A program made the translations under genes and the position numbers. Below, piece by piece: positions 1 through 64,000 of a DNA stretch of 64,000 bases. Numbering within the stretch: position 1 is the first letter of the stretch; every line of letters starts with the position of its first letter. The DNA is from Verrucomicrobiota bacterium (GTDB taxonomy: Bacteria; Verrucomicrobiota; Verrucomicrobiia; Limisphaerales; AAA164-E04): positions 4,192,001 through 4,256,000 of the forward strand of contig CP170459.1 in NCBI GenBank assembly GCA_047947115.1, in the 5' to 3' direction. Below the pieces are notes generated by a model. That model saw nothing but the letters and a program-made list of their open reading frames with translations, was not told the DNA's origin and made no database searches.

Positions 1-1479
1 TAGTTTTGACGCGATCGTTTGTCATATTTGCATTGGTATCTCATTTGTATAGGGATAGCATCGCTGACTTGTACATTCCACGCTTCAAAACACAGAGCCA
101 AAAAGTAATCTTCAAGTAGAGCAGCCAGTTACCACATGCTCAAATACGCCGCGTTGCAAGTCTGCCATGGGGCAAGCCAGTCACGCTCTATCAAGTTTGT
201 AAAAACGGTAATAAAAATGAGTCGTGCATAAATCACTATCCAGAGTTGCTCTGCAGAACCGTCAGGAACCTCGGTGATACGAAAATGGCTTTTCCATGCC
301 TTAAAAATGGTTTCTATCCGCCAGCGCAAACCGTAGATCTTTGCCACTTCTTTTGCTGCGCATTCGTTCTGGGGAACATTGGTTATGAATATCGCCCAAC
401 CAAGCAACTCCAACCTTTGGGCATTGGGCTTTCGCCTTTTATCACGATTGCTCTTGGCTTTGCGTCGTCGTTCTGCCGCGATCTCATCGGGAAGTTTGAT
501 GGCCACCAATCGCACGGGTAACTGCTTATCTGAGAGCAAAACATCAAAGTCCAAATTTCCTAATCGTTTCAGTTTTTTGAGTAAATCGATTTTTTCTCCT
601 GTGGCTGGGTCCCTCACTTCGATATCCAATCGGATTCGACTCAAATAATAGGCTCCAGCGTTTGCTATCTGTTGAAATGATTCTATCACGAAATAGACCA
701 AGTCACGCAGTATTAAGTCCCCCTTACGTATGACTTTCAAAATATCATAAGTTGCGGTTTGGTCGTTACGTCTAAATCCACTTATCCCGAAGTAGAGGAA
801 TTGTTGATTTTGTATATCCTGAATGGCTTGTATTTTCAGCGATGCAATTTTGGAACCACTTTGATTAGCCGAACCGGGAAAAGCAGCCGCCAGTTTCGAA
901 TTTACTTTGATGGTCGTGCTATCTTGAACAAGGATTCGTGGAAATCGATTGAACTTGTTTGGGACGTTGCGGCCATTGTCTTTGGATTTGGCGCTTAATA
1001 CTAGCGCCAGGATGCATTGAATATAATTCACAGCGCCATGGTTCATTCGTTCCCACAATGACTGTTTGGCAATAGTATTATTGCTCAAAATTCCCAACAA
1101 AGTCGCCCATCGACTCAAACTTGCGGTGCCTTGGCAAACCAATAGAATAGTCGCTTGTAAAAAAAATTCGGGCATTATTTCTCGCGGAGTTCGCAGGACA
1201 AAGCCGGTGGCGCGAGCAAGTGTCTGGAAATCGAAATCAGCGAACCAATCGGTTAATGTTTGAGCACATCGGTGCCATTCATGAGGCAGGGAAACCCCTT
1301 GTGAATCTGGGAGTGAAGTCAAACATTTGGGTTGAGATCTTGTTGTGTTTTGAAGATCTGAAGATGATATTGTCTGACAAGGATTTGTTCGAGAGTCATT
1401 TGGAAGAGTAGAAAAGCAAACTGCACATAAAAGCACAGCTTTATCGTTAAAAATAATCACTTTTATCCTGACGCGCATG
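1..1479 (-). mobile_element. IS4-family insertion sequence, copy 1 (left end runs off window)
   Basis: Terminus CATGCGCGTCAGG on the minus strand ends at 1479. This is exactly where homology with the copy starting at 62940 stops. Encodes a DDE transposase. Confidence 0.85.
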
Positions 1480-1484
1480 AGCAA
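1..1484 (-). pseudogene. IS4-family DDE transposase with premature stop
   Basis: Motifs QDST, RDLVYF (DLGYF in copy 2) and YGLRWRIETIFKAWKS (YREK). After TAA at 129-131 the same frame continues without stops (LAALLEDYFL...RYQCKYDKRSRQN) to the window edge. The true start is probably downstream of 1484. Confidence 0.8.
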
Positions 1485-1885
1485 CTAGAGGAATTGGATT
1501 TGAAGAATTTAGCAACCGGAATCGCCTACCAGATGCGATTGAATTTCCAACAAGTCTATCGCAGTCGCAATGAGGTTACAGCGCGAAAAAACATGGTCAA
1601 ATGGATAGGATGGGTAAAACGAAGGGCGAAAAAATCAGGGGATATGTTGGAACCAATGGTCAAGGTGGCAAACAGTATTGAACGTCACTTGGAAGGTATA
1701 CTTGCTCATTGGAAAAAGAAACTGACCACAGCGTTCATGGAAGGATTGAATAGCGTTTTCAGCGCGGTCAAGCGGAAAGCCAGGGGCTTTCGCTCATCCG
1801 TATACATGACCACCATGCTTTACTTTGTAGCCGGTAAACTCAGAATCCCGGCTTAAGTTAATTCCACTGGAATTATCGAAGAACC
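1480..1885 (+). mobile_element. ISL3-family element remnant: transposase C-terminal fragment (ORF 1494-1856) plus right end
   Basis: TTAFMEGLNSVFSAVKRKARGFRS is the ISL3 C-terminal signature. The end ...GAAGAACC at 1885 reads GGTTCTTC in reverse complement, an ISL3-like terminus. The 5' part is cut off by the IS4. Confidence 0.8.
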
Positions 1886-2100
1886 AAGATTGGCTGCCAA
1901 TCCAGCCGAAACATTGACCATGCTCAAAGCATGTTAGCCTTTAAAACAAAAAGCCGTGGTATTCGATAGAAATCGATCTTGGGTGTCCATTGAATACCTT
2001 CAAAGATGCGGTCCTCCGAGGCTGTCTGTTTGTCAATGCACCAGTTGAGCCCTCAGGCCCGGTACTTGACAAATACCACAACATCCGCAACCTCGAAGGC

Positions 2101-4071
2101 GTGAGAACCCTGATACTCTGCGCGATGCTCTGCGCGGCTGCGTACCTGCACGCCGCAGGATGGCCTTTTGTCCCTTTGACTGCTCCGCCAATCCCAAGCA
2201 ATTCAAGCAATCCTGGTTCTCATCCGATCGACTGCTTTATCCAGGATCAGTTAGCGGCATCAGGACTCGCAATGAATCCCACCGCATTCCCCAGAGAGTT
2301 GATTCGCCGAGCTTACTACGACCTGATCGGACTCCCCCCCACTTACGAAGAAGTTCAACAATTTGAACAAAACCCTACGGATCAACATTGGAATAATATC
2401 ATTCAAGACCTGTTGAAACGTCCACAATATGGCGAACGATGGGCGAGCCACTGGTTGGATATCGTGAGGTTTGCGGAAACCAACGGATACGAGCGTGACG
2501 GACCAAAACCGGAAGCATGGCGCTATCGGGATTATGTGATTCAATCCCTGAACACAGACAAACCTTACGATCAATTCATTCGCGAACAATTGGCGGGCGA
2601 CCTGCTTTATCCCGAATCGAGACAAGCGCTGGTCGCCACCGGATTCTACCGTCTGCATGTTTATGACGATGAACCTGACGACGCATTGAAGGCGGATTAC
2701 GACACCTTGGATGACATTCTTTCCACCATTGGATCGGCATTCCTGGGGGTCACAGTGAATTGCGCGAGATGTCATGATCATAAATTTGATCCCATGTCCC
2801 AGGCGGAATACTACGCGTTGCTCGATTTTATACATCGTATCGAACCATACGGTCGTCCCCATACAGGAGGCGGTTCAAGACCTTACGGCGCCATCACACG
2901 ACCTCTCGCCACGCACAGCGAAATCTCGCAATGGAAGGAACGACAGGAAAAAGACATTCGCGCCCTTGAAGAAAAAATCAACAGCACATCCGTTTCCGAT
3001 CAGGAATCCATTGCTCGAAAACTCGAAGAACTCAAAAAACAAACACCTCCCTTCGAAAACGTCCTGGCCATTTCAGATGCCACTCCGAAGGAAGATTGGA
3101 GCACCCATCGATTGCAAAGAGGCGACCCTCGACTCAAAGGGGAAAAAGTGACCGCCCGTATCCCGACAATGTTGTCGACAAAAACAAGTGATTCACGCGG
3201 CGACTCAAGAGCCGACCTGGCATCATGGGCATCTTCCTCTGACAATCCCATGACCGCCCGTGTCATCGCCAACCGAATCTGGCAACACCATTTTGGAAGA
3301 GGCATTGTCGCGACACCCAATGATTTCGGGGCGGCAGGTTCAGGGGCCACTCACCCGGACCTGTTGGATCATCTGGCCGCGCATCTCATTCAATCAGGGT
3401 GGAGTTTGAAGGAACTGCATCATTACATCATGACAAGCAAGACCTACCGCATGTCCTCTCGCGCTCACCAACCATCCGCCCTTCTGAAGGACCCATCCAA
3501 TCAGTTGTTTTGGCGTCAGGAGTTGCGTAGAATGGATGCCGAGGTGCTGCGTGATTCCATGCTGCTTTTCAGCGGAGATTTGAATTTGAAACCTTCGGGT
3601 CCAGGCATCTACCCGGAGTTGCCTGCGGAGGTGCATCGAACACAGGACAGCGCACGCAAGGGTTGGGGCGAAAGTTCTTTGGAAGATCAAAACCGACGGA
3701 GCATTTATATTTACGCAAAGCGTGCCCTGCCTCTGCCTTTGTTGGAAGTGTTTGATGCCAGTCATGTCTCCTTTTCACTTGGACGACGCCCGGTCACCAC
3801 CGTCGCACCCCAGGCATTGACTCTGTTAAATGATGCCTTCATGCAAGACCGCGCCGCGCGCCTGGCCTATCAAACCAGCTCCATGAATGAACTATTCAAA
3901 ATCCTCTGGCAACGACTTCCTTCGGACGATGAATACAAGGCATGCGAAGCAATGCTGAAGGATCAGACCGAACTCCTCCGATCCGATGGCAACCAGCAAG
4001 CAGAGGAACAGGCATGGGCACACCTTTGTTTGGCGATGCTCAATGCAAATGAATCCATCATGATCGATTAA
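2101..4071 (+). CDS. DUF1549/DUF1553 (PSD1) domain protein
   Basis: HPIDCFI, RRAYYDLIGLPPT, YGERWASHWLDIVRFAET, CARCHDHKFDP, ARVIANRIWQHHFGRGIV, PQALTLLN. GTG at 2101 gives a signal peptide; the ORF is open from 1990. Confidence 0.9.
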   Translation: MRTLILCAMLCAAAYLHAAGWPFVPLTAPPIPSNSSNPGSHPIDCFIQDQLAASGLAMNPTAFPRELIRRAYYDLIGLPPTYEEVQQFEQNPTDQHWNNIIQDLLKRPQYGERWASHWLDIVRFAETNGYERDGPKPEAWRYRDYVIQSLNTDKPYDQFIREQLAGDLLYPESRQALVATGFYRLHVYDDEPDDALKADYDTLDDILSTIGSAFLGVTVNCARCHDHKFDPMSQAEYYALLDFIHRIEPYGRPHTGGGSRPYGAITRPLATHSEISQWKERQEKDIRALEEKINSTSVSDQESIARKLEELKKQTPPFENVLAISDATPKEDWSTHRLQRGDPRLKGEKVTARIPTMLSTKTSDSRGDSRADLASWASSSDNPMTARVIANRIWQHHFGRGIVATPNDFGAAGSGATHPDLLDHLAAHLIQSGWSLKELHHYIMTSKTYRMSSRAHQPSALLKDPSNQLFWRQELRRMDAEVLRDSMLLFSGDLNLKPSGPGIYPELPAEVHRTQDSARKGWGESSLEDQNRRSIYIYAKRALPLPLLEVFDASHVSFSLGRRPVTTVAPQALTLLNDAFMQDRAARLAYQTSSMNELFKILWQRLPSDDEYKACEAMLKDQTELLRSDGNQQAEEQAWAHLCLAMLNANESIMID

Positions 4072-4085
4072 CGAAAGGAGGATGC

Positions 4086-5600
4086 ATGAAGGTTCAGAAT
4101 AGGTCATTTCATGGGAACGGAAAGAATGGAACCATTGGCACCGAATCGGGAGAGTCAGGCACTGCATCGCGCAGATCCTTCATCCATGGGCTTGGGGCGG
4201 GATTTGGCTCATTGGCTTTGGAAGGAATCTTGCAGGCTGAAAACCCTGCTTCGAGTCATCTGACCAAGGCCTTGCCACATATCGCGCCCAAGGCAAAGTC
4301 ATGTATTTTTTTGTTTATGTTCGGCGGGCCATCCCAACTGGATTTGTTCGACTATAAACCGGAGCTTCAAAAGCGGGACGGTCAAACATTTCAAAATGAA
4401 TTCCGTCGCAACACACTCACCAAAGCCGTGCTGCAGGCCAGTCGCCGAACCTTTCGCCAACACGGACAGTCCGGACTTTGGTGTTCCGATGCGCTGCCTC
4501 ATTTGTCCAGACACATGGACAAGCTCGCGATGATTCATTCGCTGCACAGTGATTCATTTGCGCACGGCTCTGCCCTGTTGAACATGAACACAGGTCGCGC
4601 CATTCAAGGGCATCCTTCTGTGGGGGCCTGGGTGAGTTATGGCTTGGGTTCCATGAATCGAAACCTGCCTGCTTATGTGGTGATGCTGGACCCAAGAGGA
4701 GGTCCCACGACCGGCTCACCCAATTGGTCCAGCGGTTACATGCCCGCCTCCTATCAGGGAACGGTTCTTCGTACTCAAGGAGCGCCCGTTTTAAACCTGA
4801 ATCCGCCCGACGGCATTTCACGCGAAATGCAACGGAACCAGATCGATCTGGCCCAGTTTTTCAATCAACGACATCAAAAAGAACGTCCCAACAACAGTGA
4901 ACTGGAAGCAAGAATTGAGAGTTACGAATTGGCGTTTCGCCTGCAGATGACCGCCCCAGAGGCTTTGGATATCGAAAGTGAAACCACTTCCATCCAATCG
5001 CTGTATGGCATCGATGATCCCAAAGGTTCCCACAAACTCACCGTCGGCCCGGAGCCGTTCGGCAGGCAATGCCTCATCGCACGACGCATGGTCGAGCGCG
5101 GTGTTCGGTTCGTCCAGATCTATTCCGGCGGCGGCGCAGCGGGTGGCCAGAATTCATGGGACGGACATCACGGCATCGAGGAGAACCTGGAAATCCACTG
5201 CCCGGAAATCGACAAGCCCATCGCCGGGTTACTGCAGGACCTGGATCAACGCGGTCTGCTGGAGGAAACTCTGGTCGTGTGGGGCGGCGAATTCGGTCGC
5301 CAACCCGTATCCGAAACCTTCAACACCGGCGGCAAACCGGGTGGTCGCGATCATAACCCACTCGGATTTACCTATTGGATGGCGGGTGGCGGTGTCAAAG
5401 CGGGAACACGCTACGGAGAAACAGATGAGTTAGGAGAACACGCGGTTGTAAACCGTCACCACCTGAGGGATCTGCACGCCACCATCCTGCATCAAATGGG
5501 GCTCGACCACTCTCGCCTGACTTATCCCTACGCCGGCCTGGACCAGCGTTTGACCGGTGTGGAAGTGGAAGCTGAAGTAATCCGTGGCTTGATCGCATAA
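4086..5600 (+). CDS. DUF1501 domain protein (Tat-exported, alkaline phosphatase/sulfatase-like fold)
   Basis: SRRSFI twin-arginine motif, IFLFMFGGPSQLDLFDYKP, ARRMVERGVRFVQ, WGGEFGR, GRDHNP. Canonical partner of the upstream gene. Confidence 0.92.
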   Translation: MKVQNRSFHGNGKNGTIGTESGESGTASRRSFIHGLGAGFGSLALEGILQAENPASSHLTKALPHIAPKAKSCIFLFMFGGPSQLDLFDYKPELQKRDGQTFQNEFRRNTLTKAVLQASRRTFRQHGQSGLWCSDALPHLSRHMDKLAMIHSLHSDSFAHGSALLNMNTGRAIQGHPSVGAWVSYGLGSMNRNLPAYVVMLDPRGGPTTGSPNWSSGYMPASYQGTVLRTQGAPVLNLNPPDGISREMQRNQIDLAQFFNQRHQKERPNNSELEARIESYELAFRLQMTAPEALDIESETTSIQSLYGIDDPKGSHKLTVGPEPFGRQCLIARRMVERGVRFVQIYSGGGAAGGQNSWDGHHGIEENLEIHCPEIDKPIAGLLQDLDQRGLLEETLVVWGGEFGRQPVSETFNTGGKPGGRDHNPLGFTYWMAGGGVKAGTRYGETDELGEHAVVNRHHLRDLHATILHQMGLDHSRLTYPYAGLDQRLTGVEVEAEVIRGLIA

Positions 5601-5614
5601 CGATATCATTCATC

Positions 5615-8236
5615 ATGAGAAGAATCCTGTTTACAACAATGGTTACCGGCCTGTGCCTGAACTTGAATTTAAAACCCACCCTGGCTCAGGATGCTGACCG
5701 GATTCCGCCCAACATCCAGACAGTTCTGGATCACACCCAACCACTCGAACATCCACGGTTGAACCGACTGCCGCTTTATGTCTGGCCCATTCACCAGGCA
5801 CTGAAAGGTCTTCCGGATACCCAAGCACGAACCATCCTCAGCCAACTGGATCAACGAGGCATCGGATATTGCGTCGACTGGAACCACACGCCCTTCGAAG
5901 AAAACGTTCAAGAAGCAATCCGCATCGCCCGAATCCAGCAATCACTTGGCATGGAAATCAGTGTCAATGCGAACATTTGCCTGTATTCACTGTTTGACGG
6001 CACCGATGAAACAGCCCATATCGACCAACATGGCCAACCTTTTTGGGATACTTCATTCGGACCGAAAACCGGTTGTCCTTTTGCATTGGAACACCGCGTT
6101 CCCGTCATTCGTCAGCGCATCAAGTCCTTTGTTGAAGCCTATCGCGATGCCGGAGTTGAAATTGATTTCATCTTCGCGGATTGGGAAATTGACGGCCCCA
6201 TGGAATGGAATGAAGCATGGGAGCATTCAAAGCGCTGTGTCCGTTGCCAGCAGCAACTTCCGGACAATCATGATTTCCGCACATTCCAAACCATACTCCG
6301 ACGCAAGCGCAGCGACATGCAAAAACACATGTTTTCCACCCCTGTGCTGGATGTCTTCCCTCGGGCATTGGTGGGCAATTACGCAGTTCACCCGCATGAT
6401 GGCTACCGATACTGGTTTGATTACTTTGAAAAGCTCCCCGATGCCGCCCCGGTGATCAAGGAACACAAAGCTCTTTACCGTGAATGGGCTCCTGAGTTTG
6501 AGGCCTCCGGTTATACCTTGAGCATGCCGGTTGTGTACACCTGGTATGGCATCTTTGATTCGCTTCCTTTTGAACCAAGTGATTATCGTTGGTTTTACAA
6601 CATGCTTAAAGTGGCTTCGAACGCCGGCGCGCATACTTCAACCGCAACACCCTCCGTTCCCTTCGTGCACTGGCACACCACCGCCCCGCCGGATGCGCCG
6701 TCTGACTCCGTGATTCAATTTTCTGAAGGGCGTTATCAGGATCTGCTCTGGCACATGCTGTTGCGTGGACATGATTCATTCTTCCTTTGGTGCCTGCAAA
6801 AGGAACTGCCCAAAGAAATTTCACTGCTTCATGATGTGTACGCAGACTCCATGCAGTATTCGGACTTCATCCGCAACGGTTCTCCCATTGAACAATTCGT
6901 CCCCGGCCTGCCGGGCACTATTCTTTCCGGACTCCGCAAGGATGATCAGGTGCTGGTCAAACGAACGGATTTCACCAGTCACCAGGGCGAAATAAACATG
7001 AACCTTTCTGACAATGAATGGATCAGAGTGCCCGCTGGCTTTCAATTGGGAATTTTGCCGGTCATGCAAAGGAAATCTGGCACCTCATGGACGGACGCAC
7101 ATTTTCCAATTGGCATGTATGAACTACCCAAGACAGATTTGGAACTAAGAAAGATGGCCGACGCAGGCATCAACCTGGTACATGCCAACAATCGAACAGA
7201 TCTCGACCGGCTACATGCCCACGGAATGAAAGGATGGATCTCCTTGTCTGTTCAGGATGGTTTGTCGAGCAATCTATACGAGCAAACCTCATCCGTATGG
7301 AACCACCCTGCCCTGGCGGTCTGGGAAGGGCCGGATGAAATTGTTTGGACCTTCACCGCCTATAGTTTTCTCAAGGACAGGGCCGGATTTACCCGCGAAG
7401 ACTGGGAAAACCAAAAATCCATCGCCACGCAATATGCGGAATCGGTCGGCACCGATCTGCTATATCGCATGCGCCAATGCATCGAGTGGTTAAAACGCAA
7501 CGATCCCAATCATCACCCTTTCTGGATGAATGAGGCAGCGGACAGCGATGCTTTTTATGCACGTGGTTATATGGATCCCATCGATATCATCGGTTGCGAC
7601 TACTACGCCGTACGCGCCACAGGCACCGATATGCAAAGCAGCGGCAGATTGGTGCAACGATGGGATGCGATCGGTCAAGGGCGCCCGGTATGGATGGTGC
7701 TTCAAGGATTTTCCTGGCATGCGATTCGTCCAGACCGCGAAAAGCTCTATCCCAGCTTTGCGCAATCAAGATACCTTGCCTATGACGCCATCGTCCACGG
7801 AGCCAAAGGCATATTGTATTGGGGAACCAGCACCATTGACGATCCCGACTTCCGTCAATCATTGTATGCATTGACTTCAGAACTCTCTCACATCGGCCCC
7901 TACCTGGCAGCCCCCATACGAAGAGAATTACCAACACAGCTCATCTCCGATCTGTTCGATCCTTCAGGTAAAGGAGTCAAAACCCTGCTCTGCCAACTGG
8001 AAGATGAACAACTCCTTATCGTTTTAAATCTGGATCCGCATCGGCACCTGGCGGTTGAAATCGGGGGACTGGAAGCTCTGGACGGCCAACGCCTGCACCA
8101 ACTTTACGGTAACGAAATGCAGATACCGAAAAGAGGTAACATCATCACACGCCTGCAAGCAGAAGAAGTCAAAGTATTCGCAACAGACCCCACCCTGGCC
8201 AAAGGAATCCGCGAGGGACGCCAATACACTGAATAA
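5615..8236 (+). CDS. Secreted hypothetical protein with two putative glycoside-hydrolase-like barrel domains
   Basis: Signal peptide. Second half carries FPIGMY, HPALAVWEGPDE, DIIGCDYY, PVWMVLQGF, AIVHGAKGILYW. Confidence 0.6.
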   Translation: MRRILFTTMVTGLCLNLNLKPTLAQDADRIPPNIQTVLDHTQPLEHPRLNRLPLYVWPIHQALKGLPDTQARTILSQLDQRGIGYCVDWNHTPFEENVQEAIRIARIQQSLGMEISVNANICLYSLFDGTDETAHIDQHGQPFWDTSFGPKTGCPFALEHRVPVIRQRIKSFVEAYRDAGVEIDFIFADWEIDGPMEWNEAWEHSKRCVRCQQQLPDNHDFRTFQTILRRKRSDMQKHMFSTPVLDVFPRALVGNYAVHPHDGYRYWFDYFEKLPDAAPVIKEHKALYREWAPEFEASGYTLSMPVVYTWYGIFDSLPFEPSDYRWFYNMLKVASNAGAHTSTATPSVPFVHWHTTAPPDAPSDSVIQFSEGRYQDLLWHMLLRGHDSFFLWCLQKELPKEISLLHDVYADSMQYSDFIRNGSPIEQFVPGLPGTILSGLRKDDQVLVKRTDFTSHQGEINMNLSDNEWIRVPAGFQLGILPVMQRKSGTSWTDAHFPIGMYELPKTDLELRKMADAGINLVHANNRTDLDRLHAHGMKGWISLSVQDGLSSNLYEQTSSVWNHPALAVWEGPDEIVWTFTAYSFLKDRAGFTREDWENQKSIATQYAESVGTDLLYRMRQCIEWLKRNDPNHHPFWMNEAADSDAFYARGYMDPIDIIGCDYYAVRATGTDMQSSGRLVQRWDAIGQGRPVWMVLQGFSWHAIRPDREKLYPSFAQSRYLAYDAIVHGAKGILYWGTSTIDDPDFRQSLYALTSELSHIGPYLAAPIRRELPTQLISDLFDPSGKGVKTLLCQLEDEQLLIVLNLDPHRHLAVEIGGLEALDGQRLHQLYGNEMQIPKRGNIITRLQAEEVKVFATDPTLAKGIREGRQYTE

Positions 8237-8245
8237 AGTTCCCAA

Positions 8246-8590
8246 GTAGCCGCTTTCGCCAGAAAGTGGCTCGCCAACGATTTCATCGTTCCAAAGGATT
8301 TTCGATGTTTTGGTATCTGGCTTGTGAATGATCCGGGGTTTTCCATGGAAAGATCTCTGGAACTCGAGCGCCATAAGGGTCCAGGCGGGACGCCCAGAGC
8401 TACCTTGTAGCCGCTTTCGCCAGAAAGTGGCTCGCCAACAATTTCATCGTTCCATTGGATTTTCGATGCTTTGGAATCTGGCTGGTGGATGATCCGGGGT
8501 TTTCCATGGAATGATTTCTGAAACTCGAGCGCCATAAGGTTCCGGGCGGGACGCCCAGAGCTACCTTGAAGCCGCTTTCGCCAGAAAGTG
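8246..8590 (+). repeat. 161-bp tandem repeat (2 full units + start of a third) built from two REP-like palindromes
   Basis: G(T/A)AGCCGCTTTCGCCAGAAAGTG at 8246, 8407 and 8568. Each full unit ends in GGCGGGACGCCCAGAGCTAC (inverted GTAG-REP). Confidence 0.85.
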
Positions 8591-8652
8591 ATCCAAAACA
8601 TCACGCCTAAAGATTGTCAGGCTCCAAATCTATGGATAATATCCAGACACTC

Positions 8653-9621
8653 ATGAGCAAACGTATCGTTGTATTGGATGGTTACACTTTGAACCCGGGT
8701 GATTTAAGCTGGGAAGGTCTTCAATCATTGGGGGATTCCTGCGATATACATGAACGCACCTCGGTGGAGGATATCGTTGATCGTGCGGAAGACGCCGAGA
8801 TCATATTGACCAACAAAACCCCGATTTCAGTCGACACACTGGTCAACCTTCCCAGACTGGAATACATAGGCGTCCTGGCCACCGGTTTCAATATTGTGGA
8901 CGTCGCCACTGCGAAAAGCCGGGGTATTCCGGTCACCAACGTACCCTCGTATGGAACGAAATCTGTCGCCCAGATGACCATGGCCTTGCTTCTTGAACTG
9001 ACACAACGCGTCGGAATCCATTCAGACTCGGTGATGAACGGCGACTGGATGCGATGTCCCGATTTTTGTTACTGGAAACAACCCTTGATTGAGCTGGATG
9101 GTCTGACCATGGGGATCATAGGCTACGGACGCATTGGTCAGGAAGTCGCCAAACTCGCCCGTGCGTTTGGGATGCGAATCATCGCAACCAAACGTGACTC
9201 TCTTAATCCCACGGAACATCCGGATACAGGATTTGCCTCATTGGATGACGTCATCGAGCAATCCGATGTCCTCAGTCTCCACTGTCCACTGACCCCCGAA
9301 ACCCAATACCTCATCAACGATGCCAGGCTTTCCAAAATGAAACCGACCGCGTTGTTATTGAACACAAGCAGGGGTCCGCTGGTCGATGAACGCGCTCTGG
9401 CGGATGCCTTGATGAATGGCAGCATCGCCGGAGCCGGTATTGATGTCGTTGAACTCGAACCGCCTCGATCGGAAAGCCTCCTTTATCAGGCTCCGAATTG
9501 CTACATCACTCCGCACATTGCATGGGCAACCAAAGCTGCACGTTCCCGACTACTCAATACTGCCGTGGAAAACGTCCGTCAATTTCTGGCCGGAATCCCA
9601 CAAAATGTCGTCAACCCGTAA
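8653..9621 (+). CDS. D-2-hydroxyacid dehydrogenase (glycerate dehydrogenase/hydroxypyruvate reductase-like)
   Basis: IVVLDGYTLNPGDL, GIIGYGRIG Rossmann motif, LHCPLT, NTSRG, TPHIAWAT. Confidence 0.92.
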   Translation: MSKRIVVLDGYTLNPGDLSWEGLQSLGDSCDIHERTSVEDIVDRAEDAEIILTNKTPISVDTLVNLPRLEYIGVLATGFNIVDVATAKSRGIPVTNVPSYGTKSVAQMTMALLLELTQRVGIHSDSVMNGDWMRCPDFCYWKQPLIELDGLTMGIIGYGRIGQEVAKLARAFGMRIIATKRDSLNPTEHPDTGFASLDDVIEQSDVLSLHCPLTPETQYLINDARLSKMKPTALLLNTSRGPLVDERALADALMNGSIAGAGIDVVELEPPRSESLLYQAPNCYITPHIAWATKAARSRLLNTAVENVRQFLAGIPQNVVNP

Positions 9622-9635
9622 ACCACCCTGTCACG

Positions 9636-12633
9636 ATGATACGTCCCATCCTTCTTCTCCCTTTTCTGTGCGGATACCTGTCGATTCACGCTCAGAACTT
9701 CCGCGCACCTTATAACAGTGAACCTTCGGATTCACCCCTCACCTCGCCAAAAGAAGCACTGGACGCTGTTGAAGCGCCTGAAGGATACCATGTCTCCACG
9801 TTTGCACATGAACCGGATGTGCAACAACCCATCGCCCTCACAACGGATGCCCGGGGTCCCTGTGGATAGCGGAGAATTATACCTATTCCGAAAGTCCCTT
9901 GAATTTCGATCTCACACTTCGTGACCGAATCGTCATTCTGGATGACGAAAACGAGGATGGAATTTGCGACCGTCGCACGGTCTTTTGGGACCAAGGTCAA
10001 CGCATCACCGGGGTGGAACTGGGATTAGGCGGTGCATGGGTCATTGCCCCTCCTCAATTGCTCTTCATCCCGGATCGAGATCACGACGACATACCGGACT
10101 CACAACCGGAAATCATGCTCGATGGATTTGATTCAGACAAAATCCGTCACAACCTCGCCAACGGCATCAAGTGGGGGCCGGACGGCTGGTTGTATGGACG
10201 TCATGGAATCCTGACCGACTCCCTTGTTGGCGTTCCCGGGGCGGAACGTGAAGATCGAACCCGTTTTCATTGTGGCATCTGGCGTTGGCACCCACGATCC
10301 GGCCAAATTGAAATGGTGGCGGAAGGCACCACGAACCCGTGGGGACATGATTGGAATGATGTTGGGGAACTGTTCTTCATCAACACGGTTATCGGCCATC
10401 TCTGGCACGCGGTTCCGGGCTCTTATTTTGAACGCATGTACGGAGAACCCAAACGACAGAACCTTTACCGCCTGATTCCCCAAACAGCCGATCACGTCCA
10501 CTGGGACTCCCGTGAACAATGGATGGACATCCGCAAAGGCATGTCGGACCGCACATCCGAACTCGGGGGCGGCCACGCGCACTCGGGATTCATGATCTAC
10601 CTGGGTGATCAATGGCCAGCCACCCTGCGAGGCGAAAGCTTTGCCATCAGTCTGCACGGACAACGGATCAATCACGATCATATCGAACGGCGTGGCGCCG
10701 GATACAAGGCAACTCATCGACCCGATTTCGCTCACTTCAAAGATCCATGGTTCCGTGGGATTGATCTGACTTACGGTCCGGATGGAAGTGTTTATGTATT
10801 GGATTGGTCGGATGTCGGCGAGTGCCATGAAAACACCGGCGTTCATCGCAGTTCAGGTCGTATTTACAAGATTGCATACCGATCCGGTGACCTGGAGAAC
10901 CAACCGGAACACGTCCGCCCTCATCTCCGTCAACTGTCCACACTGGAACTGGCCAAACTCCAGGTCCACCCAAACGACTGGTGGGTACGTCAAGCCAGGA
11001 TGATACTTCGGGAACGCTTTCTGGACGGCGTTGACATGAGTCCGGCACATGCTTTTTTTGACCAAGAAATGTCCAAGCCAAATACCACTCCAGTCCGACT
11101 GCGGATTTTGTGGGCTCAGGCTCTCACCGACGGCATCGATCAGGAAACATTGATCCGCCGCATCAATGCCCAGAACGAAAACATGCGTGCGTGGAGTATT
11201 CGTCTACTGGCGGATAACGGTAACGAGCCGACACCTGAAATAGTGAAAGCCCTGGTCGACCGCGCTCGCAAGGAAGACTCCGGCCTGACCCTGCTTTACA
11301 TGGCGTCTGTGATGCGTCATTTGAAAACGAACGATGCTTGGATGTTGGCAAACATTATCGGGACCAAACAAATGTTCGCCGATGATCCGCAACTACCGGC
11401 GCTCATCTGGCACAGTCTGGAACCAAAAATCGTCTCCGACACAGAATCTGCCCTGAATTATCTGGATCTCCACCCCATGCCCGACCTTGCGCGCTGGACC
11501 GTGAGGCGACTCACCCAGGAAATAAAGAATCACCCTGCATCGCAAGAGCTTTGCTCAATCGAGTGATTCAACCCCTCCGTGAAAAGGACGTATCCATCAT
11601 CCTTCATGGAATGAGCGAAGCCCTACAGGGCTGGAGCAAAGCCGATCAACCCGACAACTGGGAAGCCGTCTACCAGCGTTGGCACCGGACAAACAACCCT
11701 GAAATCGCAGGCTACCTCAATGAATTAGCTGTAGTGTTCGGTGATGGACGCATTGATGCATCACTCATGGAGATCGCCGGAGACGAAACACGAGACATCC
11801 ATACGCGACGCAACGCACTGGACACACTCGCCAAATCGAGCAAAGCATCCAATATCCCATTTATGCAGCGCATGCTGCAAGAGCGCAAAATGAGCGACAT
11901 TGCCGTGCAGGGATTATCTCTTCACTGGTCGGATGAAATCGGCGATTTGCTGACCCTCCGGTATGGAGGCATGTCGCGTCAGGGCAAAGACACAGTGATC
12001 GAGTCCCTGATCAGTCGTACTTCAAGCATTGCGCATTTGTTGAAAGGCATCCAAAACAATCGCATCCCAGCGCGTGATATCAAAGCCTTTGAACGTCGAA
12101 GAATGGTGCGGATGAGCGATTCTACCCTTCTGGAAACCATCCGCAGCATCTGGCCGGAATCACCCGAAGAGGATCTGGAAGATAAAATCCTCGCGGAAAA
12201 GTGGCAGAAGAGAATAACCGGCCTTGAAACCACACGCGCCGATCTCCAAGCAGGACGTGAACTATTCAGCACCCTCTGCGGAACCTGCCATAAATTACGT
12301 GGGGCAGGCGGAGAGTTGGGACCGGATTTGACCGGATCAGACAGAACCAACCTGGATTACCTCCTTGAGAACATTCTTTTTCCAAGCCGCACCGTTCCTG
12401 ACGACTACCGCATGCTGCGAATCACCATGAACGACGGACGATCACTGGATGGTTTAAAAGGTCCTGAAACCCAATCAACTCTGGTCCTCAAAACCCCCAA
12501 ACAAACCATCGTCCTGGAAAAAGACGCCATCCAGGAAAGCACCACCTCCAACCTGTCCCTAATGCCAGAAGGCCTCCTGGAAGGCCTCGACGAACAACAA
12601 ATGCGCGACCTTTTCGGCTATTTGATGCAATAA
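9636..12633 (+). pseudogene. PVC-type membrane-bound dehydrogenase / heme-binding CxxCH protein split by two frameshifts
   Basis: Three consecutive ORFs (9636-9869, 9899-11566, 11551-12633) join into signal peptide + beta-propeller (WGPDGWLYG, NPWG) + HEAT repeats + CGTCH + SLMPEGL. This is colinear with the intact paralog at 20501-23536. Shifts lie near 9860 and 11548. Confidence 0.85.
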
Positions 12634-12751
12634 TGACAGAACTTCGTGTCCCTTCGTGCCTTGAGGCAAACATCACGCCCCTACAATTCCCATCGGATTT
12701 TATCATCGCCAAATTCCCCGGCTTTGGTTTTGATCTTCGTCAACATCACTT

Positions 12752-13555
12752 ATGATACGTCGCCCGATCAGTTCATTGACAAGGATCACACTGGGTATTC
12801 TGTCCGTTGTATGCCTGCTCACCGGTTATTCCTGGCTTTCACACCGCCAGCACATTGCCAATCCAAAAGACACCACCATCCCTAATTGGACACAATTGAC
12901 CGAAGGGATCAAAAAATCAATCACCTGGAACGAACGTACCGAGGAGCGTTGGCTGACAGATGATGCCAAGGCAACCGTCATCCGACTCTTTTCTGGTCTG
13001 GGCATCGCTGTTGTCGGAGCGTGTCTGTTGGGAATCGGCATGGGATGTCTCACCCCCATGGAGGCATTTTTTCACCCGCCACTTTCCTTTCTTGCAAAAA
13101 TTCCGGCCACCGCCGTTCTGGCTGTTTTCATGGCGTTGGTCGGCCTGGGGATGGAGATGTATATCACCATGATTGTCTTCGGCATCCTGCCTTCGATGGC
13201 GATCAGCGTATACCAGGCGGTGAAGGAATTCCCGGAAGAACTTCAATACAAGGCCTACACGTTGGGAGCCTCCCACATGGAAGTCATATGGACCATCATT
13301 TTCCCGCAAGTGCTTCCTAAACTCATCGATGCCACCCGCCTGATGATCGGTCCGGCCATGGTGTATTTGATCGCTGCCGAAATGCTGTTTGGTGACGTCG
13401 GATTTGGCTACCGTATCCGCATCCAATCCAAACTGCTCAGCATGAACGTGGTTTACCCTTATCTTGCGCTCCTAGCAGGATTCGGGTTTTCAATGGATTA
13501 CTTGTTGAAGATCTTTCAACGCAAGATTTCACCCTGGTTTGAAGCCCATCATTAA
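12752..13555 (+). CDS. ABC transporter permease (NitT/TauT/SsuC-like)
   Basis: Multiple TM segments; EAA-like KAYTLGAS; LIAAEM...GFGYRI. Confidence 0.88.
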   Translation: MIRRPISSLTRITLGILSVVCLLTGYSWLSHRQHIANPKDTTIPNWTQLTEGIKKSITWNERTEERWLTDDAKATVIRLFSGLGIAVVGACLLGIGMGCLTPMEAFFHPPLSFLAKIPATAVLAVFMALVGLGMEMYITMIVFGILPSMAISVYQAVKEFPEELQYKAYTLGASHMEVIWTIIFPQVLPKLIDATRLMIGPAMVYLIAAEMLFGDVGFGYRIRIQSKLLSMNVVYPYLALLAGFGFSMDYLLKIFQRKISPWFEAHH

Positions 13556-13563
13556 ACGTCTCC

Positions 13564-14484
13564 ATGACCGATCCGCAAACACATCCACTCGCCTTGAATT
13601 GCCAATCAATTTCCCATTGGTTTGGTTCCAAGAAGGTGCTTTATGACGTCAACCTTAGAATTGAAAGGGGTCAATTCGTCAGTTTGGTGGGCCCGAGCGG
13701 TTGTGGAAAATCCACCTTGCTGCGTGCCATCGTCGGCACACATCTTCCGCGTAAAGGAAATATACTCGTGCATTCCAAGGAACCGGGATCCAAACCTTCA
13801 CCTGTCACCGGCCCTGGCCGCGACCGTGGGATTGTCTATCAACATTACTCCCTTTTTCCATTTCTTACAGCACTTGAGAATGTCGCCATCGGTCTCAAAC
13901 TGGATGAAACTAACATCCCCTTTCGCACGTTTCGCTGGTTCGCCTGGCGCAGGCTGCGAAAGCAGCACTTGAAACTGGCAGCTGAATATTTGGATCGCGT
14001 GAAGCTCGGAGACGCCATGCATCTCTACCCACATGAAATGTCCGGCGGCATGCGCCAACGCGTCGCCATAGCACAGGCCCTGGTTATGAAACCTGAAATC
14101 ATCCTGCTCGACGAACCATTCGGTGCATTGGACGAAGCTACACGGGAGGAGTTGCAGCGGGCGTTGCTGCTGCTCTATGCGGAAAACCAGACCGCTTTGA
14201 AACTAGGCGAAGCCCCACCCTTTACGTTGATCATTGTCACCCATGAGTTGAACGAAGCCATCTATGTCGGAGACCGTTTGATCGGCCTCTCCCAATACTG
14301 GGATTGGGAGGGTGAAAACCACACGCAACCTCCCGGGGCTTCCATCGTATACGATGTGCCATCTCCCGTCTTCGATCCGGATGCCCTCCGCGATTTCGAG
14401 ATCTTCGAAAAGCAAAGGGATGCCGTCAGAAATGACGTATTCGATCCAAACTGCAAAAAACCACGCATTCCCGTGGAATCTTAA
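13564..14484 (+). CDS. ABC transporter ATP-binding protein (NitT/TauT/SsuB-like)
   Basis: GPSGCGKS, MSGGMRQR, LLDEPFGALD, VTHE. Confidence 0.93.
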   Translation: MTDPQTHPLALNCQSISHWFGSKKVLYDVNLRIERGQFVSLVGPSGCGKSTLLRAIVGTHLPRKGNILVHSKEPGSKPSPVTGPGRDRGIVYQHYSLFPFLTALENVAIGLKLDETNIPFRTFRWFAWRRLRKQHLKLAAEYLDRVKLGDAMHLYPHEMSGGMRQRVAIAQALVMKPEIILLDEPFGALDEATREELQRALLLLYAENQTALKLGEAPPFTLIIVTHELNEAIYVGDRLIGLSQYWDWEGENHTQPPGASIVYDVPSPVFDPDALRDFEIFEKQRDAVRNDVFDPNCKKPRIPVES

Positions 14485-14496
14485 CCCCGTTTATCC

Positions 14497-16326
14497 ATGA
14501 TCATGAGTCGCGAGGCGCCCCCATTTCTTAAACAAGCAGGACGCATTCTCAATTCGGGACAGGCACGCACGCTGCTGCTGACCGGCAATATCCATGATTT
14601 GTTTTTCAAGAAGGAACAGGATCAGGAGGATTATGTCTCACTGCTTCCCTTCCTGCTGCATCACTGGGACGTCCCTGATTTCATCCTCATCATCCATGAA
14701 CTGAATGGTCCCATTCGCTTTTTACACAAAGAACACACTGCGCTCATGAAACGAGCGTGGATCGAATGGCGCACCGGTATGAGCGACGAGGAAATGGCCA
14801 TCCAGCGCATGTTGAATAAAGGACAACTTCAATCCGATGGCGATTCAGTGGGCGAAGCCTTTGACCATCACATGCACAAAGCCGTTGGCAACCCAACCCT
14901 GGCGCTGGAACTCATGCGCCAGATGTGCCTTTGCTCTCGATCCAAGCACAACGGCAAAGCCATTCTTCGGCAAAACCTCATCATCCTGATTGAAGGGGCC
15001 GACCTGTTGCTCCCCGAATCTCCCATGTCACAACTCAGCGATGTGGATCGACAACGGGTTGCGATTTGTCAGGATTGGTTCAGTGACCAGGGATTCCTGA
15101 GATCCGATGATTCGGTGATCATGCTCGCAGAATCCAGAAGCCTCATCCATCATCGCATCGCCAACCTGCCGTATCTGCTGGAATCAGAAATCCCTTCACC
15201 GGATGAAGAAACACGCAAACATTTCATTTCATGGTTCAACCGTCACCTCAACGACGGAGAAGAACTCAAATTATGGAGCACCCAAAGCAAATTGGCCACC
15301 CTTACAGCGGGTTTGTCTCTTCAGGCGTTGCTTCAATTACTAAAAGGAGCCGCCCATGCACGGGAAAAACTTCAGCCCGCCGAAGTCGTAGGCAAAGTGG
15401 AATCCTTCATCCAGAATCAACTAGGCGATTCCGTCGTCGAATTTAAAAAACCCGAACACCATCTCAATGACGTGGTCGGGTTTCGCAAGTTGAAAGCCTT
15501 TCTCATCCAAGAACTCATTCCACGATTCCGAATCCAGGGCAAAGCCGCTCTGCCAGGAGCGGCGGTGTGCGGCCCGATTGGAAGCGGCAAAACATTCATC
15601 TTCGAAGCGGTCGCCTCGGAACTGGACATGGTGGTGCTGGTGCTCAAAAATCTCCGAAGCCAATGGTTCGGACAAACGGATGTTATCTTCGAACGACTGC
15701 GGCGCGTGCTCGAAGCACTTTCCAAGGTGTTGATCTTTGTCGATGAGGCAGACACACAGTTCGGCGCAATCGGAACCAATGCACATGAAACCGAACGACG
15801 CCTGACCGGAAAAATCCAGGCCATGATGTCGGACCCACGCTTGCGCGGCCGTGTGTTCTGGCTCTTGATCACCGCCCGGATTCATCAACTCTCACCCGAC
15901 CTGCGACGTCCCGGACGTGTTGGTGACTTGATCATTCCCGTGCTGGATCCGGACAACGAGGACCGGGCAGCATTTATTAATTGGATGCTCAAACCAATCA
16001 TCGGTCAACGCCTGGCACAGGAATCGATCCATTCTTTGACCTTACAATTGGCAAATTATTCAGCCGCCGCTCTGGCATCGTTACGATCTGAACTCATTGC
16101 CACGAAGTTGCTCAAAAAAGCCGATTTCCTGAGTCTCGAGGAAATTCTCGAGGTGGTGAACGACCACCTTCCCGCGGCCATTGAATCCACCCGGCGCTAC
16201 CAAACCCTTCAGGCACTCATTCATTGCAGCCGCCGCAGTCTGTTGCCGGATCCGAATGTCACCGATGATCAAAGAGCCATGTGGGAATCTGAGGTCAAAC
16301 AAATGGAATCCAATGGCATGCATTAA
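14497..16326 (+). CDS. AAA+ ATPase with degenerate N-terminal AAA-like domain
   Basis: Walker A GPIGSGKT, Walker B IFVDEAD, arginine-finger region DLRRPGR. Confidence 0.85.
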   Translation: MIMSREAPPFLKQAGRILNSGQARTLLLTGNIHDLFFKKEQDQEDYVSLLPFLLHHWDVPDFILIIHELNGPIRFLHKEHTALMKRAWIEWRTGMSDEEMAIQRMLNKGQLQSDGDSVGEAFDHHMHKAVGNPTLALELMRQMCLCSRSKHNGKAILRQNLIILIEGADLLLPESPMSQLSDVDRQRVAICQDWFSDQGFLRSDDSVIMLAESRSLIHHRIANLPYLLESEIPSPDEETRKHFISWFNRHLNDGEELKLWSTQSKLATLTAGLSLQALLQLLKGAAHAREKLQPAEVVGKVESFIQNQLGDSVVEFKKPEHHLNDVVGFRKLKAFLIQELIPRFRIQGKAALPGAAVCGPIGSGKTFIFEAVASELDMVVLVLKNLRSQWFGQTDVIFERLRRVLEALSKVLIFVDEADTQFGAIGTNAHETERRLTGKIQAMMSDPRLRGRVFWLLITARIHQLSPDLRRPGRVGDLIIPVLDPDNEDRAAFINWMLKPIIGQRLAQESIHSLTLQLANYSAAALASLRSELIATKLLKKADFLSLEEILEVVNDHLPAAIESTRRYQTLQALIHCSRRSLLPDPNVTDDQRAMWESEVKQMESNGMH

Positions 16327-16331
16327 TCACC

Positions 16332-17855
16332 ATGGAACCCGATCACTCCAAAAAAAGCAGACAAACCCAACACTCCAATAGAAAGCGTACCAGGCAACCG
16401 ACGATCAAAAAGGATGTGACCATTTCCAAAGAATCACGCCCGCGCATCTGGATGGCTTGGTCGATGGGGGTCATGATCGCCATTTCGGTGATCGGGTGGT
16501 ATGCCACCATGGACCGGATACCCGCCCAATTAAAACTGGTAACGGGAGAAGACGGTGGACTATATCATCAAGTCGGTGATTTGTTGGGCGATATCTGGAA
16601 TAAACATACAGAATCGAATCTGGAGATTGTTTCAAGTACGGGCAGCGGAGAAAATCGCTCCGCTCTGATGCATCACGATGTCGATTTGGCCATCCTTCAG
16701 GGAGACGCTGTTTCGTTGGACGGATTCTCAATCATAGCACCGCTATACCCTGAATTGGTACATGTCATTGTCCGAAAGGAATCAGACATCCATCGTGTTC
16801 AAGACCTGAAGGGGCATCAAATCCTCATTGGCTCACCCCACTCGGGGATGAGATCCACTGCAAAGGAAATCCTCAGTTACCATGGGCTGACCGATGACAA
16901 ATTCCAGGCCCATGAAATGTATTTCACGGAACTGGATCAGCACCCGGAAATTGACGCTGCCATCGTAACGGCGGGCATGATGAATCCGGACCTCAAAAAG
17001 CTGCTGAACACTGGTGACTACCGGCTCATCCCCATTGAATACGCCGAGGCCATCGCCATGCAAAACTCCTTTTTCATCCAGATGAAAATTCCCAAAGCGC
17101 TCTACGGATTTGGGACGGTTCCCACCGATGTGGATTGTATCACCGTGGCGACCACGTCCTTGTTGGTGGGACGAGAAGATATCGGGTCCGCCGTGGTGGA
17201 TGAGTTGCTCAATTGCGTTTTTCAGCAATCACTGTGGATGCATCTCCCCACGCTGCACAGCACCGACGACATTCTGCGGGACTGGAGCAAACTTCGATAC
17301 CACCCGAGAGCCCACCAATTTTTCAATCCATCCGACCGGGTCGGACACATGGCCAACATCATGGAATCCCTGGCCGCCTTCAAGGAGCTGGCTGTGGCGT
17401 TGGTGGCGGGGCTTTACCTGCTATGGGACCGATGGAAACGCATACAGGAAAAAGACGTCGAAAGACGTATGCTGCTAGAAAAAGACAAACTGGACGTTCT
17501 TCTCACCAAAACGCTGATTATCGAACGTTCCCAAATGGAATCCAACAGCATTCCTGAACTTCGTGGCATGTTGGATAAAGTCACGCGCATCAAACTCCAG
17601 GCGCTGGACGAACTCACCCACGAAGCCCTTCGGGGAGATCGCATTTTTTTGATCTTCCTGACCCAATGCGCCAATCTGATTACCAAAATCCAGGCCAAGA
17701 TTACCCAGCTCAATATCGAAGAAGCCGGGTTCGATCATCATGCAGTTCCCCCTGCCTCATTCAAAAAACGTAAACCACGGCGCAACAACACCAACACCTC
17801 CAAGAATGGGATATCAACACATACCAGTAAAAAAGGTACTGTGGAAGAATGTTGA
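16332..17855 (+). CDS. TAXI-family TRAP solute-binding protein with N- and C-terminal membrane segments
   Basis: TGEDGGLY, STGSGEN, DLAILQGD, LYPELVHVIVR, DLKG, YHPRA. A C-terminal hydrophobic helix is followed by a helical tail. Confidence 0.85.
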   Translation: MEPDHSKKSRQTQHSNRKRTRQPTIKKDVTISKESRPRIWMAWSMGVMIAISVIGWYATMDRIPAQLKLVTGEDGGLYHQVGDLLGDIWNKHTESNLEIVSSTGSGENRSALMHHDVDLAILQGDAVSLDGFSIIAPLYPELVHVIVRKESDIHRVQDLKGHQILIGSPHSGMRSTAKEILSYHGLTDDKFQAHEMYFTELDQHPEIDAAIVTAGMMNPDLKKLLNTGDYRLIPIEYAEAIAMQNSFFIQMKIPKALYGFGTVPTDVDCITVATTSLLVGREDIGSAVVDELLNCVFQQSLWMHLPTLHSTDDILRDWSKLRYHPRAHQFFNPSDRVGHMANIMESLAAFKELAVALVAGLYLLWDRWKRIQEKDVERRMLLEKDKLDVLLTKTLIIERSQMESNSIPELRGMLDKVTRIKLQALDELTHEALRGDRIFLIFLTQCANLITKIQAKITQLNIEEAGFDHHAVPPASFKKRKPRRNNTNTSKNGISTHTSKKGTVEEC

Positions 17856-17894
17856 TATTAAGAGTAAAAGTAGGGTTAGCGCAGTGTGAAGGCA

Positions 17895-18217
17895 GGTAGA
17901 ACGTGATGTCCCTGGCGCGTCGCCTTGTGGCATACCTGTTTATAACGTTTGCCAAAAGTAATTTCAGAAAAAACTCTGCGTCACTGCGTCACTAGCGCAG
18001 CGGGCGTGAGGATAAGAAGCATCAGCGAGCCCCTTATGCGCAAATACTTTTGCAATCAGTATACCCCCCCAAGGAATCCCCTGACGCAATGGAACTCACA
18101 CCCTCATCTCCAAAATTCCTAATGGAACAGGACATTGAAAACCACCGACTTCCCAAAAGGAAAAACAAATGCAATATGATCACTGCAAGGGACGCGCCAG
18201 GGACGGCACGTTCTACC
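17895..18217. repeat. Inverted REP pair (REPIN-like), 27-bp arms, between convergent genes
   Basis: GGTAGAACGTGATGTCCCTGGCGCGTC (17895-17921) matches the reverse complement of 18191-18217 at 25/27 positions. Confidence 0.8.
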
Positions 18218-18239
18218 AGAGGCACTCCTTCAACATTCA

Positions 18240-20405
18240 TTATTGCCCATCCTTTTTCAGCGTTCGAACAGAAAGCCCTGCCACGCGCCAATCCCCTGGC
18301 GCCTCAACACCAAGGTGAGGACGCGTATCCAACCTGAGGGATTGTCCTCGTTTTAGCACTCCGAGGTCGCTTAGGATTCCTTGCTGATCTTTGGCGTCAT
18401 TGTCAGCGTCGACACAATAGATGGCCAAAGGATGATGTTCACCTACTGTGTAATATCCACCACACCTTCCACCATCTCCAGCCACCAATGAAACAGATTC
18501 CACCAGGACATCGTGATCAAATCGAAATATCAACGCCTCACTATCATCAACTCTCATAGAACGGCCACCAAAGACCCCGAAACCATCCGCGTGCTTCGTG
18601 AAACCAAAAGTTCGGACCAATTCTCCTTGCCGTTCGAGCGCGATCGTCATGGTTAGTGTCTCCAAGCCATCCTTTTTGTCCAAAATAAACCGACCATTGG
18701 TACCTGGCGCCAATTGAACATTATGTCTCCAATCGTAATTAAAACGCTGCCCCAACGATAGAGCATCAAACCGAAGTCCACCAAGATTGCGCAAGGTCGC
18801 TGCACGATCTGAGATCCATTGAACCAATCCAGCCAAATCAGAACGCTCAAGGAGGTTTTCATTTTCATACCTGTCTTCGGCCAGATTATAGAGCGCAAAG
18901 GGTTGGGCTTTCCCCTCGCGCAGCAACCGCGCGTCGAAAAAAAGCTTCCACTGCCCGTCCATCACTTTACCGTTTACAACGGGCGAATCGATACGAACGG
19001 CACATGCTGCTGGATCGTCTTTGGCTTCTTTGTGATCGTTGAAAAACACTGGCGGATGTTGAAATGAAGACTCACCACGCATGGCAGGCAATACGTTAAA
19101 GCTGTCTTCAGCCCCCTTTTCACCCGCTGCCAGATCCGGCAATGAACTTCCCACCACAGCCGCTAAGGTGGCGAACATGTCTTGCAACGCAATCAAATCC
19201 GCACTTGTTTTACGTGAGGTTCCCATATCACCATCACCCACTCGCCCACGCTTCCAGGCAACGATGAAAGGCACACGATGTCCTCCTTCGAACACCGACG
19301 CCTTGTTGCTGCGAAAAGGACCGGTGGCTGTGTCGGTGTTTTTTTCCGCTCCATTGTCACTGGTAAAGATGACCATCGTGTTATCAAGCAATTTTTGCCC
19401 AGGGCTTCTCGGATCTTCGGTCTCATCCAACCAATCGATCAAACGCCCCAATGCCACATCATTTTCGTAGATAAAGTCATGACGCGTGTCCATTGGCAAA
19501 CCAGACACCGTTCTCGCTGCGCCGGCGACAGGATTGCCGCTTATGTCTGTATCCGGCGTATAAGGGGCATGATTGGAATTGGATGGGTAATAAAGGAAAA
19601 AAGGTTGATCCTTTGAAGATTCACCAGAGATGTGGTTCGTTAAAAACTCCATGGCACTGTTGGAATGACGACTGCCTAGCTTCGACAATACATACGCATC
19701 AGGACTTTCTTCCATCAGGGATCGACCCTTTCCTGATGCGGCCATGACCTCACGACCATGAATGTGGCCCGGGCCGACGTTTTGATTGGGACCATTCCCC
19801 TTTCCAAGGGCATTCCCCGCATCCGGACCTGAAGTCCCGTGCGAACGTGAAGTAATCCGGACAAAATCAAATCCATGATCCAGCGGAGAATCATACAATG
19901 GCTTCGTCAGGTCAGCATCCTTCCATCCCTCCGCAGGCCTTCCATCCGATTGACGAAAGCGCAATCCCACATGCCATTTGCCGACGATTGCCGTCCCATA
20001 CCCCGCCTCGTGCAACATCGTCGCAATGGTTGGCCGATCCCGTTCAATCATCGGGTCGCCCTGCGCGCCAAACAACACCCAGTGTTTCATCCTGCTTCTC
20101 CAGGAATATCTCCCGGTCAGCAAACTATATCGAGTGGTGGTACAACGCGACGATGGCGTATGCGCATCGGTGAACCGGACTCCCATGCGTGCCAGACGAT
20201 CCATATTGGGTGTATGCACCTGGACGGAATCATCATTTCCGGTGAAATCCTGATAAGCGCTGGTGTCCCCCATCCCCATGTCATCCGCCATCATGAGAAT
20301 GATATTGGGTGGTGGGGTTTGGGCTGCATGGCCCCTGAAAGGTGCGTTTGGCCAGAACAAGCCCAAAACCAGCAAGGACAATGCGTTTAAGCTACCATGT
20401 TTCAT
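18240..20405 (-). CDS. Arylsulfatase (S1 family) with C-terminal extra domain
   Basis: PNIILMMADDMG, RCTTTRYSLLTGRY, GKWHVG, FTSDNG, KASVFEGGHRVP, LYNLAED; signal peptide. Confidence 0.9.
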   Translation of the reverse strand: MKHGSLNALSLLVLGLFWPNAPFRGHAAQTPPPNIILMMADDMGMGDTSAYQDFTGNDDSVQVHTPNMDRLARMGVRFTDAHTPSSRCTTTRYSLLTGRYSWRSRMKHWVLFGAQGDPMIERDRPTIATMLHEAGYGTAIVGKWHVGLRFRQSDGRPAEGWKDADLTKPLYDSPLDHGFDFVRITSRSHGTSGPDAGNALGKGNGPNQNVGPGHIHGREVMAASGKGRSLMEESPDAYVLSKLGSRHSNSAMEFLTNHISGESSKDQPFFLYYPSNSNHAPYTPDTDISGNPVAGAARTVSGLPMDTRHDFIYENDVALGRLIDWLDETEDPRSPGQKLLDNTMVIFTSDNGAEKNTDTATGPFRSNKASVFEGGHRVPFIVAWKRGRVGDGDMGTSRKTSADLIALQDMFATLAAVVGSSLPDLAAGEKGAEDSFNVLPAMRGESSFQHPPVFFNDHKEAKDDPAACAVRIDSPVVNGKVMDGQWKLFFDARLLREGKAQPFALYNLAEDRYENENLLERSDLAGLVQWISDRAATLRNLGGLRFDALSLGQRFNYDWRHNVQLAPGTNGRFILDKKDGLETLTMTIALERQGELVRTFGFTKHADGFGVFGGRSMRVDDSEALIFRFDHDVLVESVSLVAGDGGRCGGYYTVGEHHPLAIYCVDADNDAKDQQGILSDLGVLKRGQSLRLDTRPHLGVEAPGDWRVAGLSVRTLKKDGQ

Positions 20406-20500
20406 GATGGGTTTTCTTTGGGAAATTAATCCAGGACTGGTCTGCGGAACCCATTTGGCATGGAGGAAGGTTTCAATCCCAGTTCAACATCATTCTTGTT

Positions 20501-23500
20501 TTACAGAGAGTCCAGATACTTCAATAATTCAATCACCTGCCGCTCGTTCAAACCGTCCAGCAAACCCTCGGGCATCATGGAATGGGTGGCGAGCTTTCGG
20601 GTGGCGATGGCATTTTTGTCGATACTGATGTTGTCCGTGAGTGTGCGCAGAACAACACCTGTTTCGCTTTCGCTGACAAACAAACCTGAAATCGTTTCCC
20701 CATCCATCCGTTCAATCTCGGTTACCTGATAATTCTGGCCGATGACGGCGTTGGGATCGATGATGTTTTCCAGGAAATAACGACTCCCGCTCGAACCAGC
20801 ACCGTCCAGGTCCGGCCCTATAGCCGTCCCTTCACCGTTTACGCGATGGCACGTACTGCATAACAATTGAAAATGCTGCTTTCCTTCATTCGCACTGTAG
20901 GCCCATAAAGGTGCTTCGCTGAAGATATGCTGGAGGGCATCAATCTTCCCGGCTTTTTCTTCCGATGTTTGGGTAATAGTTCCCCAAATCTGACCGATGC
21001 GATCATTCACCGACGGAGCGTTCAACTGCTGCAACTGGCGGAGATAAAACGCGGTCAGCAAATCCCGGTCCACTTCCTCAGCAATCACGGCATCCAAAAG
21101 CGGAACAGCAAGACTCGTCCGGGCTGTCAGTGTATTGAAGGCAGCCACCTTATCCTTGCCTTCAAAACGCGGCAATCTTTCGAGCAACGCCGCAGCACTG
21201 TCCGGGTGATCGAATCGAGCCAGCAAATTGATGGCTTGTGTTTGGAATTCAGCTTCATCCAGCAATCCTATAAAAAGAGGCACGGATGATTCATCTCCTG
21301 ATTTATTCAAGATCTCGAGTGCGTGCATGCGTTCTTCGAGGGGACGTCCCTTGTCGACGAGCATGTCCCGCATCTTGGGAAGTAATGTTCGATCCCCGAA
21401 CAGGGCGGAAACTTTCTCAGCCGGCAGGCGCACCGCGTCGTCTGAACTTCGATACAATTTAGATGCCACACTGGCCCAACCACGCGGCATCGGCACTCGA
21501 CTCTCGTTTCTCAATGCCAGATGAATCGCTCCCATCAAACGACCCCGATCTTCCGCACGCGAACGATCGAGGTGCGTAATGGCACGGTCCAGAGCCGCCC
21601 CTTTGAGCTTCGCGGCATACCAGACGATGTAGTCCTTCAACACAGGAATCACCTGCCCTTCCTGTTCGATCCACTGAAACACACGATCCAGGTTGTTCGG
21701 CATTTTCTGGGCTACAGCAAACCAGATCATGGACGGCACATATCGATCGTGCACGTCCTCCGTATGCCGGATCAAAACTTCAAGAAGATCCCACGCAGGC
21801 TCCCCGGACAGACGCATGGCGGCAGAAGCCAGACGAAGGCGCACAAATGAAGAAGGATCACTCTGGGCCAGGAGGATCAATTGCCCCAATGGGGACAAAG
21901 GAGCTTGTTCCAGACTCGTCAACAACTCGACGGCACCCGCTCGAATATACTCCGACTCATCACCAAGGTAGGCATTCCAATCCCGATCGCCGATACCGCC
22001 ACAAACATACAACGCCCACAAGGCCCGCAAACGACGATTCACATCCGAGTGCTCCAACGACATCGTGCGCAACACATCCAACGCCTCCTCGGCAATGACT
22101 CCTTTCTGTGCCCGCTCATGCAAGAGGCGACGCGCCGTACGGGCATACCACGCGTTTTGATGCAGTTGCATCCAGGCCAGATCACGATCCGATTTGTTAC
22201 TGAGATTCACCAGAACCGGTTTGAAGGTGCGATCATACTGAACACGATAAACACGCCCGTTACTCCGATCCCATTGCTCGCTGTTTGGATTGTGACAATG
22301 CTGGGTGTCATACCAATCATTGATATAAACCGCCCCATCCGGACCATACTTCAAATCAATGGCAATATAACGTGGATCGGAACAAAAAAGAACATCCTGA
22401 CCGGCATGCACGGTGTTGTAAGCGGAACCATCACGCTCATTCACCTGCACATTCATTTGATGACCATGAAGATTGTGAGTGTAAAGACGATCCCGATACT
22501 CGCTTGGCCAATTGTCCCCCTGATACAGCATGGTACCAATGTGGGAATGTCCCCCGTAAACCCGACGTGTTCCCCTTGCCCCAGCTCCACCTTCTCCATG
22601 ACCATAACGCGCCGAAGCCAGCAGGAAATTTCTGAAGTGACTCAGTTCTTCGGGCGGATAGGGCTCGATGTAGTCGGGGTAATGCGCATTGGCCTGATTC
22701 CAGTAATGCCCGCCACGCACCACGTGAGTGGTTAATCCTTTCCCCCAATAACTGCGGCAATGCGTCATGAACCATTGCCCGTGGTGATCGTAATCCAATC
22801 CCCACTGATTGCTCCCTCCGTGAGCATACACTTCGAAACGATGATGCACTGGATGATACCGCCACACTCCGGCCCGCATCTCCGTTCGTTCCTCAACCGG
22901 AGCACCGGGTTTGCCGATTTGAGAATAATTAAACACCCCCTGATTGCCATACAACCAACCATCCGGCCCCCAAATGAAACTGTTCAACGTTTCGTGTGTG
23001 TCCTGAAACCCAAAACCATCCAATAACACCTGAGCCGGCCCATCCGGTTTGTCATCCTGATCCGCATCAGGAATGAACAACAACTGCGGCGCCGCGCCGA
23101 TCCAGACACCGCCATACCCCACTTCGATGCCACTAACCAGATTCAAACCTTCTGTGAAAACCGTACGCTTCTCAAACGAACCATCCCCATCATAATCCTC
23201 CAGAATCACCACTCGATCCTTACCTTCACCCTCAGGGCGTTTGGCCGGATAACTCAGCGCCTCCACCACCCACAAACGCCCCAATTCATCAAAGGTGAAG
23301 GCGATTGGTTGAACAATGTCAGGTTCGGCCGCGACCAACTCGGCTTTAAAACCTTCGGGTAGATAAATTTGATTGATTGTGGCGACCCTCTCTCCGCTGC
23401 TGTTGGACGCATCAACGGGATTCGACCGAAGATGCTTGAGGATATCGACCTCATCCAAACGCGCCGGACGCAACTCAGCGGCCCTGGACTGCCAAGACAT

Positions 23501-23536
23501 CCAACACAGGACAAAAATAAACAAACGAAGAATCAT
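20501..23536 (-). CDS. PVC-type membrane-bound dehydrogenase / heme-binding CxxCH protein (intact)
   Basis: LPEGFKAELVAAEP, WGPDGWLYG, HEAT-like repeats, CSTCH, GPDL, SMMPEGL. Confidence 0.92.
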   Translation of the reverse strand: MILRLFIFVLCWMSWQSRAAELRPARLDEVDILKHLRSNPVDASNSSGERVATINQIYLPEGFKAELVAAEPDIVQPIAFTFDELGRLWVVEALSYPAKRPEGEGKDRVVILEDYDGDGSFEKRTVFTEGLNLVSGIEVGYGGVWIGAAPQLLFIPDADQDDKPDGPAQVLLDGFGFQDTHETLNSFIWGPDGWLYGNQGVFNYSQIGKPGAPVEERTEMRAGVWRYHPVHHRFEVYAHGGSNQWGLDYDHHGQWFMTHCRSYWGKGLTTHVVRGGHYWNQANAHYPDYIEPYPPEELSHFRNFLLASARYGHGEGGAGARGTRRVYGGHSHIGTMLYQGDNWPSEYRDRLYTHNLHGHQMNVQVNERDGSAYNTVHAGQDVLFCSDPRYIAIDLKYGPDGAVYINDWYDTQHCHNPNSEQWDRSNGRVYRVQYDRTFKPVLVNLSNKSDRDLAWMQLHQNAWYARTARRLLHERAQKGVIAEEALDVLRTMSLEHSDVNRRLRALWALYVCGGIGDRDWNAYLGDESEYIRAGAVELLTSLEQAPLSPLGQLILLAQSDPSSFVRLRLASAAMRLSGEPAWDLLEVLIRHTEDVHDRYVPSMIWFAVAQKMPNNLDRVFQWIEQEGQVIPVLKDYIVWYAAKLKGAALDRAITHLDRSRAEDRGRLMGAIHLALRNESRVPMPRGWASVASKLYRSSDDAVRLPAEKVSALFGDRTLLPKMRDMLVDKGRPLEERMHALEILNKSGDESSVPLFIGLLDEAEFQTQAINLLARFDHPDSAAALLERLPRFEGKDKVAAFNTLTARTSLAVPLLDAVIAEEVDRDLLTAFYLRQLQQLNAPSVNDRIGQIWGTITQTSEEKAGKIDALQHIFSEAPLWAYSANEGKQHFQLLCSTCHRVNGEGTAIGPDLDGAGSSGSRYFLENIIDPNAVIGQNYQVTEIERMDGETISGLFVSESETGVVLRTLTDNISIDKNAIATRKLATHSMMPEGLLDGLNERQVIELLKYLDSL

Positions 23537-23608
23537 GCCTCTTATTAAAACAGAGCGCGCAGCTTGTCAAAGGAAGGAGGAATGGAAAGTACCGCCCGGA
23601 ACTTCTAA

Positions 23609-24669
23609 CCATGGACAGGATTTTCCGGATTAGATGAAACAAGTAGCCGCGCTTACCAAAGCGTGGACCATCAACGTTCCCGGATTCCCTGAGCATTTTC
23701 CTTTTTTAGACACCATGAACAGGATTCACCGGATAAGATGAAACAAGTAGCCGCGCCTGCCAAAGCGTGGACCACCAACGTTCCCGGATTCCCTGAGCAT
23801 TTTCCTTTTTCAGACAGGATGAACAAGATTCACCGGATAAGATGAAACAAGTAGCCGCGCCTGCCAAAGAGTGGACCACCAACGTTCCCGGATTCCCTGA
23901 ACATTTTCCTTTTTTAGACACCATGAACAGGATTCACCGGATAAGATGAAACAAGTAGCCGCGCTTGCCAAAGCGTGGGCCACCAACATTCCCGGATTCC
24001 CTGAGCATTTTCCTTTTTTAGACACCATGAACAGGATTCACCGGATAAGATGAAACAAGCAGCCGCGCTTGCCAAAGCGTGGACCACCAACATTCCCGGA
24101 TTCCCTGAGTATTTTCCTTTTTCAGACACGATGAACAGGATTCGCCGGATAAGATGAAACAAGTAGCCGCGCTTGCCAAAGCGTGGACCACCAACGTTCC
24201 CGGATTCCCTGAGTATTTTCCTTTTTCAGACACCATGAACAGGATTCACCGGATAAGATGAAACAAGTAGCCGCGCTTGCCAAAGCGTGGACCACCAACG
24301 TTCCCGGATTCCCTGAGCATTTTCCTTTTTCAGACACCATGAACAGGATTCACCGGATAAGATGAAACAAGTAGCCGCGCTTGCCAAAGCGTGGACCACC
24401 AACGTTCCCGGATTTCCTGAGCATTTTCCTTTTTTAGGCACGATGAACAGGATTCACCGGAAAAGATGAAACAAGTAGCCGCGCTTGCCAAAACGTGGAC
24501 CACCAACCTTTCCGGATTCCCTGAGCATTTCCCTTTTTAGACACCATGAACAGGATTCACCGGAAAAGATGAAACAAGTAGCCGCGCTTGCCAAAGCGTG
24601 GACCACCAACCTTTCCGGATTCCCTGAGCATTTTCCTTTTTAGCCACGATGAACAGGATTCACTGGATA
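23609..24669 (+). repeat. Tandem array of ten ~104-bp near-identical units, each with a GTAG-REP hairpin
   Basis: GTAGCCGCGCTTGCCAAAGCGTGG consensus at 23643, 23747, 23851, 23955, 24059, 24163, 24267, 24371, 24475 and 24578. Intervening sequence is conserved, so these are not spacers. Confidence 0.95.
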
Positions 24670-24780
24670 TCTTTTTTGGGTAAAAGCAAACCCTTTTTGA
24701 TTTTGACACAAGGTAAACGAAATCCGTATGATCAGCCCACAGTCAAGGAAACAAACCACCTTGGCCGAACCTTTTTGGAT

Positions 24781-24853
24781 GGGGTCATAGCTCAGTTGGT
24801 AGAGCGTCTCGTTCGCAATGAGAAGGTCTGGGGTTCGACTCCCCATGGCTCCA
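24781..24853 (+). tRNA. tRNA-Ala, anticodon CGC
   Basis: Acceptor GGGGTCA/TGGCTCC with G3:U70, D-arm TAGCTCAGTTGGTAGAGC, anticodon loop TT-CGC-AA, T-loop GGTTCGACTCC. Followed by CAA, not CCA. Confidence 0.95.
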
Positions 24854-25008
24854 CAAAATCCTCCCGTTTTTCGCCCATTTATCCCCCTTTTTCGCAGGTT
24901 GTTAGATGAGTTTAAGACAGTTAATTAGGCTTACTACTGAAATCTGCACCACCGGGCAATTCAGTGAAGTTCCAGGCAAGGAAACCAAATAAATGCCAAA
25001 TTTTTTGG

Positions 25009-25034
25009 GTAGGGCGTGACGTCCTCGGCGCGCC
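25009..25034 (+). repeat. Solo GTAG-REP
   Basis: GTAGGGCGTGACGTCCTCGGCGCGCC, related to the arms at 17895/18217. Confidence 0.6.
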
Positions 25035-25276
25035 AAAACAAGAGTTGAGCAAAGCGATGCATTATCCCGGATAACTCAGGCGAACCCTTGACCTTATTGC
25101 CGTGATGTTTTCTGCTTCATAGTTACCAAACTTGACGCTCTAAATTCCCCAAAACAAAAGGGCTTCCCTAATTCACACGATTTCACTAGCATTCAGCTCG
25201 TCACAAACCAGTTAAGAGAATTGCACAAGAATGCCACGACAAGCGAAATCAGCGACGAAGAAGGATGCCACAGCCA

Positions 25277-26754
25277 GATCGGTGTGAAACATTCAGATCA
25301 TAACTATGCGTAGAGTTGCCGAAGACGGGCCGCCATTTGCCACGTCTCGGAGTCTAAGAAGAAATAGGCCCTCAGAGTGCGGAAGAATTTCAAACTTCGT
25401 TTAGTGAACCTTCGGACGCGATCATACACATTGAACCATTGACGGCCCGCCGCTTTAGCCACCTTTTTCATTTTCTTCAACCGGTCTTCACGACGTTTTT
25501 CTTCCGCTTCGTTGACCACACCATGATCCCGTTCCAAAGTATCTTCCATGAGCAGACTCAAATTGTGAGCCATGCATATCATCTGGGCTTGAATTGATTT
25601 GGCGTTCATTGATTTCGCCCACGCTTTTTGTTCAACTAATGCATTTTTGATCTGGTCGAAGACTTTCTCAATATCCCAACGCATACGATAGATCTGAACC
25701 AGGATTCCAGCACTGAGGGTCATTTCATTTGTGATAAATGTGCAGGGGTTGCCACTCTCTGGATCGATGCACTCAATTTTCCGTAGCACGTTCTTTTTAT
25801 CGAAAATAATTCGTTGGTCAGAGGTGACTCCCCGGTTGAGTGAGTCTTTCTTGTCAACGGGAAGATCATCGTTAATCTCGTAACTGGCATTCTCCTTGAT
25901 GCGTGTAAGAAAATAGACACCGCCCTGTTGTTTGCATTCGGCCCAAAAAGCAAAATCAGTACATGCCGAATCCCAAGCAATCAGTAATTTTTCACCGGTT
26001 CGTGCATGCGCATGCTTGCGCAGTTCTTTCCAACCGGCCCGTTTGAGCGCCCGCATGTCATGCTCATGTTTGCGATCCACCTGATCGGCGCTTTTCATAT
26101 GGGTTAACGCATGAGAACGTAAGTTGAGCAGGTAAAAATGTCCGGCCGCCCACTTCTTACCATCCTTTCGCTCTTCATGAGGACTTGCACCATGCCAGTG
26201 TCCATCTCCGGCATAAATGTGGAACTTGCGAAGTTCATCGTATTGAGCCAAAGGATCCTCGATTTGGTCAGCTACTTTGCGTGCGAGTTTGTCATTGGCT
26301 TCGGTTGCCAGGGAAAGTCGGCGTTTGCTCCTGAGGGAAGCAAAGAAAGTCTGCAGACAAAGATCCAATTTGAAAAGAGGAGAGTATTGCTGGAGAAACC
26401 CACGTCCGGATTTAGCGTCAAGAAGGACACGGCTAATTCCAAGTTGCAGCCACTTCAAGTCCGGTAATTCAGGGCATTCCCTTTTGTGGCGACACGTATG
26501 AAAAACCTCAACTAAAGGTTTGAAGAATTTGCAGAAAACGTTAGTATTTAATAGATTACTGTCGACCATGCGAATTTACAAGGGCACCAACGAGTTACAG
26601 CTAGCTAAAAATGTAACAAAAACCATATTTTCTCGCGGTTTCACCAGAAAAATCAGTTTTAAAGCCCTTGCAGATCGAACCTCTTAGATCCGCCCTCAGG
26701 CCTCGAATTTGCCATTTCAACCCTTCTTTTTGAAATCAAAGTTTCACACCGATC
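25277..26754 (-). mobile_element. IS4-like insertion sequence with perfect 14-bp terminal inverted repeats
   Basis: GATCGGTGTGAAAC at 25277-25290 and GTTTCACACCGATC at 26741-26754 enclose a transposase. No target duplication is visible. Confidence 0.85.
25304..26569 (-). CDS. IS4-like DDE transposase
   Basis: YAGDGH, AWDSA, FITN, YRMRWDIEKVFDQIK (YREK motif). Confidence 0.9.
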   Translation of the reverse strand: MVDSNLLNTNVFCKFFKPLVEVFHTCRHKRECPELPDLKWLQLGISRVLLDAKSGRGFLQQYSPLFKLDLCLQTFFASLRSKRRLSLATEANDKLARKVADQIEDPLAQYDELRKFHIYAGDGHWHGASPHEERKDGKKWAAGHFYLLNLRSHALTHMKSADQVDRKHEHDMRALKRAGWKELRKHAHARTGEKLLIAWDSACTDFAFWAECKQQGGVYFLTRIKENASYEINDDLPVDKKDSLNRGVTSDQRIIFDKKNVLRKIECIDPESGNPCTFITNEMTLSAGILVQIYRMRWDIEKVFDQIKNALVEQKAWAKSMNAKSIQAQMICMAHNLSLLMEDTLERDHGVVNEAEEKRREDRLKKMKKVAKAAGRQWFNVYDRVRRFTKRSLKFFRTLRAYFFLDSETWQMAARLRQLYA

Positions 26755-26810
26755 CCCTGAGCGCATACATGTCATTAGATACATTACCCGAACTAAAGTG
26801 TGTTTAAATA

Positions 26811-27356
26811 TTAAACTCCCCCCTTAATTAACCCCTTTTCCACGAGCGCGGCGCGAAGCTCATTAACTAGGGTGATGACAGAGGTGAGGTCTGTTGCTAC
26901 GGACTGATCTGCCCCGGCCCTCTGGCTCGTCGGAGTGGCGCCATGAAACCCGATTTTGGCTGTAGTATCGGCCCCTATCCCAATCTCCCAAGAGTATCCG
27001 CCAGCATGGCGTTTCAAGACTCCGTCGGTCACGTTCCAAATCAAGTATCCGGTCGAGATCGTCCCTGAAGCCGTATCATCCGTAACCGCCGCAGGGCGAA
27101 TCTGCTTCCACGTTCCCGGCGTCCCAGCAACCGAGCAAACCCACTCCCCACCCAAGGCATCCCGCCAGAACTCATCGGCGCCGTGATCCCCTGTCGTCGG
27201 TGGACCAATGATTGTGGTCGGCGTCCCGTTCTGGTAGCTTGGTTCTCGTTTGGCCGTCTCGCCCGCAAGGATCTCGAAATTGTCCTGAACCAGTGTCATG
27301 AAGTTGGCTGCGTTTTCAACGTATTTAAGTCGTGTGTGTGGAGGTATGGTTGCCAT
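26811..27356 (-). CDS. Phage-like structural protein (head/tail fibre or decoration type)
   Basis: ATG at 27356. GPPTTG...GEWVCSVAGTPGTWK is tailspike-like; the C-terminus TDLTSVITLVNELRAALVEKGLI is head-fibre-like. Confidence 0.55.
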   Translation of the reverse strand: MATIPPHTRLKYVENAANFMTLVQDNFEILAGETAKREPSYQNGTPTTIIGPPTTGDHGADEFWRDALGGEWVCSVAGTPGTWKQIRPAAVTDDTASGTISTGYLIWNVTDGVLKRHAGGYSWEIGIGADTTAKIGFHGATPTSQRAGADQSVATDLTSVITLVNELRAALVEKGLIKGGV

Positions 27357-27361
27357 GCGGT

Positions 27362-27505
27362 TTATGCTTTCTTTACTGAGATTTGATCGTAATCGAGTCT
27401 TCGAAATCCTTCGCGCTCGGAGTAGCCGCGGAGGAAGAAATCGGTTTCTGCGCCAAGGATGGCGACAAGGTCGGCTTTTATGATGACAGGACGGATCAAA
27501 GCGCG
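27362..27505 (-). pseudogene. 3' remnant of an upstream (probably phage tail) gene
   Basis: Frame ALIRPVIIKADLVAILGAETDFFLRGYSEREGFRRLDYDQISVKKA* stops 5 nt before the ATG at 27356. No start is visible. Confidence 0.35.
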
Positions 27506-27685
27506 GTATGACCGGAATACAATAAATGGCAGAATATTTGGGGGTTTTGAGAAGAACCCTTGCTTCCCTGAGTCCTATCTGGCAGCTTTCCAATGTGGGA
27601 TTACCCCTCTTCCAGTTTCAGACTCCGGACCAAACTCCCCGGAAGGCCGGAAATCGGTTTCCTATCAACGAAATAGGTTAACTCA

Positions 27686-28753
27686 ATGCAAAATTCCAAT
27701 TCTTGGAGGGAACGGCTCCGGCCTTATACAGTCAAATCAAATGCTCTTGCCTCTTGGCAGGTTTTGAACACTCTTATCCCATTTGTATTACTATGGACTG
27801 CGTACGCCTATTTGGCTGACGTTTCCCTTCTTTTTGCAATCCCCTTTGTCCTGGTGATCTGTCCTTTTCTCCTGCGCTGTTTTGTCTTGATGCATGATTG
27901 CGGACACAATTCATTGTTCAGATCCACGCGCGCCAATCAGTTGGTGGGTTTTTTGTTCGGGGTCATCACCGGCATGCCGCAAGCCGTTTGGTCGAAAAAC
28001 CATGCTTACCATCATCAAACCAATGGTGACTGGGTCAATTACAAGGGCGTCTTTAATATCCTTTCAACAGACAAATACGATACACTGTCTAAAAGCGCAC
28101 AAAGGCGTTATTGGCTGTTTCGGCAACCGCTGATTCTTATTCCGGCAGGATTTTTCTACGTGCTGTTTAACCCTCGGTTCAATTGGCTCCTGGGAACGCT
28201 CATCATGTTAGGGAAAATCAGCCGACGGCTTTTAACATTCCGTCTGTCCGAGGCAAGAAGTGTCGCCAACCAATGGAAAACCAAATTCTGGAAAAACAAG
28301 AACGATTATCTGCACATGACTTGCAATAACCTGGTCTTACTCTCAATTTGGATCATCATGTGCATGGCTATGGGAACGGGTGAATTCTTTTTTCTGTACA
28401 TCATTTCAACATCTCTGGCCGGCTCCATCGGAATTTTGATTTTTACCATTCAACATAACTTCGAGGACTCCTATGCGACCGACACGGCCCACGTGGATCA
28501 TTATCGGGCGGCACTCGAAGGAACCAGCATGTTGGTTCTTCCAAAAGTTCTGAATTGGTTTACCGCCGACATCGCCTACCACCATCTGCACCATCTGTCG
28601 GTCGCCATTCCGAATTATCGCCTGGCTTCCTGCCATAAAGAGTTGGAATCTTTGTTCGTCGGAGTCAAGCGAGTCGGCCTGAAAGATCTCTTGGGCACTT
28701 TTAAGTATCAACTTTGGGATCCCGAACAGCAGAAGGTCGTCAGCAGGTATTGA
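27686..28753 (+). CDS. Membrane fatty acid desaturase (Des-like)
   Basis: Three His boxes (HDCGH, HAYHH, HHLHH) plus QHNFE and TM segments. Confidence 0.93.
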   Translation: MQNSNSWRERLRPYTVKSNALASWQVLNTLIPFVLLWTAYAYLADVSLLFAIPFVLVICPFLLRCFVLMHDCGHNSLFRSTRANQLVGFLFGVITGMPQAVWSKNHAYHHQTNGDWVNYKGVFNILSTDKYDTLSKSAQRRYWLFRQPLILIPAGFFYVLFNPRFNWLLGTLIMLGKISRRLLTFRLSEARSVANQWKTKFWKNKNDYLHMTCNNLVLLSIWIIMCMAMGTGEFFFLYIISTSLAGSIGILIFTIQHNFEDSYATDTAHVDHYRAALEGTSMLVLPKVLNWFTADIAYHHLHHLSVAIPNYRLASCHKELESLFVGVKRVGLKDLLGTFKYQLWDPEQQKVVSRY

Positions 28754-29682
28754 AAATCGGCTCAGAACCGTGGAAGCTCAAGGCTTATTCATGGGCCTTT
28801 GAAACTGTTTGAACAGGTAATTCACTGTTAACTTTCCAGGCACCATCAGAGGCTGTCAAAAGCCCCACGTTGATCCCCCCCTTTTCCGCATAGCGCGGCA
28901 ATCGGCTGAACCCAGCTCCGAACGATTCTCAGTCAGAGCATACTAATCAGATGCAATATGAATAAGCTTACACATATTCTGACTAGGTTTACGATTTCAT
29001 TCTCGTGCTTCGGACTATGGGCACTGCTCAATATCCTTCGCAATTTGTCGGTTCACAGCACTCAAGCACTTCCTGTGTTCTCCATGCTTCTTGTTGTCTT
29101 GGTCTTGGGTCGCCTTCAAAACCGGACACGTCAGTAAATCATACGTCGACTTGAGGGTCATTTAAAAGATCTAATAGCTTTGGGATAAATTCCTTTTGCT
29201 ATTGAACCCACACCTCCTTATCGGGTGCTTCAGGGAAAGGCCTCGGAATGCGCCTGTTATAGTCATGCTCATGGAGGTATCTGATTAAGGTTCCATAACT
29301 GATATTGATCTTTTGTTTCGATTTTAGTGTGAAGGACAGCAATCGACAGCGCCACCCAGCTCCTCCTCTATTGAGCAGTTTTCTGGATTGGGATGGTTGC
29401 GCTGTCGTCCGAATCCTCAGATTGCACCACTTTCAATTTTAATCAGTCCTAAAAGCACTACGATTGAGGTGATTTTTCTTTGAAAATTACGCACAGCCCC
29501 CCGCTCATCCAAGCAATCTGTTAACCTGAGATAAATACTGTTATCAGCGGCAGGAAAGCAATCAGTCGGGACTGTTCGAAGCAATAAAACACCCTTTCTA
29601 AAACCATCTCAATCAGCCCCATGAAAATGGCAGATTTTGCTTCCAATTTTATGAAAGAATTTTCCAAGCTGGCAGCATTTCC

Positions 29683-31845
29683 TTACTGTTGTTTACTGCG
29701 CTTTTTGGAGCGTTTTCTGAAGACTTTCTTGTTCTTGGCTTTGGGTCTGCCAGGTTTTGGGAGCAATTTAAAATCGACTTGCTTTTTGTAGGTGTCCACT
29801 TTCGCAACCTGCACGACTATTTGATCTCCCAGTCGTATGATTCGTCTGGTTCGGCGTCCGATGATACGAATTCGATCCGGATCCATTTCGTAAAAATCGT
29901 CCTCAAGAATCGAGAGCGGAACCAAGCCGCTCATCCCTAAATCCGGTACATCGACAAAGAATCCAAAGTTACGAATCTGGGTGACCATGGCAGCGTAAGG
30001 CGAAGGTTTTCCTGATTTCAATTGATGGTTCAGGAACGCAAACAATTTAACATTCTTACTGTCACGCTCTGAGTCTGACGAGTTCCGTTCCGTGACGGAT
30101 AAATGATCAGCAATTTCCTTCAGCACGCTTAATCGTTCCCCTTTCTTTTCGAACAGGGTCCTGTGTACGATCAAATCCGCATACCGCCGTATAGGCGAGG
30201 TAAAATGGGTGTAATTGGCCTTGGCAAGACCGTAATGCCCCAAGGGCTCCACCGAATAACAGGCCCGCATCAACGATTTGAGGAAACCGATCTTAAGTGC
30301 GGGGCCAATGGGCAACTCTCCAAGTCGCTTCAACAGCTGTTGAACCTGTCCGGGTTTTTCCAAGTTTCCGCAAGGTATTCCATGGGCAAGGACTTCTTCA
30401 CGGTAATCCCGCAATCTATCCGAATCAGGCTTTTCATGGATGCGATGAATGGTATGACGGCGCAGACTTTTGAATCGTTGGGCGACGGCTTCATTCGCCA
30501 GCAACATGAATTCTTCGATCAACTGATGCGATTCATCATTATCATGGCGTTCAATATTGCGAACGCGTCCTTTCGCATCGAGTCGGATTTTTGTTTCTGG
30601 AAAATCCAATTCCAACGCACCTGCTTTAAATCGGCGTCGCCTGATTTTCTGCGCCAATCGATGGGCTTCACGCAGCATGTTCTCTACCGATCCCTGCGAT
30701 TTGCTTTGAATGACGGAAAGGGCTTCCCGGTAGGTGAATCGTTTTTTTGAATGAATCACTGCGGAATAGCATTTTGCGTTGAGGACCTTCCCTTCATTAT
30801 CAATACTGAACTCCACACACTTGGTCAAACGATCCACATCTGGTTTGAGAGAGCAAAGTTCATTACTCAAAGCCTCAGGCAGCATTGGAATAACACGATC
30901 CACGAGGTAAGTTGAGTTGCCCCTCTTACGCGCTTCGACATCCAGTGCGGAACCGGGTTTCACGTAGTGGGAAACATCCGCAATGTGAACCCATAGATTC
31001 CAACCGGAAGATGCTTTCTTCAAACAAAATGCATCATCGAAATCCCGGGCATCATCGGGATCAATGGTGATGACATGGTGCCCCCGGCAATCAATCCGTC
31101 CTTTACATTCCGCAGGCGTGACTTCACTCCCGAATTGACGGGCAGCTTGAAGCACTTTGCCAGGAAACTTTAATGGAAGTTCATAATGCCGCAAAACCGA
31201 AAGCATATCGACTCCTTCGGCTGACGGGGATCCCAGCACTTCAATGACCTGACCCTCCGGATTTGTATGACGAGATTCCCATTGCAGCAATTCGACGACC
31301 ACCTTGTCCCCATTCCTGACGGTACACCCGACATCTTTAGGTTGTGGAACGTAGATATCCTGTGGAATGCGTGGATCATCCGGAATGACGTATCTCAAAA
31401 GGTTGCCATGCTTGAACGTACCAACAAAACGAGTACGCCGCCTCTCCAACACACGTACAACGCTTCCAGAATGTTTCTCGCCTGCCGAAAGTTTTCCTCC
31501 CTGAACACGAACATTAAGTCGAATCAGCACACGATCTTCATGCATTGCAGTGGATGTGGAATCCGCTGAGACGGTGATTTCCCCTAACTTGGAGTCATCT
31601 GGAATGAGATATCCACGTCCTTGCAGAGTCATCATGATTCGCCCGGGAACCAAGTCCGCCAGTTTGGGGAGTATGTAACGATTACCCTTGATCCTGGCAA
31701 TCTGCCCCACTCGTTCCAGCGACTTCAGGACATTTTGAAGCCGTTGTTGTTGATTTCGTTCCAAATTCAAAAGCCGGAGCAATTCGGGGACGTTTGAAGG
31801 AATATAATTCGATCGCCCTAATAATTTAATAATTTCATCATTCAT
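29683..31845 (-). CDS. rnr: Ribonuclease R
   Basis: N-terminal HTH/CSD, TIDPDDARDFDDA, EEFMLLANEAVA, HFTSPIRRYADL, S1 domain, basic C-terminal tail. Confidence 0.93.
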   Translation of the reverse strand: MNDEIIKLLGRSNYIPSNVPELLRLLNLERNQQQRLQNVLKSLERVGQIARIKGNRYILPKLADLVPGRIMMTLQGRGYLIPDDSKLGEITVSADSTSTAMHEDRVLIRLNVRVQGGKLSAGEKHSGSVVRVLERRRTRFVGTFKHGNLLRYVIPDDPRIPQDIYVPQPKDVGCTVRNGDKVVVELLQWESRHTNPEGQVIEVLGSPSAEGVDMLSVLRHYELPLKFPGKVLQAARQFGSEVTPAECKGRIDCRGHHVITIDPDDARDFDDAFCLKKASSGWNLWVHIADVSHYVKPGSALDVEARKRGNSTYLVDRVIPMLPEALSNELCSLKPDVDRLTKCVEFSIDNEGKVLNAKCYSAVIHSKKRFTYREALSVIQSKSQGSVENMLREAHRLAQKIRRRRFKAGALELDFPETKIRLDAKGRVRNIERHDNDESHQLIEEFMLLANEAVAQRFKSLRRHTIHRIHEKPDSDRLRDYREEVLAHGIPCGNLEKPGQVQQLLKRLGELPIGPALKIGFLKSLMRACYSVEPLGHYGLAKANYTHFTSPIRRYADLIVHRTLFEKKGERLSVLKEIADHLSVTERNSSDSERDSKNVKLFAFLNHQLKSGKPSPYAAMVTQIRNFGFFVDVPDLGMSGLVPLSILEDDFYEMDPDRIRIIGRRTRRIIRLGDQIVVQVAKVDTYKKQVDFKLLPKPGRPKAKNKKVFRKRSKKRSKQQ

Positions 31846-32062
31846 AAGTCTACATGGAAGCCATTAACAACGACCCTGGTTAACAGATTACCGAAACGAT
31901 AAGGCTATTGACATCAGGATTTGACGAAATGTCAAAAGACTCTTCGTAACGACGTATTCTTGATTGCTTGAAATTACGGGTTCCGCATCCAGCGAAAACG
32001 CGCAAACGATATCCGCTGTTCCAGTGCAACCGCTTTTTGAAAGCGCGGCCTCTCAATCCTTA

Positions 32063-32560
32063 TTATTTCTTACCGTTCCCGGTGTTTCCCGGATCTCCAG
32101 GGGAGGTGCCTGGCCCGTCTTTGATGGGGTTCGCCGGGGGGATGGGGATCTTCGCCGTTGCCGACTCCATTGTTGCCTTTGCCGACGGTTCACTGATGGC
32201 TGTTGGAATCCCAATCAGTGACGGTGGATTCTGTGTCAGGCACGACGCCTGTCACGGTGGCGGTGTTGGAGTAGAGTCCGTCGGTCACTTTGTAGTCCAC
32301 CACTCCTATCGAGATATAGATCCAGATTTCTCCAGTGTCCAGGATGGCGTCGCCATTGGTATCGCCGGTAACGCAGACGGGTTGAAAATCTTCCGTTGGA
32401 TCCTCCGGTGTTCGGGCATCATCCACGACATTAACCACTTCCTGAAGCCAATACCGAAATCAGGTCGGGATCCGTTGTGGCCGCAAAAGATTTCACCCCA
32501 CCAGTTGCATCCGTGATCGGCTCCTGAATCAGGTTCGGTTCCGATGGACAAGATGAAGGT
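32063..32560 (-). pseudogene. C-terminal fragment of a large secreted repeat protein/adhesin
   Basis: GDTNGDAILDTGEIWIY...YSNTATVTG repeat, then TGA at 32190-32192. This is followed by KGNNGVGNGEDPHPPG, a frameshift, and PIKDGPGTSPGDPGNTGNGKK*. Confidence 0.65.
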
Positions 32561-32771
32561 TTTTTTCGAGCCGATCCTTGCCTTTCATTACAAATTGAGA
32601 CTCGATCCACAAAGCCGTGGGCGCCCCGCCTTCTGGCCGCACTGACCGGCCTGACCGGCGATCCCCGCTCCCCTCATTCGCAGATGATTTCATGGGTGAT
32701 CAGCGGGCGGATGGAGTCTGGAGAGTTTAGTATTCGATCAGTTGGTCCAATGAATAATGCTGAGCATAAGC

Positions 32772-33587
32772 TCAAAACTTCCAGGAAATCCCGGAGAATA
32801 CAGTCAAATCTTCCGCGTCATCATTCAACCCCACGAGTGACCCAGCATCCAGTTGCGCGGCATCACTCAAAGCATAGGTGATTCCGCTGCTGAAGTGCGC
32901 ACCATAACTGTCGTCACTGCTCACTCCTAAGTATTCGAGATATATACCGATGCGAACCGTCAAATCCAGACCAATGACAGTCGTATGCGACACTTCCCAA
33001 TCCCATTTTCCAGTGGCGCTGTCAAAGATGCGTTGAATTTCCACCTGAGCACCCAGACTCCATTTTTTCCCTGCCCACCAGGCAAACGGAGTCACCATCC
33101 CCCCTTCCCATTCATCATTGCCCAGACGGGATGAAGTCGGAACTTTGACGATGGGCATCAGACCGAAAGCCGTTTCACCTTCATCATTTCCCCAAAGATT
33201 GTATTTCAATCGAAAGACCAGATCACTTGCATCTCTCACGCTTGTCTTTCCACCCGCCGATTTTGTGGTTTCATGCAGGTAAGGTGTCCAGACCATCTGC
33301 AAATCCATCTCATCGGTAAGCCCGTACTTCAAATTGCTTTCCGCAATGCTCAGCACTTCGGTTTGCGTACCTCCGGAATCATCTCTGGACCAACCAAAAA
33401 AGGAAGATTCCAGCTGAAAATGTCCTTTATCCACCGTCACAGGACTTTCGGTTGCATCAGGCCGATCGGTTTCCAGTTCACGCAACGATTGCCCGGTTAA
33501 CACCAAACTACAGAGCATCATCGCAAGGATTCCCGAAAAGCTTCGAATTGATTTTGCGGATCGCGCAAATGATTTGGTCAGCTTCAT
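32772..33587 (-). CDS. Outer-membrane beta-barrel transporter (MetA-pathway of phenol degradation/SphA-like family)
   Basis: Signal peptide, TDRPDATESPVTVDKGHFQLE, alternating beta-strands, C-terminal Phe (GISWKF). Confidence 0.82.
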   Translation of the reverse strand: MKLTKSFARSAKSIRSFSGILAMMLCSLVLTGQSLRELETDRPDATESPVTVDKGHFQLESSFFGWSRDDSGGTQTEVLSIAESNLKYGLTDEMDLQMVWTPYLHETTKSAGGKTSVRDASDLVFRLKYNLWGNDEGETAFGLMPIVKVPTSSRLGNDEWEGGMVTPFAWWAGKKWSLGAQVEIQRIFDSATGKWDWEVSHTTVIGLDLTVRIGIYLEYLGVSSDDSYGAHFSSGITYALSDAAQLDAGSLVGLNDDAEDLTVFSGISWKF

Positions 33588-33830
33588 GTTGTTTATTATT
33601 TAAAACATTATTAGCCTTATCTAACTTTTGTGAGACCAGAGTAAGCATGCCAATCAATCGGTCAATCATAATTGAAAGTTTATCTGGAAAAAACAAAATG
33701 ACATTGCCGCATCGATGCAGGTTATTCCAAGGTGTCACCACCTTGGGGCGATTTACGGGATGGATGCAGTTAAAATATCATTGGCAATTCGCTGTTTTTG
33801 ATGCCATGTTTCACGAGCATCATCAGTAAT

Positions 33831-36290
33831 ATGAACACACGTAAGTCCTTAAACGTATTGTTAACCACTTGCCTGCTGTTATCGACCCCAGGCCTCGACA
33901 CAAATGCAGATGAGTTAAGACTCAAATGGAACCTGCCGCCTGGAAGTAAGGATTTTCTAGCCACAGACAATGCACAAAGAGGCGCGGCATACAACCCGGC
34001 ATCCGACAACGTGCTAGTGGTGAGTCGAACCGGAGAAACCACCGTATATGTTCTTTCCGGTGCGGATGGTTCGGAACTCTATACGCTGGACAATGATCCC
34101 TCGATCATCAAAGCCGGAACCTTTACGCTGAACTTGGTGGGCGTTGCCGATGATGGAGTGGTATACGCCGGTAATCTCAGCACCAGTGCCGCAAACCCAA
34201 ATTACAAACTCTACCGATGGGAGGATGACAGTTTCAACGCATTCCCCATTGTGGCATTCGGAGATGATGAAGGAGGCGATCCGGGATTGAGTATACCCGA
34301 TGCCGACAATGCCCAGCGCTGGGGGGATTCAATGGATGTCCGGGGCAGTGGTCGTGACACACAAATACTGCTGGCATCGCGTTCGGGCACTCAAGCATCG
34401 ATCCTGACCACTACTGACGGAGAAACTTTCACCCCCAACGCTATCCTGATCGAAGGCATCCCGGCCGGCGGCATCGGATTAGGTGTCGCTTTCGGAAAAG
34501 GGAACACCTTTTATGGATCGACCGTAAACGGACCCGTTTACCTGATTGAATATGATTTAATCACCGGAACAGGCAGTGTCATTGGCACTTACCCCAACAC
34601 CATTGTATCTGGAGGAACGGCTCCGTTGGGATCGGATCCCGGCTCCGATTACCTTGCCGGACTGAACGTGGGAACGCATCAGGTCACCCTGTACAACATC
34701 AGTGATGCGCCCGATGCGCCGGTATTTCAAGCCGCGTATTTGATGCCCGTCTCAAATGCCAACGCCAACGGAACCGGCGCTGTGGATGTGGCAAATCAGG
34801 TGTTGATTTCGCTGGACACAAATAATGGTCTCTCAGTGTGGGAAATTGTTGCATCCGACGAACGACTTGCTCCGGAGATCGTTACCCCCCCTTTCAGTCA
34901 ATCTATATTGGAAACCGCAAGCGTTACTTTTTCCGTCGCGGTGACAGGTACACCACCTTTCAACTACCAATGGTTCAAGGACGGCCAGGCAATCGCTGGC
35001 GCCAATCAATCCACTTTGGAATTCAGCAAAGCCGCCCCGAACGACGCTGGTTTCTACCATGTTGAAATCAGCAACGAGACAGGCAGAGCCACCAGCGACG
35101 AGGTGGAATTCGTCGTAAACCCCCTGATCGATTCATCCAAGGTAAAGGAACTATGGTCATTGGAGCCTGGATCACGCTCTTATCTGACGACAGATAATAC
35201 ACAACGCGGCATGACCTTCAACCCTGCCACCGGCAACATCATCATTGCCAGCCGGTCCGGCGGCAATCATATGGTGGTGTTGAACGGAGAAACCGGTGAA
35301 GAACTGCATGAGATGGATACCGATTCAAGCATCCTGGTACAGGGGCTTTTCAAACTCAACATGATCGCTTCCAGTGATGATGGAGCGGTTTTTGCAGGCA
35401 ATCTGACCTTGAACGGCAGCGACACCAACACCCCTTACGCACTCTATATCTGGACAAACGACAGTGCCGATGCCGTTCCGGAAATAGCGTTCGAAGGAGA
35501 TCCGGGTGACGGGATTGCTGAACGTTGGGGAGATTCCATCGATGCGCGCGGCAGCGGCAATGAGCGACAGGTGATGATCGGCTCCCGCTCCGGTTCAAAA
35601 GCCGTGGTGTTCACGACTCAGGATGGAATCCTATTCGAGCCGCACCTATTGGAAGGCACTCAGGGAGGGATTGGACTGGCCTTTGGCAAGGGAGACACCT
35701 TTTGGACAAAAGCACCGGGGGGATCATTGAACCACTATTTCTTTGACCTCTCCAGCAACACAGCCACCTTGCTCCATCAATATCAAGCGCCGGGGGAAAT
35801 GCCGGCTGCCATGGTACCGATCGGATTTTCTCCCGAAACCGGATTGTTGGCTGGCATCGAAATAGCTACACCAGACAATCTGAAGATCTATGACCTTTCG
35901 AATCCGGATCAAGCTCCCGCACTGATCATCGAAAAACTCTTCCCAACCGACAACGCAAACGGCAACAACGTGGGAGCCGTTTCCTTTGGGCCAAACCGTC
36001 TCTTTGCATTGAACACCAACAATGGATTGCTGGCCTTTGAACTGAATCTGAATGCGGTGGATGCCCAGCCAGCCAAACTAACCCAAATAACGTTGATGCC
36101 GAATACGGGAATCACAATCCAATACGAAGGCACCCCAAACACAGAATACGTCCTGGAGGCGAGCAGTGACTTTCTTTCCTGGACCACGGTTCAGACATTC
36201 AACACCAATGAAACGGGAAATGGCATCGTCGCTGAAAACGATGCAAGGACTCAACACGACACACGTTTTTACCGAATCATCTTACCCTGA
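33831..36290 (+). CDS. Secreted protein: two DUF4623-like propeller repeats, central Ig domain, C-terminal FYR domain
   Basis: Duplicated QRGxxxNPA..SR / RWGDSxDxRGSG / LxTNNGL. Ig motif GTPPFNYQWFKDG...DAGFY. Ends RFYRIILP. Confidence 0.75.
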   Translation: MNTRKSLNVLLTTCLLLSTPGLDTNADELRLKWNLPPGSKDFLATDNAQRGAAYNPASDNVLVVSRTGETTVYVLSGADGSELYTLDNDPSIIKAGTFTLNLVGVADDGVVYAGNLSTSAANPNYKLYRWEDDSFNAFPIVAFGDDEGGDPGLSIPDADNAQRWGDSMDVRGSGRDTQILLASRSGTQASILTTTDGETFTPNAILIEGIPAGGIGLGVAFGKGNTFYGSTVNGPVYLIEYDLITGTGSVIGTYPNTIVSGGTAPLGSDPGSDYLAGLNVGTHQVTLYNISDAPDAPVFQAAYLMPVSNANANGTGAVDVANQVLISLDTNNGLSVWEIVASDERLAPEIVTPPFSQSILETASVTFSVAVTGTPPFNYQWFKDGQAIAGANQSTLEFSKAAPNDAGFYHVEISNETGRATSDEVEFVVNPLIDSSKVKELWSLEPGSRSYLTTDNTQRGMTFNPATGNIIIASRSGGNHMVVLNGETGEELHEMDTDSSILVQGLFKLNMIASSDDGAVFAGNLTLNGSDTNTPYALYIWTNDSADAVPEIAFEGDPGDGIAERWGDSIDARGSGNERQVMIGSRSGSKAVVFTTQDGILFEPHLLEGTQGGIGLAFGKGDTFWTKAPGGSLNHYFFDLSSNTATLLHQYQAPGEMPAAMVPIGFSPETGLLAGIEIATPDNLKIYDLSNPDQAPALIIEKLFPTDNANGNNVGAVSFGPNRLFALNTNNGLLAFELNLNAVDAQPAKLTQITLMPNTGITIQYEGTPNTEYVLEASSDFLSWTTVQTFNTNETGNGIVAENDARTQHDTRFYRIILP

Positions 36291-36335
36291 ATACACGAAC
36301 GCATTCATTCTAGGGAGGATGATGCCCAAAGCCCC

Positions 36336-37163
36336 TCACATCAAAGAGGGGTCCACCTCCTGGGCACCCCATAGTTGACGCCCTTCCATGCCTCCGGAAA
36401 CCACTACCCTTTCTCCTGTGATGTGACCGGCAAGACGGTCGGAAGCAAGAAAGACCACCATATTGGCAATATCATCGGGACGGGCCACCTTGGGCAGAGA
36501 AAGAGTAGCAGCGACTTTACGGGCCGTCTCCTCATCCATCAACTTTGAAGCGGTTCGTGGGACCACGGTCCACCCGGGACAAACACAATTGATGCGTCCT
36601 CCGCAATAATCCTGAGTATGCGGAGCCAGGCGCCCCAATTCGTTTTTAATTGTTGAGGTCAGACCGTAAGCCAACGCCGATTTGGCAGCCGCATAATCCG
36701 CGTGCCCAGCCTCGCCAAATACCGCGGCGGTGGAAGCGATCAACACCGCATTTCCGCGTTGGGTCTGTTCGACGTGTTGCAGGAAGGCGCGCAAACTGAG
36801 AAACACCCCCGTCAACAAGTTATCCAATGTAGCCTGCCACTGTGCCAGAGACATTTGATGCATCGGCACATCCCGCAATTCCCACGCACCGGCATTTGCT
36901 ACCAATGTATCGATTCGACCAAAATGCTTCAGGGCCCGTTGAAAAAGCGCTTCGGTCTCATCTTCCCTGCTTAAATCCGCTTGCAGGGTCAGGCATTCAA
37001 CATCGCCCAGTTCCTGCTTCAATTGTTCAACGGCAGTTCGATTGGAGCGATAATGCAATATCACATGGGTCCCTTCGGCGGCAAAGGCTCGTGCAATTCC
37101 GGATCCAATCCCGCCCGAAGCTCCAGTCACCAAAACGACTTTGTTTTTTAATCCGCTGTTCAT
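36336..37163 (-). CDS. SDR-family oxidoreductase
   Basis: VTGASGGIG, ANAG, YAAAK, NCVCPG. Confidence 0.92.
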   Translation of the reverse strand: MNSGLKNKVVLVTGASGGIGSGIARAFAAEGTHVILHYRSNRTAVEQLKQELGDVECLTLQADLSREDETEALFQRALKHFGRIDTLVANAGAWELRDVPMHQMSLAQWQATLDNLLTGVFLSLRAFLQHVEQTQRGNAVLIASTAAVFGEAGHADYAAAKSALAYGLTSTIKNELGRLAPHTQDYCGGRINCVCPGWTVVPRTASKLMDEETARKVAATLSLPKVARPDDIANMVVFLASDRLAGHITGERVVVSGGMEGRQLWGAQEVDPSLM

Positions 37164-37217
37164 GAATGCCACAAAAGGGTTCTTACCATGCAACCGGCTG
37201 ACTCGGCATCCATCGGA

Positions 37218-38057
37218 CTACCGAATGAGGTTCGAATCCCTCAACCATTCCACGGCAGCATCAGGCCAAGCGCGCGCTTCACCTTCAGAATGCAAACCGT
37301 AGCCATGACCTCCGGTGGCGTATAGCTTAAATGCATGGTGTTTTCCGGCTTTTATTAAAGCTCTGGAATAAATCTTACTGCCGACCACGTGTGTCTTGTC
37401 ATCCTCACTGTGAATGATCAGTGTTGGAGGAATGTCTGCTTCAAGATCGAGATCTGTGGAAACGCCCCCTTGTTTATCGTTCAGGTAGGCAGGATAAACA
37501 AGCATGACAAAATCAGGACGACAGCTGATATCATCGATTTGATCCAACGACGCGTAAGCCGGCTGTGCAAAATGATGGCTTGACCTGGCAGCAACATGTC
37601 CCCCCGCGGAAAATCCGATCACCCCGATTCTCTCCGGATCTCCCCCCCATTGCGAAGCATTGGCGCGCGCGATCCGAATGGCGCGTTGGACATCCTGAAG
37701 CGCACCATCTCTGTTATTGGGGGTGCGATATTTTAAAACCAATGCCATGATTCCAGCCTGATTGAATCGCTTTGCAATCTGTGAGCCTTCCTTGTCAACA
37801 ACCGTATAACGGTAACCACCTCCTGGACAAACAATCAAAACAGGAGCAGGATTTTCCGGGTCCAGTTTAGTTTGAAACAAAGTCAAGGTGGGACGACTCA
37901 CATTGGTGATGCGCTGGAATCCATCATCACGCTTCACTTCTGATTCAGGTTCATTGGCGACCTCTCCTGGCACTTGCCCTTTGGGCCAAACATCCAGGAC
38001 AAGTTCGTCGGCACACAATGACAAAGATGCCATCATCATTAGAAAGAATCGAATCAT
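37218..38057 (-). CDS. Secreted alpha/beta hydrolase (acetyl/xylan esterase-like)
   Basis: CPGGGY, GFSAGG nucleophile elbow, RPDF, GGHGYG. Confidence 0.88.
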   Translation of the reverse strand: MIRFFLMMMASLSLCADELVLDVWPKGQVPGEVANEPESEVKRDDGFQRITNVSRPTLTLFQTKLDPENPAPVLIVCPGGGYRYTVVDKEGSQIAKRFNQAGIMALVLKYRTPNNRDGALQDVQRAIRIARANASQWGGDPERIGVIGFSAGGHVAARSSHHFAQPAYASLDQIDDISCRPDFVMLVYPAYLNDKQGGVSTDLDLEADIPPTLIIHSEDDKTHVVGSKIYSRALIKAGKHHAFKLYATGGHGYGLHSEGEARAWPDAAVEWLRDSNLIR

Positions 38058-38178
38058 ACCTCATGATATCCAGGCCCGGACAAAGATTTCAAGTCGGCCA
38101 GGTGCTTTTGTGACGCAGAAGTTTTTCTGAAATGACTTGTGGCAAACGCCATAGTCCAATCAGTTCATCCCGACCAAT

Positions 38179-38233
38179 AAAAGAAAACGGGCCCTGCGGC
38201 GACACACGGTAAGCAACGCCAACAAGACCCGTT
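38179..38233 (-). terminator. Probable intrinsic terminator of the pilin/lipoprotein/1365-aa operon
   Basis: Minus-strand stem AACGGGTCTTG...CAGGGCCCGTT followed by TTCTTTT. Confidence 0.55.
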
Positions 38234-38361
38234 CCAAGCTGTTCCGCCACTCGGCGGTGCTTTGTTAATTTGACTCAAGCAAAGCGCCAGGTAGCTCTGC
38301 GTGTGAAGCTTCACTAGCTGGCGTTGAGATATCGTGTCTGGCAATCAACACTTTCGTGCAA

Positions 38362-41300
38362 CTATCGAGACCTGAAGTAGGCCTGGCCTTGATCGGCTGG
38401 CACAGTGTAAGGACTGGTCGCACTGTCAACAGGTGTCCAGGGACCACTGATCGATCCGGCTGTTTCCAACACGGAACCTTCATAGGTAATGGTCACTTGT
38501 CCCCCATCGGCTGCAATCGAGATGGAACTGGGGATGGCTTCGTGCACGATCAAATTATCGATCGCCCACCACCAGTCGTTACCTGCGTCGAAGTAACCAA
38601 AGGTCAAGGTTACGTTTTTCGCACCGGCTGGATTATCCAACGATAGAATCACATTTTCATTCGGGGTATGATCCTTGAAGTTGGGGCTGTCGGAATTCGA
38701 TTCCCACAACATGACTTGCACAGGATCAGCGCCATCATAAGAAGCCATGATATTGGCAGTCTGGTGATAGTTGCTGTCATACTCAGGACGCCAGGAAGAA
38801 TCAAACTGCAATTGCAAGGCACCGGCAGTTGCGCCGGTTATGTTCACATCCCAGGAAAGGAAGGTGTTGACATAACCTTCAGCGTGAGGCTGATCATCCC
38901 ATTCGTCACCATCAGCAATGGCAACGGTTCCGACACCATTTACGAACTCACTGCGACGTTGATCACCCGCAGTTTGAACCCACCAGTCTTTGTTGGCGAA
39001 ACTCCAACCAGCCCATTCGGTCACACCGTCCGTGTCGTCATTGCCAACACCAGCCACACCGGAATCATCGATGGACATGTTGTAAGGAGTTGATTTGGTC
39101 CAAACATCATCAGCGGCGACTTCTTCATTCACGCTGCTGCCCAGGGTCAGGCGTTCGAAGTTTTCGAAACCATACACACCTGGCTCAAGAACGTGTTGGT
39201 AGGCACCTTCTTCGATTCGGACGTTATCAATTGCCCACCACCAGTCGTTGCCGGCATCGAAGTAACCGAAGGTCACCACCATGCTCTTGGCTCCTTCAGG
39301 ATTGCCAAGAGGAACCATCACGCTGTCGTTGGTTGCATTGGGTTTGTAGTAAGGGCTGTCTTCATTGGATTCCCAAAGCATCACTTGAACAGGTTCGCCA
39401 CCATCATAGGAAACGGTCACGTTCGCGGTCTGATGATAGTTACTGTCATATTCAGGACGCCAGGAGGAGTCGAAGTACAGGGCCAATGAACGGGCTGAGG
39501 CGGAAGAAACATCCACGGTCCAGCTCATGAAGGTATCCATGAAACCTTCGGCGTGAGGTTGATCATCCCATTCGTCACCATCAGCGATGGCAATTGTTCC
39601 GGAAGCTTTGGTGAATTCGCTGCGACGTTGGTCACCGGCGGTTTGAGCCCACCAGTCTTTGTCTGCGAAACTCCATCCGGCCCACTCGGTCACACCGTCG
39701 GTGGCGTCATTGCCCACACCGGGAACACCTGAATCATCGATGCTCCAACCTTCAGGAGCAGTCTTGGTCCAAACGTTGTCGGCAGCCACTTCTTCGTTCA
39801 CACTGGAACCAAGGGTTAATCCCTCGAAATCCTGTGAAGCGAATGAAGGCGCTTGCGGCAAAACACCATAAACTTCGATGTTATCAATGGCCCACCACCA
39901 GTTGTTTCCGGCGTCATAATAACGGAACGACAAGCTCATCGTGCTGGCTCCGGCCGGAGCGTCGATGGCGATGGTCACCGTGTCGTTCGGAGCATGGTCC
40001 TTGTAGTTAGGATCGTTGGATTCGGAACGGAACTCAGCGATCTGCACAGGCTCAGCTCCATCAAAGGAGGCCTCGATCAGACCAGTTTGGATCACTTCAG
40101 GTCTCCAACTGCTGTTGAAGCGAAGAACCAGTGTTCCCTGTTCCACCTCAGCGATGGAAATGGCAGGAGTGATGATTTTGGTGTCCATGGTTCCGAGTCC
40201 GGATGGGCTCCCTTTGTCGTCCCATTCGTCACCGTCGGCGATGGCCACGGTTCCGGTTCCCTTGGTGAATTCGGTCCGGCGTTGATCACCTGCGGTGTTA
40301 GCCCACCATTCACGATTGGCAAAAGTCCAGCCTTCCCATTCACGAACACCGACTTCGTCGTCGTCCAGACCTGGCAGATCATTCACACGATCCCAGCCGC
40401 TGGGCAGTGTGTCGGTCCATACTTCATCGCCAGCAACGCCTTCATCAACGTTGGCGCCGAGGGGCAAGCCTTCGAAACCTTCGAAGAAGATCAAAGAACC
40501 AGGGATAGCTTCTTTCACCTCCAGCAAAGCGCTGGAGGATTCAGGAGTAGAACCACCAGCATTGCTCACCACAACACTGTAATTTCCTACATTGGCAGCT
40601 TTGGCATTTGAAATGGTCAAAGTGTCAGTGTTTTCATTGGATGATGATGTGGCAATGGATTCGCCCTTGAAGAACCATTCATAAGTGAAGGGGCCGGAAC
40701 CATCAACGGTCACAGAGAAGGTCGCTTCAGAACCTTCGGTGACTTCAGTAGGAGCAGGAGAGCTCACCAAAGTAGGAGGTGCGGCGCCTGCATTCAAAAC
40801 CAAGTTATCAATGGCCCACCACCAGTCATTACCGGCGTCAAACATGCCGAACTTCAAGGAAACGGAATCGACACCAGCAGGATTATCGAGCTGTATGATG
40901 ATTGTTTCGTTCGGAGCATGATCGTGGTAGTTCGGACTGGCTGGATCAGAGACCCAGCGGAGGATTTCAACGGAATCTCCGTTGCTGTAGGTGGCAACAA
41001 TGTTACCGCTCTGACGATAATTGCTGTCAAACTCGGGTCGCCAGCTGGAAGCGAATTGGATGTAAGCAGATCTGGGAGCAACACCAGCAAGGGAAATTTC
41101 AGGTGTTGTCACGTATGTTTCATACCATCCGTTTTCTGCGGAATCAGCGTGAGGTTGATCATCCCATTCGTCGGGATCAGCCACCATGACTGTTCCGGTA
41201 GCAAGAACGAATTCACTGCGGCGCTGATCGCCAGCAGCCTCTATCCACCAATCTTTATCAGCAAAACTCCAACCCGCCCATTCGGTCACACCATCGGTTT

Positions 41301-42459
41301 CATCATCACCAGCACCTGGGACACCACTGTCATCGACATCTCCCCAACCTTCAGGTCCCTTACGGCTCCATGCTGTGTCAGATTCAAGAGATTCATCTTC
41401 GTTAGGTCCAAGGACAACAGATTCGAAATCTTCGTAGTAAATGGCAGCATCAAAAGCATGCTCGGCTGTCTGCTCGCCAGCTTTGTCGTCTGAATAAGTG
41501 ATGGTCAGGGTGTGCTTGGATCCGGGAGCAAAAGGCTGATCGCGGTCTACCAACACAATAAAATCATCACCTGATTTGCTGATGGAAGGACTCTGCACTT
41601 CACCGTCCAAGGTAAGCACAATGCTATCCTGATCGATGGAGGTGCTTCCCTGATTCAAAGTAATACCCACATCTGTGGATCGTGAAGCCACATTGCCAGA
41701 AGGCAACCAGTTGACGATGTATGATGGAACATCAGGAAGCGTTTCAGGAATACCTGCTGCTGTTGGAGTGCCCAAGGCAAAGGCTTGTCCGGCACTGATG
41801 GCGCCTTCTCTCAATTGGATGCTGTTGACATAACCTTCCTTGGTAGGTCCAAACAAAAGGACGTCGAGTTGCGAGTCAATTGTCTGAGGGCCAAAATCCA
41901 CTAGGTCTCCAGGGATCGACCAGGTGGCAGTCGGTTTGCCGTCCAAATATCCGGAAACGAGCTGTGAGCTGTGATCAATGGTGAAGATAATTCGGTGCCA
42001 GGTATCAGGCTGGACTTCACCACCTCCATTAACACCTACGACTGTGTTATTTCCTCCCACTAGTAATTCTGGTCCCGCATAATCAGGATTCAAGTCAGCC
42101 AATCCACGTTCGGATGAATTTGAGGCAAGAGGATAATACACATCAAACATGATCGTGTAGGTGTTCGGATCAGCCATGTTGTTGAAAACAGGAAGGGTGA
42201 AACCCGTATCCGCTTCCGTGATTTCGGGAAATTTCAGGACTTGAGCCTCCTCGCCGTTGATATCACCAATACCGAAGGATGTGGTGGTGCCGAAAGTGCC
42301 TTTGGCAAAGAATTCGGTGATCGGGTCACCGCCATTGGCACTGTTGTAGTTTCCGTCAAACTGCCAGAGGCCCACTTGCTGGGCCTGGGCTGACAGCCCG
42401 ATTCCGATGGTCGCCGCGAGCAGCGCCATAGAACTTAGTATTTGTTTTATGGTTATCAT
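38362..42459 (-). CDS. Large acidic secreted protein: LamG-like N-terminus, Ig domains, four ~200-aa 'WWWAIDN' repeats, C-terminal YFR domain
   Basis: Signal peptide, WHRI...YLDG, four copies of EWxGWxFA / GDQRRxEF / DEWDD / SSWRPE / DAGNxWWWAIDN. Ends AYFRSR. Confidence 0.75.
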   Translation of the reverse strand: MITIKQILSSMALLAATIGIGLSAQAQQVGLWQFDGNYNSANGGDPITEFFAKGTFGTTTSFGIGDINGEEAQVLKFPEITEADTGFTLPVFNNMADPNTYTIMFDVYYPLASNSSERGLADLNPDYAGPELLVGGNNTVVGVNGGGEVQPDTWHRIIFTIDHSSQLVSGYLDGKPTATWSIPGDLVDFGPQTIDSQLDVLLFGPTKEGYVNSIQLREGAISAGQAFALGTPTAAGIPETLPDVPSYIVNWLPSGNVASRSTDVGITLNQGSTSIDQDSIVLTLDGEVQSPSISKSGDDFIVLVDRDQPFAPGSKHTLTITYSDDKAGEQTAEHAFDAAIYYEDFESVVLGPNEDESLESDTAWSRKGPEGWGDVDDSGVPGAGDDETDGVTEWAGWSFADKDWWIEAAGDQRRSEFVLATGTVMVADPDEWDDQPHADSAENGWYETYVTTPEISLAGVAPRSAYIQFASSWRPEFDSNYRQSGNIVATYSNGDSVEILRWVSDPASPNYHDHAPNETIIIQLDNPAGVDSVSLKFGMFDAGNDWWWAIDNLVLNAGAAPPTLVSSPAPTEVTEGSEATFSVTVDGSGPFTYEWFFKGESIATSSSNENTDTLTISNAKAANVGNYSVVVSNAGGSTPESSSALLEVKEAIPGSLIFFEGFEGLPLGANVDEGVAGDEVWTDTLPSGWDRVNDLPGLDDDEVGVREWEGWTFANREWWANTAGDQRRTEFTKGTGTVAIADGDEWDDKGSPSGLGTMDTKIITPAISIAEVEQGTLVLRFNSSWRPEVIQTGLIEASFDGAEPVQIAEFRSESNDPNYKDHAPNDTVTIAIDAPAGASTMSLSFRYYDAGNNWWWAIDNIEVYGVLPQAPSFASQDFEGLTLGSSVNEEVAADNVWTKTAPEGWSIDDSGVPGVGNDATDGVTEWAGWSFADKDWWAQTAGDQRRSEFTKASGTIAIADGDEWDDQPHAEGFMDTFMSWTVDVSSASARSLALYFDSSWRPEYDSNYHQTANVTVSYDGGEPVQVMLWESNEDSPYYKPNATNDSVMVPLGNPEGAKSMVVTFGYFDAGNDWWWAIDNVRIEEGAYQHVLEPGVYGFENFERLTLGSSVNEEVAADDVWTKSTPYNMSIDDSGVAGVGNDDTDGVTEWAGWSFANKDWWVQTAGDQRRSEFVNGVGTVAIADGDEWDDQPHAEGYVNTFLSWDVNITGATAGALQLQFDSSWRPEYDSNYHQTANIMASYDGADPVQVMLWESNSDSPNFKDHTPNENVILSLDNPAGAKNVTLTFGYFDAGNDWWWAIDNLIVHEAIPSSISIAADGGQVTITYEGSVLETAGSISGPWTPVDSATSPYTVPADQGQAYFRSR

Positions 42460-42522
42460 GTTCTATATAGCAATATGAATATATTGGGTATGAGGGATGT
42501 AAGAAAAAGCTGTGCTTAGCCC

Positions 42523-42912
42523 CTACTTCGTCAGGGCTCGTTGTCGCATGAGTTGTTCGGCCTTGCGATCGCCTTTTTCCTGGGCGGCACGTGCCACTTC
42601 ATCATTGACTGTCATGAGACATCGGCTGGCGGTTTGGCGCTGAGGATCTGTGAGATCTCGACGTGAGCACAAAGCTTGAATGATGGATGAAGATTTGACG
42701 TAATCTTGTTTTGAATATGCAATAAGAGCATCCTGAACAATCTGTTTTACCTCTTCAGAAGCATCTGCAAACGCCTCATTCATGGCAGGATTCACCTCGT
42801 CGGGACCAAATGATTCAGGCCCCGTGTATTTTTCCTCACCACAACCGGAAATCAGCCAGATGCATAGGGTCAGCGCGAACACCAACCAAGTGGATTTGTT
42901 GTCTTTCATCAT
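42523..42912 (-). CDS. Small helical lipoprotein, hypothetical
   Basis: Lipobox LISGC after a hydrophobic stretch; co-oriented between the pilin-like gene and the large protein. Confidence 0.75.
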   Translation of the reverse strand: MMKDNKSTWLVFALTLCIWLISGCGEEKYTGPESFGPDEVNPAMNEAFADASEEVKQIVQDALIAYSKQDYVKSSSIIQALCSRRDLTDPQRQTASRCLMTVNDEVARAAQEKGDRKAEQLMRQRALTK

Positions 42913-42931
42913 AGTCGAATCAGGTTGTCAG

Positions 42932-43744
42932 TTAAGGACGCTGTTGGGGATCTTCTCCTGTATACCAGCGGTAATCGACACCTTTATCGAAACCAGCGAA
43001 ATTGACCGTGCTTACATGTCCGCCAATCCAAAGAATGTTGTTGCGCTGGTTGTGACGATACCACTCAAGCCACATTTCCCTTTCTGGATAAAGTCCCTGA
43101 AGATCGAAACGCCATTGGGTCAAAATCTCACTCTGTCCAGGAAACAGTCCGATTGAGTCGGGAACACCTTCCATCTTTTGCTCTGCGGCGTCTTGACAGA
43201 AAATCGTGGTCGTTGGATTGGTGAAGGCTGAGATCTTCGGTTTTCTTCCACCAGCGGTCATTTGACCATTGATTCCGAATGCTGAATCCAACCAAAACGA
43301 AGCAGGAAACCTCAATCCCGTTTCGCGCCATTCATCGACATGTTTGGCACTCGGGCAGTTAAAAATGGAACGTGCATTTCCAACATAGTCCGAGTAGCCA
43401 ATCCCCCAATAAGCATTCCCATGATCCTTTTCAAGCTGAGCGGTCGAACGGGGATTGATGGTCCACATACCATGATTGGGAAAGTTCCCGTTGATGTTCC
43501 AGAACTCGTCATTGTTGTCGTCCGCATACATGACGATCGCCAAGCCGATTTGCCTCAGATTGTTGATGCACTTGGTTCCCTTGGCTTTTTCTTTCGCCTG
43601 GCTTAGAGCCGGCAAAAGCATGCCCGCCAAGATGGCGATGATGGCAATAACCACCAATAGTTCGATGAGGGTAAAGCCGGATCTTCTCAGTAAAGAGCCG
43701 GATGGGTTTCGTTGAATGGAATTCAAACCAGATTTCAGATTCAT
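42932..43744 (-). CDS. Prepilin-type N-terminal cleavage/methylation protein (DUF1559/H-X9-DG type)
   Basis: [55 protein letters not shown]. Confidence 0.92.
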
Positions 43745-43973
43745 ATTTATTCGGGTGTTGTGATAAGATTTGAGCACTTGGCAAATTGTCACAATAAAAA
43801 ACTTGAAAAACAATATCTAATTTCTCGGGACCCCATAAACACTTTTGCGTTAATAGGCGAAACGAATATTGGATTCAGGCCTTCAACTCACTCTCAGCAC
43901 GACCTAGAATCTGGTCCGATTAGAAGGCGGAATAAAAGAGAAATGGTTACAATTAGGTTACAAGAAGGGGATC

Positions 43974-44501
43974 TCAATTGGAACCGGTGCTCCTGCCAGT
44001 AAGTTTACTGTAAGACCTGACGTAACTGTAGTAAACAATTCCATTGGAACGATCAACAGTGATAAAACTTCGTTCGGATTCGTAAAATTCCGGACTTTCA
44101 ACCGACATGGGGCGCCACCATGGATAGTCTCCAACACCTTGATGCCATGCAACATAGTCTGAAGGTTCTTCGGTGAGAGAATCGAGCCCCAATGTGGACT
44201 CAACAAACGTATTGATGGTCGACTCGTCTACCTTGAATCGAACGTATTCGCCATATACGTCTGCATCCTCGTAATTGCCTGGCTCCAGACGAAAACATAC
44301 TTCAGAGGCACTCTCCGGATAACTGGTTTCGTAGCTGTATTTTTTGAACAACTTGCGCTTTGATTCTGGTGAAAGTGTCGAGTCAAGCCCCACCTCCACC
44401 AGATCCGTGCGTAAAAACCATGACAACAAACCGCCTATCAACATCAATCCCAGGACGAACGCGACTGTCGTCGTATTTTTTTTGGCAATCATCGGCGGCA
44501 T
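43974..44501 (-). CDS. Hypothetical membrane-anchored protein
   Basis: 175-aa ORF with a single N-terminal TM segment; fills the gap between genes. Confidence 0.6.
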   Translation of the reverse strand: MPPMIAKKNTTTVAFVLGLMLIGGLLSWFLRTDLVEVGLDSTLSPESKRKLFKKYSYETSYPESASEVCFRLEPGNYEDADVYGEYVRFKVDESTINTFVESTLGLDSLTEEPSDYVAWHQGVGDYPWWRPMSVESPEFYESERSFITVDRSNGIVYYSYVRSYSKLTGRSTGSN

Positions 44502-44625
44502 TCAAGCTTTCCCCTCTTGTTTTGGCAAGCCGCGATTATCCTAAAACAATCCCCAACAAACCACAAAACGGAACCTTGATATATGATGACATTGCGCTAA
44601 ATTCTCACGCATTGGATCAATCATT

Positions 44626-45093
44626 ATGAAAAAAACAGCTCAGTTTATTGGAACTTTAATTGTTGGAATCACTTGCAGCCTCTGGCTGACCGGATGTGGC
44701 GAAGGGGATCATGCAGGCCATGATCACGATCATGATCATGATCACGACCACGGCACCGAAACCACCCAGACAACCGCCCATGCCGGTGACCAGCTCGCTG
44801 GCGCTCTGTCAGGCGCCATCAGTGCCACTGCCGATGCGGCAAAGGATGCTGTCGATCAGGCGGCCAAGGAGGTGGAGAGCTTGACCGACGAAGCGATCAT
44901 CAAGGCCCAATCCGCCACTTATCCGCTTAAAAAATGTGTGGTCAGCGGAGAGGACCTGGGCAGTATGGGAGGCGCCGTCAATTTCGTGCATGGAGGCACC
45001 CTGATCAAATTGTGCTGCGAACATTGCGTGCCCGATGTTGAAAAAGATCCAGCGAAATTTGTCGCCATGGTCAAGGAAGCCATCGCCAAGTAA
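44626..45093 (+). CDS. His-rich lipoprotein with YHS/TRASH-like Cys motif (metal binding)
   Basis: Lipobox LTGC, (HD)n tract, CVVSGEDLGSMG...LCCEHC. Confidence 0.78.
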   Translation: MKKTAQFIGTLIVGITCSLWLTGCGEGDHAGHDHDHDHDHDHGTETTQTTAHAGDQLAGALSGAISATADAAKDAVDQAAKEVESLTDEAIIKAQSATYPLKKCVVSGEDLGSMGGAVNFVHGGTLIKLCCEHCVPDVEKDPAKFVAMVKEAIAK

Positions 45094-45120
45094 GTTCAAC
45101 TTACATCATTTCAAACAGGA

Positions 45121-45148
45121 AGGAGCCCTCTGCAGGGCTCCTTTTTTT
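45121..45148 (+). terminator. Intrinsic terminator
   Basis: AGGAGCCCT-ctgc-AGGGCTCCT followed by a T tract. Confidence 0.85.
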
Positions 45149-45212
45149 ATCCGCCCCACCACAGTCGCGGGATCTTCGAGATGACGCGACTGCGGTGGTG
45201 CGGTTCAAAACA

Positions 45213-46862
45213 TCAAGCCCGATCCCGAAATCGCTGGGCAATGGGGATGCGTCGGCCCACTCCAAACGCGCGGGTGGTGACTTTCAATCCCGGAGCGGCC
45301 TGCCGGCGTTTGTATTCATTGATATCAATCAAACGAATCATCCGCTCAACCACTTCCCGATCAAAGCCCATATCCACAATTTCTTTCGCAGAACGGAGTT
45401 CAACAACATAGGCTTCAAGAATCGCATCGAGGATATCGTAGTCCGGCAAACTGTCCTGATCTTTTTGATCCGGCCTAAGCTCCGCTGAGGGTGGTTTGAT
45501 GAGGGTGCTTTCTGGAATGATTTCACGTTCCCGATTCACCCATCTGGACACACGATAGACCATGGTTTTAGGCAAATCACTCAACACCGCAAGTCCCCCG
45601 CACATATCGCCGTAGAGCGTGCAATACCCAACCGCAAGTTCGCTTTTATTCCCGGTTGTCAGCAACAGGGAACCGAACTTGTTCGACATCCCCATCATCA
45701 GCACGCCGCGCATGCGAGCCTGAATATTTTCTTCGGTTACATCCTCTCCCCGCCCTTCGAATACAGGAGCCAATTGGGTTTTCAGTGACTCGAAGGGTGG
45801 TTGAATGGAAATTTGATCATACCGAATGCCGAGATGGTCAGCCAAGGCCCGGGCGTCATCTTTGCTGCCCTGCGATGAATAGACAGAAGGCATGCCGACA
45901 CCCCGAACATGTTCCGCACCCAAAGCATCCACGGCCACCGCGGCGGTCAACGCAGAATCAATGCCACCGGAAAGACCGATCAAGGCCGATTTGAATCCAC
46001 ACTTATGCAGGTAGTCCCTCACCCCCAAGCTCAATGCCTTGAATATTTTCGCTTCATCACAATCCGGCTGAGGCGTCACAACCGGTCGAGCGGCCTCGGG
46101 TGAAAGGTCCAGACAGATGTGATGGGATTCGAACAAAGCGCCGACCGCGTGCACCGTTCCATCGGCATCCACCAACAGAGAAGCGCCATCGAAAACCAAT
46201 TCATCATTCCCGCCAACCATGTTGCAGTAAACGATGGGAACATTCAGACGCATGGCCTGACGCGCGAGCAAGGCCTGGCGTGTGCGGTTTTTGCCAAGGA
46301 ACCACGGTGATGCGGAAACATTGATGATCATTCCGCAACCCTTGCCAGCCAGATCTTCCAGCGGATTGCGTCGATAACGACGTGGCACTCCGTATGCCTC
46401 ATCGTTCCAGGCATCCTCGCAAATGGTCAGCCCGATCTTCTGTCCCAGGAACTCGACCGGCTCGTTGATGGCGGCGGGTTCGAAGTATCGATCTTCATCA
46501 AACACATCGTAGGTCGGCAGCAAGGTCTTGTGCCGTATCGCATTGATATTCCCCTGATAAAGCAGTGCGACAGAATTAAAAAGATCCCGTCCCTCCGCGC
46601 TGCTGTTGCGTTCCACGAATCCTACCAACAACCCCACATTCCCTGTTTCCCGGGAAAGTGACTCCAAAGCAGCCAGGTTTTCATCAATGAATCGAGGCTT
46701 CAAAAGCAGGTCTCTGGGAGGATACCCTGTCAACATCAACTCCGGACAAACCACCAGATCAACACCCAGTTCGACACCCTTTTGATAGGCTTCACGTATC
46801 AATCGAGCATTGTGATCAATATCACCAACGGTGGCGTTGAGTTGAGCCAGAAGGATCTTCAT
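45213..46862 (-). CDS. nadE: Glutamine-dependent NAD+ synthetase
   Basis: Nitrilase-like domain (CPEL, HKTLLP, ICED), plus GLSGGIDS, ENIQARMR, TGNKSE and PPSAELRPDQKD. Confidence 0.95.
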   Translation of the reverse strand: MKILLAQLNATVGDIDHNARLIREAYQKGVELGVDLVVCPELMLTGYPPRDLLLKPRFIDENLAALESLSRETGNVGLLVGFVERNSSAEGRDLFNSVALLYQGNINAIRHKTLLPTYDVFDEDRYFEPAAINEPVEFLGQKIGLTICEDAWNDEAYGVPRRYRRNPLEDLAGKGCGMIINVSASPWFLGKNRTRQALLARQAMRLNVPIVYCNMVGGNDELVFDGASLLVDADGTVHAVGALFESHHICLDLSPEAARPVVTPQPDCDEAKIFKALSLGVRDYLHKCGFKSALIGLSGGIDSALTAAVAVDALGAEHVRGVGMPSVYSSQGSKDDARALADHLGIRYDQISIQPPFESLKTQLAPVFEGRGEDVTEENIQARMRGVLMMGMSNKFGSLLLTTGNKSELAVGYCTLYGDMCGGLAVLSDLPKTMVYRVSRWVNREREIIPESTLIKPPSAELRPDQKDQDSLPDYDILDAILEAYVVELRSAKEIVDMGFDREVVERMIRLIDINEYKRRQAAPGLKVTTRAFGVGRRIPIAQRFRDRA

Positions 46863-46880
46863 TTTAAGAATATCAGAAAA

Positions 46881-47438
46881 TTAACGGTTGAAGAAATGCT
46901 GCAGGAGCGTTCCCCGTTCTGAAACAATGCGGGTTCCCGCCTTGATGTTGTTTTTCTCAAACCAACCCTGGTTCATTTCGAGGACGAACTGGATCTGATC
47001 GGATTCAGATGGAATGGGTTCCAGACTGAGTGGTTCCATGTCATAGATCTCAAGAATCTTCCCTTCCCGATCAATATAAGCACAGGAAAGCGGCACCTTG
47101 GTGTTCTTCATGTAGAAAGACGTCTGATGGGGATAATTGAAAACGAACAACATCCCATCATCCTCGCCCATGCTTTCACGAAACATCATGCCGGTGGCAA
47201 TCTGGGTGAGGCTCTGTGCAATTTCGGCAACCACGGTCTTGTCAGCCAGGTAAAGTTTGGTGGTGCGCAGCTTGGGCTGTGCGTGATCCAGGTGCAGTAC
47301 TTGCCCAGCATCGTCACTGCCCCTCCGCTCGTCAGGAGTCGCCGTCGCTATCTCAGGAGCACGCCCGCACCCGGTGACGGCAACAATCACCCACAACCAT
47401 CCCATATGCATCCAAATCTTCCAATTCATCCGCCCCAT
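46881..47438 (-). CDS. DUF192 family lipoprotein
   Basis: GMMFR, GMLFVF, FYMKNTKVPL, VLEMNQG; lipobox VTGC. Confidence 0.88.
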   Translation of the reverse strand: MGRMNWKIWMHMGWLWVIVAVTGCGRAPEIATATPDERRGSDDAGQVLHLDHAQPKLRTTKLYLADKTVVAEIAQSLTQIATGMMFRESMGEDDGMLFVFNYPHQTSFYMKNTKVPLSCAYIDREGKILEIYDMEPLSLEPIPSESDQIQFVLEMNQGWFEKNNIKAGTRIVSERGTLLQHFFNR

Positions 47439-47584
47439 TCACTATGGAATGAGCTGTTTTGTCAATTGTCCGTAACGGATCTTGTCTCGGCTTCCTGTTC
47501 AGAACCCGATTCCCTCATTTCCTCTTCGTATCGAATTCCATTGACAGAAGGACAGTCGGAAACGCAAAAAAGGCTTTTGCGAAC

Positions 47585-48850
47585 ATGTACGAAATCACAC
47601 AGTTGAATAACGGCGCTCGCATTGTTACCGCGCATCTGCCCCACATGGCGAGCGTGTGCATGGGCGTATGGGCGGGCATCGGGAGTCGCCATGAATCGTT
47701 GCCCCAAAACGGAGTGTCCCACTTTATCGAACATGTGTTGTTCAAAGGAACCAAATCCCGGAATGCGAAGGAAATTTCCGAAGCCGTGGAAGGCGTCGGC
47801 GGATACCTCAACGCTTTCACTGCCGAAGAAAACACCTGTTACTATGCCAAAGCCAGTGCGGAACGATTCGGCGTTCTGGCCGAGGTACTGATGGATATGT
47901 ACCTGAACCCGGCATTTGATCCTGTTGAGTTTGAAAAGGAACGCGAAGTCATCAAGGAAGAACTGGCCATGTATATGGACCAACCCAGTCAACTGGTGCT
48001 GGAGGTCCTTAATGAAGTACTCTGGCCGGATCATCCACTTGGACGCTGCATCACCGGCACCGAGGAATCGTTGGATGCTTTAAAAGTGTCCACGCTGAAG
48101 CGCTTTTGGAAGAAGCACTATACAGCACCCAACACCATCATCGTCGTCGTCGGCCCGATTCCGCATGAAAAAGTCGTCGCAAAACTAAGGAAACATACCA
48201 GATACCTCCCTTCGGGTACGCCCCTGCTCGACAAGCCAATGCGCATGACTCAAATGCATCCCCGGATGAAGATCCGTTCACAACGATCGGAACAGGTGCA
48301 ATTGGCCTTTGGCATCAAGACCTGCTCCCGCCATGGAGAAAACCGTTACGCACTCAGAATGTTGAACACCATGCTGGGAGAAAACATGAGTTCGAGGCTT
48401 TTTCAGAGACTTCGGGAAGATCACGGCCTGGCTTATTCTGTTTACAGCAACCTGGGGTATTTTCATGACGCCGGATTCCTGACCATTGCCGCTGGCATTG
48501 ATGGTTCCCACATCGAACAGGCTTTCACATTGATTCATGAAACTCTGCAAGAATTCAAAGAGACCAAGCCCGGCGGAAAGGAACTCCGACAAGCCAGGGA
48601 TTACCTGATCGGTCAATTGGATTTGCACCTGGAGAACACGGAAAACCACATGATCTGGCTGGGGGAGCAAATCCTTGGTTATGGTCATTATATAACGGTC
48701 GAAACGATTCGAGATCGATTGACGCAAACGACTCCGGAACACATACGAGCCACCGCTCGCGAATACTTCCAGCCGCAGCACCTCAATCTGGCCGTGGTTG
48801 GAAAAGTGGCCAAGCATCGTTTTTCATGCCTGGGCAACTGGCTCGCATAA
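47585..48850 (+). CDS. M16 family zinc peptidase
   Basis: HFIEH inverted zincin motif, NAFT, SSRLFQRLRE, GLAYSV. Confidence 0.93.
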   Translation: MYEITQLNNGARIVTAHLPHMASVCMGVWAGIGSRHESLPQNGVSHFIEHVLFKGTKSRNAKEISEAVEGVGGYLNAFTAEENTCYYAKASAERFGVLAEVLMDMYLNPAFDPVEFEKEREVIKEELAMYMDQPSQLVLEVLNEVLWPDHPLGRCITGTEESLDALKVSTLKRFWKKHYTAPNTIIVVVGPIPHEKVVAKLRKHTRYLPSGTPLLDKPMRMTQMHPRMKIRSQRSEQVQLAFGIKTCSRHGENRYALRMLNTMLGENMSSRLFQRLREDHGLAYSVYSNLGYFHDAGFLTIAAGIDGSHIEQAFTLIHETLQEFKETKPGGKELRQARDYLIGQLDLHLENTENHMIWLGEQILGYGHYITVETIRDRLTQTTPEHIRATAREYFQPQHLNLAVVGKVAKHRFSCLGNWLA

Positions 48851-48873
48851 CCCTCAAACCACCTTGAAAACCC

Positions 48874-49212
48874 ATGGCTAAAACTCTATTGGCATCTGCT
48901 GACACACTGCAAACTGGACAAACCCTCAAGTTCAAATACACCCAAAACGGTGTTCCAAGGGAAGGATTCCTCGCCCGTCTGAAAGACAAGTGGGTTGCTT
49001 ATGAAAACCGCTGCCGCCACATCGCCATCAGTCTGGATTTCGACAACAACCAATTCTTCACTCAGGACGGCAAATACCTTTTCTGCCAAACCCACGGCGC
49101 CGTCTACGAACCTGACACGGGCTTGTGCGTTCAGGGCCCCTGCACGGGCGCCAGCCTGTTTGCCCTGCCTATCGAGGTGGATAAGTCGGGAGTTTGGCTG
49201 GACATGGAGTGA
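48874..49212 (+). CDS. Rieske [2Fe-2S] domain protein
   Basis: CRH and CQTHGA motifs; GLCVQGPC. Confidence 0.9.
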   Translation: MAKTLLASADTLQTGQTLKFKYTQNGVPREGFLARLKDKWVAYENRCRHIAISLDFDNNQFFTQDGKYLFCQTHGAVYEPDTGLCVQGPCTGASLFALPIEVDKSGVWLDME

Positions 49213-49216
49213 TTTT

Positions 49217-49319
49217 TTTGAACCGCAGATTTCACAGATTAACGCAGATAAGGCAAGAAACATGTGAGAGCAGTTTTCAGGATTGAAGTATCTAGTTAGA
49301 AATAAATCTGCGGTTCAAA
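49217..49319. repeat. Intergenic palindromic element with perfect 16-bp arms
   Basis: TTTGAACCGCAGATTT (49217-49232) and AAATCTGCGGTTCAAA (49304-49319) between convergent genes; 9-10-nt CAGAT periodicity. Confidence 0.8.
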
Positions 49320-49339
49320 TAAACCAACATCAGCAAAAC

Positions 49340-49576
49340 TCATCTCCCCTGCATCGGATCCAGATCGGGGTCATCCAGGTATCCGCCGGGAGGTAGATCT
49401 CCGTAGCCTCTGAACAAGTCAGGACGCAGGTCGTCGGAGATCACCATTTCCTCTTCAAACCATTTACCCAGATCCACCCACTTGCAACGTTTGCTGCAAA
49501 AGGGCCCAAAATCTCCTCGAAACCATGTCCCCTTTTTCCGGCAAGTCGGACACACCACTTTCAAATCCTTTTTCAT
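49340..49576 (-). CDS. yacG: DNA gyrase inhibitor YacG
   Basis: CPTC...PFCSKRCKWVDLGKW. Confidence 0.88.
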   Translation of the reverse strand: MKKDLKVVCPTCRKKGTWFRGDFGPFCSKRCKWVDLGKWFEEEMVISDDLRPDLFRGYGDLPPGGYLDDPDLDPMQGR

Positions 49577-49646
49577 TTGGTTTCGTCACTTTTTCTCTGC
49601 GTTTCTGCGCCTCAAGTCCCGTCAGGGGCGAGCGTGAACAAAAGCA

Positions 49647-50837
49647 TCAACCTCGACGAATCTCTGACCCCTGGAAACGAATGGAGATACGGAAAACCTT
49701 TTTGGCTCGACAGGTGATGTGCCCCGTCGTGAGATCAAATTTCTCCGGCAGTTCGATACGATGCAAATCGACCACCGCGTGGTATCCACGCTCAGAAAAA
49801 ATATCGATCAACATCGCCAGCGCCAAATCATTGTGCAGTAAAGTGTCCTCGGAATTGACACTGGCCAACCCTGAGATTGCATGGCGCACGACGATGGGCA
49901 TGATCTTGTTCTGGATGAATTGAATGACCTGATGAAACAAATCCGGGTGTTCCACCGCGTATGCATCCAGACGCCTCACGAGGTCCTGCCGTGCATGCAG
50001 GATGATTTCACTGGCCAAAGGAAGAATTCGAAGGCAATCAAACGTTTCAGGGTCCAGCTCAAGCAGACTTTGGTAGCGGACCTCATTTAAGATATTCTGC
50101 TCGACCTCCTGGATCGATCCCTGGGCATTGATGAAATGATAGAAAAAGGTCTGTTTGAGAGACTGTAGGGCATCCCATGTCTGCTCCTTGAACACGCGAT
50201 ATCGTCGACGTGCCGCTTCCGGATCACGGTCGGTCGCCCTCAGCTCAATGATTTCCCCGACTCCGGTGGCATTCACCTCTTCGTTGTGTTCTTCAATCTG
50301 CTTGCCACGTTTGATTTGACGGTTGATGCTGGTTTTTTCATCCACGAACAACACCATGATGTGGATGGTAGCCTGCCGGAAATGAATCCGCAAAGGAGTT
50401 TCGTAGTAACGAGCCCGCAACTCCTTCATTTTATCCACCAACATTTTAAGACACTCAACCTGAACTTTTGTCCTGGGAAAACCATCCAGAATGGCGCCAT
50501 CACGATAATCCTTCTCAAGCAACTTCCTGAAGATGATGTCGATCACCTCCCGATCCCCTACCATACCGCCTGAATCCTTGATTTTCCTGGCTTCCGGGCT
50601 ATCAAGCAAGGCACTGACCACAATCGACTTACAGGTTAAACCTCTGGCCTTTTGAATGAAGCGGGTATGTGTTCCCTTGCCGGAACCGGGAGCTCCCCCT
50701 AACAAGATGATTTCTTTTGGAAATCGGAGGTTTTCAGGGCCAAAGTCCTGCTCCAGTTCCGCCCATACAGCGTTGAATATCAGATGGGCGTCCTTGATTT
50801 CCAAATCCTCGACTGGAGGTTTTGCTTTTTTGGACAT
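49647..50837 (-). CDS. Adenylate kinase-like nucleoside monophosphate kinase with C-terminal extension
   Basis: LGGAPGSGKGT, GGMVGD, LDGFPRTKVQ, RATD..RRR. About 140 extra C-terminal residues. Confidence 0.85.
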   Translation of the reverse strand: MSKKAKPPVEDLEIKDAHLIFNAVWAELEQDFGPENLRFPKEIILLGGAPGSGKGTHTRFIQKARGLTCKSIVVSALLDSPEARKIKDSGGMVGDREVIDIIFRKLLEKDYRDGAILDGFPRTKVQVECLKMLVDKMKELRARYYETPLRIHFRQATIHIMVLFVDEKTSINRQIKRGKQIEEHNEEVNATGVGEIIELRATDRDPEAARRRYRVFKEQTWDALQSLKQTFFYHFINAQGSIQEVEQNILNEVRYQSLLELDPETFDCLRILPLASEIILHARQDLVRRLDAYAVEHPDLFHQVIQFIQNKIMPIVVRHAISGLASVNSEDTLLHNDLALAMLIDIFSERGYHAVVDLHRIELPEKFDLTTGHITCRAKKVFRISIRFQGSEIRRG

Positions 50838-50982
50838 ATGCAGCGTTTCTCCTGCAAGATCGGCGGTATGTGAATGAGTTGATGCAACCATGCTTTTATA
50901 AGCAATGTCATACCCAAGCCAAGGCGACAATTCAAGGGGCAGGCTCAAGTATTATTAGGGATAATAAATCTCTGTCACTGGA

Positions 50983-51534
50983 TCAATGATCGAGAATACG
51001 CGCAACCGCAGCTGTGAGGTCATCCACAATGATGCATGCATGCCGTTTGTCATTCATAGCCCGTTCCGTCTCGGAGCCATATCCGGTTCTCAATAGAATG
51101 GAAGCCTGAACACCTGCGTTCCAACCACATTCCACGTCACTCAGTTTGTCTCCGATCATGTAAGAATGTGCCAGGTTCAGATCAAATTCCGCAGCAGCAT
51201 CCAACAGGAACTGTGGCGAGGGTTTTCGCCCATAGCTGGGGATTTCCGGGGCTTCCGGCGCAAAATAGATCTTCTGAAAAGTGATGCCTTCCGGCCTGAG
51301 CACCGCTTCAAGCCGCTTGTTCACTCGATGCATGTCCTCTTCCGTGTAATATCCCCGTCCGATTCCGGACTGATTGGTCACCACAAACAATAAAAAATGG
51401 TTCTCTATGAGTCGTTGCAAGGAAGGAATGACATCCGGAAAAAGAACCAATTGATCGGGATCGCAGAGATAGGATTTCTCAATGTTCAACGTCCCGTCTC
51501 GATCCAGGAAAACAGCCTTGCGCGCGCTTATCAT
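50983..51534 (-). CDS. gmhB: D-glycero-D-manno-heptose 1,7-bisphosphate phosphatase
   Basis: FLDRDGT, VTNQSGIGRG, RKP, MIGDKLSD; overlaps the heptose kinase stop. Confidence 0.88.
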   Translation of the reverse strand: MISARKAVFLDRDGTLNIEKSYLCDPDQLVLFPDVIPSLQRLIENHFLLFVVTNQSGIGRGYYTEEDMHRVNKRLEAVLRPEGITFQKIYFAPEAPEIPSYGRKPSPQFLLDAAAEFDLNLAHSYMIGDKLSDVECGWNAGVQASILLRTGYGSETERAMNDKRHACIIVDDLTAAVARILDH

Positions 51535-52547
51535 GCTTCCGGAAAGGTGGCTAACAATTCATTCGTGGACGTGATTGCCGTCCCGACCTTCCCCACCACC
51601 ACACCCGAGGCATGATTGGCGATGGTAGCCGCTTCGATTGGAGACGCCCCCCCGGCAATTGCCACGGTAAAGGCTGCAATCGCTGTATCGCCGGCACCGG
51701 ACACATCGTAAACCTCTTGCGCAATGGTGGGGATATGGAAGGGTTTGCCTTTTCGGCTACACAAAAGCATACCGTGTTCCCCCAGGGTCACCAGCATCAT
51801 CGCGGGCTTGCACCGCTTCATCAAATGACGCACTACTTTCAACAAAGCCTCGTCCTTCAAAGGATCCTTTGGGCCGGGAGTCTCAGTCATTTGAGCCAAT
51901 GCAAAGGCTTCCTTGCGATTGGGAGTCATCAGCGACAGTCCATGCAGCCTCAACGCCCTTACGGGCTTGGGATCCATGCTCAACCAGATCCCCCGATCGC
52001 GGCACAATTCAGCCAGTCGATCCAATAATGCCTGGGTAACCACCCCTTTACCATAGTCACACAACACCACCGCCGCCACATCCGGCTTCAGTGCCTGTTC
52101 AATCTTGGTTATCAGTTTGGCAGTAAGCGATTCGTCCAAAAGCTCCTTCTGTTCACGATCAACCCGAACAATCTGCTGGCGCTGGGCAACGATACGTGTT
52201 TTTAATCCGGTCGCACGACTGGCGGATCGAATCAATCCCGAACAAAGCACTCCCCAGTTGCGCAGTTGTTCTTCCAATTGATCTCCCGCATCATCCCGAC
52301 CGATCACAGAGTAGGCAGAAGTATGAACATCCCAAGCGGTAAGATTGCGAGCCACATTGGCTCCGCCGCCCGGCATGTAGTTTTCACTTTGAAATTCAAG
52401 AACCGGCACCGGAGCTTCAGGCGAAATGCGTGAAACACTGCCCCAAATGAACTGATCCAGCATGACATCGCCAACTACCAGCACACGTTGCTTTCGGGCT
52501 TGTGCCAATATCTCCCTGACACGATCTCGTTGAAGGGGGGGATTCAT
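51531..52547 (-). CDS. rfaE1: D-glycero-beta-D-manno-heptose-7-phosphate kinase (stand-alone domain I)
   Basis: VGDVMLD, RISPEAPVPV, GGGANVA, DYGKG, TPNRKE, DVSGAGDT. Confidence 0.92.
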   Translation of the reverse strand: MNPPLQRDRVREILAQARKQRVLVVGDVMLDQFIWGSVSRISPEAPVPVLEFQSENYMPGGGANVARNLTAWDVHTSAYSVIGRDDAGDQLEEQLRNWGVLCSGLIRSASRATGLKTRIVAQRQQIVRVDREQKELLDESLTAKLITKIEQALKPDVAAVVLCDYGKGVVTQALLDRLAELCRDRGIWLSMDPKPVRALRLHGLSLMTPNRKEAFALAQMTETPGPKDPLKDEALLKVVRHLMKRCKPAMMLVTLGEHGMLLCSRKGKPFHIPTIAQEVYDVSGAGDTAIAAFTVAIAGGASPIEAATIANHASGVVVGKVGTAITSTNELLATFPEA

Positions 52548-52551
52548 AAAG

Positions 52552-53349
52552 TTACGAAGCTTCCAAAAACGCGGTCAAGGGACTCGTGGCACGGGCGGTT
52601 CTGGAAACAACGCCCACCCCGATTTCAAACGCTTCCCTGCCCGCCTCGACAGCTTTGCAGAAAGCTCGCGCCATCCTGACCGGATCTTCGCACACGGCCA
52701 TGGCGGTATTGATCAACACCGCATCCGCTCCCAATTCCATCGCTTCCGCAGCATGACTTGGCGCGCCTATTCCAGCGTCCACCACAACGGGCACCTGTGC
52801 TTGTTCAATGATGATCCTGATCTGATCCCGGGTTGCAATTCCCTGATTGGAACCAATGGGGGACCCCAAGGGCATCACCGTCGCAGTCCCCACTTCCTGC
52901 AGGCGTTTGGCGAGCACCGGGTCGGCATTAATATAAGGCAGTACGGTGAACCCCTCCTTCACCAACACCTCTGCCGCCTTGAGCGTTTCGATGGGATCAG
53001 GGAGTAAATACCGTGGATCCGGATGAATTTCGAGCTTTACCCATTTTGGCAAACCAGCCGCCACCGCCAGGCGCGCAAGGCGAACCGCTTCATCGGCATC
53101 CATCGCCCCGCTGGTATTGGGCAGCAACAGGTATTTTTGGGGATCAATAAACTCAAGGATATTGGCAAATGGATCACGGTTACCTGACAGATCGGCGCGC
53201 CGAAGTGCGACGGTCACGATTTCCGTTCCACTTGCGGCCAAGGCGTCCCGCATGGTTTCAGGGGACGCAAATTTACCCGTTCCCGCCAGTAGCCTGGATT
53301 GGAAACGACGATCAGCAATTTGAAGAAATGACTCTTTGGATTCGGTCAT
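52552..53349 (-). CDS. thiG: Thiazole synthase
   Basis: [40 protein letters not shown]. Confidence 0.95.
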
Positions 53350-53596
53350 GTGGCCCAAAGCCTAAGCCAAAAAACAAAAACGTCCAGTAACGATTGAAGA
53401 TGAAAATTTAAAAGCTGCCACCGCGTCAGGTAACTGAGATTGACCATTTCCGGCAGGGCTACGCTGCTGCGGGGCCGTGAACGCCCCAACGGTTTAAGAG
53501 TTTAAGAATGTCCGGCTCTATCCGAACACCCCACCGCACACATTGCAGGGCGTCCCTGTTAGCGCTGAACGCCCTCCATCAACAACCGGACTCACA

Positions 53597-55048
53597 CTAA
53601 TAATCCTCCCCGTTCAGGCTATCCACCACGGATCCCAACCAAGAGGCCAAGTCATTCCTCAGTCTTTCGACAGGAAATCGGCCATCTGCTCGCACCGGGC
53701 GTGAAAGCAAATCATCGGTTTCGGCAGGGTCGCTGTGCAGATTGTAAAGCTCCCAAGTTACCTGACTCTGCTTATTTTCGATGCGATGCAACTTCCAATC
53801 CCCATCAATCCAGGCGGAATGCCCGGGAAATTGATCATTTGGGTAACGGGGATCTGGCAACAGGGCTGCATTTTGGCTCGAAACGTGAGGTTCCAAGTCC
53901 CCACCGTTTTCCTGGGCATCCAGCAACTCACTCATCCACTGGGCCGAAGGCGTCCCAATACCCGGGGCAACATAGTCCCAGAACCCCATGCCTCCCCTGC
54001 GCTGACGATTCTTGTGATTCAAATAAGGGACCAGGCTCACTCCATCCAAAACCGTTTCGTGAGGTACAGGGATATCCAACCAATCCAGCAAAGTGGGAAA
54101 AATATCGCTGGTCGTGGCACGAACTTGAATGGCAGTAGGTTGTTTGATTCGATCAGGCCATTCCAAAAACGCCGGAACCCGCAGGCCTCCTTCGTAAACC
54201 TTGCTCTTGTTTCCTCGATAACCAGCGGTGGAACCAACTTTTGGAAGGGCTCCATTGTCGCTGCAATACCAAAGAATGGTATTATCCCTCACGCCAAGGG
54301 CTTCCAACCTGTTCCGCAGGGTCCCGAAAGCACGGTCCATTCCGGTCACTTCGCCAAAGAAATGTTTCAAGGCGTCGGGCTGATCCTTGTATAAAGCCTG
54401 ATCCGCCTCGATGGCACGATGAGGCCCATGCGGAGAACCAAACCAGATCACGGCAAAAAAAGGCCTGTCCCCCTCGGTTTGATCCTGAATCCAGTCAACA
54501 GCCAGATTGACCGCCAATTCAGAGCTTTCACCATGATGTTGCACGGCTTTGCCCTGATGGCTGAGTATTGGATCATTATCGTAAAAATTGGGAGCCGAAA
54601 CCCAGTAATCAAAACCATTGGCACCAGGATTTGCCGGACTGCTTTGCCGCACCGACCCCAGATGCCATTTCCCAAAATGCGCGGTCGCATATCCATTCTC
54701 CCTCAACACCTCTGCAATGGTTGTCTCCTGCGGACGCATTGGGTATCCCCATTTGAAAACTCCCATTCGATTTGGATGCCGCCCCGTCATGACACTGGCT
54801 CGAGTCGGAGAACAAACCGGGGCAGCAGCGTAAAACTGGTCAAACCGTATACCACTCCTCGAAGCCTTGTCAAAATGAGGAGTCTTGATGAAAGGATGCC
54901 CGGTGTATCCCATGTCGCCATACCCCTGGTCATCAGCCATGACCAAAACTATGTTGGGACGATCACTGGCCGATAGAGTGAAACAACAAACACCCCCCAA
55001 TCCAAGCACCAGCGCCAACGGTAACAAAGTGGATTTCATAAATACCAT
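53597..55048 (-). CDS. Sulfatase (S1 family)
   Basis: PNIVLVMADDQG, CSPTRASVMTGR, GKWHLG, SDNG, YEGGLRVP. Confidence 0.93.
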   Translation of the reverse strand: MVFMKSTLLPLALVLGLGGVCCFTLSASDRPNIVLVMADDQGYGDMGYTGHPFIKTPHFDKASRSGIRFDQFYAAAPVCSPTRASVMTGRHPNRMGVFKWGYPMRPQETTIAEVLRENGYATAHFGKWHLGSVRQSSPANPGANGFDYWVSAPNFYDNDPILSHQGKAVQHHGESSELAVNLAVDWIQDQTEGDRPFFAVIWFGSPHGPHRAIEADQALYKDQPDALKHFFGEVTGMDRAFGTLRNRLEALGVRDNTILWYCSDNGALPKVGSTAGYRGNKSKVYEGGLRVPAFLEWPDRIKQPTAIQVRATTSDIFPTLLDWLDIPVPHETVLDGVSLVPYLNHKNRQRRGGMGFWDYVAPGIGTPSAQWMSELLDAQENGGDLEPHVSSQNAALLPDPRYPNDQFPGHSAWIDGDWKLHRIENKQSQVTWELYNLHSDPAETDDLLSRPVRADGRFPVERLRNDLASWLGSVVDSLNGEDY

Positions 55049-55256
55049 CCAACCTCACCCATGAAAGTTTGCAAGTGAAAACCAGAATCTCAATGAGATC
55101 TGATGACAAAACACAGCAAATCAATGATCCTGGACAATCCGGTCTTGGGCACAGGTGGCTTCTCCAAAAACTGTTCTACTTACCCGGTCCGGCGAAAGGG
55201 AACCGAATCATCCCAATCTGCATCCCAAACTAATCCGGTTCATCCTGTTCAAAAAA

Positions 55257-56054
<798 letters not shown>

Positions 56055-56084
56055 ATCAATCCTTTTTAATCCACGGATACATTC

Positions 56085-58613
56085 TCAAGGTGCCACCAAT
56101 CTGAAGAACGTATTTCCTTCTTCGATGGACATGGTGACCACATTTTGATCACCGATAACTTCAGCCACGGCTCCCACGTCGGTCCAGGCTCCATTCAAAT
56201 TGTCCGTTTGCTGAAGCACAAACGACGACGCTGCAGCGGGCCAACTGAGTTGAAGATTACCTCCATCTGCGAGTTGATAAGCCAGCATGACATCAGCCGG
56301 TTGTGGTTCGGGCGGAACGAAATCGCCTTTGACGATGTGGATATCGTCCAGCAGCAATGTGTGATCACCTTGAGGGTTGGTATCAAACTGCAACATACCG
56401 TCCGGGAACGCAGGAACGAAGGTGTGATAGCGAAGGTGAAAAGGATTGTTCCCACCCACAGGAAGCACTTCTTCTTCATGCAGGATTTCCTCATCAAAGC
56501 TGACGGCATAGGCTGTCACACCGCCTTCCCCACAACAGTTACGTGCATTGACGTAGTAATACAGGGTGTATGTCTCCCCAGCTTCCAATCCTTCAACAAA
56601 CTGGCTCATACTGGAGGCATTTTGAATGAACAACACAGAATCCTGATCCAACCCGGCGCCATTGTCGGAGAAAGGTCCTTGACCGGTTACATTGACCCCG
56701 CGTCCACCTGATGTGAAGTCCCATCCGGCCATGTTCGCCGGTTGGACATAACCCACCCCGACAGGACTTCCGCTAGCCTCGAAACTTGGATTTTTGATCA
56801 CCACTTCATCTTCGCCCCGTGGAACGATATTGACTGCATCCAGCAAGATGGCGGCATCACCCTCGGCGGTTGTTTCAAACTCCAGCAAACCGCCGGATGC
56901 GGAGGCTTTGAAAGGAATGTTTTGGAAATAATACATCTCCAAACCTTCTGCAATGGCAGGGAAAACGTCTTCAATACTCCACAACTCTTCTCCCGCCAAA
57001 CGCACTGCCAGATCAATCGTACCTCCGCAGCAGTCCCTTGAGTTGTAATAAAACTGCAACCAGTACGATTCACCCGCTTTGAGTCCGTTTAGTTCCTGGG
57101 ATAGTATCTGACTCCCCTGAAGCACGGCGACTTGTCTGCGATCAGGAATCGCCCCGTTATCATGGAAAGGACCTGCGGCAGGATTGAGTCCGGTTCCTCC
57201 CGTCCAGGAAACAATGGGACCGGCACCAATACCGGGAGGAGCGTCATTGCTTTCAAAGCTGGCATTCCGCACGATGGAACTGACGACATTGACGCGCGTG
57301 TCATTGGTAATCTCAAGCCCATTGGGGGGTCCCACCAACATCCGTGCAGCACCTCGGCCAACACCGACGACCTCGATCACTTTGACGTTGTCGCCGCCCT
57401 TTTCAAATTCAACCACCAGGGTGCCCTCTTCATTGGCTCCCACCAGATTTGCGACTCCCGGGTTGGGACTGGTCATGCTTAATTGCCCCGATTTCAGAGC
57501 GATGTATTCAGCAGGTACCGTCACGGTAATCTCTCCTTTTTGTCCGGGAGCCAACTCCAAAGCGGGTGGTGTGATTTCGACCGGAGGAAAGGATTGTCCA
57601 AGTTCTCCTATCAGGTGAATCGAATCCAACAAAAGGGTATGATCACCTTCATCGGTTTGTCGAAAGCTGAGCAGTTTCTGAACATCATCCGCGACAAAAC
57701 TGATATTCGCCGTTTCGTAACCCTTGTTACCCACGACAGGCGAGACGCTCCTTTGAAAGACTTCTTCTTCCCCAAGGAACACGGACAATTGTGGGTTATC
57801 ACCGGATCGGGCATTGTATTCGAAACTCAATTCATAACTGTTCCCAACCACCAGATTGTCGAGTGTCTGGCTCAGAGATCCGGGTCCGGAAATGAATCCG
57901 ACAAAATCCGGTTCGGAAGAGCGTCCGTTATCGGCATAGGGGCCAAAACCATCGAGGTTGACACCATAGATCCCCTCACCGGTCCAACCGGCCATGCCAG
58001 CCGGACTGATGATTCCGTCCGGATCCAGCGTTTCACCGCTGGCATCGAAACTGGGGTTCATCACTGGCACTTCATCCTTACTGCGTTGAATAATACTCAC
58101 CGCATCCAGGTTGACGGTGGCATCGCCGTTGGCCACGGTCTCAAACCTGATCACACCCGCATCAAACTCGGGTACAAAGGCAATGTTCCTAAATTTGTAG
58201 GGATTCCCATCAGTGGACGCCCGAACGTTGTTGATACGATCCAATTCCACATCGTCCAGTTTCACGATCAGGTCAATCGTTCCGCCACAGCAGGCACGTG
58301 CATCATAAAAAAATTGCAGCCAACTGGTTTCACCAGGAACCAAGCCGAATACTTCCTGCGACAAGGAAGTAGTACCTTGCATAAAAACAGCGCGTGTTTG
58401 ATCAGGGATCGGCGTCCCTCCGTTGTGAAACGGACCATCCGCCTGATTCACACCCGAGCCTCCGTTCCATTCGTCTATTTCACCGTAATGAGGCCAGGTT
58501 TCCGGGTAATTGAATTCGAAACTGGAATTCAGGAAGAGGCTTTGAGCAAATCCCATTGAGCTTTGTGCCAGCAAGGCAACGATCCCCAATCTTGCTAGTG
58601 TTTTCTTGTTCAT
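56085..58613 (-). CDS. Secreted protein with four DUF642/CBM-like beta-sandwich repeats and C-terminal FFR domain
   Basis: Signal peptide; four NxSF(E/D)...GP(F/Y)..NG...LD repeats; ends NTFFRLVAP. Confidence 0.75.
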   Translation of the reverse strand: MNKKTLARLGIVALLAQSSMGFAQSLFLNSSFEFNYPETWPHYGEIDEWNGGSGVNQADGPFHNGGTPIPDQTRAVFMQGTTSLSQEVFGLVPGETSWLQFFYDARACCGGTIDLIVKLDDVELDRINNVRASTDGNPYKFRNIAFVPEFDAGVIRFETVANGDATVNLDAVSIIQRSKDEVPVMNPSFDASGETLDPDGIISPAGMAGWTGEGIYGVNLDGFGPYADNGRSSEPDFVGFISGPGSLSQTLDNLVVGNSYELSFEYNARSGDNPQLSVFLGEEEVFQRSVSPVVGNKGYETANISFVADDVQKLLSFRQTDEGDHTLLLDSIHLIGELGQSFPPVEITPPALELAPGQKGEITVTVPAEYIALKSGQLSMTSPNPGVANLVGANEEGTLVVEFEKGGDNVKVIEVVGVGRGAARMLVGPPNGLEITNDTRVNVVSSIVRNASFESNDAPPGIGAGPIVSWTGGTGLNPAAGPFHDNGAIPDRRQVAVLQGSQILSQELNGLKAGESYWLQFYYNSRDCCGGTIDLAVRLAGEELWSIEDVFPAIAEGLEMYYFQNIPFKASASGGLLEFETTAEGDAAILLDAVNIVPRGEDEVVIKNPSFEASGSPVGVGYVQPANMAGWDFTSGGRGVNVTGQGPFSDNGAGLDQDSVLFIQNASSMSQFVEGLEAGETYTLYYYVNARNCCGEGGVTAYAVSFDEEILHEEEVLPVGGNNPFHLRYHTFVPAFPDGMLQFDTNPQGDHTLLLDDIHIVKGDFVPPEPQPADVMLAYQLADGGNLQLSWPAAASSFVLQQTDNLNGAWTDVGAVAEVIGDQNVVTMSIEEGNTFFRLVAP

Positions 58614-58654
58614 GATGGTCTCGTTATTATGGATTTCTTATAAGATAAATTAAA

Positions 58655-59449
58655 TCAACGAATCGTATTGGGCTTCTTGAAATCCATGATCACCTGATTG
58701 GTGGCTTGCGATGGTTTCATGGCGCTGATGTGGGCATCCATGAACAGAATATTGGCCGCGCCATCCGGATGCTCACTTCCGTGTTTGTAACCGACATCAT
58801 AAGTTCCATTAGGTTGTGCTCCAATGAGGATCACCGCAGGATGATTGAGGTCATATGAAATATCCGATACCAGGTGTGTATTGGCCGGATTCGGAACCGA
58901 AGAAAGTTTGGCGGTGTTGGATGACGGGAAATCTCCAGAGTTATTGGGGAAATTGGACGAAGTATGCTGATTCATTCCGTAACTGATCTTCCACGGATTC
59001 CCCTGCCCGTTGTAATGTTTGAATCCACGCCAATGGTTTTCCCGCATTCGAATCGGGCAAATGGAAACGCCATTGGTGAAATTCATTCCCTCCTGCCCTG
59101 CATCAAACTTTTGACGTCCATAATATGGAACCAGAAGCGCCTCAAAATTATTGATGTTGGCATTGTGAATAAACGTGTTTTCACCATGCCCCCAGGCGTA
59201 GGGCAGCTTATCATCATTGTCATCCGCATACATCACCGTGGCAATCCCCATCTGTTTGAGATTGCTGATGCACTTGGTCGCATAAGCTTTTTGCTTAGCC
59301 TTGCTCAGCGCCGGCAACAGCATTCCGGCAAGAATGGCAATAATGGCGATCACCACCAGAAGTTCAATAAGGGTGAAACCCCTTTTCTGCCGAGGTTGCC
59401 ATGTATACAACGGTACAGAACCCGCCTGACTGTCATGACAGTTTTTCAT
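58655..59449 (-). CDS. Prepilin-type N-terminal cleavage/methylation protein (H-X9-DG variant)
   Basis: [52 protein letters not shown]. Confidence 0.92.
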
Positions 59450-59880
59450 GGAATGAACACATGAAACTCCTTCAATATCGGGACGTCAAGGTCAATCACA
59501 AGCCTTTCACACACATGGGGCGCAGTTCATTTTTTAGACAATGGAGGGGAGAGTTCCACCTCGCCCCAAACTTTCCCCTTGAAAACGTTCCTGAGCAAAA
59601 GGAATGGAACACGGGGAAACTATTGTTCATCGATTGACTGAGGTGTTTCCATTGCAGCTTGAAAAGGTTCCCAAAGCACCGAGGTTTGTATTGGGTGTAA
59701 GACGGAGCTTACCCCTCCGATAGTGGATTTCTATTTTTTGAACTGCACCCAACATCCTCACAATTTGATAACTTGGCATGATCATCACAACACCTACGAC
59801 ATTTGCCGAATGAATTTGGAACGGATCGTGCTGTATATTATGGCAAATTTGGAAAGTCACAACCAAAGCCAAGGAGTGTC

Positions 59881-62800
59881 ATGAAGGAAGACAAATACCA
59901 CCATACTTTGTTTCGGTCAGCCACCTGTTCAGTGGTGATCCTTTTTCAATGCTTTTCCAGCTTTGCACAAGTTACGGACGTAAATGTCTCACTGAAAAAC
60001 ATCACGCCTCAGGAAATGATTGAAGGGGATGATGGCGATCGAGTCATTGAAATCCTTCCACAGTTACAGAAAAGCCTCCCATTCCCCGTCGTAGTGGGCA
60101 TCACCACTCGGCCACAAACCGCCACCAGCATCGAAGACTACACACCGATATCAAAAACCGCCACGTTTCCCGCAGGCAGAATTCACACAGGGCTTCCCCG
60201 CCCTGAATCCTCCGGGGATGCCCTCGCCCGGCTGATCAACATCGAGCGCGGTTTCGGTATGGAGATGCTGGCGGATATCACCCGCCCTACATCCCTGGCC
60301 ATCTCAAGAAATCAACCGGATTTTGAAGAGGGCGTCTATGTGGCACAAACCATGCACAACAACGACACGAAACCCGATCAGATCTTCCACGTATCATTCG
60401 ACGGCACTTCAGTGAAAACTTTTGTATCGTTGCTCCCTGAAGCGGATCCGACCGGATTGGATTTCGCTCCTCTGGACGGACCGTTCAAACCGGGACTTTA
60501 CGTGAGTTCGAACAATCGTGACGGGGGACGTCCAGGAGACTGGGGTGGCACCATACAATGGATCGATTCAGAACAGAACATCGTCGATTTCACAGGCATC
60601 GGCACACCCAACGGACCGGGTGAACCGGGTGAATTGGCCTTTGGCACACACGGTTGGATGCGCGACCTGCTTCTGGTCGTCAACTCGGTAGGCAGCCCGG
60701 CCGATATTTTGAACATCTCTTTTGATGGAGAACTGGAACCACTGTTCAGTGATGGATTATTCGATCAAAGCAATGCAGGAAATGCTTTCCGATCCCTGGC
60801 GATACCTCCCGAGGACAGTCCCTTTGGAGATTGGGTTTACATGGGCGAGTTTGGACGGGACTGTGTCTGCATTCAACGGTGGCACCCTGAACGTGGATTG
60901 AAACCGTTCGTCTCAAACCTCGAAGGATCGCCACATGGCATGGCATTTACATCTGGCAGCCTGTTTGGAAACAACCTTTACGTAGCCATTGATCTCGGGA
61001 ATGAGGGCAAAGTGCTCCGCATTGATTCCAACGGAACCATCTCGGAATTCATCTCGGGTTTGCAGGGGTTCCTATATGGAAACGGCAAAGATGTCCTGCA
61101 ATTTGACGAAGAACATGAACTTCTCTATGTGAGCGACTACTACGGACACCGGATCTATCGAATAGGTGAAGAGGAAGGACCACTGGAAGTAACCATCCAC
61201 GGGGACAAAACACCAGAACCAGACGAAACCCTGCTGGTCGAAATGAACACGTCGAATAATGATGTCCTCCTCCAGATCCCTGTAACCATCCTGAATGATG
61301 ATGGAGCCATCCCTGAACCTGAACCCGAACCCGAACCCGAACCTGAGCTTCCACCGGTAATTATTCCGACATTACACATCGCTTTTGAAACGCCATTGAA
61401 TCGGCAATCATTCGAGATGGATTTCACTCAGTCCCCAGCGTTTGCCAGGATCCCCATAAGCCTCAATGTTAAGGGAACCGCGCGAGAACCGACCGTAACG
61501 GTATTTGTGAATGAGCAACGCATCCAAACATTCACTTCGCCTCCGTATACCACCCAATGGGAGACGGAACAAATCGGCGAATATTTGCTGACCGCCATTG
61601 CAGAGGATGGAAATGGACATCAGGTCACCGCAACACCCATCCGAATCCAGGTTGCCCAAAGTTCCGGAAACATATTCATCATCGAAGAAGCCCGGGATCT
61701 CCAGAGTGAACGCATGCAAGCTGCACTCTTCGAAATGGGTTTGACCGGTTGGTCCGTCCACCCAAGCTCCATCTCTGCCGAATGGCTTTCAAAGGCAGAT
61801 TTGGTGATCTGGAAACAATCACTGCGGGACTCGGCTGATCATCCGGAACTGGCGACAACATTGCTGCATGCACAAGCTGCAGGAATGCCTTTATACGTCC
61901 TGACAGATGCACCTGCATTGAACAATCCCACCCCGCTCTTCCCTCTGCCAGCGTGGACAGAACTGACAGGAATACCTCAGCTCGACATGTATCCGGCACA
62001 AAACCAAACGCTCCTGCCTGCATTGGATTTGGCACATGCATTTCTTCAGGGGCAATACGGGAATGTCAAAGACATCCAGCCGCAGACACCGATTTACCAT
62101 ACATCTGCACATCCCCAATTTGACACTCGTATTCTAAACACCGATGCCGACCACTTTGCCATGGCTGCTTCTGATCCATTCAACACATCAACTCCCCATC
62201 AAGATCGCATGGTGGTCCAGTTGTTCCCCGTGTTTCCGGACGTACCATCTGGAGACAGGTCGGGTCAGACATCCCTGTTTCAAAACACGGTTTGTTGGCT
62301 GCTCCATTGCACGCCGTGTGAAAACATGGATCTCGCACTGAGCAGTCGCAACCAGGAACCAGACATTTCCCAAGGCAACTCATGGGAAACAGAATTCACA
62401 CTTCAGCACGTAGGCGAATGTGTCGCATCGGGTGTGTATGTCGATTTTGCGTGGAGCGACCACTTGACCGCGACAGAACTGGTTTCTGAAACAGGATGGC
62501 AAGAACACCTCCCCCACACCATTCGTTTACACCTCGGAACCGTGGCCAGCGCCAGCAGACATTTGTTTGTATTAAAGATGAAAGGCCAGGCCGATCAAAC
62601 CGGGTTTGTGACCGCCACGGTTCATGCATCCAACGGAGAGGCTATCCGGGAAAATAATCTAACATGGAGCGGCATCGCGATTGAGGAACCGGAGCCTTGG
62701 TTGAGAGCCATCATGCTTCCGGGAGACATTCCAGCCTTGATCCTTCCCTCGAACCTTGATCTTTCCAAACCCATCAACCTTCAATGGTCCATGGATCTTC

Positions 62801-62901
62801 AAAACTGGACAACATGGGAATCCTACACCCGGGAAAATGTTACTCTCATCCCAGAAACATTCCGGGATAAAGAGGCTTCCTTTTACCGAGTGGGACCTTA
62901 G
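59881..62901 (+). CDS. Secreted multidomain protein: split Calx-beta, beta-propeller, PE linker, Ig, DUF11-like, C-terminal FYR domain
   Basis: AGGAG RBS before ATG 59881. Motifs TATSIEDY...TFPAG, GDKTPEPDET...TILNDD, (PE)n, PYTTQW...YLLTAIAED and IRENN. Ends SFYRVGP. Confidence 0.75.
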   Translation: MKEDKYHHTLFRSATCSVVILFQCFSSFAQVTDVNVSLKNITPQEMIEGDDGDRVIEILPQLQKSLPFPVVVGITTRPQTATSIEDYTPISKTATFPAGRIHTGLPRPESSGDALARLINIERGFGMEMLADITRPTSLAISRNQPDFEEGVYVAQTMHNNDTKPDQIFHVSFDGTSVKTFVSLLPEADPTGLDFAPLDGPFKPGLYVSSNNRDGGRPGDWGGTIQWIDSEQNIVDFTGIGTPNGPGEPGELAFGTHGWMRDLLLVVNSVGSPADILNISFDGELEPLFSDGLFDQSNAGNAFRSLAIPPEDSPFGDWVYMGEFGRDCVCIQRWHPERGLKPFVSNLEGSPHGMAFTSGSLFGNNLYVAIDLGNEGKVLRIDSNGTISEFISGLQGFLYGNGKDVLQFDEEHELLYVSDYYGHRIYRIGEEEGPLEVTIHGDKTPEPDETLLVEMNTSNNDVLLQIPVTILNDDGAIPEPEPEPEPEPELPPVIIPTLHIAFETPLNRQSFEMDFTQSPAFARIPISLNVKGTAREPTVTVFVNEQRIQTFTSPPYTTQWETEQIGEYLLTAIAEDGNGHQVTATPIRIQVAQSSGNIFIIEEARDLQSERMQAALFEMGLTGWSVHPSSISAEWLSKADLVIWKQSLRDSADHPELATTLLHAQAAGMPLYVLTDAPALNNPTPLFPLPAWTELTGIPQLDMYPAQNQTLLPALDLAHAFLQGQYGNVKDIQPQTPIYHTSAHPQFDTRILNTDADHFAMAASDPFNTSTPHQDRMVVQLFPVFPDVPSGDRSGQTSLFQNTVCWLLHCTPCENMDLALSSRNQEPDISQGNSWETEFTLQHVGECVASGVYVDFAWSDHLTATELVSETGWQEHLPHTIRLHLGTVASASRHLFVLKMKGQADQTGFVTATVHASNGEAIRENNLTWSGIAIEEPEPWLRAIMLPGDIPALILPSNLDLSKPINLQWSMDLQNWTTWESYTRENVTLIPETFRDKEASFYRVGP

Positions 62902-62939
62902 CCGTGTCTATGCACCTTATCCGCACCACCGCAGACGCG

Positions 62940-64000
62940 CATGCGCGTCAGGATAAAAATGATTATTTTTAACGATAAAGCTGTATTTTTATGTACAGTT
63001 TGCTTTCTACTTTTCCGAATGACTCTCCAACAAATCCTTGTCAGACAATATCATCTTCAGATCTTCAACACACAACAAGACCTCAACCCAAATGTTTGAC
63101 TTTACTCCCAGATTCACAAGGGGTTTCCCTGCCTCATGAATGGCACCGATGTGCCCAAACATTAACCGGTTGGTTCGCTGATTTCGATTTCCAGACACTT
63201 GCTCGCGCCACCGGCTTTGTCCTGCGAACTCCGCGAAAAATAATGCCCGAATTTTTTCTACAAGCGACTATTCTATTGGTTTGCCAAGGCACCGCAAGTT
63301 TGAGTCGATGGGCGACTTTGTTGGGAATTTTGAGCAATAATACTATTGCCAAACAGTCATTGTGGGAACGAATGAACCAGGGCGCTGTGAATTATATTCA
63401 ATGCATCCTGGCGCTAGTATTAAGCGCCAAATCCAAAGACAATGGCCGCAACGTCCCAAACAAGTTCAATCGATTTCCACGAATCCTTGTTCATGATAGC
63501 ACGACCATCAAAGTAAATTCGAAACTGGCGGCTGCTTTTCCCGGTTCGGCTAACCAAAGTGGTTCCAAAATTGCATCGCTGAAAATACAAGCCATTCAGG
63601 ATATACAAAATCAACAATTCCTCTACTTCGGGATAAGTGGATTTAGACGTAACGACCAAACCGCAACTTATGATATTTTGAAAGTCATACGTAAGGGGGA
63701 CTTAATACTCCGTGACTTGGGCTATTTCGTGATAGAATCATTCCAACAGATAGCAAACGCTGGAGCCTATTATTTGAGTCGAATCCGATTGGATATCGAA
63801 GTGAGGGACCCAGCCACAGGAGAAAAAATCGATTTACTCAAAAAACTGAAACGATTAGGAAATTTGGACTTTGATGTTTTGCTCTCAGATAAGCAGTTAC
63901 CCGTGCGATTGGTGGCCATCAAACTTCCCGATGAGATCGCGGCAGAACGGCGACGCAAAGCCAAGAGCAATCGTGATAAAAGGCGAAAGCCCAATGCCCA
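62940..64000 (+). mobile_element. IS4-family insertion sequence, copy 2 (truncated by window end), with transposase 5' part
   Basis: Near-identical to the reverse complement of ~420-1479. Starts CATGCGCGTCAGG. The frame from about 63096 encodes VHDST and RDLGYF. Confidence 0.88.

Follow-up and report, generated by a model that had tools for sequence, protein, structure and literature searches.

Genes at the locus

The window, by which we mean the whole 64,000-nt stretch of DNA that was analysed, contains four large genes whose products end in copies of one small domain (Table 1). The four reading frames and their tails lie where the original prediction had put them, as confirmed by an ORF check and a six-frame scan of the whole window. 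The scan gave four places and no fifth; the window's sulfatases and esterase and its CxxCH proteins therefore lack the domain, as had been claimed.

Table 1. Carrier genes, tail domains and neighboring genes in the window
Feature	Position	Strand	Remarks
Carrier 1	33831..36290	+	~819 aa; signal peptide, tail domain at end
Tail domain copy 1	36075..36287	+	71 aa; E 3e-14
Carrier 2	38362..42459	-	1365 aa; signal peptide; tail domain at end
Tail domain copy 2	38365..38526	-	54 aa, shortest form; E 1e-10
ORF between pilin-like gene and carrier 2	42523..42912	-	129 aa; no NCBIfam match
Prepilin-type N-methyl / DUF1559-like gene	42932..43813	-	PF07963; TIGR02532 over cut-off
Prepilin-type N-methyl / DUF1559-like gene	55257..56054	-	directly downstream of carrier 3; PF07963, TIGR02532
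Carrier 3	56085..58613	-	842 aa; signal peptide, DUF642/HpiC1-like domains, tail domain
Tail domain copy 3	56088..56291	-	68 aa
Prepilin-type N-methyl / DUF1559-like gene	58655..59449	-	directly upstream of carrier 3; PF07963, TIGR02532
Carrier 4	59803..62901	+	1032-aa ORF; divergent tail domain at end
Tail domain copy 4	62698..62898	+	67 aa, divergent

The ORF of carrier 1 opens at 33798, and the start codon that agrees with the signal peptide is the ATG at 33831. In the protein, an Ig domain sits between two propeller domains of the DUF4623 type (named after a PF15416 match on homologues), and the tail domain follows. Carrier 2 consists of repeated unnamed domains with a Trp-Trp-Trp motif at their end, one Ig domain and the tail domain, and a prepilin-type gene lies upstream of it on the same strand. 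Carrier 3 has a weak choice-of-anchor C match below the cut-off, while carrier 4, which likely starts at the ATG at 59881, has weak Calx-beta and Big_7 matches. The tail of carrier 4 aligns only in its C-terminal half (E 0.002; HHalign 93.5% over 43 columns, where the 64-row profile includes copy 4 itself). The carrier bodies, predicted to be unrelated, are so overall except for a 75-aa Ig domain common to the proteins at 33798 and 38362.

Three estuary RNA libraries yielded contigs over the pilin-carrier-pilin stretch, and a single contig spans 54320-59348. As these contigs may include DNA, they establish neither transcription nor a single transcript.

A domain on many predicted secreted proteins

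The domain is a predicted beta-sandwich of 55-95 aa present on 135-155 of the 4,853 proteins (~3%) of this genome. Its terminal motif [FY][FY]R occurs within the last 11 residues of 77 of the 3,578 ORFs of at least 250 aa, against 11.3 expected. In the carriers, a median of 5 residues follow the Arg. A profile built from the four tails found 32 domains in its first round; after refinement it found 142 domains in 135 proteins at E<0.01, with no match in the reversed proteome at the same threshold. The C-terminal position on which the original prediction relied was seen for 28 of the 32 first-round domains and in 139 of 155 carriers (~90%). It is not strict: nine carriers have an N-terminal copy directly behind the leader and seven have internal copies only, the non-terminal forms besides the N-terminal ones being six internal copies, one internal pair and one seven-copy array.

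The 121 passengers fall into 86 clusters. Nearly half of the proteins longer than 1,500 aa (24/49) carry the domain, as do 6 of the 163 CxxCH proteins longer than 500 aa in the whole genome and none of its 54 sulfatase-motif proteins; sulfatases of genus g6 do carry it, in the long subtype described below. The carriers are mostly of the signal-peptide type: a signal-peptide heuristic was positive in 81 of 133 of them, compared with 25 of 174 controls with cytoplasmic motifs and 944 of the 2,977 remaining proteins. Internal transmembrane segments occur in 3/135 carriers versus 431/2,530 others. A lipoprotein or Tat route for the carriers was rejected (lipobox 4/133, Tat 0/133).

A predicted fibronectin-III-like fold

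Searches of Pfam and NCBIfam with the four carriers, their tails and 64 family members gave no curated match for the domain, and NCBIfam gave none for five long-subtype tails. A PDB sequence search returned only weak fibronectin type III (FN3) and glucanase matches for the short type found in the window, and nothing for the long type. Unnamed Verrucomicrobiota clusters were found in the ESM Atlas at 0.95-0.96, and a literature search, with most subscription papers outside its reach, turned up no paper that describes it as a family.

The original prediction would have been refuted had the tails not shared a fold; two subtypes do share one predicted topology. Tail copy 3 was modeled as a six-strand sandwich (pLDDT 88.4), and models of both subtypes have six strands of at least 3 residues plus a short bridge at a Trp. 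The top Foldseek rows for the short type are FN3 domains, none at E<=0.001, whereas those for the long subtype are Ig C1-type. The best VIA match to FN3 had a middling Z of 6.7 (rmsd 2.9, 71 aligned).

The domain resembles FN3 (3mpc, 2kbg and the FN3 domains of titin/contactin) in predicted topology and in a Trp / Tyr-x-Leu-Glu / Trp / aromatic-Arg-Val pattern, but aligns only to residues 3-77 of 96 in 3mpc and 1-78 of 102 in 2kbg. These alignments end about 20 residues short of the FN3 chain ends, before the G strand. Arrays of the domain repeat every 78 aa as opposed to 92 in canonical FN3 arrays, with 7 residues between the last strand and the next first strand in array protein P0304. No fn3 Pfam match (presumably PF00041) was found among the 64 members. 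Thus, the domain is predicted to be fibronectin-III-like without the last strand. Its conserved Trp, Glu and Arg may be a structural legacy of FN3, as in titin/contactin FN3, rather than a binding patch, which would count against the secretin-read tag proposed below.

Such an ancestry raises the question of whether the domain simply caps or spaces the protein and does not affect its localisation, as its FN3-like fold, its weak matches to ordinary FN3 domains and its internal arrays would allow. A spacer should not recur as the end of proteins from 86 unrelated passenger clusters, nor exchange with PEP-CTERM at one junction as described below, nor be missing from all 54 sulfatase-motif proteins here when the surface sulfatase of g6 has it. 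We consider this explanation distinctly improbable.

Exchange with PEP-CTERM and dockerin tails

Two passenger domains of the window have relatives in which PEP-CTERM, a GC-dockerin or some other short tail takes the position of this domain. Short DUF4623 homologues (n = 63) end in PEP-CTERM (n = 36), this domain (n = 13) or neither (n = 14). Among 120 listed of 1,108 relatives of the carrier 2 passenger, 44 have PEP-CTERM, 9 this domain, 17 a short Trp-x-Leu-aromatic tail, 4 a dockerin-like tail and 46 none or another. One example each of the PEP-CTERM and GC-dockerin tails passes TIGR02595 and NF041540, and no listed relative of the two passengers, including the short DUF4623 homologues, combines this domain with PEP-CTERM. 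Of 120 long homologues of carrier 1, 118 retain the tail. This interchange with PEP-CTERM on shared passengers is new here.

PEP-CTERM (TIGR02595, PF07589) and GC-type dockerin (NF041540) thus share with the domain the same junction and the same passenger domains. They differ from it in that the domain has no transmembrane helix or basic tail and matches neither model; the signature motif, helix and basic tail typical of PEP-CTERM, GlyGly-CTERM and MYXO-CTERM are absent from what is an all-beta domain, and no dockerin family was among the Pfam and NCBIfam matches of the 64 members. By pattern, only 4 PEP-CTERM-like proteins exist in this genome versus about 150 carriers. The pathway had been proposed for the PVC group, a scope that appears too wide: the family seems to belong to Verrucomicrobiota, and Planctomycetota relatives of one passenger have PEP-CTERM or dockerin tails. 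A search for DUF4623 carriers with a T9SS tail outside Verrucomicrobiota gave almost only Verrucomicrobiota.

Since PEP-CTERM versions of the passengers do without the domain, the domain would be an anchor and not an export signal if the same channel is used. It may act only as a non-covalent tether to a glycan, lipopolysaccharide or scaffold, similar to dockerin or SLH domains, with export decided by other features of the passenger. Both PEP-CTERM and GC-dockerin are anchors, and a tether would suit the tandem arrays (seven copies here; median of 5 among the top array matches), the N-terminal copies, and the fact that structures of similar fold include glucan-binding CBM56 modules (Z 5.0-5.3, rmsd 3.0-3.1, 67-68 aligned). 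The CBM56 scores are, however, level with those of unrelated Ig/FN3 rows. Glycan tethers are often repeated within a protein, yet nearly all carriers have a single copy, and a tether leaves unexplained why carriers are enriched next to secretin and pilin-like genes (see below). We regard a tether alone as rather unlikely. The N-terminal copies and arrays would be no less expected of a binding module than of a tag.

A surface-bound member in Akkermansia

The protein of locus L221 matches PDB entry 9s8x with 2,916 bits and is identical to it over 177 aligned residues. 9S8X is Amuc0953, a sulfatase of Akkermansia muciniphila, and the published reverse primer matches the final codons of the L221 protein's tail. 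Judged by these sequence matches, the Amuc0953 tail is the long subtype of the domain, which scores 95.5% against the window's type in HHalign.

In the available text of the Amuc0953 study (PMC13524802), the enzyme is extracellular, cell-bound and absent from the medium, as a tether would also have it, and reaches the surface by a route its authors call unknown. The same text describes the paralogue Amuc0451, which consists of sulfatase and PA14 only and lacks the tail, as intracellular (periplasmic). As Amuc0953 additionally has a helix domain at its N-terminus and a BACON domain, both missing from Amuc0451, the tail is only a candidate cause of its surface location. A signal peptidase I peptide has been reported for one family member. 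The authors liken this one tail to the T9SS CTD and propose a comparable system (PMC13524802; bioRxiv 10.1101/2025.09.11.675649, available text), so the analogy drawn in the original prediction is already in print for one member. There the tail is discussed for a single protein and that protein's relatives in Akkermansia, and the available text of PMC13524802 makes no mention of a phylum-wide family, of the PEP-CTERM exchange or of a secretin neighbourhood.

The predicted sorting or anchoring tag gains from the exchange with curated anchors and from this surface-bound member, and has to be amended in that the unit is a predicted folded, FN3-derived domain also found at N-termini and in arrays. 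None of the three outcomes named in advance as refuting it was seen. That the domain has some role in surface sorting is, in our view, very probable.

Comparison with the type IX secretion system

In the Bacteroidota T9SS, short conserved C-terminal beta domains serve as export tags. Like the present domain, the T9SS CTD (TIGR04183; we take the Pfam number to be PF18962) is a small folded beta-sandwich that ends Sec-exported proteins, with low sequence identity among members and many copies per genome. It is a seven-strand sandwich ending in beta7 (PMC11285876, available text), whereas the domain appears to lack the seventh, C-terminal strand and also occurs N-terminally and in arrays. The Por_Secre_tail family was not among the Pfam/NCBIfam matches of the 64 members. 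TIGR04183 and SprA (PF14349) had no match in this genome, and the control genomes were silent for both. PorV (PF19572) was absent from this genome (95.8% complete) with a positive control in Bacteroides thetaiotaomicron. Among the structural-search rows listed, no T9SS CTD appeared, which does not amount to an exclusion.

The domain may alternatively be the signal of an unrecognised translocon that is analogous to the T9SS, has an outer-membrane barrel of its own and uses no secretin. The sandwich type and position shared with the T9SS CTD (PMC11285876, available text), the comparable system proposed for Amuc0953 (PMC13524802, available text) and the lack of canonical GspG in the carrier-positive genus g6 point this way. 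With PorV not found here despite a positive control, and with N-terminal copies that misfit a cleaved C-terminal signal, we find such a translocon unlikely.

Secretin and pilin neighbourhoods

Carriers adjoin 3 of the 8 secretin genes in this genome (background 6.4%, P 0.011). In five other carrier-rich genomes, carriers lie next to 5 of 21 secretins by profile and 7 by eye, with the background taken from this genome. The genome G063, later found to be carrier-positive, has two secretin loci with no adjacent carrier by the short-type profile; counting these, pooled adjacency is 8/31 and not 8/29. The count excludes the GspG-centred loci L170-172 and L174-176 (without a secretin) and L173 (secretin at the edge), as well as L168-169 from carrier-negative genomes. 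Three carriers are among the four genes following an Amuc_1098-like secretin in this genome, and the seven-copy array ends a minor-pilin cluster. Of the pilin-like genes, 16 of 77 have a carrier next to them (P 2e-5). Carrier genes thus lie beside secretin and pilin-like genes at a frequency above chance, an observation new here. One-to-one pairing of carriers with pilin-like genes was rejected, as the excess seen at one gene was not significant at three (P 0.13).

Amuc_1098-type secretins matched in 15/15 carrier-positive genomes tested, and the 7/7 genomes without one are carrier-negative; 14 carrier-negative genomes have such a secretin too, and only 6 of the 40 matches pass the family cut-off, with kin not independent.

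A dedicated signal for the canonical T2SS (GspG with core GspD) was also considered. GspD, E, G and K are present here; the T2SS operons contain two genes each for GspG and GspK, and one of these operons is followed by a carrier. With the short-type profile, which found the domain in 150 of 301 genomes, the 100 same-class genomes comprised 50 with domain and GspG, 15 with GspG only, 35 with neither and none with the domain only. In other classes, eight genomes with the domain but no GspG match were rechecked, and all eight have a GspG-like gene of nearly full length that scores below the cut-off. The long-type profile, in contrast, detected the domain (1-8 copies) in 8 of 22 genomes of g6, where canonical GspG is absent (0/22) and the core GspD N0-N1 query had no match (0/11). 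This contradicts the T2SS as a universal rule, and the two secretins of G063, both Amuc_1098-type, also speak against it. Conversely, GspG is found without the short-type domain in 93/300 genomes, and those of them rechecked with the long-type profile (15 same-class, 33 other-class) remained negative. The phylogenetic profiling against the T2SS that was called for gave seemingly perfect nesting with the short-type profile, and strict nesting inside the canonical T2SS was ruled out by the long type in g6. We judge the T2SS-specific signal very improbable.

Proposed mechanism and significance

That the domain is a folded tag for surface targeting, which a secretin-based machine of the type IV filament family would read, appears quite possible to us, while still short of probable. 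There is a precedent in PelI/Pel3, where Fn3 domain loops act as type II secretion signals (PMC7949064, available text). Carriers would be exported by Sec to the periplasm, as suggested by their signal-peptide-like leaders, and the domain is predicted to fold on its own. Its terminal F-[YF]-R-V strand, which would lie at the sheet edge because the G strand is missing, may be the docking edge for a partner. Gene neighbourhood and distribution suggest that the carrier would then cross the outer membrane through a secretin, likeliest that of a PilMNOPQ machine of the Amuc_1098 type or an accessory secretin that has a cargo gene of its own. The product would be retained at the surface and not released, as reported for one member. 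Against such a tag, only 14 of 135 carriers are next to a pilin-like gene, most lie away from secretin or pilin genes, and six conserved core GspD operons that were examined all lack a directly adjacent carrier.

Extending the secretin-read tag further, we tentatively, and with some doubt, suggest a dedicated Verrucomicrobiota display pathway, a type IX counterpart built on the type IV filament secretin (Amuc_1098-1102), in which a G-strand-less FN3 tag would be recognized by beta-strand addition. If true, such a pathway would bring tens to hundreds of proteins per genome to the surface, both enzymes and adhesins, including the Akkermansia mucin sulfatase.

The domain bears on the question of how Verrucomicrobiota place polysaccharide-degrading enzymes outside the cell. 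The tails in the window are copies of one small domain that is likely an address tag directing proteins to the cell outside and holding them there. As one member belongs to a cultured organism for which transposon mutants and a published whole-cell assay exist, its function is experimentally tractable, and the tag, if real, would make the surface proteome predictable from sequence in much of the phylum.

Occurrence of the tail domain in the window and its genome

The window lies at G000:C1:4192001-4256000 of its genome (G000; 6.08 Mb, one contig), and relatives of its proteins bear Verrucomicrobiota names. The original prediction that four secreted proteins with unrelated bodies end in a common pattern was borne out by ORF calls and translation, the four ORFs and their tails being present as described, and a six-frame profile scan of the 64 kb found no fifth copy. 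C-terminal [FY][FY]R occurs in 77 of 3,578 ORFs against 11.3 expected, a 7x excess. The proposed profile of the four tails retrieved 32 domains from the genome, 28 of them terminal, and a refined profile found 142 domains in 135 of 4,853 proteins, with no match in the reversed-proteome decoy. End pieces of 95 aa gave 126 matches and pieces 150 residues further inward gave two, from sets of different size. A looser scoring of the tails alone brings in 13 more proteins bearing the domain (carriers; one further match was removed by eye) and a long-subtype profile adds seven, which are that profile's own rows, chosen by eye, so that the upper count is 155. Strict C-terminal position, also proposed for testing, held for 139 of these 155, but nine copies directly follow a leader and seven proteins have the domain only internally. 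A domain with no role in sorting is very unlikely.

Carriers are large proteins with little Lys and an abundance of Thr, Asn, Gly and Asp, and they rarely have membrane helices. A crude heuristic assigned signal peptides to 81 of 133 carriers versus 25 of 174 cytoplasmic-motif controls. Among the G000 carriers neither lipobox nor Tat motifs were enriched, and none of the 54 sulfatase-motif proteins of this genome has the domain. A 3,021-aa subtilase ends in seven tandem copies, and other Verrucomicrobiota have proteins like it (P0307, P0321, P0332, P0341). A cyclophilin-like protein, identified by eye, has a divergent copy, and four G000 paralogues have none. Elsewhere in the window, 118 bases are missing from contigs of three RNA libraries and several loose contig ends cluster, a pattern suggestive of dispersed intergenic repeats or of differences between strains.

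Coordinates of carriers and other features
Feature	Coordinates	Strand	Remarks
Carrier 1	window, opens 33798	+	DUF4623-type passenger
Carrier 2	window 38362-42459	-	
Carrier 3	window 56085-58613	-	
Carrier 4	window, opens 59803	+	
Bases skipped by RNA contigs	window 55097-55216		
Loose contig ends	window 59365 and 59517-59600 (region 59365-59600)		
IS4-family transposase-like ORF	window 62991-63998	+	by eye; runs off window end
Seven-copy subtilase	L140:356-9421 = G000:C1:476355-485420		last gene of minor-pilin/PilX-like cluster, beside PilB and PilT-like ATPases
Cyclophilin-like protein	G000:C1:380753-381703		
Split giant gene of genome G294	L151:220-9361		

Sequence and predicted fold

Members share a median pairwise identity of 18% and the consensus G-x-l-x-l-x-W, G, Y-x-L-[EQ]-x-S-x-D-L, W, F-[YF]-R-V. 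No Pfam or NCBIfam model covers the domain in the four proteins, their tails or the family members searched. AlphaFold predicts the short type, the form found in the window, as a six-strand sandwich (64-row alignment, pLDDT 88.4) and the long subtype with identical strand order (pLDDT 89.1); profile comparison finds the two types homologous (95.5%). The structural neighbours of the model are FN3 and Ig domains, with middling scores, and FN3 chains are matched only until ~20 residues before their end. An array search gave 34,714 matches among 50%-identity representatives, ordinary FN3 arrays included. Among the best 150, 99 were classed as tail-domain arrays (median period 78 aa; a few are misclassed FN3) and 51 as canonical FN3 arrays (period 92 aa). 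From the early stop of the model and the shorter period, we infer that the G strand is probably missing, in the arrays as well.

A published surface protein belongs to the family

Carriers in g6, a genus of 22 genomes, are large enzymes (a GH18, sialidases and sulfatases) with the domain at the end or a few residues before it. The sulfatase at locus L221 matches PDB 9s8x, which is Amuc0953; the sequence listed for 9s8x ends before the tail, and the published Amuc0953 reverse primer, once reverse-complemented, matches the last codons of the L221 tail. By its sequence, this published surface protein is a member of the family. Amuc0953 is reported to have a signal peptidase I peptide and to be responsible for the extracellular sulfatase activity and to be absent from the medium, with the intracellular activity due to Amuc0451, which has sulfatase and PA14 domains only (PMC13524802). 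The authors point out that the final domain of Amuc0953 resembles the T9SS CTD, and they suggest a comparable system (PMC13524802; same wording in bioRxiv 10.1101/2025.09.11.675649). The idea of a T9SS-CTD-like tail is already in print for this one member; a literature search found no paper describing the family as such. The domain would work like the T9SS CTD, as far as its features are described in PMC11285876, and like the PEP-CTERM anchor, yet is a member of neither, and PorV has no match in G000.

Interchange with other anchors

Of 120 listed long homologues of the DUF4623-type passenger of carrier 1 (out of 343), 118 retain the tail. All 63 short homologues divide into 36 with PEP-CTERM, 13 with the tail domain and 14 with neither, many of the last being fragments, and none with both; PEP-CTERM was assigned by pattern, one example exceeding the TIGR02595 cut-off. 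In genomes (77 loci, 79 ORFs), 64 ORFs have the tail domain, six PEP-CTERM and three neither, and six are cut off. A hand count gave a pilin-like neighbour for 18 of the 64, and at three loci both versions lie together beside one pilin-like gene. Loci L070, L072 and L132 are three-gene cassettes of DUF4623 with tail domain, DUF4623 with PEP-CTERM and a pilin-like gene.

For the carrier 2 passenger, the 120 homologues listed of 1,108 end in PEP-CTERM (44), the tail domain (9), a dockerin-like domain (4), a short Trp-x-Leu-aromatic tail (17) or none/other (46); one homologue passes NF041540. Such alternation on related passengers is the pattern expected for a sorting or anchoring module. A pure tether, holding cargo at the surface, is possible but doubtful. 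The very short V-x-x-W-x-L-aromatic tail (e.g. P0223, P0224, P0246, P0253; P0223 has no NCBIfam match) may itself be another uncatalogued C-terminal sorting signal.

Association with secretins and pilins

Of 301 genomes of the phylum, 150 have a match to the short-type profile. Eight secretin genes are present in G000, and its T2SS operons hold two GspG and two GspK genes. Carriers are in excess here, adjoining 3/8 secretin and 16/77 pilin-like genes (background 6.4%); in five other genomes they adjoin 5/21 secretin loci (seven by eye). No carrier adjoins the six core GspD operons examined or the two secretin loci of G063, a g6 genome. In three core T2SS operons (L142, L150, L155), ORF lists inspected by eye have no obvious GspC between GspM and GspD.

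Among 100 same-class genomes scored with the short-type profile, 50 have domain and GspG, 15 have GspG without the domain, 35 lack both and none has the domain without GspG; in other classes, all eight rechecked domain-positive exceptions have a diverged GspG-like gene. The long-type profile finds 1-8 copies in each of 8/22 g6 genomes, which have no canonical GspG; 28 other negatives in the same run and 33 more genomes stayed negative. These copies rule out a distribution nested inside canonical GspG and argue against a signal specifically for the canonical T2SS, which is now highly improbable.

Both G063 secretins are Amuc_1098-type, from which we infer that g6 is Akkermansia. Matches to this type occur in 15/15 carrier-positive and 14/21 carrier-negative genomes tested (the survey also took in four genomes without tail-domain scoring), a distribution weakly compatible with this machine as the route. 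Comparison of L138, L151, L153/L161, L156 and L157 placed coaE directly after the pilMN-O-P-Q (Amuc_1098-1101-like) operon in G063 and G197; in G000, G294 and G264 the secretin is immediately followed by secreted-type genes of large or giant size. The giant gene of G294 is broken into two frames of 2,828 and 241 aa, the latter ending in a long-subtype tail. Just upstream of the G000 operon is an exosortase-like and sugar-transferase-like locus (by eye).

A secretin route has precedent, since Fn3 loops are described as type II signals in PelI/Pel3 (PMC7949064) and GlyGly-CTERM and MYXO-CTERM proteins as requiring T2SS for surface arrival (bioRxiv 10.1101/2023.06.07.544157). The free terminal strand could act as a docking edge, through which a secretin machine would read the tail domain, and the domain may also retain the cargo. 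A signal for a translocon of unknown kind is unlikely. A tag read by a secretin machine is our tentative preference, at somewhat less than even confidence. We regard the tail domain as a probable folded terminal sorting domain, with the secretin machine as its candidate reader.
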